Part shown: positions 1 through 48,431 of the stretch, one piece after another
Layout: each line of letters starts with the position of its first letter
Position numbering within the stretch: the stretch's first letter is position 1
Source of the DNA: Candidatus Woesearchaeota archaeon
Lineage (GTDB): Archaea > Nanobdellota > Nanobdellia > Woesearchaeales > J110
Direction: 5' to 3'
Length of the DNA stretch: 48,431 nucleotides
NCBI GenBank assembly: GCA_003694805.1
Contig: RFJU01000038.1
Span: 1-48,431, forward strand
The notes under the pieces: generated by a model
The model's input: only the letters and a program-made list of their open reading frames with translations
Told to the model about the DNA's origin: nothing
The model's database searches: none
Program-made: the position numbers and the translations under genes

Positions 1-765
1 CGCGTATACGACCCAAGCGACGGAGCGCCGACCTCTTCGCTCGTGTACCACGCACTCGGCAACAAAGACGATCTCTGGATCGCCGCGGCAGGCACCGTCA
101 GCGACTGGCACCTAGGCCCTGTTGCTGACCTGTTCGCCAAAACCTACCCTGACCTCCTCAACACGAAAAGCAAAAACGTTGCACGCGTCATTTACACCAC
201 CCCCCTCGGAAAACTCATCCGCATCATCACCTTCTCCATTAAAGGAAGAGTTTCTGACATGATGACCTCCGTTAAAATTCTCACACGCATAGCCACCCCT
301 TACGAACTCCTCGAGCAAGAAACGCCCAGGGCGCGCTTCCTCCTGCACAAGTACGAACGCATCAACAAAGAATACCAGTCCCTCCTCCAAACAGCACTCG
401 AGACACGGGCAAAGCACAACCTCTTCACCTTCACCTACAAGGAAAAAAACACGTCCTTCACCGCAGACTTGAGCAATGAACTGCTCTTTCGAAAAAAAGG
501 AAACGTCATTCTCGTAGCAAGAGAAGCAGGCGACCTCTTTATCTTCTCCCTGCGCGTCCCTTACACCTTGCACGAGAAGGAAGGAATCAACGCGCAAGAA
601 CTGTTGCACGCGGCAATGAAGGGGCTGGACGGGAGCGGCGGTGGGCATCCTACCGCGTGCGGAGGGAGCATTCGAGCTGCATCATTCGACCAATTCACGA
701 CAAACCTGAGAAGCATCCTTGCTAAACAATGCAAGAAAACGACAGGAACAGAACAGAACAGCTAA
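1..765 (+). CDS. DHH/DHHA1-family phosphoesterase (RecJ-like), C-terminal part; 5' end outside window
   Basis: Frame 1 is open from nt 1 with no stop before the listed start at 43. The C-terminal 'GLDGSGGGHPTACGGS' matches the DHHA1 GGGH motif. Confidence 0.7.
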   Translation, partial: RVYDPSDGAPTSSLVYHALGNKDDLWIAAAGTVSDWHLGPVADLFAKTYPDLLNTKSKNVARVIYTTPLGKLIRIITFSIKGRVSDMMTSVKILTRIATPYELLEQETPRARFLLHKYERINKEYQSLLQTALETRAKHNLFTFTYKEKNTSFTADLSNELLFRKKGNVILVAREAGDLFIFSLRVPYTLHEKEGINAQELLHAAMKGLDGSGGGHPTACGGSIRAASFDQFTTNLRSILAKQCKKTTGTEQNS

Positions 766-774
766 GCCGCCTCG

Positions 775-1323
775 TCATCCTCCAAGCAACCGCTCCTCAA
801 GCGTGTCCAACTGAACTGCGTACTTGCTAAGCAACTTCGAAAAATGCGAAGAGTACGCACGGGTCCGTCCGGAGCGCCCCGCGCCCGCCTTCGAACTGGC
901 AGGAAGCTCGGCAAGGTGCAAATACCCCCTCGCGCGATTCATAAACAACCTTGCGCGCTCCTCCTCGCGCTTCTCGCCTTGAGCGGCAACGGCGCCGCGG
1001 CTCCTCAGACATTCCACATACGTCAACACAGCGTAAGCCCTGCTCATGAAGAAGTACAATTGAGATGATGGATGAACAACGTCGCCGCACAGCTCCTCTG
1101 AACGCTCACCGAGCAAGATGACTTCCCAAGCAAGCTCTTCTGTCTTTTGAGTGAATTTTTTTTCGAGGAGTTCACGGTTGAGCGCCTTCGCATAGCAAAA
1201 CGCGGCTCTGGCGTAGTGGTTTGAGCGCTCTGCCTCGTTTTCTTCTTGACGGGCCAGATTGACAAAGAGCTTTCCTGCTTCCTCACCACCCATTTCTTCG
1301 CAAAGCCGAGCAAGTGAAGCCAT
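775..1323 (-). CDS. hypothetical protein (182 aa), helical, no recognised domain
   Basis: Longest ORF, T-poor coding strand like the other genes. A GGAGG sits about 12 nt upstream of the ATG at 1323. Convergent with the DHH gene. Confidence 0.55.
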   Translation of the reverse strand: MASLARLCEEMGGEEAGKLFVNLARQEENEAERSNHYARAAFCYAKALNRELLEKKFTQKTEELAWEVILLGERSEELCGDVVHPSSQLYFFMSRAYAVLTYVECLRSRGAVAAQGEKREEERARLFMNRARGYLHLAELPASSKAGAGRSGRTRAYSSHFSKLLSKYAVQLDTLEERLLGG

Positions 1324-1512
1324 ACCTGTTCTTTCCTCCTACTGTTCTTCTTTTCTCTCCAAAGGCGTGTCGTTTTGAAGTGTTTTTGGCACGCTCTTTC
1401 CCTTTTTAATTCTGCGCTTTTTGGGCGTTTTCCCATCCGTTTTTCATGAGGCAACGAAGCCCCACCCCCAAATCTTTTTTGTTACTACTAAAAAATAATC
1501 AAAACCGAAAGA

Positions 1513-1520
1513 TTTATATA
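1513..1520 (+). promoter_or_regulatory. TATA box (TTTATATA) with no start codon within 150 nt
   Basis: Sequence 'gatttatatactag'. The next ATG-initiated plausible ORF is at 1696, so this box may drive a small RNA or a long leader. Confidence 0.45.
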
Positions 1521-1544
1521 CTAGTGCCACTATACAGTAGCTAC

Positions 1545-1645
1545 GTTGCGGGGTTTTGATCCCTCAATGTGCACGCGTGCGTGAAGAGCACGATTCTACC
1601 ACCTCACCACCCCTCTTCGTCTCTTCACGCGTGCAACCTTTTTCA
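1545..1645 (+). ncRNA. candidate ~100-nt structured RNA or 5' leader (family unknown)
   Basis: Starts ~25 nt downstream of the TATA at 1513-1520. Imperfect 15-bp stem: TGCACGCG(tgcg)TGAAGAG at 1570-1588 pairs with CTCTTCACGCGTGCA at 1621-1635. A T5 run follows at 1639-1643. Confidence 0.3.
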
Positions 1646-1695
1646 ACAAACAAAAAACGATAAACAAAAAAAACACTTGCTCCAAACCAACGAAC

Positions 1696-2100
1696 ATGCA
1701 TTACAACAACACAACCAACCCGACCAACCCCTCTTATTCTCCGCTCTACGATTCTCCGGTCTACGCACTCATCATCGATGACAGATCAAGAGAACCTATT
1801 GTTCACATCAGAGAAGGTATCAAAAACGCTTGGGAAGACTTGCAGCAGGCAAAAAAGTTAGGCTATCAAGCACTTGTGGTTGTTGAAGCGCGCACTGCTG
1901 ACGACATCAAAAAAGTCGCCGATTTGGCATCTCGTGTCGTCGAAAAATACAGAGCAATGGCTTCTTCTCACGATCAACCAGGCAATCAAGCAGACAAACA
2001 ACAACCCTCTTCAGGCCAAGCACTCCGCTTCCCCATTCGATGCAACGCATCCCAACTCGAAAAGCTGCTCAGCACCCACAACAAAAAAGGAAGAACGTAA
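1696..2100 (+). CDS. hypothetical protein (134 aa)
   Basis: ORF with gene-like A/C-rich composition; no recognisable motif. Confidence 0.45.
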   Translation: MHYNNTTNPTNPSYSPLYDSPVYALIIDDRSREPIVHIREGIKNAWEDLQQAKKLGYQALVVVEARTADDIKKVADLASRVVEKYRAMASSHDQPGNQADKQQPSSGQALRFPIRCNASQLEKLLSTHNKKGRT

Positions 2101-2176
2101 CAAAACACCTTCTTATCAACACACCACCCCTTACTTCATCAACAGATTCTTACCAATATATCAACAAAACACATTC

Positions 2177-2184
2177 TTTAAAAA
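2177..2184 (+). promoter_or_regulatory. TATA box (TTTAAAAA) for the leaderless 2209 gene
   Basis: Centred ~28 nt upstream of the ATG at 2209. Confidence 0.55.
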
Positions 2185-2208
2185 TTCCAAAACATTCTCC
2201 TCCACGCT

Positions 2209-2607
2209 ATGGAGCATCACCACCAAAAAAACACTACAGGAGCACACAAGCAAAAAAAGAACAAGGAAACCCGCAAAGAACAACATAAAGAAGCAACACG
2301 ACAAGCGAAAGACAACAACAAACGCACACTCACCATCATTCAATTCCTCTTTGAAGTCATCGTCGCAGGAGGATTCCTCCTCGGCCTCATCCCCTTCGCC
2401 TACCTCTTTTCCGTATGGTTCGTCATTCCACTCACCATCACCAACCTCATTCTTTCCATCATTACGAAAAACGACACGTTCAATTACACACTTCCCAACG
2501 TCTTCCTTGCCTTCTTCAGCCTCATGCCCATCCTTGGCATCGCGGCACGCATAGCCGGAGTCATCTTCGCCGCGCTCTCAGCAGCCACCCTCTCCAAACA
2601 ATTCTAA
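2209..2607 (+). CDS. small membrane protein (132 aa), basic N-terminus plus ~3 hydrophobic helices
   Basis: Hydrophobic segments 'IIQFLFEVIVAGGFLLGLIPFAYLF', 'VFLAFFSLMPILGIAARIAGVIFAAL'. TATA at the right distance. Confidence 0.6.
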   Translation: MEHHHQKNTTGAHKQKKNKETRKEQHKEATRQAKDNNKRTLTIIQFLFEVIVAGGFLLGLIPFAYLFSVWFVIPLTITNLILSIITKNDTFNYTLPNVFLAFFSLMPILGIAARIAGVIFAALSAATLSKQF

Positions 2608-2643
2608 GAGGCCTTAAGCAACAACACCAAAAAACATCAAACC

Positions 2644-2651
2644 AAAAAAAA
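2644..2651 (-). terminator. oligo-T (T8 on minus strand) terminator after SRP54
   Basis: A8 on the plus strand, 11-18 nt downstream of the SRP54 stop (2662-2664). Confidence 0.5.
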
Positions 2652-2661
2652 CATTCAACAC

Positions 2662-4011
2662 TTAAAACTTCGCAACCCCGCCCTTCTGAAGCTTTTGCAT
2701 CAACTTCCGCACATCCTTCTCCGACCCGCCGCCGCCAAGCATCTTCACCAACTTCTTCGACTGCCGATACTGCTTGAGCAAGGAGCGAACCTCGGAAGGA
2801 TCCACGCCTGCACCTCTCGCAACACGCCCAATCCTTGACGCGTTCAACTCCTCGGGCCGCTCAAGCTCCTCCCTCGTCATCGAATCCATAGCATAACGCC
2901 ACAGCTTCAGCTTCTCCTCCTGCACCTTCAACGACTCCTTCGGAAGCGGCAACGAACTCATCCCCGGAACGAGCTCCAGCACCCTCGAGAGAGGGCCCAT
3001 CTTGCGCACCGCCTCCATCTGCTGATACAAGTCCAGCAAATTAAAATCTCCCTTGAGAAACTTCCTCCCCAAGTCCTGCGCCTCTTCTTCAGAAATCGCT
3101 TCCCGAGCTTTCTCCAAGAGGCCCTCCAAGTCACCCATGCCAAGCAAGCGCCCCACAAAACGCTTCGGATCAAAAATCTCAAACTCGTCAAGCTTCTCCC
3201 CCACCCCGATGAACTTCACCGGCGCGCCCGTCACGGAGCACGCAATGAGCGCACCGCCCCCCTTCGCAGTGCCATCAAGCTTCGTAATAACGACGCCCGT
3301 CACGTGGCACGTCTCGTGAAACGCCTCTGCTTGGCGTTGCGCCGCCTGACCAACATCCCCCGCCATGACCAACAACGTCTCATCAGGACGCACCACCTTG
3401 GAGAGCCTATCAAGCTCCTCAATTAAATCCTCAGAAAGCGCATCCCTCCCCGCCGTATCCACAATAACCACATCAGCACCCTTCGTATCAGCGGCTTCAA
3501 CAATCTTAACCGGATCCTTCGCTCCCTTGACTCCAAAAACAGGGACACCAATACGCTTCCCCAACTGCTCAAGCTGATCAAGCGCGGCCGGCCTCCACGT
3601 GTCCGTCTGAATCAACACCACCTTCAAACCCCGCTTCTTGTAAAAATGCGCAAGCTTGCCTGCCGTCGTCGTCTTCCCATTGCCAAAAAGCCCGACCAGC
3701 ATAATAGTAAACGGCTTTTTTTGGGGGATCACACGTGGCGCCTCCCCACCAAGGAAGGACACCAACTCCTCATACACAATATTAATCAAGAACTCTTGTT
3801 TTGTCAACCCCTTCGGGCAGTCTTCCTTGAGGGCGCGCTCCTTTATCCTCCTCGTCACCTCAAACACGAGCTGGACATTCGCATCCGATTGGAGCAACGC
3901 CCGCTGAATATCCTTCACAAGCTCATTCACGAGCTTTTCATCAACGAAGAGCGACTTCGTAACCTTCTTGATCGTTGAGCGCAGCGACTCCCCAAGCTTG
4001 TCTAGCACCAT
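2662..4011 (-). CDS. srp54: signal recognition particle protein SRP54 (archaeal type)
   Basis: N-terminus 'MVLDKLGESLRSTIKKV', GTPase motifs 'GLFGNGKTTTAGKLA', 'DTAGR', 'TKLDG', and a Met-rich M domain. Start moved to the ATG at 4011 because a TATA box (4039-4046) lies inside the longer ORF. Confidence 0.95.
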   Translation of the reverse strand: MVLDKLGESLRSTIKKVTKSLFVDEKLVNELVKDIQRALLQSDANVQLVFEVTRRIKERALKEDCPKGLTKQEFLINIVYEELVSFLGGEAPRVIPQKKPFTIMLVGLFGNGKTTTAGKLAHFYKKRGLKVVLIQTDTWRPAALDQLEQLGKRIGVPVFGVKGAKDPVKIVEAADTKGADVVIVDTAGRDALSEDLIEELDRLSKVVRPDETLLVMAGDVGQAAQRQAEAFHETCHVTGVVITKLDGTAKGGGALIACSVTGAPVKFIGVGEKLDEFEIFDPKRFVGRLLGMGDLEGLLEKAREAISEEEAQDLGRKFLKGDFNLLDLYQQMEAVRKMGPLSRVLELVPGMSSLPLPKESLKVQEEKLKLWRYAMDSMTREELERPEELNASRIGRVARGAGVDPSEVRSLLKQYRQSKKLVKMLGGGGSEKDVRKLMQKLQKGGVAKF

Positions 4012-4038
4012 ACCAACCGCGAGGCAAGTCACCCACCA

Positions 4039-4046
4039 TTTATAAA
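4039..4046 (-). promoter_or_regulatory. TATA box (TTTATAAA) for SRP54
   Basis: Centred ~31 nt upstream of the ATG at 4011. Confidence 0.6.
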
Positions 4047-4263
4047 TATTCACTGAAACCCGCCACGAACAGCCCCCCCTTCAACAAAAAAAATTCCTCT
4101 TTCGTTCCTGCGGTTCGCCTCAACCAAATAGCACAGTATTTAAAAAAAACAAGAACACCCTCTTCAGAGGAAGACGCATAGACGCTAAGAGAACAAGCGC
4201 GTACTTAAAAAAAAAACAAAAACTACCAAACAAAACAAAACACGACAACTGAGACGAAGAGCA

Positions 4264-4776
4264 ATGGCAAAAATTTACCTCTTCAACCCCCACAGGCAAC
4301 CACGCAGCCCCCACGCCATCGAAGGAAACGGCGAAATCCTCCCGTTCGACTCCACACGAAAAAGCGACAGGAGCGAACGCCTCCACTACCGCCTCCTGCT
4401 CCACGAACTAAAATCAACCACGCCCGAACAGGAGATGCCGTACCACTCCCGCAACCGCATACAAAACTTCTTCTTCGGCAAACACGCCTCCGCCCCGCCA
4501 GCAGTACCACTTAATCCTGAAGAACTGCTCGCCATAAGCATTGGAGGCGGTGCCGCGACGTACCTGCTCAGCGGCAGCATTCCAGCAGCGCTTCTCGTAG
4601 GCGCGGCGCCCTACCTCGCCAACACAGCAAAGAACGCCTGGCGCGCCTTCTTTAAGAAAGAACAACAACCAGAAAAACCAAGCGAAGACGCAGAGGAGCG
4701 GCAACTCGCCGCCCGCAACCCGCAGCCTTCCCTTCTTGAACGCATTCTCTTCGGAGACGAGGAAGATACGTGGTGA
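4264..4776 (+). CDS. hypothetical protein (170 aa), one hydrophobic segment, acidic C-terminus
   Basis: Plus-strand composition is gene-like (T-poor). The overlapping minus-strand ORFs look like artefacts. No motif recognised. Confidence 0.45.
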   Translation: MAKIYLFNPHRQPRSPHAIEGNGEILPFDSTRKSDRSERLHYRLLLHELKSTTPEQEMPYHSRNRIQNFFFGKHASAPPAVPLNPEELLAISIGGGAATYLLSGSIPAALLVGAAPYLANTAKNAWRAFFKKEQQPEKPSEDAEERQLAARNPQPSLLERILFGDEEDTW

Positions 4777-4871
4777 ACACGTTCCACCCGCGAAGCACGG
4801 TGCGGAAAGCCAAGACGAGACTATAAAAAAACCAGGAAGAACTGCATTGCACAACACGTGTTGAAAAGAAG

Positions 4872-4944
4872 CGCCTCCGCCCGGATTCGAACCGGGGACC
4901 TTTCGGTTAACAGCCGAATGCTCTAGCCGCTAAGCTACGGAGGC
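4872..4944 (-). tRNA. tRNA-Asn (anticodon GTT)
   Basis: Manual cloverleaf: GCCTCCG/TA/GCTT-AGCGGCTA-GAGC/A/TTCGG-CTGTTAA-CCGAA/AGGTC/CCCGG-TTCGAAT-CCGGG/CGGAGGC/G. No encoded CCA. Confidence 0.9.
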
Positions 4945-4972
4945 TGACACGAACGCAAGAGCACGCACCCCA

Positions 4973-4980
4973 TTTAAAAG
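4973..4980 (-). promoter_or_regulatory. TATA box (CTTTTAAA on minus) for tRNA-Asn
   Basis: Centred ~32 nt upstream of the tRNA 5' end at 4944. Confidence 0.55.
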
Positions 4981-5150
4981 CTTTGCTCTCAACAACCACC
5001 CTCGTCAAGGCATTCGTTCACTCCAGCAATTTTCCTTCCAAAAAAAAAACACAAAAAAACACGACGAGGTTACGTCTCATTCAAACAACCCGCCAATGAC
5101 CCTCGCGTCCTCTTCACAAAACATCAACTCAGCCTTCGCGCTTTTCCCCA

Positions 5151-7064
5151 TCACGAAGGACGCAGGTACGCACCCATGTACTTTATGAGGTAATACAAGC
5201 GAGTAATATCATAGTACACAAGCTCGCGCTGCGCCTCCGTCAAAGGATGATACAAATTCAAAATAGTAAGGTAGTGCCGCTTTGCTGGACCAATCCTTCC
5301 GAACTGCAAGGCAACGTACGTATTCACCAGCTCATACCGGATACGCTCAACCGCACTCGCACCCGCCGGGGCCTCCAACTCCTGCACTTCACGGCGCACC
5401 TCATCAAGCGTGTACTCCGCCGTTGAAACAATCAACGTCCTAAACTCTTCCAAGACGCACTTCAACACAAGCGGCAAATTCCCTGAACGCTTCTCAAGAC
5501 CGGCAACCCTTCGCTCAAACAAGACAAGAAACTGCTTCAACGACTCTGGCACCGACGCCTTCTTCACCGCCTCCAAGAAATCTTCACGGGTAAAATCCTC
5601 CTCCAAATCCAGCGCGAAAAAGAGGTACTTCCTCGCCGCTTCAAACAAGCGTCCAGCATTATGGCTGAGCTGATCGATTTCACGCTCCAGCGCCCGTACC
5701 GCCTTCAACAATTGTTCCTTCTCCTCCTTGGACAGCAAGAACACCTTCGACCGCCTCCCCGAAACCCACCATCCAAGCAAAGCCAGCCATTGGCGAATCT
5801 TCCTGCGAAACAAAACATAGAACACCAGCAGAAACAAAAGAAGAACGAACAACACAAAGAGAGCAGTGGTGAAAAAACCCTCTGTTGGCTGTACCGGCTG
5901 AGGAAACTCAAGAAGAAGGCAGGGCGCACAAGGACCGCCACAATCCACGCCGATCTCCCCGCCATTCTGAACGCCATCATCACAGGTCGGCACGTATTCG
6001 CAAACACGCTCCGTGAACGGCTTGAGCACCTCAGAACCGCAAGCGTTCTTGTCATCGCACGACCTGAACTGCTTGTTCTCTGGCGTGCACGGGCCCCAAT
6101 CAGTGCAGGACCAGTCTTCTTCACACTCGCCCGCACCATACACACACGCCCCTTTCAAGTAGCGCTCCACCTCGCACTCGTTCATGTCAATGCAGCGGCG
6201 CCACCTCGTCCCGTTCGGGAGGCAGGGAAGCCAATCGAGACAGTTCCATTCAGGATTGCACAAAGCACCTCCGCCACCTCCGCCGCCACCTCCACCACTA
6301 CTACCACTACTGCCACCAGACGAGGCCTGCTGGGTGCACACAACCTGAACAGAAACCACGTTACTGTCTGCACTTAAGTTATACGGGTCCCACGCGGTGA
6401 ACACGACAGGGTACACCTTTGCATCGCCCGTGCACGCGGGATGGGAGTAGCGAACCTCTGAAGAATTAAAAATAGTGACAGAAAGGTCCGGACTGTACGC
6501 CACGGTATACGTGAGCGGATCGCCATCGTAGTCTGCAAAGTAATCATCCAAGAAATACGCTGACAGCGACGTCCCCCCATCAAGCGTCACGTTGGGCACC
6601 GGCACTGCAAGGTAAGGAGGATCATTGATGTTCGACACATTAAAGCGGTACGTGTCGTTCACCACGCTGTTCGAGCAACCAGCGCCGTCGTCGCCAAAAA
6701 TAATTGCCGTGTGATTCCCCACATGCGTCGCGTTCAGCGTCACATTAATAACACCCGACGAAGAAATGGTAAACACTGTCACGTTCGTGACGAACGAAGA
6801 CGTGAACGTCAACGTCGCATTCTCAGGGTCGGACCCGTTCACAACACAAAAAAGAAAATCTCCCTGATCAAACGTCGTATTGCACGGGATCGTTATTGAA
6901 GGAGGATAATTAATACATAAGCGCGCCTCTCCTTGCGCTTCGACCGCCTTCCCAGCCACGTGCACGTGCGTGAAAAAAATAAGGAGCGCTGACTGGAGGA
7001 CAATCATCACGCAGAAGAGCACGACCAAACCATTCACGAATCTCTGTGACTCATCCTTTTGCAT
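5151..7064 (-). CDS. type I-like membrane surface protein (637 aa) with cadherin-like Ig domains, Gly10 linker, Trp/Cys-rich repeats, TM helix and a helical cytoplasmic tail
   Basis: 'FLDDYFADYDGDPLTYTV' cadherin-like motif; G10 at aa 273-282; repeats 'EWNCLDWLPC..RWRRCIDMNEC' and 'DWSCTDWGPC..QFRSCDDKNAC'; TM 'FFTTALFVLFVLLLFLLVFYVLF'. Start set to the ATG at 7064 because a TATA box (7089-7098) lies inside the longer ORF. Confidence 0.8.
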   Translation of the reverse strand: MQKDESQRFVNGLVVLFCVMIVLQSALLIFFTHVHVAGKAVEAQGEARLCINYPPSITIPCNTTFDQGDFLFCVVNGSDPENATLTFTSSFVTNVTVFTISSSGVINVTLNATHVGNHTAIIFGDDGAGCSNSVVNDTYRFNVSNINDPPYLAVPVPNVTLDGGTSLSAYFLDDYFADYDGDPLTYTVAYSPDLSVTIFNSSEVRYSHPACTGDAKVYPVVFTAWDPYNLSADSNVVSVQVVCTQQASSGGSSGSSGGGGGGGGGGALCNPEWNCLDWLPCLPNGTRWRRCIDMNECEVERYLKGACVYGAGECEEDWSCTDWGPCTPENKQFRSCDDKNACGSEVLKPFTERVCEYVPTCDDGVQNGGEIGVDCGGPCAPCLLLEFPQPVQPTEGFFTTALFVLFVLLLFLLVFYVLFRRKIRQWLALLGWWVSGRRSKVFLLSKEEKEQLLKAVRALEREIDQLSHNAGRLFEAARKYLFFALDLEEDFTREDFLEAVKKASVPESLKQFLVLFERRVAGLEKRSGNLPLVLKCVLEEFRTLIVSTAEYTLDEVRREVQELEAPAGASAVERIRYELVNTYVALQFGRIGPAKRHYLTILNLYHPLTEAQRELVYYDITRLYYLIKYMGAYLRPS

Positions 7065-7088
7065 CCTGCCTATTCCCCGCCCCTGAAC

Positions 7089-7098
7089 ATATTTAAAT
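7089..7098 (-). promoter_or_regulatory. TATA box (ATTTAAATAT) for the 637-aa protein gene
   Basis: Centred ~30 nt upstream of the ATG at 7064. Confidence 0.55.
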
Positions 7099-7133
7099 CT
7101 ACCTCCTTTCACCCCTCTTCAGAGAAGCCACTC

Positions 7134-7141
7134 AAAAAAAA
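7134..7141 (-). terminator. oligo-T (T8 on minus) terminator after the 431-aa gene
   Basis: A8 on the plus strand, 18-25 nt downstream of the stop at 7159-7161. Confidence 0.5.
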
Positions 7142-7158
7142 CACCTCTTGCCCAAGCG

Positions 7159-8454
7159 TCATCCTGACTTTTTCTTGCGAAAGAAAAGCACGTACACATT
7201 AAGCAAGACAAGCAGGAACAGCACAAGGTACGCGACGCCTAAAGGGGATGCCAGTACTCCGAACACGCCGCCCGCGCGCTCTTCCTTTGGCGGCTCGACG
7301 ACAGAGAACAACACATCCGACGTTGAGGTCTTATTCGCGTAGAAGAGCATGATCGTCGCGGGGTACTCGCCTACTTCAAGCCCGCGCGTATTCCAATACG
7401 TCGTGAGCACTCCGCGAGAAAAACCTTGCAGCGTTATCAATGGCGTCCTTATCACCTCGCCAGCAACGCGCACTTCTGCAAACACATCCCCAATATTCCC
7501 CTTCCAGTCACTCTCAACAATGATATCGAGCTGGTTAATCACTCCTTTCCGAAACACGCGCGTGTAGTTCACAACACGAACGTCGAGCTCGCCAACGCGA
7601 AACGACGCAGAAAGGGGCAGCGACAGCCCATCATAGAAGAGCAGGGCGGACGCGTGATAAGACCCTTTCTTCAGGTCTTTCGTCGGAATCGTAGCGGTTA
7701 GCGTTGTGCTCTTCGTTGCCGGAAGCGAAACACGGTCCGTCTCGAACGACCCTACCGCTTCCCCCTCAGGACCTGTCACGTTAATAATAGCAAAGAGGCG
7801 GACAATATGACTCAGCGTCCAGCTCTCCACCTGCACCCGCGCCTCGGCGGGCTCGCCCTGATTCACGCTGGAAACCTGCAAACTCGCCTTCACCGCTTTC
7901 TCAGGACCGAGGACGCGCGTAATAAACCCTGTTCTCACCGTGGCAAGAGCCGCAATCTGCACTGTCTGCTCGGGAGGAAGCTCCGCGGCGGCGATGAACG
8001 TCTTATACTGTCCCGGCTCCAAGCCGGGAGGATGAGTAATGTGCACGGTCACCTTGCGCGGACCACCATCAGGGGACGGGTCGTCAATCACGACGTTCTC
8101 ACTCAACGCACCCTGGGCATACACGCTTATCCTCGGCGCATCCTCCACGGCGAGCTCGAAGGTAAACGTCTTGCCCGGCTCGTAGAGGAGCGTTCGCTGT
8201 TCTAAGGGCAAGCTCGTAATCTTCACCGCCGCTGCGGGTGCCGCCGCGCCCGCGACGAAGAACAACACGAGCAGCGCGGCCACTGCAAACAAAGGAAACC
8301 CGCGGCGAGAAAAACGCGAAAGGAGAAAACGCAGACACGCCAGCGAGGACACCAACCAGGACACCAACCAGGAAACACCGTGAAGGAGATAAAACAACCG
8401 ACAAAAAGGAACGAATTCAGGGTCCTTGAAGTAATTGGCGTGCATGAGCCGCAT
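7159..8454 (-). CDS. Ig/CARDB-like repeat membrane protein (431 aa), paralogue of the 450-aa protein; C-terminal TM plus basic tail
   Basis: Shares 'ESDWKGNIGDV..EVRV' and 'YWNTRGLEVGEYPATIMLFY' with 9685-11037. C-terminal 'AYLVLFLLVLLNVYVLFFRKKKSG'. Start set to the ATG at 8454, preceded by GTGAGGAGGAG; the TTG at 8484 is an alternative. Confidence 0.75.
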   Translation of the reverse strand: MRLMHANYFKDPEFVPFCRLFYLLHGVSWLVSWLVSSLACLRFLLSRFSRRGFPLFAVAALLVLFFVAGAAAPAAAVKITSLPLEQRTLLYEPGKTFTFELAVEDAPRISVYAQGALSENVVIDDPSPDGGPRKVTVHITHPPGLEPGQYKTFIAAAELPPEQTVQIAALATVRTGFITRVLGPEKAVKASLQVSSVNQGEPAEARVQVESWTLSHIVRLFAIINVTGPEGEAVGSFETDRVSLPATKSTTLTATIPTKDLKKGSYHASALLFYDGLSLPLSASFRVGELDVRVVNYTRVFRKGVINQLDIIVESDWKGNIGDVFAEVRVAGEVIRTPLITLQGFSRGVLTTYWNTRGLEVGEYPATIMLFYANKTSTSDVLFSVVEPPKEERAGGVFGVLASPLGVAYLVLFLLVLLNVYVLFFRKKKSG

Positions 8455-8492
8455 TCTCCTCCTCACACGTGCCCCTTTCACCAAGCCCTGCT

Positions 8493-9128
8493 TTACGTGT
8501 CGTCACACACCGCTTCAATCGTCGCCTGGTGCGCTCCTGCATCAATCTCCTGCGAGAAATTCACTAACACCACAAACTTCATGGAGTCAGCAGTTTCCGG
8601 CGAGTACTGAAACGACGTGGAGCCACAATACACCGTACCGGGCTTGCTCGTGTTCACATCAACGAAAGCAGTATTCGTCAAGTTGCCGCAACTCCCAGAC
8701 TCGTTGTCAAGACCGGCAATTTGGAACTGAGGAGACGTGCTCCCTGACAGGAACTGCGCCGCTGTCGCGTTCGAGTTCACATACACCGTCGCGTTCACAT
8801 TCCCATTATTCTCCAAAATAAAGTCCTGACTGGGAGAGCTCAACCCTCCAGAACAACCACTGCCCGTCGTGCCGTTGCTCGTCATGTAACAACGCTGCCC
8901 TCCAGCAACGTACCCGGACCCGAAATCAACGAGATTGAACGAGCCGAACGTGCAACCGACCGAAGTCGTGACGGTCAGCGTGACATTCCCTGTTTGGTTG
9001 CTCGTCGCAGCCCCGGTCGGGGGGCCGGCAAACCGCTCCACTTGATTCAAGCTAAAAAACGTTCCGAAAAGGGATATCAACATCGCCGCGATCAGCAACA
9101 AGCCCAATGTTTTATTTGACACGTCCAT
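8493..9128 (-). CDS. secreted 211-aa beta-rich protein; candidate fibre subunit, similar to the C-terminal domain of the giant protein
   Basis: N-terminal hydrophobic segment 'LGLLLIAAMLISLFGTFF'. Mature part aligns by eye with giant aa ~3680-3818. SD GGGGAGTGAT lies upstream of the ATG at 9128. Confidence 0.75.
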   Translation of the reverse strand: MDVSNKTLGLLLIAAMLISLFGTFFSLNQVERFAGPPTGAATSNQTGNVTLTVTTSVGCTFGSFNLVDFGSGYVAGGQRCYMTSNGTTGSGCSGGLSSPSQDFILENNGNVNATVYVNSNATAAQFLSGSTSPQFQIAGLDNESGSCGNLTNTAFVDVNTSKPGTVYCGSTSFQYSPETADSMKFVVLVNFSQEIDAGAHQATIEAVCDDT

Positions 9129-9134
9129 TCTTCA

Positions 9135-9365
9135 TCACTCCCCACTTGGTTTTTCAATAGTCAACACCACCTCACCTGTCGGCGGCTTTTGAATCGTCAA
9201 CGCAACTTCTCCTCTCGCGACAGGGCTTACCCCTCCTGGTTGGGCCTGCCTTGCCGCCTTGATTTGCCCAAGCTCGTACGTCACCGTCATGACGCCAAGC
9301 ACGGAAATGAGCAGGGTCAAAAGAACCAAGACAAGAATCGTTCTTCTCGAGATGTCTTCGGCCAT
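9135..9365 (-). CDS. 76-aa membrane-anchored mini-protein with two tandem 'GEV[AV]LTI[QE]KP' repeats
   Basis: TM 'ILVLVLLTLLISVLGVMTV'. Tandem 12-aa repeat at the C-terminus. TATA 9388-9397 is centred ~28 nt upstream of the ATG at 9365. Six-nt gap to the next gene. Confidence 0.6.
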   Translation of the reverse strand: MAEDISRRTILVLVLLTLLISVLGVMTVTYELGQIKAARQAQPGGVSPVARGEVALTIQKPPTGEVVLTIEKPSGE

Positions 9366-9387
9366 GTGCATCTTCTTCGAATACCGC

Positions 9388-9397
9388 CTATTTAAAC
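9388..9397 (-). promoter_or_regulatory. TATA box (GTTTAAATAG on minus) for the 76-aa/211-aa/431-aa operon
   Basis: Position relative to the ATG at 9365. Confidence 0.55.
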
Positions 9398-9554
9398 TTT
9401 TCTATTGACCATTATAAAGTCACAACGTCACAAAGGTTGCACAACAACACCCACGCCAAGAACCCGGCAGGCGCGGACGAACAACGGCGAGCAAAGCTTT
9501 GAAAAGAACAGAAAGGAAAACAAAGCACACCTCATCGAACAAACAGTTCACCTA

Positions 9555-9586
9555 GTCAACGACCAAGTCAACGAGGGCATCAACGA
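9555..9586. repeat. three phased copies (period 12) of [GA]TCAACGA
   Basis: gtcaacga at 9555-9562, gtcaacga at 9567-9574, atcaacga at 9579-9586, all within the 313-nt non-coding gap between the two surface operons. Confidence 0.6.
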
Positions 9587-9619
9587 CTCGCAAGAGCAAA
9601 CCGAAGGAACAAAAGTCAT

Positions 9620-9627
9620 AAAAAAAA
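9620..9627 (-). terminator. oligo-T (T8 on minus) terminator after the giant-protein operon
   Basis: A8 on the plus strand, ~60 nt downstream of the 450-aa gene stop (9685-9687). Confidence 0.5.
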
Positions 9628-9684
9628 TCCCTTACAAAGGAACAAAATAAGCGTGCAGGCCTCTTCAGGGCTCTCCGATCCCGG

Positions 9685-11037
9685 CTACTTCTTTCTTCGG
9701 ATGGAGAAGAAGAGCACAATATTCATCACGATAAGCACAGCAACCAGCAAGACCAACACGTTGTACGACGATCCCCCCTTCTCTTCCACGCCAACCACGC
9801 GGCCGGAAACGCCACCTCCCTTCACCACCGCCTCATCAAGGGAGAGAACGGTCTCAAACAGCCTGCTTGAAGAAGCGCCATCATAGAGCAAATCCAGATT
9901 CACATCGTACTCGCCCGGCACGAGGCCCTGCGTATCCCAATACGCCGTGACAACTTCTTCCTTGTGCGGCCGAACCCTGGTCGGGACCGTGCTAAACGTG
10001 CTCAACTCAGAACCCGAATCATCAATGACGTTCACCTCCCCCTCCACGTTCTCAATCGGCTCGTTCCAATCACTCTCCACCGTAAAGTCAAGCTTCGCAA
10101 TCTCCCCAAGACGAAAGGAACGAATATCCAAACCTTTAATCCTGATGAACTTCCTCCCAATCGTGAACGCCTCGCCAAGCTTCTCCACCTCATCACTGTA
10201 CTCCAAAAACACCTCAGCGTAGTACGCTCCTGGGTTGTGCTTCCCCTCCCACGAAGCAACAACTTTTCCTTCCTCCTTCGCGTCAAGCGAAATCATATTC
10301 GAACGCAACTCCACAATCTCCTCATTGTTCGCTCCAAGAATGCGAACGCGAGCGTACGCGTCTTCAATCCGTTCCGTCCCAAAATTAAACACGGAAATCG
10401 TGAACACAACAGGACTGTCCACCCCTCCCTCAGACACGTGCAGCTTTGCCTTCGCATACGTTCCCGGGTACGGAACGTTCACAATAATTTGGCTTGCAAC
10501 ACCGGCCGTCGCCGTCACTTGCGACGTCTCCGTCCTCGTGTTGAACAACAACCCCTGATCCTGCGTCAAAACAAAAACACCCTCTTCGTCAAAGTAATCC
10601 TCCGGGACGTGAAGCAACACCACCTTTCCAACGTGTTGCCCTGGCGAAGGCGCCTCATCAGGCAAACGGACCTTGACGGTGAACGTCTTCTCCCCCTCGT
10701 CCTGAGAGAGCGCAATGAGCGGCTTCTCAATGCGGATGCTGTCTTTGAGCTCTCCTTCTGCAAATATGATAGCATGAAAGTCCACTTTATCGTTGTTAAT
10801 GACGCGGTACGTCAGCTCCTTCTCAAGACCGGGAGCGAAGTCAATACGCGTCCTCGCCGGCGCGATCCCAAGCGCTAACGCGTCCTCAGCCACGGCGCAG
10901 AAGAGCAGCGCTGATAGCAAGACAAGAAGTGCGAACGCCCCCAGCCGACGATCCAGCCGACGAGCTACCAACACCGAGCGCGCCCCCGCGCGCCTTACAC
11001 GTTCCTTCCTTGTTCTTTCACCAATCATTGCCTTCAC
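9685..11037 (-). CDS. Ig/CARDB-like repeat membrane protein (450 aa), paralogue of the 431-aa protein; signal peptide plus C-terminal TM and basic tail
   Basis: 'ESDWNEPIENVEGEVNV', 'YWDTQGLVPGEYDVNLDLLY', C-terminal 'YNVLVLLVAVLIVMNIVLFFSIRRKK'. GTG start overlaps the giant gene stop (GTGA); the ATG at 11028 is an alternative. Confidence 0.8.
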   Translation of the reverse strand: MKAMIGERTRKERVRRAGARSVLVARRLDRRLGAFALLVLLSALLFCAVAEDALALGIAPARTRIDFAPGLEKELTYRVINNDKVDFHAIIFAEGELKDSIRIEKPLIALSQDEGEKTFTVKVRLPDEAPSPGQHVGKVVLLHVPEDYFDEEGVFVLTQDQGLLFNTRTETSQVTATAGVASQIIVNVPYPGTYAKAKLHVSEGGVDSPVVFTISVFNFGTERIEDAYARVRILGANNEEIVELRSNMISLDAKEEGKVVASWEGKHNPGAYYAEVFLEYSDEVEKLGEAFTIGRKFIRIKGLDIRSFRLGEIAKLDFTVESDWNEPIENVEGEVNVIDDSGSELSTFSTVPTRVRPHKEEVVTAYWDTQGLVPGEYDVNLDLLYDGASSSRLFETVLSLDEAVVKGGGVSGRVVGVEEKGGSSYNVLVLLVAVLIVMNIVLFFSIRRKK

Positions 11038-14000
11038 GACACCGGATACTCCGCAATGATAAACAACTGGCTTTGCTTTGCCCCGCCCGGTTCGTTGAGC
11101 GGCACTTCCACTCTGAACTCAACCTCGCCCTCATCACCTGCATCAACATACGAGAGGTTCTTGAGCACGAGCACACTCTCATTAGACACGTTCGTCCATG
11201 ACGTCGCCGACGACCCCCACACAAAGCTCCCCGCCTCGGACGAGTTCCCCGCGGCGAACTGGAAATAACTCGTATTCAGCCCAACAGCATCCCACAAGCC
11301 ATCAGAGGCGCGGAGAGAAACATCTGCCACGACGTTCCCGTCATTCCTCACGCCAAAGGGCAAAGGATTGTCATCGGTCGTGTCGTTGCTCTCCAGCACG
11401 TTCATCGAACCAAAGTTCGTCTCTGCATTCGTCAAGGTAATAATAACAGAGGACTGAATAGTGAAGTTAAAGATGGACGCCCACGCACTGCACCCTTCAT
11501 CGTCACACGCCTGCACCGTCCAATTATACACTCTATCCACGCACAACTCTTCAGTCGTGTAGTTCGACTCGGAAAGGTTCGAGTACTGGTAGCTCGGGCA
11601 GACTGACTGGTTAATACTCAAGTTATACGAGAGCGTGTCCCCGTCGGCGTCGCTCGACGTCCAATTCAGATTCACGTTGCGCTCAAAAATGGACGTGTTG
11701 CCATTGGAGGGATACAGGAGTGTCGGAACATCAGGAAGAGTGTTTTGGATCGTGACGTTGTTGCTCTTTTTCTCCAAAGAGTAGAGTTCCCCATCATACC
11801 CTGTGACGTTGCACCACCACACCTCTCCTTTTGTCGTGTTCCCCGCCCCGAGAGTGAACACGTTCTCCTCGCCGCTCGTTGCTGAAACGCTTCCTGAAAC
11901 GTTTGCGACACCATCCTTATACCACGTATAATTAATCCACAACCCTGATCCAAGACCATCGTCTGTCACGTTGACGGTGCAGTTCAAGTCGTCTGTCGTG
12001 TAGGGAGCGAGCGGCGTGACGTTCACGTACACCACCTGCGGCGCCTGGTTCGTGAGGGATCCGTTACAAAAATACGTACATAAAAACGCAGGGGATGAAT
12101 TATCGCACCAATCACCGCTCCACGTATTCGAGTCGCCGTCGAACACGTCGTAGGCACCTCCGGACCCGCAAAACACGTTGGACGCCATTGACGATCCTGA
12201 ATCGGCCGATGTGGCAAAGCGAATAGCTGAGGTGAGCGAGGAGGAAACGTTGTTGTTCTCAATAGTGTGCCCGGTCGACGTCCCGCTCACGTTAATGCCT
12301 ACGTCGAAGTCGAGGATTGTGCAGTTTTTGATAGTGTACCCATCTGCTTCGGAAAGGTTGAACGCTACACTCCCTGCCGAGTCGTTTCCTTGCACAACAC
12401 CGCCCCCGCAGTCAATGTATGTTTGCTCGTTCTGATCACCCGAGTCAAAACCCACAACGGAGCCGTTTACGAAAATGGAAATGTTGACGAATCGGTTTTG
12501 CGTGTTGATCGTTCCCTCTTCAATATCAACACCGGAGCTTCCCGACCCCGCAATAGTAACTTTGGTGAAGTTGTTTGAGGAGGTCCCGTCCTGCAGCAAC
12601 ACCCCGCTCGTCGAAAACGTCTGGCCGAATTGCTCGATAGATACGTTCACAAAGCGAGACTCCTTCACGAGGGATAGGTCAAGCCCTGCTCTATTGACGT
12701 TTTGAATGGACACATTCTCAACAAGAACACCGGTCAACGAACTTGAAAACCCTGTCACTATAACTCCTTCATCCCAACCGCGTATGATGCAATTCGAAAC
12801 CGTCGTTTTCGAAGCTCGATAGATTGAAACACCATCGCCAAAGGCAGACGCACCCGTCAAAGTTCTTCCTCCACAATCGAAGCGGTTGTTGCTCCCGCCA
12901 TCAAGTTCTACCCCTGAAGAGGTAGTAAGCCCGACAGAGACGGACGTGTTGACGAACTGATTGTTCGACGATGGGTTGCCTGAGGTGCCGACCTTTATTC
13001 CTTTTGCATCGACTGTTACGTTCACTTCGGAGAAGTTGTTGTTTGATGAAAGAGAAACAATCTCGAGTGCATACTCACTGCTAGAGCCCACGATGTCAAG
13101 ATTGCTGACCGTGTTTTGCCCCGACGAGGAAAAACTAACACCTTTTGCAAGAGAAGCTCCAGTCATGTTCACGTCGATCAAGGAGTAGGTGTTTTTGTTC
13201 GATGATGCGCTTTGCAGCGCGACTGACGCGTGCGAAGTCAGCGTCAGGTTCTGAAAGGTGCTGTTCTCCGAAGACGTCACGAACACCCCAGTGCTAAAGT
13301 TCGATACAACGCAATTTTTCACCGACACGTTGTCATACCCGTTCGTCGTCACGCCATACCCGACATCCTCCCCTATGATAGCGTAGCCGGCACAGTCCAG
13401 CACGATGTTGTCCGCGCCAAACGTGATGCATGTGTTATTAAATGTGAAGTTTCTCGTCATCGTCACATCAGACGTGATTGTGTCACAGCCCTGCTCGATT
13501 GTTCTCGAGGTTGAATTCACGGCGCTCCCAACATCCGTCTGGTCCCTGGGCGTGACTTGACAGAGCCAGGACTCGCCCAATGCCGTGTTCGTGTATGACA
13601 AGGTCACCGACTCCTCCGTCCCGTTCGTCACCTGCACTTCCGAACTTGAGAAGTACGCACCGTCACGAAACCACGACACGTTGGCCAACACAACGTCGTT
13701 AGGATCAGCGTCTTCAATGATGAACGAACAGTTCAAATCCTCATGCGTCATTGGCGAGGCAGGCAGAAGGGTCACGCTCGTCACGTTGGGCACGTTGTTC
13801 GCCACGGGGGTTCCGTCGCACAAGTAAGAACACCACGCCCACCCCGCGCGCGAGTCGCAGGAGTTGTTCGTCCACGTGTTCGAGTCCGCGTCGTACGCGT
13901 CGTACGCCCCTCCTGAACCGCAGAAATAATTGTTCGAGAAGGTTGACGACGTCACAGAGCTCACACTCACATTCACGCCTTCCTGAACCGACGATGATAC

Positions 14001-17000
14001 GTTATTCTCCTCGACAACACTCCCTGAACTCGTCCCCTCAAAGAACACGCCTTTTCCGAAGTCCTTCACCGTGCAGTTGCGCAGCGTCACGTCGTCGGCC
14101 GAGGAAACGCGCACGCCAAACGAGGAGGCGTCATCGTTGCCTGAAAGAACGCCCCCGCCGCAATCAATCTTGTTCGTGTCCGATGTTTCATCGCTCACAT
14201 ACACCGCAGCATACGCGCCCGTCAAGGAAATGGAAAAGTCTGTTACGTTGTTGCTTGAGGAACTCGCGAAAAAGACTCCGTTCCCGCTGAGGCTGGAGAG
14301 CGCAAAGGACGAGATTGCTGACGACGTGACGCTCGATAAGTAATACCCGTTCGCGCTCGAGCTGACATTCACGTTTGTAAACGTGTTGCCTGAAGAACTC
14401 GCCGCGTACACGCCCCGTGAGAAGTCAGTGATGGAGCAGTTCCCCACGGTTGTGCCGTCAGCGCTGGAGAGGTACACGCCGTACGTCCCGCCCGTGTCGC
14501 TTCCGTCGATAGTGCCTCCTTGGCAGTTGAAAACATTATTGTCGTGCAACTCTCCGTCCACGTACACGCCGTGGTGGCTCGCCCCCGACACGCTCACGGA
14601 CAACCCTGTGACTTTGTTGCTCGTACTCGCCGAAGCGCCGGAAACGTAAACGCCGGCATCCGTCACGGATCCTCCCTGGACCGTCAAGGAGGAAAGGTTG
14701 TTTGACGAAGCGCCTTCGAGCCACACGCCGTAGAGGTCCGCATCGTTCACCGACACGTCACTGATGACTGACTGCGAAGAACCACTCAAGTAAACACCAA
14801 CGTCGGACGCATTCACTGTCAAGGAAGACACTTGCGTCCCAGACCCCGCACCTGCGTAGACGCCATAGGTGAAGTTCACCACGGTGCAGTTCACAATACT
14901 CGTGGATGACGCATCGTTGAGGTAAAACCCGCCGATCGCGTTGGCAGAGCTCGGCGTTGAAACAACACCCCCCTGACAGTCAATAACGTTCGTAGCACTT
15001 CCCTGTGCGTCATTGAAAAACACACCATAATACGCAGCCGGATTGGCCAAAGCCCACGAAATGTTTACTCCCTCAAACCTGTTTGACACTCCCCCGCCCG
15101 ACCCGAAACGAATCCCGTACTCCGTGTCAGCATCCCCCTGAACGACGATCTGAGAAAAATTGTTTGCTGAAGCGCCGTCTCGGAAGAGGATGCTGGCCTT
15201 CGAAGAATTTATCACGGTAATGGTCGTGAACACGTTGCTCTTCGCACCGCCGAGAACATCAACGCCTCTCGTGTTCGAAACGACAGTGACGTTCTCCACC
15301 ACGCTCTGGTTCGTCCCGTCAAGCCACACTCCGCTCGTGAAATCAGAAATCACACAATGAGCAACGGAGATGTTCACCTTTCCCGACGCGTTAACCCCCC
15401 TCGTGAGGGGAGAATCGTCACTGTCAATAGTATGCCCTGCGCAATCCAACGCTATGCTGTCCGCGCCAAACGTGATGCACGAAGCTCCCGGACTGCTCAA
15501 GTCTGTTGAAAGCATTGAGTCGTTATAAATCGTTCCGCACCCCGAAATGTTCTGCCAGATGTGAGATGCGCTGGAGTTGAGAGATGATCCGGTGGCGTAC
15601 CCGTCGCTCGGCGTCACTTGGCAGAGCCAATCCTCTCCTGCACCCGTGTTCGCTGCCGGGAGTGCGACGTCTTTTCTCGTATTGTTTAAGACAGCATACA
15701 CCCCGCTCGAAAAGAGCGTTCCGTCCTTGAACCAAGACACGTTCGCCGAGAGGGAGTCGCCCGTGTTCGGATCGGTCACGATGAACGAACAGTTCAAATC
15801 CTGCGTATGATACGCCTTGGCAGGAAGAAGCGAAACCGACGCAACCGTCGGTGCCGTGTCGGTAACCGTGACCGTGTTCGACTGGTTCTCTGACGAATAA
15901 TTCGTGCCGTCAAACCCTGTGACGTTACAGTACCATTGCTCCCCGTACGTCGTGTTCCCCGCCCCCAAGATGAGCGAGTACGCCGTCCCGTTCGTCACGC
16001 TAACCTGGCCTGAACTATACAGGGCGCCGTCACGCACCCAGGTGTAATTCGCCCAGAGGCCGCCGCCGCCACCGTCATCAACAATAGTGAACGTGCAGTT
16101 CAAGTCCGACGCGTTCTCAGGCACGGCCGGTGTCAAAGCCAAACTCTCCACCGAAGGCGGCTGGTTCGTACCGACAAACAACGAACCCTGCTCGCTCACC
16201 ACGCCATACCCTCCTTTTCGGCACGTGATGTTATACGTTACTACGCCGCTTGACGAGAACGAGAAGTTACGCTCCCACTGCTGCGCCGACGCGTTCCACG
16301 TCAAGTTCACACTCGTACCGTTCGAAAAGTCCACCCTGCAAAAGTCCACCACGCCGAACACGCCCGCTTCTGACACGCCCGTCCCGGAAGAAACAGCCAA
16401 GAACTCTGCAACGCCGTCGCCGTCCCAGTCTTCAACGTCAAGCGAACGCTTCGCATCCAACGTGTTCACGTCGCTCGCGAGCGGGTAGGAAAACGACGCA
16501 TTCATCACAAACGACCCATCATCAATAAGCCACGCCGTATTATCCCCTCCCGCCGCGAGAACCTCATCCACGCTGTCCAAGTCAACATCAAACACCTCCA
16601 CGGACGCGACGTAGCCGCTTCCGCTCTTGCTCAACGACCACAACACATCCCCCGACTCATCCACCGCGACGAGCTTGCTCGTCCCGTTCTGGGCGAACAC
16701 GTCATCAACATAGCCGTCACCATCAAAGTCGCCGGCGCCCATCTCCCACCCCACACCGACCGACACGTTCCACAGGCTCACGCCATCCTTATCAAAAGCA
16801 CGCAAAAGCCCCGCGGTGACGTCGTGCGCGACGATATCGCTCCTCCTCCCGTCGTTGTCAATATCCACAATAGCAACTGCGCGGAACTCATTGGACACGT
16901 TCCAGAGTACATCGCCCGACGCGTTCATGACAAGCAAGTAATTAGCAGTCGCTGATACGAGCTCGTCGCCGGGCCATTGGTCAGAGATGTCCCACGCTTT

Positions 17001-20000
17001 GACCTCGTTGGGCGTTCCCAGCGACGCGGAAACGTCAAACATTTTCGTCCATGACGAGCCGTTCGTCGTTGCCGCACCTGCACGCCCCGTTGATCGAAGG
17101 GACGCGTAGTCATCACGGTACGTCCCGCCGTCAAGGTCCGCTAAGACTGCCGACAAAATGCCGCGGAACGAGAGCAGCTCAACCTGCGAGCCCGAGCCGT
17201 TCACGACCTTGAACTGATCAACCACTGTTGTGTACGCAAAATCATCCACGCCGTCCCGATCAAAATCGCCACGCTCAAGACCGCCAATATAATTTGAAGC
17301 ATTCCACCGGTTGCTTCCTGACGCGTTATACGCTATCAGATTCCGAACGCCCGATGTCAAGTCGCCAATGACAAAGCCGTCCCGCGTCTTCGTGTGCGAC
17401 GAGCTCCAAAAGAGCGCGTCGTGCGCTTCGTGCGTAAAGTTTTGAAAAAACAGCTTCCTCCCGAGTGTCTCATTGTTCTGTCCGAGGAAGTCCGCCGCGA
17501 AGAGCACTGACTCGTTCACGTCAGCACTCGACGGCGTCTTGTCAACAATGGAAGCAGTCAGGGAGGATATCGTCACCGCGGAACTGTTCTGCGAAACATT
17601 CACAAACCCATTATCAGCAGTCACTTCACACTTCCACGACTCACCCGGCGCCGTCCATCGCCGGTCAATGCCAAGCCTGCTGGTAGCGAGCGTTCCCTGC
17701 ACAGAAGCATTCATCAGCCACGATTCGCGAGAACGCGAGAAGATCGTCCAATTCGCAGCGCTTCTATCCCGCCACCAACGCACCAGAACAGTGATGTTCG
17801 CGCCGTCTGACTGGGACACGTTGAACTCGCAAGAGAGAGAATCATTCGCGTACGGCGACGCTGGCGTGATGTTCACGCTGTCAAACACGGGCTGCGGGCC
17901 GCTGTGCACGGTCACGCTCCTTTGCTCTGTTTCATTCGTGTTCCCGCTCGCGTCGATCGCGTACGCCTTGAACGTATACGTCCCATTCACGAGGCCGGTA
18001 AAGTTATGCCTGTACGGGTAGGCACTCGCGTTCCACGACGCGTTGATTTCTTCAGGAGCGAGCACGCGATTATAGAGCTGCACCTCATCAAGAGACCCGT
18101 TGAGGCCCTTGCTCGTATCAGAACGGTACGCGCCAAGCACCAAGGGCTCCGTGTCCGCCGCGACGGACCAGTCAATCCCGATCTGCTCGGAGCCGAGGAA
18201 GACGCCGTTCTTGTAAAACTGCACTTCAGAACTATTGAACACAATACCCATGAAGACAGGCTGGCCTGCTGAGAAGAACCCTGCCTGCCCTGAGGAAACC
18301 CACTCCGCCGAGGCGTTGCTGAACGAAACATCCAAGTCCCCGTTCGTGCGGGCAATAACGTACCAGCCGCCTGTTCCGTTCTGGCCGTTGCTCACTACGA
18401 CATCATCGGTCGCCGTCGGGTTCCACTCAACCCACGCGAGAAGCGAGCCCTCCTCCCCGACGCGGTACTGCGAAGCGTTTGAACAATCAAGCCGCGCCGA
18501 GCCGTCAAACACCCGCTTGCCACCCCGCTGGCCCATAGGCGACCACGACGACCCATAATCAGTGCATGCTTGCTCATAGGAAGACTCCTCCGTCACATCC
18601 GCGCCGCTCGTGAACTGCATCCACAACGCTAAGGTGCTGTTCCAATCAACCAAGACCGAATGGTCGCTTGCGTCGCTGGAGGAAACATTGACATAAACCG
18701 CCGTGCTCGCCTGCGTCCCCCCCGTAGGCGTGGGCGACACGAAGGAAATGGAAGGCGCGACCGTTTCTGCAACAATAACTGTCGTGCTCGACTGATTCTC
18801 AGAGGAGTACTCAGTTCCATCATACCCTGTGACGTTGCACCACCACTGCTCCCCTATTGACGTATTCCCCGCCCCGAGGATGACTGACGAAGCCGTCCCG
18901 TTCGTCACACTGACCTGGCCGGACACGTTCTTCACACCATCAACGAACCACGTATAATTAGCGAAAAGCGTATCCCCCACGTCTTCATCCGTAATGACAA
19001 AGGTGCAGTTGAGGTCCTGCGACGCATTCGCAATGGCAGGGGACAGACTCAGAGAAGCAACCACCGGTGCGTTGTTGTTGCGCACCCCCGCGCACGTCCA
19101 ATAACAAATCGAACCAGGGCTCCCCGCGTCGCAGGAGTTGTTCGTCCACGTGTTCGAGTCCGCATCGTACGCGTCGTACGCCCCAGACGAGTTGCAAAAG
19201 AAGTTGTTCTCAAGCACGCCGCCAGAGCTCCCGATGTCGGCAATGTTCATGCCGTACCCCGTGCTTGACGAAACATTATTCCCCCGAATACTCGCTCCCG
19301 TCGCGCTCGTGGAGAGGTAGATGCCATCGGCGAAATCCGTGATGGTGCAGTTCCCAATAGTGATGCCGTCAGCACTACTAACGCGCACGCCGTTCGATCC
19401 CGACGAGTCGTCGCCGTCAATGAAGCCGCCCGCGCAGTCAAAATAGTTGTTATCGCTCGCGTCATTATTGACCAGGATGCCGTAATGGTTCGCCCCGTTT
19501 ATGGTAATGTTGAAGTTCACGAAGGAATTGTTCGCGTTCCCGCCCGTCTGAAGACGAATGCCAACATCTCCCACGGCCCCGCCGTCAATCCTGACATTGG
19601 TAAAGTTGTTTCGGTTCGATCCGGTCGTGAAGCTCACCAGCTCAATACCGTACAACGCGTTGCGGTCTGCCGTGATATCGTCAAAGACGCTGTCCGTCAC
19701 TTTACGAACATACAACCCGTCTTGGCTGTTGTCGCTCGCGACGATGCCGGACAGGTTCAACCCGTTCGCGTTGTAGAGGTAGAACCCGTGGTTCGTGTTT
19801 CCCGACGCGTTGATTGACTGCATAGCAATATTGTTTTCGCTGTCGACATAGATGCCGTGCGTGTTACTCGTGGCGGTGAGGTTAACGAGAAGCGAGTCCT
19901 GAGACGGCACAACCCCCCGCTCAAAGTCCTTGACGATGCAGTTCTGCACCGTGCTCACCCCGCCGAACGCTACGTAAAACCCTCTCGTCCCGGCAGTGTC

Positions 20001-22490
20001 TGCTCCCAGGATGGTGCTGTCTTGGCAGTCGAACAAGGTATCGTTCGCCGATGTACTTGATACGTACACAGCATACGAAGTGCCGGTGTAATTCATTGAG
20101 AGGTTCACAAAACGATTCTTATCCCCGCCTTCAAGCCACACCCCGTACGTTCCTGATGCAACAATGTCGATGTCGGTGAAGTTGTTCTCATCAGAAGACC
20201 CTCCTGTGAGGTGCACGCCGTACGTGTCGTTAAAACTGGACAGCCCTGTAACGGCGTTGCGCGCCGAGTTCGCAAAGTCAATGCCGTACGTGTTCGACTC
20301 GGTATAGATGTTTTCAATAATGTTGTCATTCGCGTACGCTCCTGAAGAGATGCCTGTCGCGAAGTCTTTGATGTTGCAGTTCTTTATCGTGACGTTGTCC
20401 TGCCCGTTGATGTCAATGCCGGAGGTCGAAGCGGTGTCGTTTCCCACAATCCAATAGCCGGCACAATCCAGCGTGATACTTCCCGCGCCGATGGTGAAGC
20501 ACGTCGAGCCGTTCACGGAAACGTTGCCTATCAGCGTCGTGTCCTGCGTTATCGTCCCGCACGATTGATTGAGCGTGATGTTCAGCCCCGCATAGTCAAA
20601 CAACGCGCCGTTGTTGAGGGCGCCATTGTTCTTCACATAGACACGCACCTTCACATCGTTAAGCTCAGAAACGGTGTCCACAACGCTGGAGAGATCGCAC
20701 GCGTAGGTCGTGTACGACGTCGCAATATTGGACGCGACACACATTTGCTGCCACGCGCTTCCGTTCCACCACGTGAAGTTCAAATCAATTGTCGTGAGTG
20801 ATGTCGTCTTATTATACGACCACACAGACGTAACGTTCTCAATCCCTACCAATCCGTTGAACGTGTTCGTCCAGTTCACCTGAAGGTACGAACCACTCTG
20901 CGTTCCTGACTCAAGAATGTTGGCGTATGCAGCATCCCTTGACGTGACGTTGGACGTCACCACACCATTATCCCCTAAGGCTGCTGTACTATAGGCGAAG
21001 GCGTAGTCCGGCTCTGATTCCGCATCTCCTTCTCCGTATGCCGGGTCTTGTGGCGTGAGGGGGAACGTGTACGCCTCGCCGGGCGTGAGGCGCATCACCG
21101 CTTCCCACCGCCCCGTGCACACCTTCCCCGCAAAGTCATACTCCTTGCACTTGAAAAGCCGCCTCCCCTTTGCAACCGCCGTCACGTTTGCAAGGGAGAA
21201 ATTCACCCGTGTCGGGTCGATCGCGTAGGACTGCAAGAACGGCCTGCCCAGCCACTCGCTGCTCACGTCATCAAGCCCTATTGTGAGGTTTTCCTCAAAG
21301 CGCGCGTCTGCAAAGACGATGCGCGCAACGGGCATCTTCTCCGGGAGTACCTCGAGTGCGTAGCGAGCGTTTCTCTGCGGAGAGGAAACAACCCGTCCGT
21401 CAGGCGCCAAGAACCGAACGGTAGCATTCGTCTCCTTCACCGCACTCGCGATAGTCACAATGCACGAGGGGCACGCTTCAGCGCGGGCCTTCACTGTCTT
21501 CAGCACCTGCCTCTTCTTCCCTAAACCCGCGCCCTGCGCACTCCGAATTGTGATCCCTTGCTGATCTTGCCGCTCACGCACCCCGCTCTTTGTTCCTTGA
21601 ACCCCTCCACGAACTCCTCCGGAGTCACGCGCCTGCCCAACCGACGCTGAAGGCCCTTCCACGTGAACGGTGAACACTTCGCTCACAATGAGATGGTGCA
21701 AGTCAGACACGTACACGAACGCGTCATACGTGCCGTTGCGCACCGCCGTGACGAAGAGCTCGCTCCCCTTCACGCTCAAGAGCAGCCCTGGCGACCCGCT
21801 CACATCGTAAAAGAGAACATCCCCGTCAGGGTCGCCGAAGAAGCGGGAGAGATCGACCCGCACCGTGTCCCCCACGGTGAGGTTGTGGTCAGGAAGCGAA
21901 AACACCTGCCGCGGAGGGGTGTTCACCCCGATAAAACGATACTGGACACTCTCGATATGCACGACTTCATCAACGCCTTCCACCCTCAACTGAAGAGGCG
22001 TTCCCGCAAACGTGCACGCCTCGCCGCACGCGTTCCGAATAAGCAGCGGCCTTTGCAGTGCTTGCGTACCCGACGCGTTCGCGTTCGCCGAAGCATGCTT
22101 GTAGAGCAGGTACGACTTCCCAGGCGTGTCCACCCATACCGTAAACGGGGCATCGTAGAGCACGCGCGCATTCAAAGAAAGCGCCTGGACCGCTGGCAAG
22201 TCCAACGCGATAGTTCCGCTGCCCGTAATCGTCTTGCCAATAAGCACTGTTTCGTTGCGCACAACCTTCTTGGTGAAAAAGCCCGTCGTGCCCCCTGGCG
22301 AGAACAACGGCAGAGAGAAGAGTGAAATGAGCATGACTGCAAAGAGTGCTGTTATCAGGACTGGCTTTTGCCACCGCTCCCACAACGCCCTCGCTTCAAG
22401 GCGGTGGCGAGACTCCTCGAGCATGCGCTCTAGCTGCGCATTGCTCTTCTCAAGACGCCGCTTCCATTCCTCGTCACGCCTCTGCGTCAC
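11034..22490 (-). CDS. giant surface protein (3818 aa): N-terminal anchor, cadherin-like domain, 3 right-handed beta-helix (PbH1/NosD-like) cassettes, 6 'LNCTF' Ig-like modules, LamG, FG-GAP propeller, FN3-like domain, C-terminal subunit-like domain
   Basis: Uninterrupted 11.4-kb ORF. Motifs: 'LDCAGYWIVG' and 'NCTITDFADGIYLS' (beta-helix); 'LNGSLDEVQLYNRVLAPEEI' (Laminin_G_3-type); 'GDFDRDGVDD', 'GDFDGDGYVDD', 'DWDGDGVAEF' (FG-GAP); 'FGDPDGDVLFYDV' (cadherin-like). GTG start is preceded by GGAGGAGGTGG. Confidence 0.9.
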   Translation of the reverse strand: MTQRRDEEWKRRLEKSNAQLERMLEESRHRLEARALWERWQKPVLITALFAVMLISLFSLPLFSPGGTTGFFTKKVVRNETVLIGKTITGSGTIALDLPAVQALSLNARVLYDAPFTVWVDTPGKSYLLYKHASANANASGTQALQRPLLIRNACGEACTFAGTPLQLRVEGVDEVVHIESVQYRFIGVNTPPRQVFSLPDHNLTVGDTVRVDLSRFFGDPDGDVLFYDVSGSPGLLLSVKGSELFVTAVRNGTYDAFVYVSDLHHLIVSEVFTVHVEGPSASVGQARDSGGVRGGVQGTKSGVRERQDQQGITIRSAQGAGLGKKRQVLKTVKARAEACPSCIVTIASAVKETNATVRFLAPDGRVVSSPQRNARYALEVLPEKMPVARIVFADARFEENLTIGLDDVSSEWLGRPFLQSYAIDPTRVNFSLANVTAVAKGRRLFKCKEYDFAGKVCTGRWEAVMRLTPGEAYTFPLTPQDPAYGEGDAESEPDYAFAYSTAALGDNGVVTSNVTSRDAAYANILESGTQSGSYLQVNWTNTFNGLVGIENVTSVWSYNKTTSLTTIDLNFTWWNGSAWQQMCVASNIATSYTTYACDLSSVVDTVSELNDVKVRVYVKNNGALNNGALFDYAGLNITLNQSCGTITQDTTLIGNVSVNGSTCFTIGAGSITLDCAGYWIVGNDTASTSGIDINGQDNVTIKNCNIKDFATGISSGAYANDNIIENIYTESNTYGIDFANSARNAVTGLSSFNDTYGVHLTGGSSDENNFTDIDIVASGTYGVWLEGGDKNRFVNLSMNYTGTSYAVYVSSTSANDTLFDCQDSTILGADTAGTRGFYVAFGGVSTVQNCIVKDFERGVVPSQDSLLVNLTATSNTHGIYVDSENNIAMQSINASGNTNHGFYLYNANGLNLSGIVASDNSQDGLYVRKVTDSVFDDITADRNALYGIELVSFTTGSNRNNFTNVRIDGGAVGDVGIRLQTGGNANNSFVNFNITINGANHYGILVNNDASDNNYFDCAGGFIDGDDSSGSNGVRVSSADGITIGNCTITDFADGIYLSTSATGASIRGNNVSSSTGYGMNIADIGSSGGVLENNFFCNSSGAYDAYDADSNTWTNNSCDAGSPGSICYWTCAGVRNNNAPVVASLSLSPAIANASQDLNCTFVITDEDVGDTLFANYTWFVDGVKNVSGQVSVTNGTASSVILGAGNTSIGEQWWCNVTGYDGTEYSSENQSSTTVIVAETVAPSISFVSPTPTGGTQASTAVYVNVSSSDASDHSVLVDWNSTLALWMQFTSGADVTEESSYEQACTDYGSSWSPMGQRGGKRVFDGSARLDCSNASQYRVGEEGSLLAWVEWNPTATDDVVVSNGQNGTGGWYVIARTNGDLDVSFSNASAEWVSSGQAGFFSAGQPVFMGIVFNSSEVQFYKNGVFLGSEQIGIDWSVAADTEPLVLGAYRSDTSKGLNGSLDEVQLYNRVLAPEEINASWNASAYPYRHNFTGLVNGTYTFKAYAIDASGNTNETEQRSVTVHSGPQPVFDSVNITPASPYANDSLSCEFNVSQSDGANITVLVRWWRDRSAANWTIFSRSRESWLMNASVQGTLATSRLGIDRRWTAPGESWKCEVTADNGFVNVSQNSSAVTISSLTASIVDKTPSSADVNESVLFAADFLGQNNETLGRKLFFQNFTHEAHDALFWSSSHTKTRDGFVIGDLTSGVRNLIAYNASGSNRWNASNYIGGLERGDFDRDGVDDFAYTTVVDQFKVVNGSGSQVELLSFRGILSAVLADLDGGTYRDDYASLRSTGRAGAATTNGSSWTKMFDVSASLGTPNEVKAWDISDQWPGDELVSATANYLLVMNASGDVLWNVSNEFRAVAIVDIDNDGRRSDIVAHDVTAGLLRAFDKDGVSLWNVSVGVGWEMGAGDFDGDGYVDDVFAQNGTSKLVAVDESGDVLWSLSKSGSGYVASVEVFDVDLDSVDEVLAAGGDNTAWLIDDGSFVMNASFSYPLASDVNTLDAKRSLDVEDWDGDGVAEFLAVSSGTGVSEAGVFGVVDFCRVDFSNGTSVNLTWNASAQQWERNFSFSSSGVVTYNITCRKGGYGVVSEQGSLFVGTNQPPSVESLALTPAVPENASDLNCTFTIVDDGGGGGLWANYTWVRDGALYSSGQVSVTNGTAYSLILGAGNTTYGEQWYCNVTGFDGTNYSSENQSNTVTVTDTAPTVASVSLLPAKAYHTQDLNCSFIVTDPNTGDSLSANVSWFKDGTLFSSGVYAVLNNTRKDVALPAANTGAGEDWLCQVTPSDGYATGSSLNSSASHIWQNISGCGTIYNDSMLSTDLSSPGASCITFGADSIALDCAGHTIDSDDSPLTRGVNASGKVNISVAHCVISDFTSGVWLDGTNQSVVENVTVVSNTRGVDVLGGAKSNVFTTITVINSSKASILFRDGASANNFSQIVVQGDADTEYGIRFGSGGGVSNRFEGVNISWALANPAAYYGVFFNDAQGSATNVIDCQGGVVSTPSSANAIGGFYLNDASSTSIVNCTVVNFTYGVYAGAGSGTQVSSLTVNASDVGVYLSGSSQSVISDVSVNDADLYGVWLEGASSNNLSSLTVQGGSVTDAGVYVSGASASTSNKVTGLSVSVSGASHHGVYVDGELHDNNVFNCQGGTIDGSDTGGTYGVYLSSADGTTVGNCSITDFSRGVYAASSSGNTFTNVNVSSSANGYYLSSVTSSAISSFALSSLSGNGVFFASSSSNNVTDFSISLTGAYAAVYVSDETSDTNKIDCGGGVLSGNDDASSFGVRVSSADDVTLRNCTVKDFGKGVFFEGTSSGSVVEENNVSSSVQEGVNVSVSSVTSSTFSNNYFCGSGGAYDAYDADSNTWTNNSCDSRAGWAWCSYLCDGTPVANNVPNVTSVTLLPASPMTHEDLNCSFIIEDADPNDVVLANVSWFRDGAYFSSSEVQVTNGTEESVTLSYTNTALGESWLCQVTPRDQTDVGSAVNSTSRTIEQGCDTITSDVTMTRNFTFNNTCITFGADNIVLDCAGYAIIGEDVGYGVTTNGYDNVSVKNCVVSNFSTGVFVTSSENSTFQNLTLTSHASVALQSASSNKNTYSLIDVNMTGASLAKGVSFSSSGQNTVSNLDIVGSSSEYALEIVSLSSNNNFSEVNVTVDAKGIKVGTSGNPSSNNQFVNTSVSVGLTTSSGVELDGGSNNRFDCGGRTLTGASAFGDGVSIYRASKTTVSNCIIRGWDEGVIVTGFSSSLTGVLVENVSIQNVNRAGLDLSLVKESRFVNVSIEQFGQTFSTSGVLLQDGTSSNNFTKVTIAGSGSSGVDIEEGTINTQNRFVNISIFVNGSVVGFDSGDQNEQTYIDCGGGVVQGNDSAGSVAFNLSEADGYTIKNCTILDFDVGINVSGTSTGHTIENNNVSSSLTSAIRFATSADSGSSMASNVFCGSGGAYDVFDGDSNTWSGDWCDNSSPAFLCTYFCNGSLTNQAPQVVYVNVTPLAPYTTDDLNCTVNVTDDGLGSGLWINYTWYKDGVANVSGSVSATSGEENVFTLGAGNTTKGEVWWCNVTGYDGELYSLEKKSNNVTIQNTLPDVPTLLYPSNGNTSIFERNVNLNWTSSDADGDTLSYNLSINQSVCPSYQYSNLSESNYTTEELCVDRVYNWTVQACDDEGCSAWASIFNFTIQSSVIITLTNAETNFGSMNVLESNDTTDDNPLPFGVRNDGNVVADVSLRASDGLWDAVGLNTSYFQFAAGNSSEAGSFVWGSSATSWTNVSNESVLVLKNLSYVDAGDEGEVEFRVEVPLNEPGGAKQSQLFIIAEYPVS

Positions 22491-22701
22491 GCTCCACCTC
22501 CTCCCTTTTCTTTTTCATCCGGTGATACACGGTCCACACGGTGCGGTCATCACGGTTGAGCAGCTCGGCAATTTGTGCAAAGGTCAAACCACGCTCTTCC
22601 TTGAGGAATGCAACGAGCGACTCCATGACAGAAAATGTTCTGTCGCGAAAAATAAATGAGGGGATGTTAAGGCTCTTGTCTGCAAAGAGCCTGCGCTTCA
22701 T
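22474..22701 (-). CDS. small helix-turn-helix DNA-binding protein (75 aa), first gene of the giant-protein operon
   Basis: 'LTFAQIAELLNRDDRTVWTVYHRMKKK' is an HTH-like segment. Its 3' end overlaps the giant ORF start by 17 nt and contains that gene's SD. Start chosen at the ATG at 22701 (uncertain). Confidence 0.6.
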   Translation of the reverse strand: MKRRLFADKSLNIPSFIFRDRTFSVMESLVAFLKEERGLTFAQIAELLNRDDRTVWTVYHRMKKKREEVERDAEA

Positions 22702-23258
22702 CGGCAACCCTCCACGCACCCTTCGTTCATGGGTGCACTTCGAAAGAAGAAGAACACGTACTTGCACACGTTCGGGCATAACGCTCGCTGGCGTGCTTGC
22801 TGAGGGAGGAAAGAAAAGAAACTTGCAAAGAAACGAGCAGAGAAACGAGCAAACCCTGTTGCTTCTCTCCCTTCTTTCTGCGCCTTTCTCGACTCTTCCG
22901 AGCCAACAACTGCTTGTGTCATCGCTGTCGTGATCACCACACCATCATTCCTCGTCCCTGCCTGCTTACCTGCTGTGCGATAGCTGAACTGAATTCTTGC
23001 TTGTCTTCGTTGCTGCGTGAGGCGTCCTTGCTGTGACGTTCCTGCAGCGTTGGTTGCTGGGCTTCAATGCAAACCAACCCACCAGTTCAGAGCGATCTGG
23101 ACGCTTGCCTTTTTTGTCCGGCAACCTGTACACGCAGTAGTGCAAAGCTCGTACAAGCCCAACACAACATACTCACATTGTAAGGGTTCTTTATATACCT
23201 TTTTATTGTGAATTCCTTCACATGCTCGGAAAGCGCCCCAAACCCCCTTAGAAGAGAA

Positions 23259-23279
23259 ATTACTTACAATGTAAGTAAT
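23259..23279. repeat. perfect 21-bp palindrome ATTACTTACA-A-TGTAAGTAAT (operator-like)
   Basis: Read directly; lies in the AT-rich divergent control region. Confidence 0.8.
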
Positions 23280-23336
23280 ACACGTATTTATTGGCGCGAA
23301 ACGAAACAAAACCACACACAAAAACAAAAAGTAAAA

Positions 23337-23356
23337 ATTACCTACAATGTAAGTAT
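23337..23356. repeat. second, imperfect copy of the palindrome (ATTACCTACAATGTAAGTAT)
   Basis: 78 bp downstream of the first copy. A third degenerate copy, CTCACATTGTAAG, is at 23172-23184. Confidence 0.7.
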
Positions 23357-23415
23357 ACAACCAACTCAAACGTATTTTTGTTCTATATAGAAACATAATT
23401 GTTAGCGCCAGAAGC

Positions 23416-23423
23416 TTTATAAA
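23416..23423 (+). promoter_or_regulatory. TATA box (TTTATAAA) upstream of the RHH / cadherin-like operon
   Basis: The predicted TSS at ~23445-23450 falls on the 18-bp palindrome at 23441-23458. Other TATA-like boxes are at 23188-23199 and 23382-23391. Confidence 0.45.
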
Positions 23424-23440
23424 TTACACATTCGCAAAAA

Positions 23441-23469
23441 AACTTAGTTAACTAAGTTAGCTAAGTTAG
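23441..23469. promoter_or_regulatory. array of TTAG/CTAA half-sites: 18-bp perfect palindrome AACTTAGTTAACTAAGTT followed by CTAAGTTAG x2
   Basis: Read directly as 'aacttagttaactaagttagctaagttagcc'. Operator-like and overlaps the predicted TSS. Confidence 0.6.
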
Positions 23470-23592
23470 CCAAGCGTTTGGTTCCGAGTTTAGCACCAAA
23501 AAACCCCCCAAAACAGCACCATCAAATACATCCCCCTCACACTATCACAACACAATAACAACGAACATAATAACAAAAAACACCAACAAAAA

Positions 23593-23781
23593 ATGGTCAA
23601 CATCAACATCTCCATCAGCGACGACCTCCACCAACAAATCAAACTGCAAGCAACCCTTGCCAAACGCACCCTCAAGGAACACATCATCACCCTTCTGCAA
23701 GCACGGGTTCAAAAAGAACTCCCACCACACCAGCCAAACCCAACAAAAAAACAGAACCTGACACTCAGCAAGCGACGCTAA
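23593..23781 (+). CDS. ribbon-helix-helix (CopG/Arc-like) protein, copy 1 (62 aa)
   Basis: N-terminal 'MVNINISISDDLHQQIKLQATLAKRTLKEHIITLL' fits the RHH beta-strand plus two-helix pattern. Confidence 0.65.
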   Translation: MVNINISISDDLHQQIKLQATLAKRTLKEHIITLLQARVQKELPPHQPNPTKKQNLTLSKRR

Positions 23782-23879
23782 ACGAACCAACAACAACAAC
23801 CCCGCCAGACAACACCCGCACAAACACACACAAACAACAACAAGCAACAACAAACAAACCACACAACTGACGCCAAGCA

Positions 23880-24104
23880 ATGAAGAACATCAACATCACA
23901 CTTCCCGACGACCTCCATCACCAACTCAAACTCCTCTCTGTTCTCAAAGGAACCACCCTCAAAGCACTCATCACCACCACCCTCTCTGAAACACTCTCTG
24001 AAACGCAAGAACAACAACCCCATATCAAGACCCACACCGCAGGCCGACAACAACCCGCCAGACAACACCCACACCACCCCCTTGATAAGAAAAAAACACC
24101 ATGA
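23880..24104 (+). CDS. ribbon-helix-helix (CopG/Arc-like) protein, copy 2 (74 aa)
   Basis: 'MKNINITLPDDLHHQLKLLSVLKGTTLKALITTTL'. Stop overlaps the next start (ATGA at 24101-24104). Confidence 0.65.
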   Translation: MKNINITLPDDLHHQLKLLSVLKGTTLKALITTTLSETLSETQEQQPHIKTHTAGRQQPARQHPHHPLDKKKTP

Positions 24105-27100
24105 AAAACAACAGCACCCGCACTACCAACAATCACCGGCCACCTCCCTTCCCAGCTGGCCCCACACACTCCACAAACACGAACCCCCGCCAGGGCACGC
24201 TCCTACTCCTCACAACCCTCATCCTCGCCGCGCTCATCCTCTCCCTCTCCTCCCTCGCCACATTCACCACAGGACCGCAAATCACCCCCACAGGAGCCTC
24301 AACCAACGACTCCCTCCTCTGCGAGTGGACCGCCACCGGCACCACCATCACTGCCAACGTCACGTGGTACCGCAACGGCGCCCTCAACGCAACAGAAAAC
24401 AACATCTCCTGCACTTCAGGCCAGCCCTGCCAAACCCCCACCGGCATCGACGCGAGCGCCGTCATGAGAGACGACGAGTGGAACTGCACCGTCACCCTCT
24501 ACAACGGATCAACCACCCAAACCCAGAGCACAAAAACAACCATCGCCAACGCAGACCCGACCATCATCCCTGTCAGCGACCCGCAAACCCTCACAGAAGA
24601 CACTCCCTATTACTACGACTTCAACGCAACCGACGCAGAAAACGACCCTTTATTTTGGACGTCACGAGAAATCAACACAACCACCAACTCAACCATCTCA
24701 CCACCGCTCTTCCGCTTCTCAGACCCGGGCAGCGACGAAATACTCGGCATCATCAGCTTCACGCCGGACGCGAACGACGTGGGAAACCACACTATGGAGA
24801 TAACGGTTACTGACGGGCACGAAGGCGCAGACTCCATCATCCTCACCTACATTGTCAACGAAGTCAACGACAACCCCCTCTTCACCGTCACCGACCAAAA
24901 CGCGACGGAAGACATCCCCTTCTCCTACCTCATCACCCCAACCGACGAAGAAAACGACCTCCCCTTCAACTTCTCCCTCACCACCACCCCTGCAAGCAGA
25001 ATCATCCTCATCCAAATCAACAGTACAACCGCAAACATCACCTTCAACACCACCAACGGCGCGCCGGACTTTCAAGACGGCGGCACGTACAACGTCACCG
25101 TCACGGCCAACGACACCAGAGGAGGCTCAACAACAAAAACATTCCTCCTCACCGTCATCACAACCAACCAACAACCCAACCTCACCCTCATCCAAAACCA
25201 AACCTGGACGGAAGGACAACTCCTCACCTTCAACCTCAGCGCAAACGACGCGGACGTCAACGACACACTCACCTTCAGCGTCAACGACACACGCTTCACC
25301 GCAAACACCATCAACAACAGCAACAACGCCACCGGCAACGTCACTGCCCAACTTGACGACGCCCACGTCGGCTACTACCCCATCAAAATCACCGTCACAG
25401 ACATCGGCGGCGCAACAGATTCCCAAACCGTATGGATCAACATCACAAACGTCAACGACGCCCCCCTCATCCACAACACCAGCCAAGACAGCCAAAACAC
25501 AGACGGAAGCGACATCCACAACCTCACCGCCTACGCAGGAGCACCCTTCGCCTACCACGTCAACGCCACTGACAACGACACCCTCACCCCGACTGGCGAA
25601 GTACTCACCTACACCCTCAACGACACGAGCAAACTCTCCATCAACGCAACCACCGGCCTCGTCACCTTCACACCCACCCAAACAGATGTTGGCGTCCACA
25701 CCGTCCTTGTCACCGTCACTGACGATGAAGGCCTCAGCGACAACGAAACCCTCACGGTCACGACGCTCAACAACTCTGCACCAGCCTTCGACCCCATAAC
25801 AAACGTGACGTGCTACGAAGACCTCCTGTGCACAGCATTCATCACCGCAACGGACCAGGAAGGAGACAACATCACCATCATGAGCAACAACACCGCAGTC
25901 TTTAACCTCACAACGTACAACACCACCACTGCAGTACACAACACCACCCACAACCAAAGCGACGTAGGCAACTACACCATACTCCTCACCGCAACGGACA
26001 CGAAAGGCGCCTCAAACACCACAACCATCAACCTCTCCATCATCGAGCAAAACGACCTGCCAGTCCTGGACACCATCACCTTCCCCACTATTGTTGAGGA
26101 ACACCCCGTCCTCATCTATCTCCACGCCGACGACGAAGACTACCTCCTCAACATCGAAAACATCACCTTCAACCGCACCTTCCTCACCGGCAAAGACGTC
26201 TTCAACATCACCACGCGCTTCAACACAAGCAACAACAAAACCTACGGCGTCATCAACTTCACCCCGGCAACAAACGACGACGGATTTTACTCGGTCAACA
26301 TCACCGCAACAGACAAGAGAGGAGGAACCGACTGGCAAGTCATCAATTTCACCATCTACAACAAAACGCTCCCGCCCAACATTACTCAAATCAAGCCGTA
26401 CGGCAACGCATCAGCAAACAACGCCATCATCGACGCATTCACCGCAACAACCAACTACCCCAACAACAACACTCCCGTGACGCTCAACGAAAACACGACA
26501 TACACGTTCAACCACACCACCACAGACGACACCACCGCTCCTGAAAACCTCACTTTTGCTTGGTACTACGACGGCTCGTTAAGCACCACCACCCACGCGT
26601 ACACCAAATCTTTCGACTTTTTTTCCTCAGGAACCCACACCATCCTCCTCGTCGTCAACGACGACCGCCTAGAAAACGCAACGTGGCAGTGGACCCTCAC
26701 CGTCCAAAACGTCAACAGAGCACCCTCCCTTTCCAACCCGCTCGATAACCTCACCGCCAACGGCACCACAACATACAGCAGCTACTTCAACTTCTACAAC
26801 TCACAGCAAAAATTCTACGACCCCGACGATGACACGAACAGCGACGGACAAGTAACCGGAAATGAAACGACCTCCCTCACGTTTAACGCGACAACGTGCA
26901 ACGTCGCCACGCTCTCCATCAGCGGAGCCAGCCTCACGGTCACCCCAACAAGCGTTGGAAACTGCACCGTGACATTCAGCGCGAGTGACGGGCAAGAAAG
27001 CGTCACCAGCAACACCGTCACCATCACCACAACCGGCGTGAGCGAATCCCAAACCAGCACAAGCACCAGCTCCAGCGGTGGCGGCGGAGGAGGCGGAGGA

Positions 27101-27841
27101 GGAGGTTCAAGTACGAGCACCCAACTCGTCCCCATACCGCAAGACAACCCCATCCCGCTGAACATCGTCGCGCCGGAAAACATAGTCATCACCGACGCCA
27201 ACCTCGTCCGCATCCCGGTCAAGCTCCAAAACACGTGGGACCGAGACCTCCAAGACATAACCGTCCAGGCAAAAACAAACGCGACCGGCATCGAGCTGAG
27301 CTACTCCCAAACGTTCTTTGAAACCATACCGCCAAACTCAAGCGCCAGCCTCACCATCACCGCCTCAAACTACCGCCTCGGCGAAGCCTACGAAGTCGTT
27401 ATCGAAGCAAACGTCACCTCACCAAAATTCTTCGACTCAGCCAGCGTCTTCGTCAGCGCCCTCGAAGCAGCACAAGACAACCTCTCCGTCGATCAAAAAG
27501 TCACCTTCGCCAGAGACCTCCTCAACGACAACCCAGAATGCCAAGAACTCAACGAACAGCTCGAACAAGCACGAGAACGCATAGAAGAAGGCAACCTCAA
27601 AGAAGCGGAAGCAATCATTGACGCAACCATCAACGGGTGCCGCTACCTCGTCAGCCAAGTCAGAAAGGTCGAAGAACAACCCACACTCATCACCACCGCG
27701 CTCAAAAAGAAGCCATTCCAAATAGGGCTCATCGCCATATTCACCATCCTTCTTCTCGCCACTATCGGCACCGTAGCCATGACGCTAAGAAACAAATACC
27801 ACCTCAAAGAAAAAGAAGACAGCACAAACCAAGAAACATAA
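24101..27841 (+). CDS. cadherin-like repeat surface protein (1246 aa): N-terminal anchor, one 'LNCTF-type' Ig module, ~7 cadherin-like repeats, Gly10 linker, CARDB-like domain, coiled coil, C-terminal TM
   Basis: Repeats 'VNDNPLF..TDEENDLPFNFSL', 'ANDADVNDTLTFSVND', 'VNDAPLI..ATDNDTL..LTYTLND', 'ATDQEGDNITI'. G10 at 27077-27106. C-terminal 'IGLIAIFTILLLATIGTVAMTL'. Confidence 0.85.
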   Translation: MKNNSTRTTNNHRPPPFPAGPTHSTNTNPRQGTLLLLTTLILAALILSLSSLATFTTGPQITPTGASTNDSLLCEWTATGTTITANVTWYRNGALNATENNISCTSGQPCQTPTGIDASAVMRDDEWNCTVTLYNGSTTQTQSTKTTIANADPTIIPVSDPQTLTEDTPYYYDFNATDAENDPLFWTSREINTTTNSTISPPLFRFSDPGSDEILGIISFTPDANDVGNHTMEITVTDGHEGADSIILTYIVNEVNDNPLFTVTDQNATEDIPFSYLITPTDEENDLPFNFSLTTTPASRIILIQINSTTANITFNTTNGAPDFQDGGTYNVTVTANDTRGGSTTKTFLLTVITTNQQPNLTLIQNQTWTEGQLLTFNLSANDADVNDTLTFSVNDTRFTANTINNSNNATGNVTAQLDDAHVGYYPIKITVTDIGGATDSQTVWINITNVNDAPLIHNTSQDSQNTDGSDIHNLTAYAGAPFAYHVNATDNDTLTPTGEVLTYTLNDTSKLSINATTGLVTFTPTQTDVGVHTVLVTVTDDEGLSDNETLTVTTLNNSAPAFDPITNVTCYEDLLCTAFITATDQEGDNITIMSNNTAVFNLTTYNTTTAVHNTTHNQSDVGNYTILLTATDTKGASNTTTINLSIIEQNDLPVLDTITFPTIVEEHPVLIYLHADDEDYLLNIENITFNRTFLTGKDVFNITTRFNTSNNKTYGVINFTPATNDDGFYSVNITATDKRGGTDWQVINFTIYNKTLPPNITQIKPYGNASANNAIIDAFTATTNYPNNNTPVTLNENTTYTFNHTTTDDTTAPENLTFAWYYDGSLSTTTHAYTKSFDFFSSGTHTILLVVNDDRLENATWQWTLTVQNVNRAPSLSNPLDNLTANGTTTYSSYFNFYNSQQKFYDPDDDTNSDGQVTGNETTSLTFNATTCNVATLSISGASLTVTPTSVGNCTVTFSASDGQESVTSNTVTITTTGVSESQTSTSTSSSGGGGGGGGGGSSTSTQLVPIPQDNPIPLNIVAPENIVITDANLVRIPVKLQNTWDRDLQDITVQAKTNATGIELSYSQTFFETIPPNSSASLTITASNYRLGEAYEVVIEANVTSPKFFDSASVFVSALEAAQDNLSVDQKVTFARDLLNDNPECQELNEQLEQARERIEEGNLKEAEAIIDATINGCRYLVSQVRKVEEQPTLITTALKKKPFQIGLIAIFTILLLATIGTVAMTLRNKYHLKEKEDSTNQET

Positions 27842-27903
27842 CAAAAAAAAACAGAACACAACAAAAAAAAACAGAACAAAACCGGCCCGCCGGACAGCCA
27901 AGG

Positions 27904-27954
27904 ACAACAAACCACGCCTTACAACAAACCACGCCTTACAACAAACCACGCCTT
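27904..27954. repeat. perfect tandem repeat, 3 x 17 bp (ACAACAAACCACGCCTT)
   Basis: Copies at 27904-27920, 27921-27937 and 27938-27954, between convergent genes. Preceded by a 2 x 18-bp repeat, ACAAAAAAAAACAGAACA, at 27841-27878. Confidence 0.9.
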
Positions 27955-27975
27955 CAGCGAACAAGCAACACGACG

Positions 27976-28596
27976 CTACAGCGCCCTAATCCTCCTGTAC
28001 GCCTCTGCAAGCTCAGGATAGAGCCGCTTTCTCCTCTCCTCAGATGCCTGCTCATAATACCCAATAAGCTCCTTGTACAACCGCTTCGCCTCAGCCTCAT
28101 CCGCAAGCCTGATCTTCTCACGCAACACCTTCAACCGCTCCTCTAACTGCCTCGCATTCTCATCCACCGCATCATCCAGCGAGCTTGACTCCCGCTTCTT
28201 CCACTTGAAGCGGAGCAGGCGCTTCAAAAACGAAACACGTTCCTCCTCCTCACCGACGAGAACGTCCACCACCTTTTCGAACTCGCGCAGCGACCGCTTC
28301 AAAGCGTCAACGCTGAACTCTTCACTCCCGACCTCAAAGGATTCCATCAACTCTAAAAAACTCAAAACCTGATTGCGCACGTCATTGGTCAAGTACACCT
28401 TCTCAAGCTCTTCCCTCAACTCCGCCGCCGTGAACTCGTAGCGCTTCTGCAAGAACTCCTGAAAAAAATATTTGAAAAGCCGATACACCTCCTCTTCTGT
28501 GACGTGACCTTTCTCCAGCAAATTCTGAATCTTCTTCCTCACCGATCTTTTCAGCTCAAGCTGCGACTGAACCGGATGCTCACCTCTTTCCACCAT
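27976..28596 (-). CDS. cytoplasmic helical protein (206 aa), homologous to the cytoplasmic tail of the 637-aa membrane protein
   Basis: 'YEFTAAELREEL' and 'AKRLYKELIGYYEQASEERRKRLYPELAEAYRRI' align with 'EDFTREDFLEAV' and 'AKRHYLTILNLYHPLTEAQRELVYYDITRLYYLI' in 5151-7064. Confidence 0.65.
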   Translation of the reverse strand: MVERGEHPVQSQLELKRSVRKKIQNLLEKGHVTEEEVYRLFKYFFQEFLQKRYEFTAAELREELEKVYLTNDVRNQVLSFLELMESFEVGSEEFSVDALKRSLREFEKVVDVLVGEEEERVSFLKRLLRFKWKKRESSSLDDAVDENARQLEERLKVLREKIRLADEAEAKRLYKELIGYYEQASEERRKRLYPELAEAYRRIRAL

Positions 28597-28626
28597 GGTT
28601 CTAACAAAGACTTAGACGCTCAAGCG

Positions 28627-28635
28627 TATTTAAAT
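28627..28635 (-). promoter_or_regulatory. TATA box (TATTTAAAT) for the 206-aa gene
   Basis: Centred ~35 nt upstream of the ATG at 28596. Confidence 0.5.
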
Positions 28636-28774
28636 CTTGCTACCGCCACCAACACGGCACTAGCCGCCTCCCCAGCCCTTTACACCAACAACAAAAAAAA
28701 AAAAACTGGGAGAAACACTCGTCGAAGCAGAAACACGAATTCCACAACCAAACACGACAAAACCACAAGGAAAC

Positions 28775-28784
28775 CTTTTTATAC
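28775..28784 (+). promoter_or_regulatory. TATA box (CTTTTTATAC) for the MoxR operon
   Basis: Centred ~28 nt upstream of the ATG at 28807. It lies inside the longer listed ORF, which argues for the shorter start. Confidence 0.55.
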
Positions 28785-28806
28785 TAGCAAACCGCAGACG
28801 ACCAGT

Positions 28807-29802
28807 ATGGAAAAAGAGGATGAGGGGCTCAAAGAGCGCGCAAAACACTACCAACTTCTCTTCGACAACATCAGAAAAGAAATCGCCAAACTCATCGTCG
28901 GGCAACAAGACATTGTCGACTCCCTCATCCAAGCACTTCTCTGCAACGGCCACGTCCTCATCGAAGGCGTCCCAGGCATTGGAAAAACCATGCTCATGCG
29001 CTCCCTCGCGCAAGTCACCGGCGGCGTCTTCTCCAGAATCCAATTCACGCCCGACCTCCTCCCCACCGACATCGTCGGCATCACGACCTACGAAGAAGGA
29101 CGAGGGTTTTTCACGCTCAAAGGACCGGTCTTCGCCAACTTCGTCCTCGCCGACGAAATAAACCGCTCACCACCCAAGGTCCAATCAGCCCTCCTTCAAG
29201 CAATGCAAGAGCGACAAGTCACCATCGGCAAGGAAACCTTCTCCCTTCCAGAACCGTTCTTCGTTATGGCAACCCAAAACCCGCTCGAACAACTCGGCAC
29301 CTACAAGCTTCCAGAAGCCCAAATCGACCGGTTCCTTTTCAAACTCATCATGACCTACCCAACCCTTGAAGAAGAACAACTCATCCTCACCAAGAACACC
29401 ACGCTCAACGACATGACCTCGTTTAACATCCAATCCATCATCTCCCCTGACGACATCGTCAAGGCCCAAGCATTCATCAAACAAATCACCCTCAGCAAAC
29501 GCATTGAATCCTACATCGTCCGCATCGTCGATGCAACCCGCCACCCAAAGCAATACGGCATCAACGAATACGGAAAATACATCAACTTCGGCGCATCACC
29601 TCGAAGCAGCATCGCCCTCTTCATCGCCTCCAAAGCCCACGCCCTCATCAAAGGACGCACCCACGTCACTCCCCAAGACGTCAAAGACGTGGCGTACAAC
29701 ATCCTGCGACACCGCATCCTTCTCAACTTCGAAGGCGAAGCAGAAGACATCTCAACAGACAGCATCATCAAAGAAATCCTCGACAAAGTCCACATTCTCT
29801 GA
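28807..29802 (+). CDS. MoxR-family AAA+ ATPase
   Basis: 'GHVLIEGVPGIGKT' (Walker A), 'FANFVLADEINRSPPKVQSALLQAMQERQVT' (Walker B/sensor region), typical ~330-aa length. Confidence 0.95.
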   Translation: MEKEDEGLKERAKHYQLLFDNIRKEIAKLIVGQQDIVDSLIQALLCNGHVLIEGVPGIGKTMLMRSLAQVTGGVFSRIQFTPDLLPTDIVGITTYEEGRGFFTLKGPVFANFVLADEINRSPPKVQSALLQAMQERQVTIGKETFSLPEPFFVMATQNPLEQLGTYKLPEAQIDRFLFKLIMTYPTLEEEQLILTKNTTLNDMTSFNIQSIISPDDIVKAQAFIKQITLSKRIESYIVRIVDATRHPKQYGINEYGKYINFGASPRSSIALFIASKAHALIKGRTHVTPQDVKDVAYNILRHRILLNFEGEAEDISTDSIIKEILDKVHIL

Positions 29803-29931
29803 CAAGAACAACACACCCACGTTTTCCTCAGGGAAAAAAAAGCAAAGGCTTGAACACGCACAAAGGTTAAACAACAAAAAGAAACGCCTACAACACGCCG
29901 TCACAAAAAAAAATCCTGCAAAAAAAATATC

Positions 29932-30834
29932 ATGGCAGTCAAACACCTCAACATCAACCTTCAAAGAAGGCTCAAAAACACCACAATCGCCACCAAACGA
30001 CACATCCTCTCCCACATCCTCGAAGGCGCATGGACAACGCTCCGCAAAGGGGCAGGCATGGAATTCGCCGGCTATCGCCAATACACCTACAGCGACGACG
30101 CGAGCCTCATCGACTGGGGCGCCTCTTTGCGCGCCAAAGAAACCCTCGTAAGAGAATTCGAAGAGTACAAAACCTTCAACGTCTTCTTCCTCCTCGACGT
30201 CAGCGACAGCATGCTCTTCTCAAGCACAGGAAAGCTCAAAGCAGAATTCGCCGCCGAAGTCACCTTCGACCTCACCGTAGCCACTTCAGAAGGCGGGGAA
30301 GCCATCGGCCTCGCCCTCTTCACCGACAAACTCGTCACCGCAATCGCTCCCAACGTCGGCGGGGGCGTGATCCACCGAGTCATGAAAGAGCTCCAAAACC
30401 CGCTTAACTACGGAGGCCCCATCGACGCCGCCAAGGCGCTCCAGCTCTCCAACCTCTACCTCCCCTCCCACCAAACGGTCATCGTCCTCATTTCTGACTT
30501 CTTCGGCTTTCGCCCGGGATGGGAACGCTACCTCAAAAGCCTCGTCCAGCGCTTTGACGTCATCGCCATTATCATCCGCGACCCGCGAGACGAAACACTC
30601 CCCAAGTACGCAGGCGAATACTACGTCAAAGACCCGTACTCCGGCCAAGTTATGCTCATCGATACAAAAACCACTTCCCACATGTTCGCCCAAGCAGTCA
30701 AAGAAGAAGACAAACGACTAGCCAACACGTTCAAAGAAACGAAAACCAGCTATGTCAAACTCTACACCAATGAAGACTACTACCGAAAACTCTTCCTCTT
30801 CTTCCGGCAACTGAGCAAGAAGCGAGGAAGATAA
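29932..30834 (+). CDS. DUF58 (vWA-like) protein, MoxR partner
   Basis: 'GAGMEFAGYRQYTYSDDASLIDWGASLRAKETLVREFEE' and 'FFLLDVSDSM' match the DUF58 pattern. Confidence 0.85.
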   Translation: MAVKHLNINLQRRLKNTTIATKRHILSHILEGAWTTLRKGAGMEFAGYRQYTYSDDASLIDWGASLRAKETLVREFEEYKTFNVFFLLDVSDSMLFSSTGKLKAEFAAEVTFDLTVATSEGGEAIGLALFTDKLVTAIAPNVGGGVIHRVMKELQNPLNYGGPIDAAKALQLSNLYLPSHQTVIVLISDFFGFRPGWERYLKSLVQRFDVIAIIIRDPRDETLPKYAGEYYVKDPYSGQVMLIDTKTTSHMFAQAVKEEDKRLANTFKETKTSYVKLYTNEDYYRKLFLFFRQLSKKRGR

Positions 30835-30885
30835 CAACAAAAAAGATAACAACAAAACAAGCAAGAAAAAAAAAGAACAGCCACG

Positions 30886-31836
30886 ATGTTCCTCGAATTC
30901 GAACACCCCTACTTCCTCTGGTACCTCCTCCTCATTCCAGTCCTCGTAGGCCTGCATTTCTACTACCTACGCCACGCCAGAAAGCGCGCCATCACTTTTG
31001 CAAACTTCGAAGCACTCAAGCGCGCCAGCGGAAAAAAACAAAGAACAAGAAACCTCACCCAACTCCTCGTGCGGTGCCTCGTCATTGCCAGCCTCACGTT
31101 TGCCCTCGCGAGGCCGAGCCTGTGGATTGAAAGCGAAACCAGCGACCTCGCCGTCATGATCGCAATCGACACCAGCGCATCCATGGCGGCGCAAGATTTC
31201 CGGCCAACACGACTCGACGCTGCCAAAAACATCACACGAGCAATCCTTGACACCCTCGGCCCTGCAACACCAGTGGGGCTCCTAAGCTTTGCAAGCGTGA
31301 GCTACATCAACGCCCTCCCCACCACCGACCTCGAAAACGTCAGGGACCACCTCGAAGACATCTCCCTCTCAAAAGGAGGAGGCACAGACATCGCCGGAGC
31401 GGTCATAACGGCAACGAACACCCTCCTCCACCTCAACAAAACCAAGACTGTCGTGCTCATCTCCGACGGCAGCCAAACACTCGGAGCATACACAGACACC
31501 TCCAACCGGGAAGCAATCGAGTACGCCAAGAAAAACCACATCACCATCCACGCTGTCGGGATCGGCACAAACACCGGCCCTATTGGATACCTCCCCAGCT
31601 ACTACAACCTCAGTTCTGTGTACAACGAAGCAACCCTGCGCGCATTCTCCAACGCGACAGGAGGAACCTACCTTCACCTCGAAAGCGAAAACGATCTCCC
31701 AACAGCAACCACGCTTCTTCCCCGCCAAAAAGGCCTCGCGGCCATCCCCCTCACCACGCACTTCCTCCTTCTCGTCCTCATCTTCATCATACTCGAATGG
31801 GCCCTCTCCAACACGAGATTCATCACCGTCCCTTAA
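30886..31836 (+). CDS. von Willebrand factor A domain membrane protein (BatA-like)
   Basis: N-terminal TM 'YFLWYLLLIPVLVGLHFYY', MIDAS 'AIDTSASM', C-terminal TM. Confidence 0.9.
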   Translation: MFLEFEHPYFLWYLLLIPVLVGLHFYYLRHARKRAITFANFEALKRASGKKQRTRNLTQLLVRCLVIASLTFALARPSLWIESETSDLAVMIAIDTSASMAAQDFRPTRLDAAKNITRAILDTLGPATPVGLLSFASVSYINALPTTDLENVRDHLEDISLSKGGGTDIAGAVITATNTLLHLNKTKTVVLISDGSQTLGAYTDTSNREAIEYAKKNHITIHAVGIGTNTGPIGYLPSYYNLSSVYNEATLRAFSNATGGTYLHLESENDLPTATTLLPRQKGLAAIPLTTHFLLLVLIFIILEWALSNTRFITVP

Positions 31837-31868
31837 CAAGGCACGCCCCGCCTGGCCATCTGCGAAAG

Positions 31869-31877
31869 CTTATAAAT
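31869..31877 (+). promoter_or_regulatory. TATA box (CTTATAAAT) for the DUF212 gene
   Basis: Centred ~27 nt upstream of the ATG at 31900. Confidence 0.55.
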
Positions 31878-31899
31878 CCCCTCCTGCTCTTTGCCGAAC

Positions 31900-32340
31900 A
31901 TGACCGGAATACTACTGCGTACAACGCCTGAGACCGCCTTTATCCTTGCCAGCACAGCACTTGCCTTTCTTCTCGCCCAAATCATCAAGTACTTCACGTT
32001 CCAACAAAAACAACCTGCACCGTGGTGGCGCGTCTTTTTCACCTACGGCGGCATGCCTTCCGTCCACACCGCAACGCTCGTGGCAATCACTACTAGCATC
32101 TTCCTCACTCAGGGCATAACACCCCTCTTCCTCCTCTCTTTTGTCATCAGCACGCTCATCATTCGAGACGCCATGACCCTGCGCACCAAGATTGGGCAAA
32201 ACGCCGAAAGTCTTGACAAACTCCTCCACAAGCACAAAAACCTTACCAACACCCGCCTCGGCCACACACTCCCCGAAGTAGCCGTTGGGCTGGGCATTGG
32301 CATTGCATCGACAATCATGCTCTTCTTGTTCTTCTTCTAA
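31900..32340 (+). CDS. divergent PAP2 family (DUF212) membrane protein
   Basis: 'YGGMPSVHTATLVAITTSI', 'IIRDAMTLRTKIG', 'LGHTLPEVAVGLGIG'. Confidence 0.8.
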   Translation: MTGILLRTTPETAFILASTALAFLLAQIIKYFTFQQKQPAPWWRVFFTYGGMPSVHTATLVAITTSIFLTQGITPLFLLSFVISTLIIRDAMTLRTKIGQNAESLDKLLHKHKNLTNTRLGHTLPEVAVGLGIGIASTIMLFLFFF

Positions 32341-32382
32341 ACAACGCTCAAACCAACGCTCGCCCCAGCAAGGTTCCCAGTA

Positions 32383-32394
32383 AGTTTTTTAAGG
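32383..32394 (+). promoter_or_regulatory. TATA-like box (AGTTTTTTAAGG) for tRNA-Thr
   Basis: Centred ~31 nt upstream of the tRNA 5' end at 32420. Confidence 0.5.
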
Positions 32395-32419
32395 AAGGGT
32401 GCGCCTCTTGCTCTGCATT

Positions 32420-32547
32420 GCCTCCGTAGCTCAGCGGCTAGAGCATCTGACTTGTAAAACTGCACCGAACTGCCTCGCCCTCCCAAGAAACGAGGGGTTC
32501 GCGCTCAAGCGATCAGAAGGTCCGGGGTTCAAATCCCCGCGGAGGCT
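32420..32547 (+). tRNA. tRNA-Thr (anticodon TGT) with a 55-nt intron at the canonical 37/38 position
   Basis: Manual fold: GCCTCCG/TA/GCTC-AGCGGCTA-GAGC/A/TCTGA-CTTGTA[intron]A-TCAGA/AGGTC/CGGGG-TTCAAAT-CCCCG/CGGAGGC/T. Followed by a T-rich stretch. Confidence 0.85.
32457..32511 (+). other. tRNA intron (boundaries +/-1-2 nt because of flanking A residues)
   Basis: Sequence between anticodon-loop position 37 and the 3' half of the anticodon stem. Contains the internal hairpin CCTCG...CGAGG. Confidence 0.7.
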
Positions 32548-32812
32548 TTTGCTTTCCTTTCAATGCTACAACAGCGCCCATCCCTGCCTTCTTCGCACAA
32601 CACCGCCCCCTTCTTGCGTCACGCCCGGCCCCGCCCGCGTCCTCTCGCAGCCGCCATAAGTAAATTCCACAAAGTTTAAATACTCCTGTCGCTTTTTTAT
32701 CGCTAACGATATGTCGGAAACGATAGTAACCTCGCGACGCTCTAAAAACAAGGACCGAAAAAAACGAACAAGAAAATAAAAAAACAGAAAAAAACGAGAA
32801 GACGCAACGAAC

Positions 32813-33493
32813 ATGACAACTCCCCTCATCCAACACAAACTAAGAATCCTCACCCTCCAAGAACTCAAAAAAAAACCGCTAAGCGGATACGACCTTGCCA
32901 ACACGATAGAAGCATCCGTGGGGTGGCGGCCGAGCTACGGCTCGATCTACCCCTTGCTTGACCGCCTCTCCAAAGAAGGCCTCATCACCGCCAAGCAAAA
33001 AAAGCGAAAAAAAGAATACTCCCTCAAAAAAAAAGGAGAGCGAGCCCTCCAAACCTTTCAAAAAGAAAACGACCAGCTCCTCAAAAAAGCCAAAGAAACT
33101 ATGAAAATCATCGCCCACCTCCTCGGCATCGACTACAAAACCCACCAAGAAATGTCATCAATACTCCTCTCCCCCACATCCCCACAAGCATTCCCCTTCA
33201 AAAACATCATGGCAAGCACCACCGCCCTCAAGCACACACTCCTCACCCTCTACCAAAAGCAGCTCATCGAGAAATACGAAAAAGAAATCAATGCCGCAAT
33301 CAAAGAAACAACCCGCAAACTCAAACACCTCATCGCAACATCTGCAACAAAAAAGAACAATACAAGCAAAAAAAGAAGAGCAGCTCAAAAAAAGAAAAAG
33401 CACAAGAAGAAAGAAGCCGCGACAGCTAAAACAAAAAAGAAAAAAGGACCAAAAACTGCTTCTGCAAAACCAAGACGAAAAACAAAAGCATGA
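32813..33493 (+). CDS. PadR-family transcriptional regulator with a Lys-rich C-terminal tail
   Basis: 'LSGYDLANTIEASVGWRPSYGSIYPLLDRLSKEGLI' is the PadR winged-helix pattern. Tail 'KKRRAAQKKKKHKKKEAATAKTKKKKGPK'. Stop overlaps the ABC gene start (ATGA). Confidence 0.8.
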   Translation: MTTPLIQHKLRILTLQELKKKPLSGYDLANTIEASVGWRPSYGSIYPLLDRLSKEGLITAKQKKRKKEYSLKKKGERALQTFQKENDQLLKKAKETMKIIAHLLGIDYKTHQEMSSILLSPTSPQAFPFKNIMASTTALKHTLLTLYQKQLIEKYEKEINAAIKETTRKLKHLIATSATKKNNTSKKRRAAQKKKKHKKKEAATAKTKKKKGPKTASAKPRRKTKA

Positions 33494-34206
33494 CCAAACA
33501 AAAAAAAATCATCATCGAACTCCAAGACGTGTGGAAAACCTACACCATGGGCGAAGTCAAAGTCCACGCCTTGCGCGGACTCACCCTTCAAGTTTACGAA
33601 GGAGAATTTCTCAGCATCATGGGACCAAGCGGAAGCGGAAAGAGCACTGCAATGAACATGATCGGCTGCCTCGACGTCCCATCGAAAGGACGCATCTACC
33701 TCTCAGGACAGGACATCTCCCACCTGAGCGAATCAGACCTCGCCCAAATCAGAGGGAAAAAAATAGGATTCATCTTCCAAAAGTTCAACCTCATCAACAC
33801 CCTCACCGCAATGGAAAACATCACCCTCCCCCTCCTCTTCCAAAACACTCCCCGCCAAGAACGCATCAAACGAGCAAAACAGTTGCTTTCACTCGTCGGG
33901 CTCGAAGACCGCATGCACCACAAACCCACCGAGTTAAGCGGGGGGCAGCAACAACGCGTCGCCATCGCCAGAGCGCTCGCGACAAACCCCCAAGTCATCC
34001 TCGCAGATGAGCCAACCGGAAACCTCGACAGCAAGACCGGAAACACCGTTATGGACTTCCTCAAAAAACTCCACAAAGAAAAAGGAACAACCATTGTGAT
34101 GGTCACCCACGACCCGAACGTCGCAAAAAATGCTGACAGGATCGAAATACTCCAAGACGGAGTGATCGTCACCAAAAAAAAGCATAGAGGACAAGCAACA
34201 CACTAA
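33490..34206 (+). CDS. ABC transporter ATP-binding protein (MacB/LolD-type)
   Basis: Walker A 'GPSGSGKST', signature 'LSGGQQQRVAIARAL', Walker B 'ILADEPT'. Confidence 0.95.
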   Translation: MTKQKKIIIELQDVWKTYTMGEVKVHALRGLTLQVYEGEFLSIMGPSGSGKSTAMNMIGCLDVPSKGRIYLSGQDISHLSESDLAQIRGKKIGFIFQKFNLINTLTAMENITLPLLFQNTPRQERIKRAKQLLSLVGLEDRMHHKPTELSGGQQQRVAIARALATNPQVILADEPTGNLDSKTGNTVMDFLKKLHKEKGTTIVMVTHDPNVAKNADRIEILQDGVIVTKKKHRGQATH

Positions 34207-34345
34207 CCTCGACGAACGCCGAAAAAGAAAGGAAAGAAACAGAAAGAAACAAATAAAGAAAAAAAATAAAGAAAAAAACAAAACAGCAACAAAAAAAAAA
34301 CAAAAAACGAATATGAAATAAAAGAGCAAAAAAAAGGTGAACCCT

Positions 34346-35680
34346 ATGAAAAAAAACCAAACCATAACCAGAACGCACCAGCTGCGATGTCAAACCCGTG
34401 CAAGAAGGCAGGCGCCAAGGGAGCCGCTTCAAAAAAAGACCCCGTTGCTCCTCCTGCTCGCCACCATCACGACTGCAATAGCACTCCTGACAATCCTCAA
34501 CGCCGCCCCTGCCGCGGCGCTCAACAACCTCGTTGGCGAAGGAAGCGCACTCTCATCCCAACTCCTCCGCTACGAGCCAAACCCGGCAGAACCAGGGGAC
34601 GTCATCGACGCCTACGTCCTCATCACCAACAACGGCTCCGAACCCGCGCGAGGCGTTGAGGTTGAACTCGTCAACGCCTATCCGTTCAGCGCTGATAGCC
34701 CGTCAGAACAAGCAAAGCGTATCAATGAAATACCAGGACAGCAATCAGCCCTTGTCATCTTCAAAATACGCATTGACAAAGACGCTGATGAAGGAACCAA
34801 CCACATCACCATCCGCTACAAGCCTGCTGGTGCAGGGTTTTGGCGAGAAGACGAACTCCCGCTCGACATCGCAACCAACGACGCCGCCATTTCCATCACG
34901 AAGATGACTTCAACACCTCAAGAAATCCTGCCAGGAAGGCCCGCGACGATCACGCTGACCGTCAAAAACCTCGCAGACTCGCGACTGCGCGACATAGCAG
35001 TCTCCCTCAGCACAGAAAGAACGGTTGGGAGCACCACGACAACCCTCCCCATAACGCCCCTGACCACCTCTCTCGAGCAGCGCATCCCTGAACTCTTAGC
35101 AGACGAAGAAAAAACACTTACGTTCGGCATCGTGACCAACCCGGACGCCGATTCGGACGTGTACTCCATACCGGTGACCATCACCTTCAGCGACGAAAGA
35201 GACAACGACTACACATACACCGACGAAATAGGTATCATCATCAACGCCCCCCCTGCGCTCGACGTCTACATTGAATCGGCCGACGTGTACACGGACAAAA
35301 AAACAGGGGATGTGACGCTCAAATTCGTCAACCGAGGCTTGTCTGAAATCAAGCTTCTCAACGTCGAACTCAAACCCCACGAGTCATACGAACGCTTGGG
35401 AGGCTCAAGCACAATCTACATTGGCAATGTTGACAGCGACGACTTCGACACGCAGAGCATCACCATCAAGGCAAAAAAAGACAACCTCGTCATACCCGTC
35501 AAAGTCACCTACCTTGACGCCTTCAACAACCAATACGAAGAAGAACGAGAACTCGCCGTCACCCTCATCAGCTCCAAAGAGCGTAACGGTGGAGGAACAA
35601 ACTGGGTTGTCATCGTCGCTGTTCTCGCCGTTATAGCGGGAGGGATTTACTGGTGGCGAAAACGAAAAAGGAAACGTTAA
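34346..35680 (+). CDS. Ig/CARDB-repeat surface protein (COG1361-like), signal peptide plus C-terminal TM and KR tail
   Basis: 'LLRYEPNPAEPGDVIDAYVLITNNGSEPARGVEVEL', C-terminal 'WVVIVAVLAVIAGGIYWWRKRKRKR'. This family is commonly next to MacB-type ABC genes in archaea (from memory). Confidence 0.75.
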   Translation: MKKNQTITRTHQLRCQTRARRQAPREPLQKKTPLLLLLATITTAIALLTILNAAPAAALNNLVGEGSALSSQLLRYEPNPAEPGDVIDAYVLITNNGSEPARGVEVELVNAYPFSADSPSEQAKRINEIPGQQSALVIFKIRIDKDADEGTNHITIRYKPAGAGFWREDELPLDIATNDAAISITKMTSTPQEILPGRPATITLTVKNLADSRLRDIAVSLSTERTVGSTTTTLPITPLTTSLEQRIPELLADEEKTLTFGIVTNPDADSDVYSIPVTITFSDERDNDYTYTDEIGIIINAPPALDVYIESADVYTDKKTGDVTLKFVNRGLSEIKLLNVELKPHESYERLGGSSTIYIGNVDSDDFDTQSITIKAKKDNLVIPVKVTYLDAFNNQYEEERELAVTLISSKERNGGGTNWVVIVAVLAVIAGGIYWWRKRKRKR

Positions 35681-35734
35681 CCGCGCCAGCCAATCCTTAA
35701 CCAAACACTCCGACACCCTGACCAGAAACACCTT

Positions 35735-36958
35735 ATGCTTCGCGACGAAATCATACTAGCAGTCAACAACCTCTTCAAGCGAAAGCTACGCTCTTGGCTC
35801 ACCATCCTCGGCGTAGTCATCGGCATCGCCGCCGTAGTCGCTCTCATCGGACTCGGCGAGGGCTTAACGAGGTTCGTCACCGCACAGTTCGGCATCGTCG
35901 GAGCAGACACCATAACCATACGCGCAGAAGGAGACGCCTTTGCACCGCCTGGAACCGGCGTCGTCAACCCACTCACCGAAAGCCAACTCAAGCGCATCAG
36001 AAACGTCAAAGGCGTCCAAACAGCAATAGGGAGAATCATTGAAACGGCTTCCGTCGAATTCAACGACAAAACAAAGGTAAACCTCATTGTGAGCGTCCCT
36101 TCAGGAGATGAACGCGATGACCTCTACGACATCCTCAACCTAGACGTCACCTCAGGGCGCCTCCTCAAAGACAACGACCAAAACAACGTTCTTATTGGAA
36201 GCGAACTGACCGACAAAGAGCTCTGGAACAAGCCACTCGTCACCGGCCGAACCATCCTCATCAAAGGAAGAGAATTCACCGTCGTTGGCGTCCTCAAGAA
36301 AAAGGGCAGCTTCGTCACAGACACCACGATATGGATGAACGAAGAACCCATGCGAGACCTGTTCGAAGATACAACAAAAAACTATGACGTCATCGCGGCC
36401 AGGGCGTCACCAGGGGAGAACATCGATATTATCGTCGAACGCATCAAAAAAGAGCTCCGCAAAGCAAGAGACGTCAAGGAAGGAGAGGAAGACTTCACCG
36501 TCCAAACTGCCCAAAGCGCGATTGAGTCCCTTCAAGACACCCTCTTCGCCATCCAACTCTTCGTCTACATCATCGCCGCGGTTTCACTTCTCGTCGGCGG
36601 CATTGGCATCAGCAACACGATGTACACCGCCGTTCTCGAGCGCATCACCGAGATAGGGACTATGAAGGCCATAGGAGCACGAAACAAAGACATCTTCACT
36701 ATTTTCGCCATTGAAGCCGGCCTCATCGGCCTCGTCGGCGGCCTCATCGGCATGAGCATCGGCGTCGCTATGAGCCACGGACTCGCATACGCGGGCAGGC
36801 TCGCCCTCGACCTCAACCTCATCCAAGCCCACACCTCCGCGGGACTCATCCTCGGCTCCCTCGCCTTCAGCTTCATCGTAGGACTACTCGCAGGCCTCCT
36901 CCCCGCCTACCAAGCAGCCACCATGCACCCCGTTGAAGCGCTCAACACAGCAAAGTAA
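35735..36958 (+). CDS. ABC transporter permease, MacB-periplasmic-domain/FtsX family
   Basis: 'AVNNLFKRKLRSWLTILGVVIGIAAVVAL' N-terminal TM. C-terminal FtsX region 'GGIGISNTMYTAVLERITEIGTMKAIGA'. Confidence 0.9.
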   Translation: MLRDEIILAVNNLFKRKLRSWLTILGVVIGIAAVVALIGLGEGLTRFVTAQFGIVGADTITIRAEGDAFAPPGTGVVNPLTESQLKRIRNVKGVQTAIGRIIETASVEFNDKTKVNLIVSVPSGDERDDLYDILNLDVTSGRLLKDNDQNNVLIGSELTDKELWNKPLVTGRTILIKGREFTVVGVLKKKGSFVTDTTIWMNEEPMRDLFEDTTKNYDVIAARASPGENIDIIVERIKKELRKARDVKEGEEDFTVQTAQSAIESLQDTLFAIQLFVYIIAAVSLLVGGIGISNTMYTAVLERITEIGTMKAIGARNKDIFTIFAIEAGLIGLVGGLIGMSIGVAMSHGLAYAGRLALDLNLIQAHTSAGLILGSLAFSFIVGLLAGLLPAYQAATMHPVEALNTAK

Positions 36959-37064
36959 CCCTAAAAAAAACAAATCCAAAAACAAATCCAAAAAAAAAAC
37001 AAAACAACACAATAACCAAAAAAAAGCAATAACCAAAAAAAAGAAAGAAAAAAAAGAACGCCCA

Positions 37065-38297
37065 ATGAAACCTGTGAAGCCCGACCTCATACGCTACGCT
37101 ATTAACAACCTCCTCCACAGGAAGCTACGCAGCTGGCTCATGACGCTCTCCATCCTCGTCGGCATCACAGCTATCTTCGCCCTCGTCAGCTTCGGCCAAG
37201 GACTAGAATACTACATAGACCACCTCGCCAACGAAATGGGAAAGGACAAAATCAGCATCCAAGCGAAAACCATCGGCCCCCCCGGAAGCGGCGACATCAC
37301 CTTCTCCGAGGACGACCTCTCCTTCATCGAAAGCATTAACGGCGTTCTCAACGCTGCAGGAATGGCCTTTGAAAACGCCCAAGTCACCTACAAGCGAGAA
37401 ACAAAACCCCGCTACGCCTACCTCGTCGGCACCCCTACCGGAGAAGACGGCCGCCTCACCCAAGAGCTCATGACCGTCGACCTCATCCAAGGAAGAACGC
37501 TCAAACGAAACGACCAATTCAAAGCCGTACTCGGCTACTCCTACAGCAAAGAAAAAGCAGTCTTCGATCGAGCCATACAAGTCGGTGACCGCATCACCGT
37601 CAACGGATACGACCTCAAAGTGGTCGGCATCTACGACAAAGTCGGCAACCCGCAAGATGATAAAAACATCTACGTAACGTTTGACACCTATCAAACGCTC
37701 ACCGGCTCAGCAAACACTCCCGAGGCCTACGACTGGATCGTCGTGCAGGCAAGCCCGACGGAAGACCCGAAAGCCCTCGCTGAACGCATCGAGGACAAGT
37801 TCAGACGAAGGAGAGGACTCAAGAAAGGCAACGAAGACTTCACCGTCCAAACCCTCGAAGACCTTATTCAAACCTTCGGCTCCATCATCACCGGCCTCAA
37901 CGGCGTGCTCATCATCATCGCCCTTATCTCCCTCTTCGTCGCAGGAATCAACATTATGAACACCATGTACACGGCCATTCTCGAGCGCACCAATGAAATT
38001 GGCATCATGAAAGCCATCGGCGCACGAAACAACGACATACTCTCAATTTTCATCATTGAAGCAAGCTTCCTCGGCTTCTCCGGAGGCGCCCTTGGTATCA
38101 TCCTCGGCTACGCCATTGCGAAGGCAGGCGAAGCCATAGCAAGCGCGAGCGGGTACTCCTTCCTCAAACCAATCTTCCCCCTCTCGCTCATCATTGGATG
38201 CCTCCTCTTCTCCACCCTTGTCGGAGCAGCCTCCGGGTTTCTTCCAGCAAGGCAGGCTGCAAAGCTCCAAGCCGCTGACGCACTCAGGTATGAATAA
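37065..38297 (+). CDS. ABC transporter permease, MacB-periplasmic-domain/FtsX family (second copy)
   Basis: 'AINNLLHRKLRSWLMTLSILVGITAIFAL', 'NIMNTMYTAILERTNEIGIMKAIGA'. Start set to the ATG at 37065; the Lys-rich extension is translated A-rich spacer. Confidence 0.9.
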   Translation: MKPVKPDLIRYAINNLLHRKLRSWLMTLSILVGITAIFALVSFGQGLEYYIDHLANEMGKDKISIQAKTIGPPGSGDITFSEDDLSFIESINGVLNAAGMAFENAQVTYKRETKPRYAYLVGTPTGEDGRLTQELMTVDLIQGRTLKRNDQFKAVLGYSYSKEKAVFDRAIQVGDRITVNGYDLKVVGIYDKVGNPQDDKNIYVTFDTYQTLTGSANTPEAYDWIVVQASPTEDPKALAERIEDKFRRRRGLKKGNEDFTVQTLEDLIQTFGSIITGLNGVLIIIALISLFVAGINIMNTMYTAILERTNEIGIMKAIGARNNDILSIFIIEASFLGFSGGALGIILGYAIAKAGEAIASASGYSFLKPIFPLSLIIGCLLFSTLVGAASGFLPARQAAKLQAADALRYE

Positions 38298-38498
38298 ACC
38301 CCCTGCGAAATCAGCGAATCAGCTACTAAACAAAAAAAAAAGAACACAACACAGCCGCATAACAACCAACATCCAACAAACAACAAAACCAACAAAAAAA
38401 AACAAGCAACAAAAAAAACTAAAGAGAGCGAACCTTCCCTACAAAAAAACCCCTCCAAAACACCACCTTTCACCTCTCTCACGTGAACACTCCAGAAT

Positions 38499-38508
38499 CT
38501 TTATAAAC
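38499..38508 (+). promoter_or_regulatory. TATA box (CTTTATAAAC) for the AI-2E transporter gene
   Basis: Centred ~28 nt upstream of the ATG at 38532. Confidence 0.55.
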
Positions 38509-38531
38509 TTTCTTTGGCTCTTCCCTCCACC

Positions 38532-39566
38532 ATGCTCCCGCGAAGATTCGCCCATTACAGCCTCGTCCTCTTCACACTCATCATTCTCTTCATCTCCCTG
38601 CTCATCATTAAACCATTCTGGCCCTACCTGTTCTTCGCAGGACTCCTTGCCTTCGCCTTCAACCCCCTCAACAAAAAAATCGGCAAACACATCCGCAACA
38701 GAAACCTGCGCGCAAGCATCATGCTCGCCATCATCCTCATCCTCATCATCGCGCCAACCATCTTCATCGTCTCCAACCTCGTCAACCAAGCAACAAACGC
38801 CTTCATCAACTTCAAAGACGAAAACTTTGAACGCTTCCTCCAAAAACTCCCCTTCATCGACTCGCCAGAAGAACGAAACGACCTTCAAGAATTCCTCATT
38901 GACGCCCTCCTCCAACTCAAACACGGCGTCGCCGACTCCTTCCTCAACACCCTCAGCTCCCTCCCTGACTTCCTCCTCGGCATCTTCATCATGTTCTTCA
39001 CCATGTTCTACTTCTTCAGGGACGGACGAGCACTCTACTATGCAACGGTCAAACACCTCCCCTTCGAAGACGAAGTCAAAAAAAAGCTCGTCGACGAAAC
39101 AAAACTCATCATCCAAGCAGTCATCTACGGCCAACTCTTCACCGCCATCATCCAAGGCCTTGCAGGAACCCTCGTCCTCTTCCTCTTCGGCATCCCCCAA
39201 GCAGCTTTTTGGGGCTTTCTCATGATTATTGCCGCCTTCATCCCCTACATCGGCACCTTCATCATTTGGGGTCCTGCAACGCTCTTCCTCGTCATCAACG
39301 AAGAACCAACGATCAAAATATTTTTCTTCCTCCTCATCAACATCACCTTCGTTTCACAAATTGACAACATCGTCCGTCCTTTCCTCATCGGCAGAAAATC
39401 CCAACTCCACACCAGCCTCGCCCTCATCGGCGTCCTCGGCGGGCTCAAACTCTTCGGCCTGGTTGGCATCGTCATCGGCCCCATCTTCCTCGCGCTCCTC
39501 GTCGTCCTCACAAAAACACTCATCATTGAGAAAAACGGAACAGAATGGACTGCTGACAAAAACTAA
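38532..39566 (+). CDS. AI-2E family transporter (PerM/UPF0118)
   Basis: Multi-TM protein with 'FFTMFYFFRDG' and 'NIVRPFLIG' motifs typical of the family. Confidence 0.85.
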   Translation: MLPRRFAHYSLVLFTLIILFISLLIIKPFWPYLFFAGLLAFAFNPLNKKIGKHIRNRNLRASIMLAIILILIIAPTIFIVSNLVNQATNAFINFKDENFERFLQKLPFIDSPEERNDLQEFLIDALLQLKHGVADSFLNTLSSLPDFLLGIFIMFFTMFYFFRDGRALYYATVKHLPFEDEVKKKLVDETKLIIQAVIYGQLFTAIIQGLAGTLVLFLFGIPQAAFWGFLMIIAAFIPYIGTFIIWGPATLFLVINEEPTIKIFFFLLINITFVSQIDNIVRPFLIGRKSQLHTSLALIGVLGGLKLFGLVGIVIGPIFLALLVVLTKTLIIEKNGTEWTADKN

Positions 39567-39629
39567 GAAACAAAAGAACCACGCCACGAAACGCCCGTGA
39601 ACAACGACGCCCCCTGCCTTTCTCGCTTC

Positions 39630-41495
39630 CTACCACTCACCCAAAGCATCCAAGAGCTCAATGAGCGTTGCGGCACTCCACGCCTGGGCCAAGCACCCTC
39701 GCGACTCGAGCCTCGCTGCGCTGCTCACCTCAGCACAGTGCCCAGCCCAGCCAGAAAAAAGCAATTCTTCCACACTCGCATCGCGAATCTTGCGAACAAA
39801 ACCGCCAAAACCCGCCGCGTCCAGCCTGTGCAAAAACACCCCTGCCAGATTATTGCAAAAAAACCAACTGTCACCGCGATGATAGCTCCTGTCGTCTTCA
39901 CCAGAATGCTCAGCACAAAAAAGCGGATGATTCTTGGCAATCGACGCCAATCCCCCCCATTCAAGCCAGAGCGAACCGAGCAACCACTTCACGACCTTCC
40001 CCCACTCCCGCTCAGGGAGCAACTCCGGATAGAGATACCCCGCCAAGAACGCGTTGGGCCTTGCCGTCCAATCAACACCGCCTTGCACAACCCTGTCCGC
40101 GAGCCGCCGCCCATCAAAAAAACGCCGACGAACCTCCCCTGCAAGTTCTCGCTCGTACTGCCGATACTCCTTCCCATTCCCCTTCTTCGTCACTTTATAG
40201 AGCAAACGAACACAACGGTACAACACGAGCATGAGCGCCTGGACCTCAATACACGCCCCCAACCGACCATCATCAACCCCTCCGGTCGTGTCCATCCATG
40301 TTTCCTGCGGAGCGCTCCACACCAACCCCTCCTGCAAAGACGAAGACCGCAATCGCTCAATGACCACCTCCAGCCGGTCACGAAGGTATGCCAGTTCAAT
40401 ACGTGAAAAATAGTCCTGCAACAGCCCGTGACTCCACAAGTAACGAACAGCATCCTCCACGCGCTTAAAGAGCCACCCGGCAGCATCAATAGAACCCACC
40501 AACGACGGAGGATGGCGGTTCGGGACCTGCCCTGACGGCAAAATACGCTCAAGATAGCGGAACACCACCTCCTTCACCAGCAAAAACCGCCCTTCAAGAA
40601 GCTTCGCTCGCAAACTCACCGCCTCATCTCTCGCGTAGAACTGAAAAAACCACGGAAGCCCTGCAAAGATACCCTGCACGCCGCCCTTAATGAGAACCGT
40701 CAAGTCATCAAGCGCCTTGAGCGCTACATTTCCAACAACAGACCTGCGAGAAAGCATTTGCTCCCCAGACTGCACAAGATTCTCACGAATCAACTCATAA
40801 CGATCCAACACGTACCGAACCTTCTTCACCGCCTTCTCCCTGCTCTTCGAAAATGCGAAAACGAAACGCTTCCCCCCCTCAACCAAGAGCCCGCCGGCAT
40901 GATACACAAAATCCACTGTGGCCGCGCCTCGCGCCTCATCAAAAGAACGCTCCTTCCTCACCCACCTCCCCGCTCTCTCAAGCGCCACAATCCCGTCAGG
41001 ACTCCCAATCGCCAAAAAACCTTCGTACCCAGAACCGCTCGGCACAGCGCCCCCGCTCTGACCAGACTTCTCGTAGCGCACAACAACCAACCCCTCCTCC
41101 TCGTGCACGTCAAAATGCCTCCCCCAAGGGTCAAAGTCATGAACGTAGCGCATATCAAGCTCAAGCCGCACACTCCCTTGAAAGCCAGCAACCTCGTAGA
41201 GAAGCGCATTACTGCTCAACAAAAACGTTTCAGAAGCCCTCCCCGACCTTCTCACGACCAAGGAAGCCTGCTTTTCAACTTCCACCACTGGCAGGCCGAG
41301 CGAGAGCGACTCAATCACCTTGAACGGCTGCCAGGCTTCAGCATCAAAATGAAAAAAACCTTCGTAATGCGTCACGTTAGCAGGAAGCGAGAACGCAAAA
41401 TAATTCCCCTTCTTATTGGACAAGCACACACCACAAGAAGCAACCTCTTTTTGCAGCACGCCCCCTTTCAAGCGATGCACCAACCTCAAAGCCAT
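39630..41495 (-). CDS. amylo-alpha-1,6-glucosidase / glycogen debranching enzyme (GDE_C type)
   Basis: 'GIFAGLPWFFQFYARDEAVSL', 'YHRGDSWFFCNNL', 'CLAQAWSAATLIELL'. Confidence 0.85.
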   Translation of the reverse strand: MALRLVHRLKGGVLQKEVASCGVCLSNKKGNYFAFSLPANVTHYEGFFHFDAEAWQPFKVIESLSLGLPVVEVEKQASLVVRRSGRASETFLLSSNALLYEVAGFQGSVRLELDMRYVHDFDPWGRHFDVHEEEGLVVVRYEKSGQSGGAVPSGSGYEGFLAIGSPDGIVALERAGRWVRKERSFDEARGAATVDFVYHAGGLLVEGGKRFVFAFSKSREKAVKKVRYVLDRYELIRENLVQSGEQMLSRRSVVGNVALKALDDLTVLIKGGVQGIFAGLPWFFQFYARDEAVSLRAKLLEGRFLLVKEVVFRYLERILPSGQVPNRHPPSLVGSIDAAGWLFKRVEDAVRYLWSHGLLQDYFSRIELAYLRDRLEVVIERLRSSSLQEGLVWSAPQETWMDTTGGVDDGRLGACIEVQALMLVLYRCVRLLYKVTKKGNGKEYRQYERELAGEVRRRFFDGRRLADRVVQGGVDWTARPNAFLAGYLYPELLPEREWGKVVKWLLGSLWLEWGGLASIAKNHPLFCAEHSGEDDRSYHRGDSWFFCNNLAGVFLHRLDAAGFGGFVRKIRDASVEELLFSGWAGHCAEVSSAARLESRGCLAQAWSAATLIELLDALGEW

Positions 41496-41572
41496 ACCAC
41501 CTCACAATCGTCTTTCAGCGCGTTCAGGCAAACTCGTGGAAACCACACTCCCCGGACCACCAACCCTCCACA

Positions 41573-41580
41573 TTTATAAA
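41573..41580 (-). promoter_or_regulatory. TATA box (TTTATAAA) upstream of the debranching-enzyme gene
   Basis: ~80 nt upstream of the ATG at 41495, which is itself preceded by GAGGTGG. Implies a short SD-containing leader. Confidence 0.4.
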
Positions 41581-41640
41581 GTTTCCTTTGAGCAAACCAC
41601 CACGAAAAAAACAACAAGCACGACCCCCTCGCTCCCGCCT

Positions 41641-42630
41641 TCACTCGTGCCCTCGCAAAAACTTCGCCGCCACTTCAGGCGGGACCGGATTGATAGGAAT
41701 GCTCACTTCATGCTCAAACCCTGCCCACTTCGTCAACCGAGGAAGAATGCGCAAGTGGAAATGAAACAATCCTTGCTCTTCATCGTTGAAGAAGACGATG
41801 TTGTAAGGCGGGTTGCCCAAGGTGTCAATCCTTCGAAGAACTTTCCTCAGTATGTGCGCCAAATCACCCATTTCTTTCTTGGTCAACCTGTCCATGGCAG
41901 GAACGTGGCGCAACGGAAGTATCCACGTTTCAAACGCGAACTTTGAGGCATACGGCGCAATACACACAAAACTCTGATTGATAAACACCAACCGATGACT
42001 GTGCTTTTCCTTCGCAATGACGTCGCAAAACACACAAGACTCGTTCTTGATCCAATACTGATACGAAGCGCCAAACAACCTCGCAACCGACGGCGGAAAC
42101 ACGTTCAAACCAATGAGCTGGGCGTGAGCATGCGAAATCGAAGCTCCTGCTTCCCCTCCCCTATTCTTGAACAAAGCCGTGTAACGAACGTGAGGCATTG
42201 ACTCAATCAAGCGCATTCTTCTCGCGTAAAGCTCCAAGACGGCTTGCAAATGCTCCAAATCCAAATCCTCAAGTTCAACCCCGTGTTCAGGCGTTTCAAT
42301 GACAACCTCGTGCTTCCCATACGCCCCTGCATGCACGGCGAACGGGTCTGAACGCTTCAAGCGCGCATCAACAGCGGTGTCAACAGCGGCGAACTTGTTA
42401 GGAACGACTCTTGCAAGCCAAGGCAAACCACTCTTTGTGTCCTTCTTCGCCGGCAACTCCTCAACAATAGGAGGAAGCATGTGCTCGTTGCCAGGGCAAA
42501 AAGGGCAATGTTCAGCACTCGAAACCTGCTCTGGCTCTTTTTTGAACTGATGAGGCCTCTTTCCTCGACGCTCTGCAATAATAACGTAATCGTCAAGCAC
42601 GTAATCCTTACGCAACTGATTCTCCTTCAT
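41641..42630 (-). CDS. galT: galactose-1-phosphate uridylyltransferase-like (GalT/HIT superfamily) nucleotidyltransferase
   Basis: 'CPFCPGNE' zinc motif and 'SHAHAQL' (HxHxQ) active site. Start overlaps the upstream stop (ATGA). Confidence 0.85.
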   Translation of the reverse strand: MKENQLRKDYVLDDYVIIAERRGKRPHQFKKEPEQVSSAEHCPFCPGNEHMLPPIVEELPAKKDTKSGLPWLARVVPNKFAAVDTAVDARLKRSDPFAVHAGAYGKHEVVIETPEHGVELEDLDLEHLQAVLELYARRMRLIESMPHVRYTALFKNRGGEAGASISHAHAQLIGLNVFPPSVARLFGASYQYWIKNESCVFCDVIAKEKHSHRLVFINQSFVCIAPYASKFAFETWILPLRHVPAMDRLTKKEMGDLAHILRKVLRRIDTLGNPPYNIVFFNDEEQGLFHFHLRILPRLTKWAGFEHEVSIPINPVPPEVAAKFLRGHE

Positions 42631-44411
42631 CCTTGATGCCTCTGCAGAGCAACGTTATGCGCCTGCACATAAAAATTCACGAACTGCCGCCAATCCGCCA
42701 GAGCAGACAGGCTCTTTGCCTTTATCTTCTCATGCACCCGCTCACTCCTGTTGAGCCGCGCAAAACGAAGCAAGATCTCGAACAACTCCTGCACCGCCTC
42801 ATCATAGCTGTGCTTGTAGCGGGGCACGACATAAATTCCCCCCTCCTCCCCATGCACCTTCTTCATAACGAACCTGCCAAATCCCGCCAAGTCTGTCGTG
42901 ACAGAAGGAACGCCACAAGCAGCCGTCTCGAGCGGCGTGTACCCCCACGGCTCGTAACTAGAAGGAAACACGCCCAGATGACACCCGGTAATGGCGTCAT
43001 AATACGGAAGATTGAGCAAAGAATCACTCCCGTCAAGGTAGGCGGGGTACACTACCACTTTCACCCTGTCATCCTGCTTATTATCCAATCCCTTGCTTAG
43101 AAGAGAATTAAGCAAAGGATCATTTTGCTCATTATCAATATGATGTGTTATCATGGGCGGATTGCCCACCCTCCTAAAATGCATCAAGTCCCGCTTGAGC
43201 TCTTGAATGAAGTCCTTCTCCAGCACGAGCTTCCCATCACTCCCTGAGGAAGCAAGATCGTACACGAGCCTTTGCAAAAGCTTCTCCAAGCGACGGGCCA
43301 CGGACTCTTTCAAGTGATTGAAAAAATTCTTGTTCTCTACAATCTCCTGCTTCACCCCTCTCGTCCCCATCGGAACCCAGAAGAAAACAACAATATGACG
43401 ATCACCACCTTCTTCTTGAAGCTTCTTGTTCAACTTCGCAAGCGCGTCAATCAAAACATCAATCCCCTTATTGCGAAACTCATAACGCCCAACAAAGAAA
43501 AACATTAAGGTATGTTCCACGTCAAACGTGTAGTAGGGGAAGAAGTAATACGACAAGAACTCACGAATGATTTCTCTGTTCGTTGCATGACGAATCGAAG
43601 TCTCCTCAAACGTTGGAAACCGTTCCAGCTCAAGCCCGTTGAGCAACAACACCTCAGGCCTCCTCCCCAAGATGCGCTCCGCCTCGAGTGCAGTAATCTC
43701 AGAAACCGTTGAAAAAACGTCGGCCTGCGACGCCATTGCCCGCTCCGCAGAAAACTTATCCTGCACTCCCACCTTTTGCGCCCACTCCTGAGGATTAATG
43801 GAATCAAGCATTGCGTACAGATCATACCCGCTCCCCGCAAGCGCCCTCCCCAACATCGTCGCGTGCGTCGTGAAAACCGAGGCGATACTGGACCGAACCG
43901 AACGCAAATACAACAAGGCAAACCCTGCCAACCACTCGTGGCAATGAACAACCACCTTCTTCCCCACCAACTCCCGCTCAACCGCTTCCAGCAAAACCCC
44001 CACCGCCCACGACCACAACATGGGCTCTTCAAACTCCCAGCGGGAATGAAGCGAATCGATATGAAACTCCTCCCAGAGCTTTGCCTTAATACTGTCCTTC
44101 TGCGACAAAAGAGCTGACGCGTCAATGAGAACCACCTTCGGCTCTCCCTTTATGAGCCAGGAACCAAAATAGCACCGAATCCCTCGCGCCGAGCACTCAG
44201 CAAACGCCTTCTTCAAGAAAGAAGGCGGTTCTGCCTCATCAAGCTCCACTTGAGCGTTCTTCTCAACATAAGGGCCGACCATGAAGTACTCAGCATACCG
44301 CTCCTTCATCAAACCAGCTTTGCTCTTAAGAACGGTGTTAATACCGCCAACTTTATTGCACACTTCCCACGAACACTCAAATACCACATCCGCAATTGGC
44401 TTCTCGTCCAT
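42627..44411 (-). CDS. glycogen synthase, GT3 (eukaryote-type) family
   Basis: N-terminal 'VVFECSWEVCNKVGGINTVLKSKA' matches the GT3 signature (compare animal/yeast 'FEVAWEVANKVGGIYTVL', from memory). ~590-aa length. Confidence 0.85.
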   Translation of the reverse strand: MDEKPIADVVFECSWEVCNKVGGINTVLKSKAGLMKERYAEYFMVGPYVEKNAQVELDEAEPPSFLKKAFAECSARGIRCYFGSWLIKGEPKVVLIDASALLSQKDSIKAKLWEEFHIDSLHSRWEFEEPMLWSWAVGVLLEAVERELVGKKVVVHCHEWLAGFALLYLRSVRSSIASVFTTHATMLGRALAGSGYDLYAMLDSINPQEWAQKVGVQDKFSAERAMASQADVFSTVSEITALEAERILGRRPEVLLLNGLELERFPTFEETSIRHATNREIIREFLSYYFFPYYTFDVEHTLMFFFVGRYEFRNKGIDVLIDALAKLNKKLQEEGGDRHIVVFFWVPMGTRGVKQEIVENKNFFNHLKESVARRLEKLLQRLVYDLASSGSDGKLVLEKDFIQELKRDLMHFRRVGNPPMITHHIDNEQNDPLLNSLLSKGLDNKQDDRVKVVVYPAYLDGSDSLLNLPYYDAITGCHLGVFPSSYEPWGYTPLETAACGVPSVTTDLAGFGRFVMKKVHGEEGGIYVVPRYKHSYDEAVQELFEILLRFARLNRSERVHEKIKAKSLSALADWRQFVNFYVQAHNVALQRHQG

Positions 44412-44477
44412 CCTTACTGGAAACTCCCCCTCTTCATTGCAACACCACCACGTCTTTTCTCCACGTTTCTTCTCGTT

Positions 44478-45128
44478 CTAGGGCGTGCAGCGAACCACCC
44501 CTGTGACATACCACCCAATAACGGCGCCCAAGCCGACGCCGATGAGGAACAACAAGCACAACGCAAGCCACAGCTTCACTTTCTTCTTCGTATCCTTCTT
44601 CGCAGCCGAAGCGTGAGGATCCGCAGCGCCACGCGCTTGGTCATTCCCGCCGTTCCCCTTTGTTTCCTTAAGAGAGGCATCTTGTACAAGATCCTCTTCT
44701 TGCGAAGCGTACGGCACTCGTAAACCTTGATCTCCCTGCTCCTCTACCTGATGCGCACGCTCGGCACTGTCTTGAAACGGTGATTGCAACGACTCCCCTT
44801 CCGGCGAGCCCTCGGGTTCGAACACGACCTCTTCGCCCGCGACCGTTCCTTGATCACCTTCACCCCCCTGGCCACTCCCCGCGTTCCCTCTTGCTTCGCG
44901 AAGGACACTGAGCACTTGCTCCTTGGAGTGTGCCTGCTCGAGCTGGCGGGCAACGTCCTCGTTGCGAAGAACATGGCGAACCCAGTTGGCAAAGTCGTTC
45001 CTTCCTTCATGAACATGATGAACGAAGTCGTGCTCATCGAGCCCTTCAATGATTTGCAAGAGTTCCTCTAGCGACGCTGCAGTCTTGCCGTGTCGAAAAT
45101 AAAATTTTTGATCATCCGGTATCATCAT
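44478..45128 (-). CDS. membrane-anchored hypothetical protein (~216 aa) with an N-terminal domain paralogous to the 118-aa protein
   Basis: 'FYFRHGKTAASLEELLQIIEGLDEHDFVHHVHEGRNDFANWVRHVL', acidic/Gly-rich linker, C-terminal TM 'LWLALCLLFLIGVGLGAVIGWYV'. SD GAGGTGAGG lies directly upstream of the ATGATG at 45128/45125. Confidence 0.65.
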   Translation of the reverse strand: MMIPDDQKFYFRHGKTAASLEELLQIIEGLDEHDFVHHVHEGRNDFANWVRHVLRNEDVARQLEQAHSKEQVLSVLREARGNAGSGQGGEGDQGTVAGEEVVFEPEGSPEGESLQSPFQDSAERAHQVEEQGDQGLRVPYASQEEDLVQDASLKETKGNGGNDQARGAADPHASAAKKDTKKKVKLWLALCLLFLIGVGLGAVIGWYVTGVVRCTP

Positions 45129-45221
45129 CCTCACCTCTTTTTCCAATCCGCCGATTCAACGAAAACGTTTCCGCCACGATGTTCTTTCTTTCACCATCAC
45201 CGTTACCATACCTTTGCCACA

Positions 45222-45578
45222 TTACTTTTCTCGGAAGTACTTCTTCGTCACGTGCTTGTAAATCTCGAGGCGCAAGTGGTGCTTATCCCTCGCCCTTGCA
45301 AGCTTCTCTGCAAGCTCAACGTCCTTGAACACGTCGCGAACCCATGTGGCAAAATCGTGCCCGTCATCCCGCACGTGATGCCGAAACACTTCATCTTCAA
45401 GGTGCTCTAGCACTTCAGCCAGTTCCTTCACGTTCTTCACCGGCCTGCCATTCGCTAATATGAAATACTGTTCTTTACGAATTCTCCTGCGCAAATTCGG
45501 CTTTCCTGGACGCCCCCGCCTCCCCTGACCAAGGGAACGCCCGCGGCCAACACGACCTGAACGAGCAGCGGCACTCAT
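45222..45578 (-). CDS. small protein (118 aa): Arg/Gly-rich N-terminus plus the same conserved domain
   Basis: 'YFILANGRPVKNVKELAEVLEHLEDEVFRHHVRDDGHDFATWVRDVF'. Start overlaps the GH57 stop (ATGA). Confidence 0.65.
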   Translation of the reverse strand: MSAAARSGRVGRGRSLGQGRRGRPGKPNLRRRIRKEQYFILANGRPVKNVKELAEVLEHLEDEVFRHHVRDDGHDFATWVRDVFKDVELAEKLARARDKHHLRLEIYKHVTKKYFREK

Positions 45579-46876
45579 CGCGCACCACCCCTAACCATGC
45601 TCTGCCCATCCCGGACGCCCCCCTTTGCGCAAACGTGAAGGCTGGGATTACCTAGCAAGAGCGGCACTTGCTCCCGCCCCCGCTCTGCCCCCTCAACACT
45701 TGCCACCCTCAAGGCCAAGTCGTTGAGGACGTTCATAAATGCTATGAACGCCTCGTAAGGGCTGTCATACGGGTTGAAGTACTTATGCACATCGCCATCC
45801 GAGAACCACTTCGTACACATATAATAGGCGTGATCGCTCGTCGTCAGCCGCCTCCAATCTTCTACAAGCTTCTCGTCACGCTTTGCCTTCACCGCCGCCT
45901 CGAGCTTGTAGAGTTCGGAAAGCGCGTTTCGTTGCATGGCATTCCCAAGCCACGCGCTTACGTCACGCTCAACATCCGCCCACGAAACAAAATTATGCAT
46001 ATCCACCTCTCCTCGAACAGGGTACCGAAGAGCAGCTTCGGAAACCGTGACGAAATCATTATCCGGGTGCTTCAAGATCTCCCCCGGAAGCGCCTCTAAA
46101 AAATGAAAAATACCCGTATCTTCCCATTGGTGCTCGCCGAATGTTTCGTAATCCATAAACAAATTCACCACGTCCCCATTTCCATTCGCGGCTGACACCC
46201 ATTGAGCAAACTTTTCTGCTGTGAGCGGATACTCCTCCCACGCCGTGTTCCCAAACCGGAACGCGATGTCATCGCTGAGCTTGTAATTCTTCAAAAGCAA
46301 TTTGATACCCTGCGCGGACCTGGCTGTATAAAGAAAGTTTGGCGAGCGCCACGAAAGAATATGATCCGCGCCTTCACCCAAGACCGCCAAGAAACCCAAA
46401 TCCTCCAGCAACTTCGCAAGCTCATTGTTCAAGATAAGCTCGGTGTGGCGGAAAACACGTGGCGTCTGCCCGAAAAGCTCTCGCACTTTGTCCGTGTGCC
46501 GCTTCACTTGCGCCAAGAACTCGGGCTTAGAATACAAGTACGCTAAGGAATGATAATACGTTTCTGTTAAGAACTCAACACATCCCGTCTCTGCCAACTC
46601 TCGAAAGCTCTCAAGGACTTCCGGCGCGAACGCTTCAAACTGCTCTAAACAAACTCCTGAAATGCTAAACGAAACCTTAAACGCTCCCTTCAACCTCCGT
46701 ATCAGTCCAAGCAAAACGTTGTTCGCCGGCAGGTAGCTCTTGCGCGCTACTTTCTGCAAAATTGCTTTATTTTTCTCATCATCAAAATAGTTACTGTGCT
46801 TGCCTATTTCAAAGAGAGAATACCTTCTCAACCGGAGCGGCTGGTGGACCTGGAAATACAAACACACACTTACCAT
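45575..46876 (-). CDS. glycoside hydrolase family 57 (alpha-amylase/glucanotransferase/branching-enzyme family)
   Basis: 'LYFQVHQPLRLRRYS', 'ILQKVARKSYLPAN', 'FSISGVCLEQ', 'TETYYHSL'. Start at the ATG at 46876, preceded by AAGGAGGGTG. Confidence 0.9.
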   Translation of the reverse strand: MVSVCLYFQVHQPLRLRRYSLFEIGKHSNYFDDEKNKAILQKVARKSYLPANNVLLGLIRRLKGAFKVSFSISGVCLEQFEAFAPEVLESFRELAETGCVEFLTETYYHSLAYLYSKPEFLAQVKRHTDKVRELFGQTPRVFRHTELILNNELAKLLEDLGFLAVLGEGADHILSWRSPNFLYTARSAQGIKLLLKNYKLSDDIAFRFGNTAWEEYPLTAEKFAQWVSAANGNGDVVNLFMDYETFGEHQWEDTGIFHFLEALPGEILKHPDNDFVTVSEAALRYPVRGEVDMHNFVSWADVERDVSAWLGNAMQRNALSELYKLEAAVKAKRDEKLVEDWRRLTTSDHAYYMCTKWFSDGDVHKYFNPYDSPYEAFIAFMNVLNDLALRVASVEGAERGREQVPLLLGNPSLHVCAKGGVRDGQSMVRGGAR

Positions 46877-48159
46877 GCAACACCCTCCTTCCCCACTACT
46901 TCCTGATATACTTGCAAACATTTCCCGGCAGGAACATCCCAGGTCAGCCGCTTCACTTCCAGGTAGCCATGCTGCTTCAACTCATGATGCAGCGCTTGGT
47001 AATGCAAAAGCGAAAGTATGTGCTCCGCCAAGGACTGAACGTCCCAAAAATCAACTTTGATGCAGTGGTGCAAGACCTCGCTCACGCCCGACTGCTTTGA
47101 AATAATGCAAGGCGTCCCCTTCACCATCGCCTCAAGCGGAACCACCCCGAACGGCTCGGACACGGAGGGCATCACAAAGACATCGGCCATGCTAAACAAG
47201 ACCTCCGCTTGATTTCTATCATAAAACCCGGTGAAGAAGAATCGTTGGGACAAGCCCAGCTCCGCCACCCTGTCAATCATCCTGCCTAGTTGATCACCTG
47301 AACCGGCAAGGACGAACTTCACGTTCGGATCCCTCTCCGCAACAATTCTTGCAGCCTCAACAAAGTACTCCGGCCCCTTCTGGAGCGTCACCCTCCCAGC
47401 AAAGAGAACCACCTTATCGCCCTGTTTCACCTTGATGTCATGCACCTTCCCCTCCTGCAAGGGAACCGCGGCGTTATGCACTACCCGAATCTTCTCGGCA
47501 GGAACACCATAGCTTGTGATGAGGCGTTGTTTGACAAAGTCAGACACTGCAATGACAACATCTGCATGCTCCATCCCGTACCGCTCCATATCATACACGC
47601 GCTGGTCAACGCCAGCCCCGCCGCTCTTGTCAAATTCGGTAATGTGCACGTGCACCACCAAGGGCTTCCCCGTCGCGTACTTGGCTGCAACCCCTGCAGG
47701 GAACGTCCAATGGTCATGGGCGTGGATGACATCAAACCCTTCCGTTTCGGCGAGGTGAGCTGCAATGATGCGCACCTTTTCTGCAAAGCGATGCACCTCA
47801 GCCCAGAGATCTTCACCATACAGCGGCTTGCTCCCCCCATCAAACCGATTCATAGCAAGGGAACGCTCTAACAAAGCATTATAGGACGCCGGCGTTGCGT
47901 ACGCATGAAGCAAGGAATCTACAGGAAGAAGCGAGATCTTATCATCCGGCACGGTGTTGTTTGCGATAATGAGACGAAAGCCCTCCCCCCCGGCACCTTC
48001 CACTTCGTTTACTGCCTGCGGGCCTGAGGGCATACAATAGGTTACCTCTACACCGAGGTTTGCGAGGGCCTTGCAAAGCTGCGCGCATACGATTCCAACA
48101 CCACCTGCAAAGTAAGGTGGAAACTCCCACCCCAACATAAATACGCGGATCCTCCTCAC
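46870..48159 (-). CDS. glycosyltransferase, GT4/GT5-like (glycogen-synthase-like GT-B fold)
   Basis: 'FMLGWEFPPYFAGGVGIV', 'IHAHDHWTF', 'VMPSVSEPFGVVPLEAM' (E-x7-E region). Start uncertain: GTG 48159 is preferred, with ATG 48138 and TTG 48264 as alternatives. Confidence 0.8.
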   Translation of the reverse strand: MRRIRVFMLGWEFPPYFAGGVGIVCAQLCKALANLGVEVTYCMPSGPQAVNEVEGAGGEGFRLIIANNTVPDDKISLLPVDSLLHAYATPASYNALLERSLAMNRFDGGSKPLYGEDLWAEVHRFAEKVRIIAAHLAETEGFDVIHAHDHWTFPAGVAAKYATGKPLVVHVHITEFDKSGGAGVDQRVYDMERYGMEHADVVIAVSDFVKQRLITSYGVPAEKIRVVHNAAVPLQEGKVHDIKVKQGDKVVLFAGRVTLQKGPEYFVEAARIVAERDPNVKFVLAGSGDQLGRMIDRVAELGLSQRFFFTGFYDRNQAEVLFSMADVFVMPSVSEPFGVVPLEAMVKGTPCIISKQSGVSEVLHHCIKVDFWDVQSLAEHILSLLHYQALHHELKQHGYLEVKRLTWDVPAGKCLQVYQEVVGKEGVAW

Positions 48160-48431
48160 CCCTCTTTCCTTCTCCTTGCGCTTATGCTCCCGTGTGACAA
48201 CCAGCGCCGCATTAGGAGCGAGACCGTGCAGGACTTGCTGGCTCGGCCGCAACGAACAACACAACAGTTGCAGCAGTCAAACAAGTCACTCAACTGCTCG
48301 TGCCCACTCAGCCCTTTGTTTATGAACTGTTGTTTAAAAATGTTTTCTTTTTAAAGAAATGGTGAGGCCTGCCAACACCGATTTTTTAGAAAAAAAAGCC
48401 AAAAAAACAATTTAATTTTACATTAAAAAAC

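Follow-up and report, generated by a model that had tools for sequence, protein, structure and literature searches.

The DNA analysed here (the window) is a stretch of 48,431 nucleotides from a Candidatus Woesearchaeota archaeon. Its minus strand carries six open reading frames, for an HTH protein, a giant protein of 3818 residues, a 450-aa protein, a 78/76-aa protein, a 211-aa protein and a 441-aa protein. All six are present as the initial annotation had described them; its count of six genes and its span of 7159-22701, however, proved too small. Comparison with related loci, which were retrieved with a hand-picked 8-sequence alignment as the query, reveals that the conserved locus contains more than six genes, taking in those for a 653-aa, a 1246-aa and a 206-aa protein as well as small RHH-like ORFs (Table 1). 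The gene order is strongly kept in related archaeal genomes, with synteny in about 50-58 that are distinct at the species level. One to three 211-like paralogues occur per locus, and a 450-like gene adjoins a 211-like gene in 44 loci. A search of NCBIfam with the six proteins yielded no model matches. Pfam scans of the main window ORFs found no signal peptidase, sortase or usher-like gene in the locus, nor do the families conserved across the related loci include a peptidase.

Table 1. Genes and sequence features of the locus, in coordinates of the window
Feature	Position	Strand	Basis
653-aa protein gene	5151..7112	-	homologues in related loci
441-aa protein gene (type B)	7159..8484	-	BLASTP, family profile
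211-aa pilin-fold subunit gene	8493..9128	-	AF2, Foldseek
Candidate donor strand of 211-aa protein, GNVTLTVTTSV (aa 47-57)	8958..8990	-	alternating hydrophobics
78/76-aa protein gene	9135..9371; probable start 9365	-	N-terminal homology to 211-aa family
Strand motif 2 of 78-aa protein, GEVVLTI	9156..9176	-	read from sequence
Strand motif 1 of 78-aa protein, GEVALTI	9192..9212	-	read from sequence
450-aa protein gene (type A)	9685..11037	-	AF2, Foldseek, Pfam
3818-aa giant adhesin gene	11034..22490	-	Pfam Beta_helix, NosD, Laminin_G_3
C-terminal pilin-like domain of giant, aa 3674-3814	11049..11471	-	211-aa family profile
TM helix of giant (aa 43-63), then T-T-G-F (aa 68-71)	22278..22364	-	read from translation
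HTH protein gene	22474..22701	-	Pfam HTH_23 2.6e-5, Sigma70_r4_2 3e-4, both sub-threshold
Operator-like palindromes, divergent promoter region	23166..23355	.	3 matches vs 0.02 expected
Degenerate palindrome copy	23166-23186		
Palindrome ATTACTTACA-A-TGTAAGTAAT	23259-23279		
Second palindrome copy	23337-23355		
Two small RHH-like ORFs, 62 + 74 aa	23593..24104	+	weak Pfam
1246-aa surface protein gene	24101..27841	+	Pfam Big_9, He_PIG, PKD; orthologues
206-aa helical protein gene	27976..28596	-	653 profile match

The flanking members have recurrent positions of their own. The 653-aa protein consists of a TM helix, a cadherin-like domain, a Gly-rich linker, Cys-rich 'GVDCGGxCxxC' repeats and a second TM helix, and its C-terminal part is a cytoplasmic helical domain of ~215 residues; its Pfam matches (Big_9, Cadherin_4) are weak. 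A homologue in one related locus (L001) matches it at 3e-61, and a 653-like gene lies downstream in 30 loci. The 1246-aa protein is membrane-anchored and multi-Ig/cadherin-like (Pfam Big_9 at 1e-20, with He_PIG and PKD); its orthologues reach 1.6e-248, and in ~18 loci it is found downstream of the 653-like gene. The 206-aa protein, cytoplasmic and helical, matches positions 464-635 of the 653 profile, i.e. the C-terminal domain of the 653-aa protein, and in 12 loci its homologues are encoded convergently with the 1246-like gene. The HTH protein, 75 residues long when read from MKRRLF, is encoded by a gene whose end overlaps the start of the giant gene, and in 7 other loci a homologue sits beside the gene for a large adhesin or the first of the 450-like genes. 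The RHH-like ORFs share the pattern 'MVNINI..DDLH..IKL', have weak Pfam matches to ParD, FitA-RHH and RHH_5, and, in at least 11 loci, have homologues just ahead of the 1246-like gene. For the 144-aa family, a third round of profile iteration was not kept, as it had drifted to 109 hits.

The giant starts with a cytoplasmic coiled segment and one TM helix, after which come parallel beta-helix blocks, a LamG-like domain, repeated Ig-like modules and, at the C-terminus, a pilin-like domain. Pfam recognizes Beta_helix (7.5e-49, 13 stretches), NosD (7.7e-35) and Laminin_G_3 (1.9e-13). As read from the translation, the TM helix and the T-T-G-F behind it are a candidate signal-anchor and processing site; a TM helix followed by [IL]-T-G-[FYL] is also present in five other giants. 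The initial annotation had pointed to a likeness between the last ~140 residues of the giant and the mature 211-aa protein, and the profile evidence agrees: against a 137-sequence profile of the 211-aa family, residues 3674-3814 score 61.4 bits over profile positions 49-208, and hhalign of the C-terminus with a 5-sequence profile gives 74% probability and an E value of 2.8e-5. The relation is visible by family profiles only, a pairwise BLASTP comparison of the 211-aa protein with the giant C-terminus being insignificant (E 0.13). Among 339 large ORFs of related loci, 18 have the pilin-like domain, namely the giant and 17 others of 345-2763 aa, and every one of these 18 has a 450-like gene as its immediate downstream neighbour. 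In the giant, this domain retains the equivalent strand in cis.

The 211-aa protein belongs to a family of 2063 cluster representatives that, in species-representative genomes, is found in Woesearchaeota/Nanoarchaeota MAGs only. A check for prior characterization found the family without annotation and without a Pfam or NCBIfam model. The protein comprises a conserved helix (aa 5-32), a linker containing P-T-G-A-A-T (aa 37-42), an N-terminal strand and a beta-sandwich (aa 59-210). Its AF2 monomer model has a pLDDT of 91.6, with a variable, low-confidence stretch of 15-25 residues linking the helix to the domain. According to DSSP, residues 47-58 of this model are extended yet unpaired, and the alternating hydrophobic residues of the candidate donor strand located there are conserved family-wide. 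A Foldseek search with the model, one of the checks that had been proposed, returned a pilin-type fold, the closest solved structures being donor-strand-complemented fibre subunits. Indeed, donor-strand-exchange fibre subunits make up the majority of the top 50 PDB neighbours; TLP-1a, FimG with a donor peptide, FimF, FimA, FimI, PapE, PapH, PapK, CanA, CfaB and SafA are among the fold neighbours. The scores are weak (E 2.5e-3 to 0.1, TM-scores 0.35-0.50), and ordinary Ig domains do not outscore the fibre pilins in that top 50. Neither the 211-aa nor the 450-aa protein, nor the profile of either, gave a useful match among PDB sequences.

The N-terminal helix of the family has the consensus [DE]-[ILV]-S-N-[KR]-[ST]-L-A-x-L-L-V-A-A-I-V-I-S-L-G-G-T. 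It is conserved far above a usual cleaved signal peptide and may be retained in the 211-aa protein. About 100 of 152 members have TG[FY]A behind the TM helix, and the fuller form, [ILV]-T-G-[FYL]-A-T, is common to the giants and the 211-aa family. The presence of TG/[FY]A behind a signal-anchor helix of such high conservation hints that these proteins undergo dedicated processing or sorting.

The 78-aa protein corresponds to the N-terminal part of a 211-aa family member: it has the helix, the linker and the strand, the last in duplicate, but lacks the globular domain. Its description in the initial annotation as an anchor plus two strand motifs holds well beyond this window, 54 of 59 distinct homologues having at least two motifs of the G-x-V-x-L-x-I type. 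The further suggestion that the giant shares an N-terminal segment with the two smaller proteins survives in part: profiles link the N-termini of the 211-aa and 78-aa proteins (E 1e-6 to 1e-11), but 'MLISLF' in the giant is a coincidental match inside a TM segment (0.5 bits). In 54 of 56 loci the gene for the small protein has a 211-like neighbour; the family was recovered only via profile iteration on the fetched loci, and a word-indexed search gave no homologue. The N-terminal strand of the 211-aa protein and the strands of the 78-aa protein are slightly more alike when they come from one locus than when they come from different loci (p = 0.014), a likeness that is confounded because the two families are homologous. 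We propose that the 78-aa protein is a membrane anchor or terminator. The 78-aa and 211-aa ORFs are in frame with each other, with stop codons between them.

As the initial annotation had claimed, the 450-aa and 441-aa proteins are paralogues (BLASTP 9e-24, 27% identity over 325 aa), and the 441-aa protein matches the family profile at 4e-114; its true start is probably downstream of the TTG. The start of the 450-aa gene overlaps the stop of the giant (GTGA), and its product runs from a signal peptide through three beta-sandwich domains to a TM anchor at the C-terminus (AF2 model pLDDT 79.7). A donor hairpin in domain 1, formed by a low-confidence insert at about aa 145-172, was considered and rejected as a general mechanism; it is found in 4 of 18 adhesin-associated homologues.

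How might these components work together? The logic of a subunit, a tip adhesin and a strand-only anchor stands because a pilin-type fold was found, the synteny is conserved and the 211-aa family proved to be free of annotation. The homologies, folds and synteny are established in this analysis, and the fold, the synteny, the subunit-like domain of the tip and the strand-only anchor support the subunit/tip-adhesin reading of the initial annotation in part; the cleavage, strand insertion, polymer length, assembly polarity and roles of the 450-aa and 441-aa proteins, and hence the fibre itself, we infer. With belief and doubt in about equal measure, we read this as a conserved surface locus of Woesearchaeota (DPANN) for an adhesive appendage or fibre joined by beta-strand complementation. 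Several observations weigh against it: the weak Foldseek scores of the 211-aa model, its unusually conserved and perhaps retained helix, the in-cis strand in the domain of the giant, and the lack of a signal peptidase, sortase or usher-like gene in the locus. The 211-aa protein and the giant would be exported with their signal-anchor helix and cleaved just past it, at the common [ILV]-T-G / [FYL]-A-T site. Cleavage would free the N-terminal extension of the 211-aa subunit, bearing the alternating-hydrophobic strand, which could then fill the pilin-fold groove of the preceding subunit. At the distal end, the strand would fill the C-terminal pilin-like domain of the giant, placing the beta-helix/LamG protein at the tip. 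The 78-aa protein would keep its TM helix, give the last strand and secure the assembly at the membrane. The two membrane-tethered three-Ig paralogues may be cognate holders or chaperones at the membrane surface, with the 450-aa protein serving the adhesin and the 441-aa protein the subunit. Finally, the HTH and RHH proteins, with the palindromes of the divergent promoter, may regulate the locus.

DPANN archaea live attached to host cells. To our knowledge, few of the molecules by which Woesearchaeota attach have been described, and in our search of the literature no publication connected donor-strand fibres with DPANN or Woesearchaeota. The locus, conserved in dozens of species-level genomes and pairing pilin-fold subunits with a giant adhesin, makes a testable candidate for an attachment apparatus. 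If our reading is true, donor-strand-complemented fibres, so far a matter of bacteria, Thermoproteota and haloarchaea, extend to DPANN, and two unusual parts are added to them: a strand-only membrane anchor and membrane-tethered multi-Ig partners.

The multi-Ig partners are also the source of the main competing explanation. The pilin-fold domains may instead be held 1:1 by their cognate three-Ig protein, through beta-sheet augmentation, in a non-polymeric, WxL-like complex that displays the adhesin on the cell surface without any fibre; we consider this unlikely, albeit the strongest of the alternatives. The four-part gene logic is that of the Csc/WxL clusters (PMC1534035, PMC9772566, PMC10599100). 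In Foldseek, the 450-aa model matches the WxLIP structures 9i25_C and 9i1y at E 7e-9 to 7e-8 (TMt 0.34-0.37), one of them bound to a WxL protein, and no PapD-type chaperone is among its top 50 neighbours; in modelled fold, the 450/441-aa proteins resemble WxLIP, not PapD. Pfam WxLIP_HBD is detected in 8 of 13 members of the 450 family, but all of these matches are sub-threshold (best 27.5 vs 28.9 bits) and sit on generic CARDB-like domains; the CARDB matches in the homologues are themselves below or near threshold, and PGBD (DUF916) appears in 1 of the 13 members, at E 0.1. A dedicated 450-like gene follows the adhesin in 18/18 cases, and another follows the subunit genes. Each pilin-fold gene type is paired with its own 450-like gene, an arrangement that fits 1:1 complexes as well as a chaperone role. 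On the other side, Pfam WxL is detected in 0/137 members of the 211-aa family at E <= 1, and its top 50 fold neighbours include fibre pilins but no chain of 9i25. Display alone would leave the strand-only 78-aa protein and the multiple 211-like paralogues unexplained.

A less specific explanation is that the products are independent membrane-anchored surface glycoproteins, part of a glycocalyx or S-layer-associated coat, which have domains in common by duplication and no specific strand-mediated assembly. Each of them has a TM anchor or is secreted, N-x-S/T sequons are abundant in all, and many of their domains are of generic Ig, CARDB or cadherin types. Nevertheless, the tight maintenance of gene order across ~50 genomes, the specificity of the pilin-like domain (18/339 large ORFs, 18/18 paired with a 450-like gene) and the conservation of a strand-only 78-aa gene make this improbable. 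Weakest of all is a divergent type IV pilin-like system, in which the 211/78-aa helix would form the filament core after prepilin-type cleavage and the ATPase and platform would be encoded elsewhere in the genome: the very strong conservation of the hydrophobic helix in the 211-aa and 78-aa proteins, the helix-then-sandwich architecture of the former and a [KR]-[GA] before the helix in 17/152 members speak for it, but we regard it as very improbable given that ~110/152 members have K/R then T/S, not the canonical G/A at position -1, that the variable linker parts the helix from the domain, that type IV pilins are missing from the top 50 fold neighbours, that the post-helix motif of the giants sits behind cytoplasmic N-termini of 40-100 residues, incompatible with class III leaders, and that the C-terminal domain of the giant works without any helix. 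The initial annotation had noted the absence of type IV pilus genes, and Pfam scans of the main ORFs agree, with no PilB, PilC or peptidase gene found in the window; neither is a PilB/PilC-type ATPase, platform or prepilin peptidase among the conserved neighbours in related loci.

Returning to the strand-complemented fibre, the earlier statement that the gene set matches no described system was too strong, as its four-part logic parallels WxL/Csc, and the model proposed for the haloarchaeal Tat-fimbriae (tafi) has a like logic of tip, major subunit and membrane terminator (PMC11821415). The closest solved folds for the 211-aa model include those of the chaperone-usher pili of Gram-negative bacteria (Fim/Pap/Csu), namely FimG, FimF, FimA, PapE, PapH and PapK, although the matches are weak (E 0.011-0.1, TMt 0.36-0.50). 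Those pili and the locus have in common an alternating-hydrophobic N-terminal extension, a two-part tip adhesin with a pilin-like C-terminus and the concept of a terminator or anchor. However, chaperone-usher systems possess an usher, an outer membrane and a PapD-fold chaperone, whereas the window yields no PapD or usher match in Pfam, and their anchor is a full pilin where that of the locus is a strand-only TM peptide. Pfam Fimbrial/SCPU-type families match 0/137 members of the 211-aa family at E <= 1; three weak DUF4402 matches (0.0028) were obtained.

The TasA superfamily (TasA/TapA, AbpA bundling pili, AbpX and CanA/CanX cannulae) and the Sulfolobus threads are N-terminal donor-strand fibres of archaea and monoderm cells that are chaperone-free or minimally assisted (PMC9674648, PMC10151520, PMC9245690, PMC12518558, PMC9715654). 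TapA, an anchored strand donor that nucleates TasA, is conceptually like the 78-aa protein. The CanA entries 9h8b, 7uii and 9hdi match the 211-aa model weakly (E 0.08-0.19); TasA, AbpA and thread subunits are not among its top 50 fold neighbours, and Peptidase_M73/TasA has a sequence match in 0/137 family members. This superfamily uses a SipW-type signal peptidase I and ordinary Sec signal peptides, in contrast to the locus, which has no adjacent SipW-type peptidase. The best single fold match to the 211-aa model is TLP-1a (PDB 9IKJ; E 2.5e-3, probability 1.0, 11% identity), from an environmental fibril identified by CryoSeek (PMC11494351). Its Ig-like protomer is completed by the N-terminal strand of another protomer, in a tubule with n+4 strand donation, and a Flavobacteriales bacterium supplies its nearest predicted relatives (PMC11494351).

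Among archaeal systems, the parallel lies with tafi (TafA-G of Haloarcula hispanica, with taf-like clusters in Thermococcales/Archaeoglobus), for which donor-strand exchange has been proposed from AlphaFold models (PMC11821415). Both are single-membrane, usher-free clusters with a small Ig-like major subunit, a larger tip protein that combines a LamG-type region with a subunit-like domain, a membrane protein proposed as the fibre terminator or anchor, and a small transcription regulator. No sequence homology between the two was detected. Pfam scans of the locus return neither a TafD-type signal peptidase nor TafG (DUF5305), and, where tafi has a twin-arginine signal, the N-termini of the 211-aa family have no RR motif and a long conserved signal-anchor helix instead. 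The two three-Ig TM proteins, the strand-only anchor and the 653/1246/206 genes of the locus are without taf counterpart.

The WxL/Csc clusters offer the other close analogy, one of gene logic. As in the Woesearchaeota locus, a small protein (CscB, small WxL) is accompanied by a large one that ends in the same domain (CscC, large WxL), by an Ig-TM protein (CscA/WxLIP) and by a further small protein that is anchored (CscD, with LPXTG) (PMC1534035, PMC9772566, PMC10599100), and AF2 predicted a WxLIP strand inserting into WxL (PMC10599100). The differences are substantial. The WxL motif (PF13731, dual W-x-L) is not found here, and the fold of the small protein is nearer to fibre pilins. WxLIP has two Ig domains (DUF916 PGBD and DUF3324 HBD) and a C-terminal TM; the 450-aa protein has three Ig domains and a C-terminal TM, without the DUF916 signature. 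Further, WxL/Csc belongs to Firmicutes, whereas Woesearchaeota are archaea without peptidoglycan or LPXTG, and the proposed anchor of the locus consists of a TM helix and duplicated strands. By fold and gene logic, the multi-Ig partners nonetheless tie the locus to the WxL clusters, which are poorly understood and occur in Gram-positive commensals and pathogens. We tentatively suggest, as a wider idea toward which our doubts outweigh our confidence, that Woesearchaeota, and perhaps other DPANN, build a host-attachment appendage by a monoderm, "tethered-chaperone" donor-strand pathway, in which membrane-anchored WxLIP-like Ig proteins would prime the pilin-fold subunits, the giant would cap the fibre by way of its C-terminal pilin domain and a strand-only TM peptide would terminate and anchor the fibre, with an ancestry or mechanism in common with WxL/Csc. 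Such a pathway, if true, implies that WxL/Csc clusters also use strand complementation.

The gene order of the window's surface locus is conserved in related archaeal genomes. We built a profile for each gene family and mapped these onto 58 related loci plus the window (59 in all, many of them ending at contig edges). With families named after protein lengths, the consensus order is an optional HTH gene, the large adhesin, 450-like (type A), 78-like, 211-like (one or two copies), 450-like (type B), a 144-aa TM-plus-Ig protein, in some loci a third 211-like gene, 653-like, one or two RHH-like, 1246-like and a convergent 206-like gene. The 78-like gene adjoins a 211-like gene in 54 of the 56 loci that have the latter, and 450-like adjoins 211-like in 44 of the 59; 653-like was found in 30 and 144-like in 34, the latter having no copy in the window. 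In 7 other loci, an HTH homologue is next to the adhesin or to the first 450-like gene; at least 11 other Woesearchaeal loci have one or two RHH-like homologues immediately before 1246-like, and 206-like is convergent to 1246-like in 12 others. In the window, this RHH-RHH-1246/206 module (23593-28596) has the opposite orientation and lies upstream of the HTH-giant operon, with which it shares a divergent intergenic region. Thus, the span of 7159-22701 proposed in the initial annotation was too narrow, and the functional unit covers about 5151-28596. The 144-like proteins (137-190 aa; L001 5333-5803, L004 2468-2887 and 32 further loci) combine an N-terminal TM helix with a single Ig domain, whose homologue in the 450-like proteins is their domain 1; the third 211-like paralogue is divergent and lacks the conserved 'SNKTL' helix.

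Genes and palindromes of the surface locus in the window
Feature	Position	Strand	Remark
653-aa ORF	5151-7112	-	46 nt beyond 441-aa ORF
441-aa ORF (type B)	7159-8484	-	
211-aa ORF (proposed subunit)	8493-9128	-	
78-aa ORF	9135-9371	-	probable start 9365; 313-nt gap after 450-aa ORF
450-aa ORF (type A)	9685-11037	-	start in GTGA overlap with giant stop
Giant, 3818-aa ORF	11034-22490	-	stop overlaps 450-aa start (GTGA)
Small HTH gene	22474-22701	-	3' end overlaps giant start
Palindrome, third, degenerate copy	23166-23186		divergent region between HTH-giant operon and RHH-1246 unit
Palindrome, perfect 10+1+10, ATTACTTACA-A-TGTAAGTAAT	23259-23279		same divergent region
Palindrome, second copy	23337-23355		same divergent region
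Separate palindrome AACTTAGTTAACT/AGTTAGCTAAGTT	23441-23467		
RHH-like ORF 1, 'MVNINISISDDLHQQIKL...'	23593-23781	+	weak RHH/ParD/CopG-like Pfam matches
RHH-like ORF 2, 'MKNINITLPDDLHHQLKL...'	23880-24104	+	weak RHH/ParD/CopG-like Pfam matches

The window's minus-strand ORFs form a compact series from 5151 to 22779. In Pfam, the giant matches parallel beta-helix in 13 stretches (7.5e-49), NosD (7.7e-35) and a LamG-like domain (1.9e-13); no other protein of the run has an above-threshold match, and NCBIfam likewise gave none for the locus proteins. The perfect palindrome's pattern has 3 matches where 0.02 are expected, and these copies and the separate palindrome probably serve the HTH or RHH proteins as operators.

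The remaining window genes encode SRP54, glycogen-metabolism enzymes, a MoxR/DUF58/BatA set and a PadR-ABC-FtsX module. Directly after the surface locus lies the Bat-like "aerotolerance" module (28504-31836, + strand), with a MoxR AAA_3 ATPase, a DUF58 protein and a BatA/VWA protein. A further module, at 32813-38297 (+ strand), consists of a PadR regulator, an ABC ATPase, a CARDB/DUF11 membrane protein of ~400-450 aa and two MacB/FtsX permeases; it is ~25 kb away from the pilin-like genes and 4 kb past the end of the extended locus. A module of the same type, with MarR instead of PadR, is directly downstream of the pilin-like cluster in L001 (8483-13293), and the two CARDB proteins are homologous (E 5e-65). 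Across all 48 kb, GC skew of the + strand is strongly negative (-0.06 to -0.45) irrespective of gene strand, and AT skew is mostly positive; the extreme falls at the + strand genes at 24-34 kb.

The 211-aa protein belongs to a large family. A word-indexed search returned four relatives, and an exhaustive profile search 2063 cluster representatives at E <= 1e-3 (1488 at <= 1e-10); nearly all of the best 150 of the 2063 matches are 200-250 aa long. No Pfam family covers the 137 members scanned, and the source annotation of the relatives reads 'hypothetical protein' only. The 58 loci come from the GTDB set (one genome per species), and most of these genomes bear the label Woesearchaeota, Nanoarchaeota or Nanobdellota. 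By this distribution, a Woesearchaeal DPANN archaeon is the most likely source of the window. About 17 of the 58 locus-bearing records, binchicken co-assemblies (L013, L015, L016, L026, L027 and others), are titled 'uncultured Methanosarcinales archaeon', which we suspect to be a placeholder or mislabel.

An AF2 model of the 211-aa protein (137 aligned homologues; pLDDT 91.6) comprises a helix at 5-32, an eight-stranded beta-sandwich and, between them, a linker of lower confidence and an extended segment at 47-58 that DSSP leaves unpaired in the monomer. A Foldseek search of the PDB gave no match at E <= 0.001. Despite weak scores (TMt 0.36-0.50), the class of neighbours is consistent: most of the top 50 are donor-strand-exchange fibre subunits, in line with the donor-strand logic raised in the initial annotation. 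They include TLP-1a (E 2.5e-3), FimG with donor peptide, FimF, FimA, FimI, PapE, PapH, PapK, CanA cannulae, CfaB, HdaB and SafA; no complete ordinary Ig domain, abundant as these are in the PDB, outscored the fibre subunits. TLP-1a is an environmental fibril whose Ig fold is completed by another protomer's N-terminal strand (PMC11494351).

Further, the resemblance of the giant's C-terminus to the mature 211-aa protein, first seen by eye, holds up. Giant residues 3674-3814 score 61.4 bits against the 137-sequence profile and align to its positions 49-208, the entire mature domain; a 5-sequence profile gave an hhalign probability of 74% (E 2.8e-5), and pairwise BLASTP of the two was insignificant (E 0.13). 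Such a C-terminal domain (33-68 bits) occurs in exactly 18 of the 339 ORFs that reach 300 aa across all loci retrieved, each of the 18 being immediately upstream of a 450-like gene. The 78-aa protein is indeed an anchor with two strand motifs (GEVALTI ... GEVVLTI), and 54 of 59 distinct homologues have two or more motifs of this kind. Its homology to the 211-aa family (E 1e-6 to 1e-11) covers the first ~55 residues of the latter, which span helix, linker and first strand. The N-terminal motif that the initial annotation assigned to three proteins is thus common to these two; the giant's 'MLISLF' is not homologous to their helix (0.5 bits).

A motif conserved in the 211-aa family, [ILV]-T-G-[FYL]-A-T, follows about 8-12 residues past the TM helix, with T at -2 in 96 and A at +2 in 81 of 150 members; G at -1 is fixed by the search pattern itself. 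At the equivalent place, '[IL]-T-G-[FYL]' occurs in five other giants whose N-termini are complete, and the window giant has 'TTGF'. The giants' cytoplasmic N-termini (window 22302-22490; L022, L033, L058, L062, L064) are 40-100 aa, charged and coiled-coil-like ahead of a single TM helix, an unusual length for a cleavable signal peptide. The 653-aa membrane protein has a cytoplasmic helical tail of ~215 aa homologous to the free-standing 206-aa protein (27976-28596); the locus has no other pair of cytoplasmic domains without an assigned function.

Taken together, the parts match the logic of an adhesive fibre held by donor-strand complementation, whose polymerisation and polarity we infer. The subunit would be the 211-aa pilin fold with its free N-terminal alternating-hydrophobic strand, present as one to three paralogues per locus, in keeping with this logic. 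The adhesin end would be the C-terminal pilin-fold copy, the sole feature common to the large adhesins; FimH and PapG are likewise adhesins with a C-terminal pilin-fold domain. The 78-aa membrane peptide, a helix and two strand copies with nothing else, would be the evident candidate for occupying the final groove and anchoring the assembly. As for processing, the TG/[FY]A motif common to the 211-aa family and the giants satisfies the -3/-1 rule of signal peptidase I. If it is the cleavage site, the mature subunit would start about 8 residues ahead of the strand, like other donor-strand subunits. The 78-aa proteins, in which the motif is absent, would remain anchored. Similarity between the N-terminal strand of the 211-aa family and the strands of the 78-aa family is slightly higher within than across loci (13.23 vs 12.38 +/- 0.37, p = 0.014), which is weak support because the two families are homologous. 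Roles for the 450-, 441-, 653-, 1246- and 206-aa proteins are assigned provisionally.

The strongest competing explanation, a WxL-like display complex, draws on the 450-aa protein, which is a clear paralogue of the 441-aa protein, as first claimed (BLASTP 9e-24). In its model (11 sequences; pLDDT 79.7), three beta-sandwich domains lie between a signal region and a C-terminal TM helix. Most of the model's Foldseek matches are generic tandem-Ig proteins, and none of those listed is a PapD-type chaperone; the solved Enterococcus faecium WxLIP, alone (9i1y) and bound to a long WxL protein (9i25_C), stands at ranks 9, 14 and 19 (E 7e-9 to 7e-8), with the highest target-normalised TM-scores of the top 20 (0.34-0.37). 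Pfam WxLIP_HBD matches 8 of 13 family members, below threshold (best 27.5 vs 28.9 bits). Gram-positive Csc/WxL clusters share the four-part gene logic (PMC1534035, PMC9772566), a WxLIP strand is predicted by AF2 to insert into WxL (PMC10599100), and each pilin-fold gene type in the archaeal loci has its own 450-like partner. However, none of 137 members of the 211-aa family has the Pfam WxL signature, and the fold neighbours that rank highest for the 211-aa model include no chain of 9i25, the WxLIP-WxL entry. Domain 1 of the 450-aa protein has a ~25-aa low-confidence beta-hairpin insert ('GVFVLTQDQGLLFNT', aa ~145-172) that recurs in 4 of 18 adhesin-associated and in no subunit-associated 450-like proteins.

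A type IV-pilin-like system is suggested by the very conserved N-terminal helix of the 211-aa family. Against it stand the residue at -1, which is T or S in about 110 of 152 members, the variable linker, the fold neighbours, and the long cytoplasmic N-termini that precede the same helix-plus-motif layout in the giants; moreover, Pfam scans of the window's main ORFs found no pilus machinery, as the initial annotation had maintained. A coat of independent, unrelated surface glycoproteins would explain neither the conserved gene order nor the strand-only 78-aa gene.

If the locus does build a donor-strand fibre, the principle is not new, since such archaeal fibres are already known: ABP, threads, cannulae, AbpX and tafi (PMC9245690, PMC9715654, PMC12518558, PMC11821415). 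The subunit family appears to be new, its sequence having no detectable link to the Fimbrial, TasA or WxL families, as do the strand-only TM anchor, the pair of three-Ig membrane proteins that resemble WxLIP, the conserved accessory genes (653, 1246, 206, HTH, RHH) and the confinement of the family to Woesearchaeota-type DPANN archaea. In the literature library searched, no paper ties DPANN archaea to donor-strand fibres. Counterparts may be named: in tafi, TafC is proposed to carry a C-terminal subunit-like domain comparable to that of the large adhesins here, and the 78-aa protein is comparable to TapA of TasA fibres (PMC10151520) and to TafF in the tafi model (PMC11821415).

Follow-up and report, generated by a model that had tools for sequence, protein, structure and literature searches.

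A giant archaeal surface protein ends in a relative of a small secreted protein encoded in the same conserved gene cluster

In the WxL/Csc clusters of bacteria a small one-domain protein is encoded together with a large, often β-helical adhesin that ends in the same domain. Adjoining these genes is a partner that consists of a signal peptide, two Ig-like domains and a C-terminal transmembrane (TM) helix, a strand of which is predicted to complete the sandwich (PMC10599100, PMC9772566); in the bacterial clusters this strand is predicted to come from a DUF916-DUF3324-TM protein and to complete the WxL β-sandwich (PMC10599100). The archaeal locus described here has the same layout. It differs in its host, as WxL domains have been reported exclusively from bacteria, and in having no dual W-x-L motif, no match to the WxL model and no peptidoglycan. 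Its partner is some 50-100 aa longer than the WxL-interacting protein (WxLIP), which suggests an extra Ig-like domain, and comes as two cognate paralogues. Beyond the WxL/Csc inventory the locus has three further conserved genes, encoding a strand-only protein (p78), a single-domain protein of ~140 aa and p653; moreover, a conserved helix at the N-terminus and a free strand set its small protein apart, and its large protein reaches 3800-4500 aa.

A second described system that the locus resembles is that of the chaperone-usher pili, in which the C-terminal pilin domain of the adhesin (FimH, PapG, CsuE) is a paralogue of the fibre subunit (FimA, PapA, CsuA/B) without a donor strand of its own, the subunit has an N-terminal extension with alternating hydrophobic residues, and an Ig-domain helper is encoded alongside. 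These pilins are also the best structural neighbours of the models of both our proteins. However, there is no sequence similarity, the TM-scores are 0.3-0.53 and polymerisation in the archaeal system is putative. It has no PapD-like chaperone, usher, outer membrane or periplasm (the Pfam families of PapD-like chaperones and outer-membrane ushers were absent from all cluster and window genes), and its helper is membrane-anchored and present twice.

Glycosylated β-sandwich subunits with an N-terminal donor strand also build chaperone-free filaments, such as the threads of Sulfolobus, the bundling pili of Pyrobaculum and the haloarchaea, and TasA of Bacillus. The Pyrodictium cannulae (CanA) likewise consist of secreted, heavily glycosylated β-sandwich subunits with an N-terminal donor strand, and CanA appeared in our Foldseek lists. 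The chaperone-free filaments have no detectable sequence relationship to the small-protein family, and we know of none that has been described with a giant bearing the subunit domain, a membrane-anchored Ig partner or a strand-only protein. Specifically for TasA/camelysin (Peptidase_M73), no Pfam or NCBIfam match was found in the small family and no signal peptidase gene in the cluster; the G-T-x-x-S-L-N stretch of the family we take to be loosely like SipW-type signals. The top Foldseek match of the small protein was TLP-1a (E 1.7e-3) of the environmental TLP-1a/b fibrils (CryoSeek, 9ikj/9ikk). The TLP-1 protomer is Ig-like, has ~230 aa, loses its signal peptide by cleavage and assembles by donor-strand exchange; its producer is unknown (PMC11494351). 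It is thought to be bacterial, the match has a TMq of just 0.41 and 12 % identity with no match at the sequence level, and neither Foldseek nor the PDB profile search gave evidence that places TLP-1 in the small-protein family.

The window, i.e. the whole stretch of 48,431 nt of Candidatus Woesearchaeota contig RFJU01000038.1 that was analysed, encodes a giant surface protein of 3818 aa (11034..22490; all features given here lie on the minus strand). It begins with a cytoplasmic stretch and a TM helix, followed by three right-handed β-helix blocks and a LamG domain (Pfam: Beta_helix, E 7.5e-49; NosD, 7.7e-35; Laminin_G_3, 1.9e-13). Further parts are a DxDGD-repeat region, propeller-like in appearance when judged by eye, and repeated Cys-containing Ig-like modules. 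An Fn3-like domain (11475..11738; weak Pfam fn3 match at aa 3603-3671) directly precedes the C-terminal pilin-like domain, and in orthologous giants the two are kept together, with 41 % identity in the alignment of the window, L010 and L007. The hydrophobic helix at aa ~43-63 (22302..22364), which follows a charged N-region of 42 aa, reads as a signal anchor or a long signal peptide, and the complete giant of locus L013 has the same N-terminal layout. The giant contains 161 N-glycosylation sequons, compared to a mean of 63.5 and a maximum of 84 in shuffled sequences; a 2.5-fold enrichment is found in both the giant and the small protein (10 sequons), whereas the partners p450 and p441 have 0 and 3. 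The start codon of the giant is overlapped by the 3' end of a gene for a 101-aa HTH protein (22474..22779; Pfam HTH_23, E 3.5e-5), possibly a co-transcribed regulator.

The preliminary description had proposed, from a hand alignment, that the C-terminus of the giant is a paralogue of the 211-aa protein encoded nearby. The region it named, 11037-11453, correctly corresponds to giant residues 3680-3818; by profile match the domain extends over aa ~3674-3814 (11049..11471). A chance resemblance of two sequences that are both rich in Asn, Ser, Thr and Gly could have been suspected, as pairwise BLASTP gave two co-linear HSPs without significance (E 0.11 and 0.97). Yet an HMM built from just five homologues of the small protein matched giant residues 3711-3808 (16.6 bits, E 1e-6), and the isolated C-terminal 178 aa scored 26.6 bits against a maximum of 11.0 among 2000 composition-preserving shuffles. 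With the 147-sequence family profile, hhalign matched the last 188 aa of the giant with a probability of 98.3 % (E 1.2e-14, 142 columns), and the family HMM matched the docking domain at E 1.4e-14. The giants of six other loci match the same profile (E 4e-7 to 5e-15), whereas a comparison with the neighbouring Ig-domain family, used as negative control, gave a probability of 3.6 %. Because of the shuffles and this control, both composition and generic Ig-fold similarity can be excluded, and with the hhalign result and the orthologous giants they refute a chance resemblance, to which we give practically no credence.

The alignment in detail bears out most of the earlier one. Four of the six blocks are paired by the profile as they had been by hand, but the first two (SVIITLTNAE/GNVTLTVTTS and TNFGSMNV/CTFGSFNL) are ~6-9 residues out of register: the profile pairs FNFTIQSS of the giant with VTLTVTTS of the small protein, and TNFGSMNV with VDFGSGYV. 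The Cys/Gly-rich insertion that had been noted in the small protein is present (the FG.G.V and ENxGN motifs are separated by 28 residues there and by 12 in the giant), and the small gene indeed lies close by, 1.9 kb from the part encoding the terminal domain. The giant's copy has neither this insertion nor the free N-terminal extension. Comparison of the AF2 models (pLDDT 92.1 for the small protein and 79.5 for the giant domain) revealed strands and a short helix in one-to-one order. Judged by these profiles, the kinship between the last ~140 residues of the giant and the small secreted protein, whose gene lies 2 kb from them, is real and ancient.

The small protein (8493..9128) has a conserved helix near its N-terminus (aa 5-33, 9030-9116), followed by a G-x-A site (aa 39-41), an N-terminal strand G47-x-V-x-L-x-V (8964-8990) and a pilin-like β-sandwich with conserved cysteines (aa 59-209, 8502-8954). 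It belongs to a large family of secreted archaeal proteins of ~210 aa, with 2063 representatives at E<=1e-3. The N-terminal extension is highly conserved throughout the family, with alternating hydrophobic residues (L51 99 %, I53 100 % hydrophobic), and its strand is unpaired in the AF2 monomer model; the corresponding position is occupied in the giant by the final strand of the Fn3-like domain. Upstream lies p78 (9135..9371; 78 aa, or 76 aa from the second ATG at 9365), which starts with D-I-S-R-R-T and a TM helix, the same conserved element as in the small protein, and then has the strand motif G-x-V-x-L-T-I twice (GEVALTI, GEVVLTI) and no globular domain. The alignment of the p78 family comprises sequences from eight loci. 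A Pfam search with p78 gave no match, and the HMM of the small-protein family covers its first ~57 positions (E 5e-7); this helix/strand region is the sole additional match of that HMM in the window, where no other β-sandwich domain was matched. In the 313-nt gap after p450 a TATA-box-like TTTAAATA (9389..9396) is found ~21 nt upstream of the p78 ATG, and a second TATA-like element, TTTATAAT, at 9411-9418. These elements suggest that the small-subunit module has a separate, putative promoter. The last conserved gene of the module, p653 (5151..7112), encodes a protein with an N-terminal TM helix, a cadherin/Big_9-like domain (weak Pfam matches to Big_9 and Cadherin_4), a Gly/Ser run, Cys-rich repeats, a second TM helix and a cytoplasmic helical domain; orthologues occupy the same position in L001 and L007.

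The giant gene and the small gene are each directly followed by a gene for one of two related partners, in which Ig-like domains lie between a signal peptide and a TM helix at the C-terminus. One, p450 (9685..11037; homologues P0154-P0162), belongs to a giant-associated clade of the partner tree; the other, p441 (7159..8484), belongs to a separate clade associated with the small subunit, and its true start probably lies downstream of the listed TTG. The GTG start of p450 overlaps the TGA of the giant (GTGA), with an alternative ATG 9 nt downstream. The partner alignment displays a hydrophobic N-terminal leader ending in A-x-G/A and, at the C-terminus, a hydrophobic stretch with Lys/Arg behind it; the middle and C-terminal regions are CARDB/DUF3324-like, and the hallmark layout of the WxLIPs (signal peptide, tandem Ig-like domains, C-terminal TM helix) is present. 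Twelve of the 21 members match WxLIP_HBD/DUF3324 (PF11797), all below threshold (best 27.5 bits, E 3.3e-6, against a GA of 28.9), with no such match for the window's own p450 and p441; WxLIP_PGBD/DUF916 (PF06030) is matched by just two of the 21 (best E 0.019). The DUF916 motif NQIDKxxxYFDLK was not found in the partner alignment, in which the N-terminal consensus reads G-I-x-P-x5-D-F-x-P-x-L. The preliminary description had overlooked the partners that matter most, the Ig/TM protein after each gene and the ~80-aa strand-only membrane protein.

In seven independent metagenomic or MAG loci of Woesearchaeota and Nanoarchaeota a large protein ends in the docking domain, so the pairing is kept, and the gene order is giant, partner, p78, small protein (one to three copies; one in the window), partner. 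The gene after the giant's stop encodes the signal-peptide/Ig-domain/TM protein of ~400-450 aa, mostly with an overlap (window, L010, L019 and L021; within a few nt in L013), and the ~80-aa TM protein of these loci has the strand motif of the small protein twice. The passenger domains vary (β-helix in the window, RCC1/LamG in L019), whereas the C-terminal domain is constant and always the very last one of otherwise differing giants. L001 and L002 contain the small-subunit module without a giant. Given the confirmed paralogy and the pairing in seven loci, it is plausible that the giant is physically linked to the assembly of the small protein.

The structural neighbours of both models are mostly subunits that exchange strands. 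For the small protein, Foldseek returned from the PDB TLP-1a, FimA/G/F, PapE and CanA, nearly all of them donor-strand-exchange subunits; for the giant domain the tip adhesin CsuE was best, followed by CsuA/B, FimA, PapA, the pilin domains of FimH and PapG, and CanA (CanA structures: 9h8b, 7uii). Chaperone-usher pilins dominate both lists (E 2e-3 to 0.4). The scores are weak, the best E-value for the giant domain being 2.2e-2, and the PDB profile search gave no sequence match to solved pilins or TLP-1. Indirect support for polymerisation of the small protein, which is plausible, comes from the pilin-like fold neighbours with their weak Foldseek scores and from the conserved strand that stays unpaired in the model of the monomer. 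The earlier proposal that the giant docks onto such a polymer thus stands as far as paralogy and pairing are concerned, and as a plausible idea with regard to the polymer.

Tentatively, and at somewhat less than even chances, we propose that the C-terminal domain of the giant is a pilin-like docking domain, that the small protein forms a strand-exchanged fibre and that the partners act as chaperone or anchor. After export of the small protein, a probable cleavage at the conserved T-G-[FY]-A site would expose the N-terminal strand G-x-[AV]-x-L-x-I to complete the β-sandwich of a neighbouring subunit. Such donor-strand exchange would build a short glycosylated fibre or stalk. The giant, as it shares the acceptor domain and has no free donor strand, would sit at the distal end, like the two-domain tip adhesins FimH, PapG and CsuE, which are plugged into the fibre by their C-terminal pilin domain; its β-helix, LamG and other passenger domains would do the binding. 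Either before assembly or after it, p450 may keep the giant's domain, and p441 that of the small subunit, at the surface of the membrane, as chaperone or anchor in a role likened to that of the WxL-interacting proteins, and p78 may supply membrane-tethered donor strands to the proximal subunit(s). Both docking by β-strand complementation and polymerisation are steps that we infer. What counts for a fibre is the homology and shared element order of the two domains, their donor-strand-exchange neighbours, the unpaired N-terminal strand and the make-up of p78 (a helix and, twice, the strand motif of the small protein), as well as the seven-locus gene order, the module without a giant, the two partner clades, the stop/start overlap, the sequon enrichment and the strand donation predicted for the analogous bacterial clusters. 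What counts against it is the N-terminal TM helix of the giant, which if uncleaved anchors the N-terminus and fits a tip position poorly, a dedicated, TM-anchored and translationally coupled p450 that fits a stable 1:1 anchor at least as well, the weak Foldseek scores and the single small-subunit gene in the window. The lack of any usher-like or ATPase component also counts against it.

The same observations can be explained by a platform without any polymer, in which p450 and p441 each bind their cognate domain 1:1 by inserting a strand into an incomplete sandwich and the giant adhesin is anchored by its C-terminus in a surface assembly, as proposed for the small-WxL/large-WxL/WxLIP clusters of the Lactobacillales and Bacillales. 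The cluster logic is shared, the partners have the DUF3324-like matches, the C-terminal TM helix and the two cognate clades described above, and the giant and p450 are tightly coupled. However, WxL (PF13731) was not among the Pfam families for P0001 or the giant C-terminus at E<=1, nor among the 25 families listed for the 147 small-family members at E<=0.1, and the family has just one semi-conserved Trp. The WxLIP matches are all sub-threshold, the DUF916 motif is absent, and to our knowledge DPANN archaea have no peptidoglycan to which a WxL domain could bind. Furthermore, p78, the free N-terminal strand and the tandem small paralogues are left unexplained, and the closest folds are those of pilins that polymerise. 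In architecture and gene order the seven loci do conform to the WxL type, as a likeness of layout and not as proof of homology. We consider the platform somewhat less likely than the fibre; with the dedicated Ig/TM partners and the strand-only membrane protein, a non-polymeric WxL-like docking complex is nearly as good an explanation.

It is improbable that the two domains are related but do not interact. In that case duplication or shuffling would have spread a common extracellular Ig-like module within a neighbourhood of surface-protein genes, and the small protein would be a plain membrane-tethered glycoprotein. β-Sandwich modules are plentiful in the window and 12 of the 147 family members weakly match the generic NPCBM_assoc/NEW3 Ig domain, but the HMM matches no further Ig-like domain there, the domain is always the last one, the same partner and small-subunit genes always adjoin it in the seven loci, and the cognate partner clades imply co-evolution. 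Less credible still is the idea that the small protein, with a short charged leader, a hydrophobic helix and a β-sandwich head, resembles archaeal type IV pilins and is put together by a type IV pilus machine with the helix as fibre core. Such a subunit would agree with the unusually conserved N-terminal helix ([ED]-I-S-N-K-T-L-A...; N5 97 %, S19 95 %, G22 90 %), with the AF2 model of a 29-residue helix followed by a β-sandwich, and with a [KR]-[TSA]-L loosely like a class III cleavage site. Position -1, however, is mostly Thr (66 %; Ser 14 %, Ala 10 %; consensus N-K-T-L-A), where a class III signal peptide has [KR][GA] before the hydrophobic helix, and a 25-residue linker with conserved motifs of its own separates helix and domain. 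Neither type IV pilins nor archaellins were among the Foldseek top 50 of the small protein, which returned donor-strand pilins. Genes for an ATPase, a platform protein or a prepilin peptidase are absent from the window and from every related locus, and the giant's domain copy has no such helix beside it.

The cluster is conserved in DPANN-type archaea and resembles the bacterial pilus and WxL surface-anchoring systems; it is a real and apparently undescribed archaeal version of a known kind of system. Because the homologous domains sit in a conserved pilus/WxL-like cluster, it is probably a device that fastens giant adhesins to tiny symbiotic cells, and in a DPANN episymbiont its likely use would be attachment to a host cell or a surface. 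More speculatively, and unlikely on present evidence, DPANN archaea could have a widespread unrecognised fibre pathway, in which small glycosylated pilin-like subunits polymerise by donor-strand exchange at the cytoplasmic membrane, aided by membrane-anchored Ig-domain chaperones, with interchangeable giant tip adhesins as caps and a strand-only anchor of 80 residues as tether. If so, this pathway would be an archaeal relative of the WxL clusters of the Firmicutes and, in its logic, of the chaperone-usher pili, and the fibre could be the structure by which episymbionts grip their hosts.

The C-terminal domain of the giant surface protein (3818 aa; 11034-22490, minus strand) and the neighbouring 211-aa secreted protein (8493-9128, minus strand) are linked by a specific homology that goes beyond composition or a generic fold. 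The preliminary description had aligned giant residues 3680-3818, encoded at 11037-11453, with the small protein by hand. Such an alignment proves nothing without profiles, because pairwise BLASTP of the two regions yielded only two co-linear HSPs, neither of them significant (E 0.11 and 0.97). Four homologues of the small protein are present in the word-indexed database, in which the last 151 aa of the giant found none. An exhaustive profile search collected 2063 cluster representatives of the small family at E<=1e-3, the best 150 of which are without exception stand-alone proteins, roughly 180-255 aa long. An HMM built from five small-protein sequences matches giant residues 3711-3808 (E 1e-6), and scored the isolated C-terminal 178 aa at 26.6 bits, whereas none of 2000 shuffles exceeded 11.0 bits. 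With hhalign, a 147-sequence alignment of the small family was matched to the last 188 residues of the giant with a probability of 98.3 % (E 1.2e-14; 142 aligned columns), pairing small-protein residues 48-210 with giant residues ~3673-3815.

A compositional artefact is rejected by the shuffles and by the probability of only 3.6 % that the small-family profile reached against the neighbouring Ig-domain family of membrane partners. The same low value, together with the silence of the HMM on every other β-sandwich domain of the window, rejects a general Ig-domain similarity. The AF2 models of the two proteins are confident (pLDDT 92.1 for the small protein, 79.5 for the last 173 aa of the giant) and alike in strand succession and in a short helix at the aligned positions. 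The paralogy proposed earlier is confirmed. Four of the six hand-aligned blocks agree with the profile alignment, whereas the first two are displaced by ~6-9 residues; the Cys/Gly-rich insertion described for the small protein is real.

No sequence match to the small family was found in Pfam or NCBIfam, or in the PDB by profile search. In its AF2 model an N-terminal helix of 29 residues is connected to a β-sandwich by a 25-residue linker. The N-terminus is conserved far beyond an ordinary signal peptide, with the motif [ED]-I-S-N-K-T-L-A followed by S19, G22 and T23. After the helix comes T38-G39-[FY]-A41, which may correspond to the small residues at -3 and -1 required by signal peptidase I. 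In the stretch G47-x-[AV]-x-L-x-I the hydrophobic positions alternate strictly, and this strand is unpaired in the monomer model. The small protein thus carries a conserved free N-terminal strand, and two such strands are present in p78, a 78-aa protein encoded at 9135-9371 (minus strand), which consists of the conserved N-terminal helix and two copies of the G-x-V-x-L-T-I motif separated by a Pro-rich linker, and of nothing else. Members of this ~80-aa family, for which Pfam gave no match, also occur in the related metagenomic or MAG loci L001 (3247-3486), L004 (199-447), L007 (2194-2454 and 3089-3319) and L010 (4794-5054), always encoded just 5' of a small-subunit gene and sometimes also 3' of it.

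In Foldseek searches the small-protein model matched TLP-1a, an environmental donor-strand-exchange fibril (PMC11494351), and then FimA/FimG/FimF/PapE and CanA of Pyrodictium. The giant domain matched the tip adhesin CsuE, CsuA/B, FimA, PapA, the pilin domains of FimH and PapG, and CanA. The scores are weak for both models (E 1.7e-3 to 0.4, TM 0.3-0.53), and the class of matches is consistent between these two independent models. A type IV pilin identity of the small protein was rejected on the Foldseek matches and the conservation of the N-terminal columns, and a TasA/camelysin identity on the lack of a Pfam or NCBIfam match.

The minus strand carries a series of tightly packed genes from the giant to a 653-aa ORF. 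The giant is followed by p450 (450 aa; 9685-11037), a gap of 313 nt, p78, the small protein, p441 (441 aa; 7159-8484) and p653 (5151-7112). A TATA-like box lies ~21 nt 5' of the p78 start and hints that the genes of the small-subunit module may be transcribed from their own promoter. At its 3' end, the gene of a helix-turn-helix protein of 101 aa (HTH_23 / sigma-70 region 4-like; 22474-22779, minus strand) overlaps the GTG start of the giant by 17 nt; this protein is possibly a dedicated regulator. Directly downstream of the cluster lie the ordinary housekeeping genes for tRNA-Asn (GTT; 4871-4944) and SRP54 (2662-4053), both on the minus strand.

For comparison, loci were collected via the small protein, the giant C-terminal region and p450 and annotated with an HMM of each component; further giants came to light via the partner gene and an alignment of three sequences. 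The orthologous loci retain the pairing: large ORFs ending in the pilin-like domain stand beside partner and small-protein genes in seven loci (the window, L007, L010, L012, L013, L019/L020 and L021/L022), with HMM E-values for the domain of 4e-7 to 5e-15. They include one complete 2669-aa protein and one of 4544 aa. The next gene after every such ORF is of the p450 type, its start usually overlapping the stop of the giant (GTGA in the window, ATGA in L010), so that the two genes are tightly coupled. Next in the conserved order stand the ~80-aa protein, small paralogues in one to three copies and a protein of the p441 type, and a p653-type protein closes it; some loci add another ~80-aa gene, along with single-domain proteins of ~140 aa that are related to the partner N-terminal domain. 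L001 and L002 contain the small-subunit module without a giant. By their records the loci belong to Woesearchaeota, Nanoarchaeota or archaeal MAGs left unclassified.

Between a signal peptide and a C-terminal TM helix, both partners, p450 and p441, carry Ig-like domains. In a neighbour-joining tree all seven giant-associated partners stand apart from all eight small-associated ones, so the giant and the small protein have cognate partner clades. WxLIP_HBD (DUF3324) is matched just below the Pfam threshold by 12 of the 21 family members, CARDB by seven and WxLIP_PGBD (DUF916) by two; a profile search of the PDB returned only two uncharacterised CARDB-like chains (E 0.015-0.03). A tblastn search of plasmids with a partner homologue gave no match, and a plasmid-borne WxL cluster is absent from a published account of Lactococcus garvieae. 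Several related loci (L004, 2468-2887; L001, 5369-5803; L007, 4460-4867 and 4855-5256), but not the window, encode proteins of ~135-145 aa that have a single domain and an N-terminal TM helix; at least that of L004 is homologous to the N-terminal domain of p450/p441 (E 3e-15). In the p653-type proteins (also L001, 6451-8403; L007, 5517-7382) a cadherin/Big_9-like ectodomain is accompanied by a poly-Gly/Ser stretch and several Cys-rich repeats of the CGGPCxxC type, together with a TM helix and a cytoplasmic helical domain of ~220 aa; such proteins could link the surface structure with the cytoplasm. A 1246-aa surface protein (24101-27841, plus strand) has Big_9, He_PIG and PKD repeats homologous to the p653 ectodomain, and in L007 a similar protein of 1219 aa is encoded after the module (7687-11346).

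In the giant itself Pfam identifies blocks of the right-handed β-helix/NosD type and a LamG domain; a DxDGD-repeat region looks propeller-like by eye, and Ig-like modules are numerous. Passenger domains vary among the giants (β-helix in the window, RCC1 and LamG in L019), and the Fn3-like and pilin-like C-terminus is constant. N-glycosylation sequons number 161 in the giant, against 63.5 expected from shuffles; the enrichment is ~2.5-fold both there and in the small protein (10 sequons), in sharp contrast to the Ig/TM partners, with 0 and 3 in ~450 aa each.

Among the other genes of the window, a set of PadR regulator, ABC ATPase, CARDB-domain protein and two MacB/FtsX permeases (32813-38297, plus strand) recurs directly beside the small-subunit module of L001 (8483-13293), with MarR replacing PadR; the module and this cluster are thus repeated neighbours. 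A Bat-like (MoxR-DUF58-VWA) operon (28504-31836, plus strand) encodes an AAA ATPase of the MoxR type, a DUF58 protein and a BatA/VWA protein. A glycogen metabolism cluster (39630-48264, minus strand) encodes glycogen synthase (PF05693, E 3e-157), an amylo-α-1,6-glucosidase-like protein (GDE_C), a GalT/HIT-like transferase, a GH57 enzyme and a GT4 glycosyltransferase.

We infer that the small protein and the Ig-like C-terminal domain of the giant would be joined by β-strand complementation; the giant domain would accept a strand while having none to donate, and would be the element by which the adhesin docks. We tentatively favour, at somewhat less than an even chance, a short fibre that is built of small subunits and carries the giant at its distal end, as in the two-domain tip adhesins of chaperone-usher pili; p450 and p441 would then be membrane-anchored chaperones or assembly sites, and p78 a membrane tether. 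The fold scores are weak, however, the giant itself has an N-terminal TM helix preceded by a charged segment of 42 aa, and its partner is one-to-one and TM-anchored. The main rival, somewhat less likely in our judgement, is a non-polymeric platform like that proposed for the Firmicute WxL clusters, in which AlphaFold predicts that a DUF916-DUF3324-TM hairpin completes the WxL sandwich (PMC10599100). The earlier reading, a giant incorporated into or docked onto a polymer of the small protein, is partly supported. The most far-reaching interpretation, a chaperone-assisted donor-strand fibre whose giant tip adhesins would serve host attachment throughout the DPANN archaea, is less likely than not.

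With the WxL/Csc clusters the archaeal locus shares its layout (a domain-only small protein, a large adhesin with the domain last, an SP-Ig-Ig-TM partner), but it lacks a WxL model match, the dual W-x-L motif and the DUF916 motif, and the DUF3324 matches of its partners are sub-threshold; WxL proteins have been described as exclusively bacterial (PMC9772566). Its domains appear to resemble chaperone-usher pili in fold and adhesin logic, but PapD-like chaperone, usher and outer membrane are missing. The donor-strand principle is common to the archaeal cannulae, threads and bundling pili, which are not known to have the giant adhesin, the partners or p78. Because of these differences we place the cluster in none of the three; it is best called a new archaeal variant that would work like them. 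We found no description of it in the literature on DPANN donor-strand systems and archaeal tip adhesins.

Most members of the DPANN archaea (Woesearchaeota, Nanoarchaeota and their relatives) are tiny episymbionts whose attachment to host cells is, to our knowledge, poorly understood. The cluster is a concrete candidate for this attachment. Through homology and conserved gene order, a family of small secreted proteins, comprising ~2000 sequence clusters without Pfam model or annotation, is now tied to interchangeable giant adhesins (1200-4500 residues) and two dedicated membrane partners, and the C-terminal domain together with the partner gene is a good marker for adhesins in fragmentary metagenomes. 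Two bacterial concepts, the WxL clusters and the pilus tip adhesins that share the pilin domain of the subunit, are linked to archaea, and these parallels suggest a common principle, in which a small, strand-complemented Ig-like domain fastens a very large adhesin to the cell.
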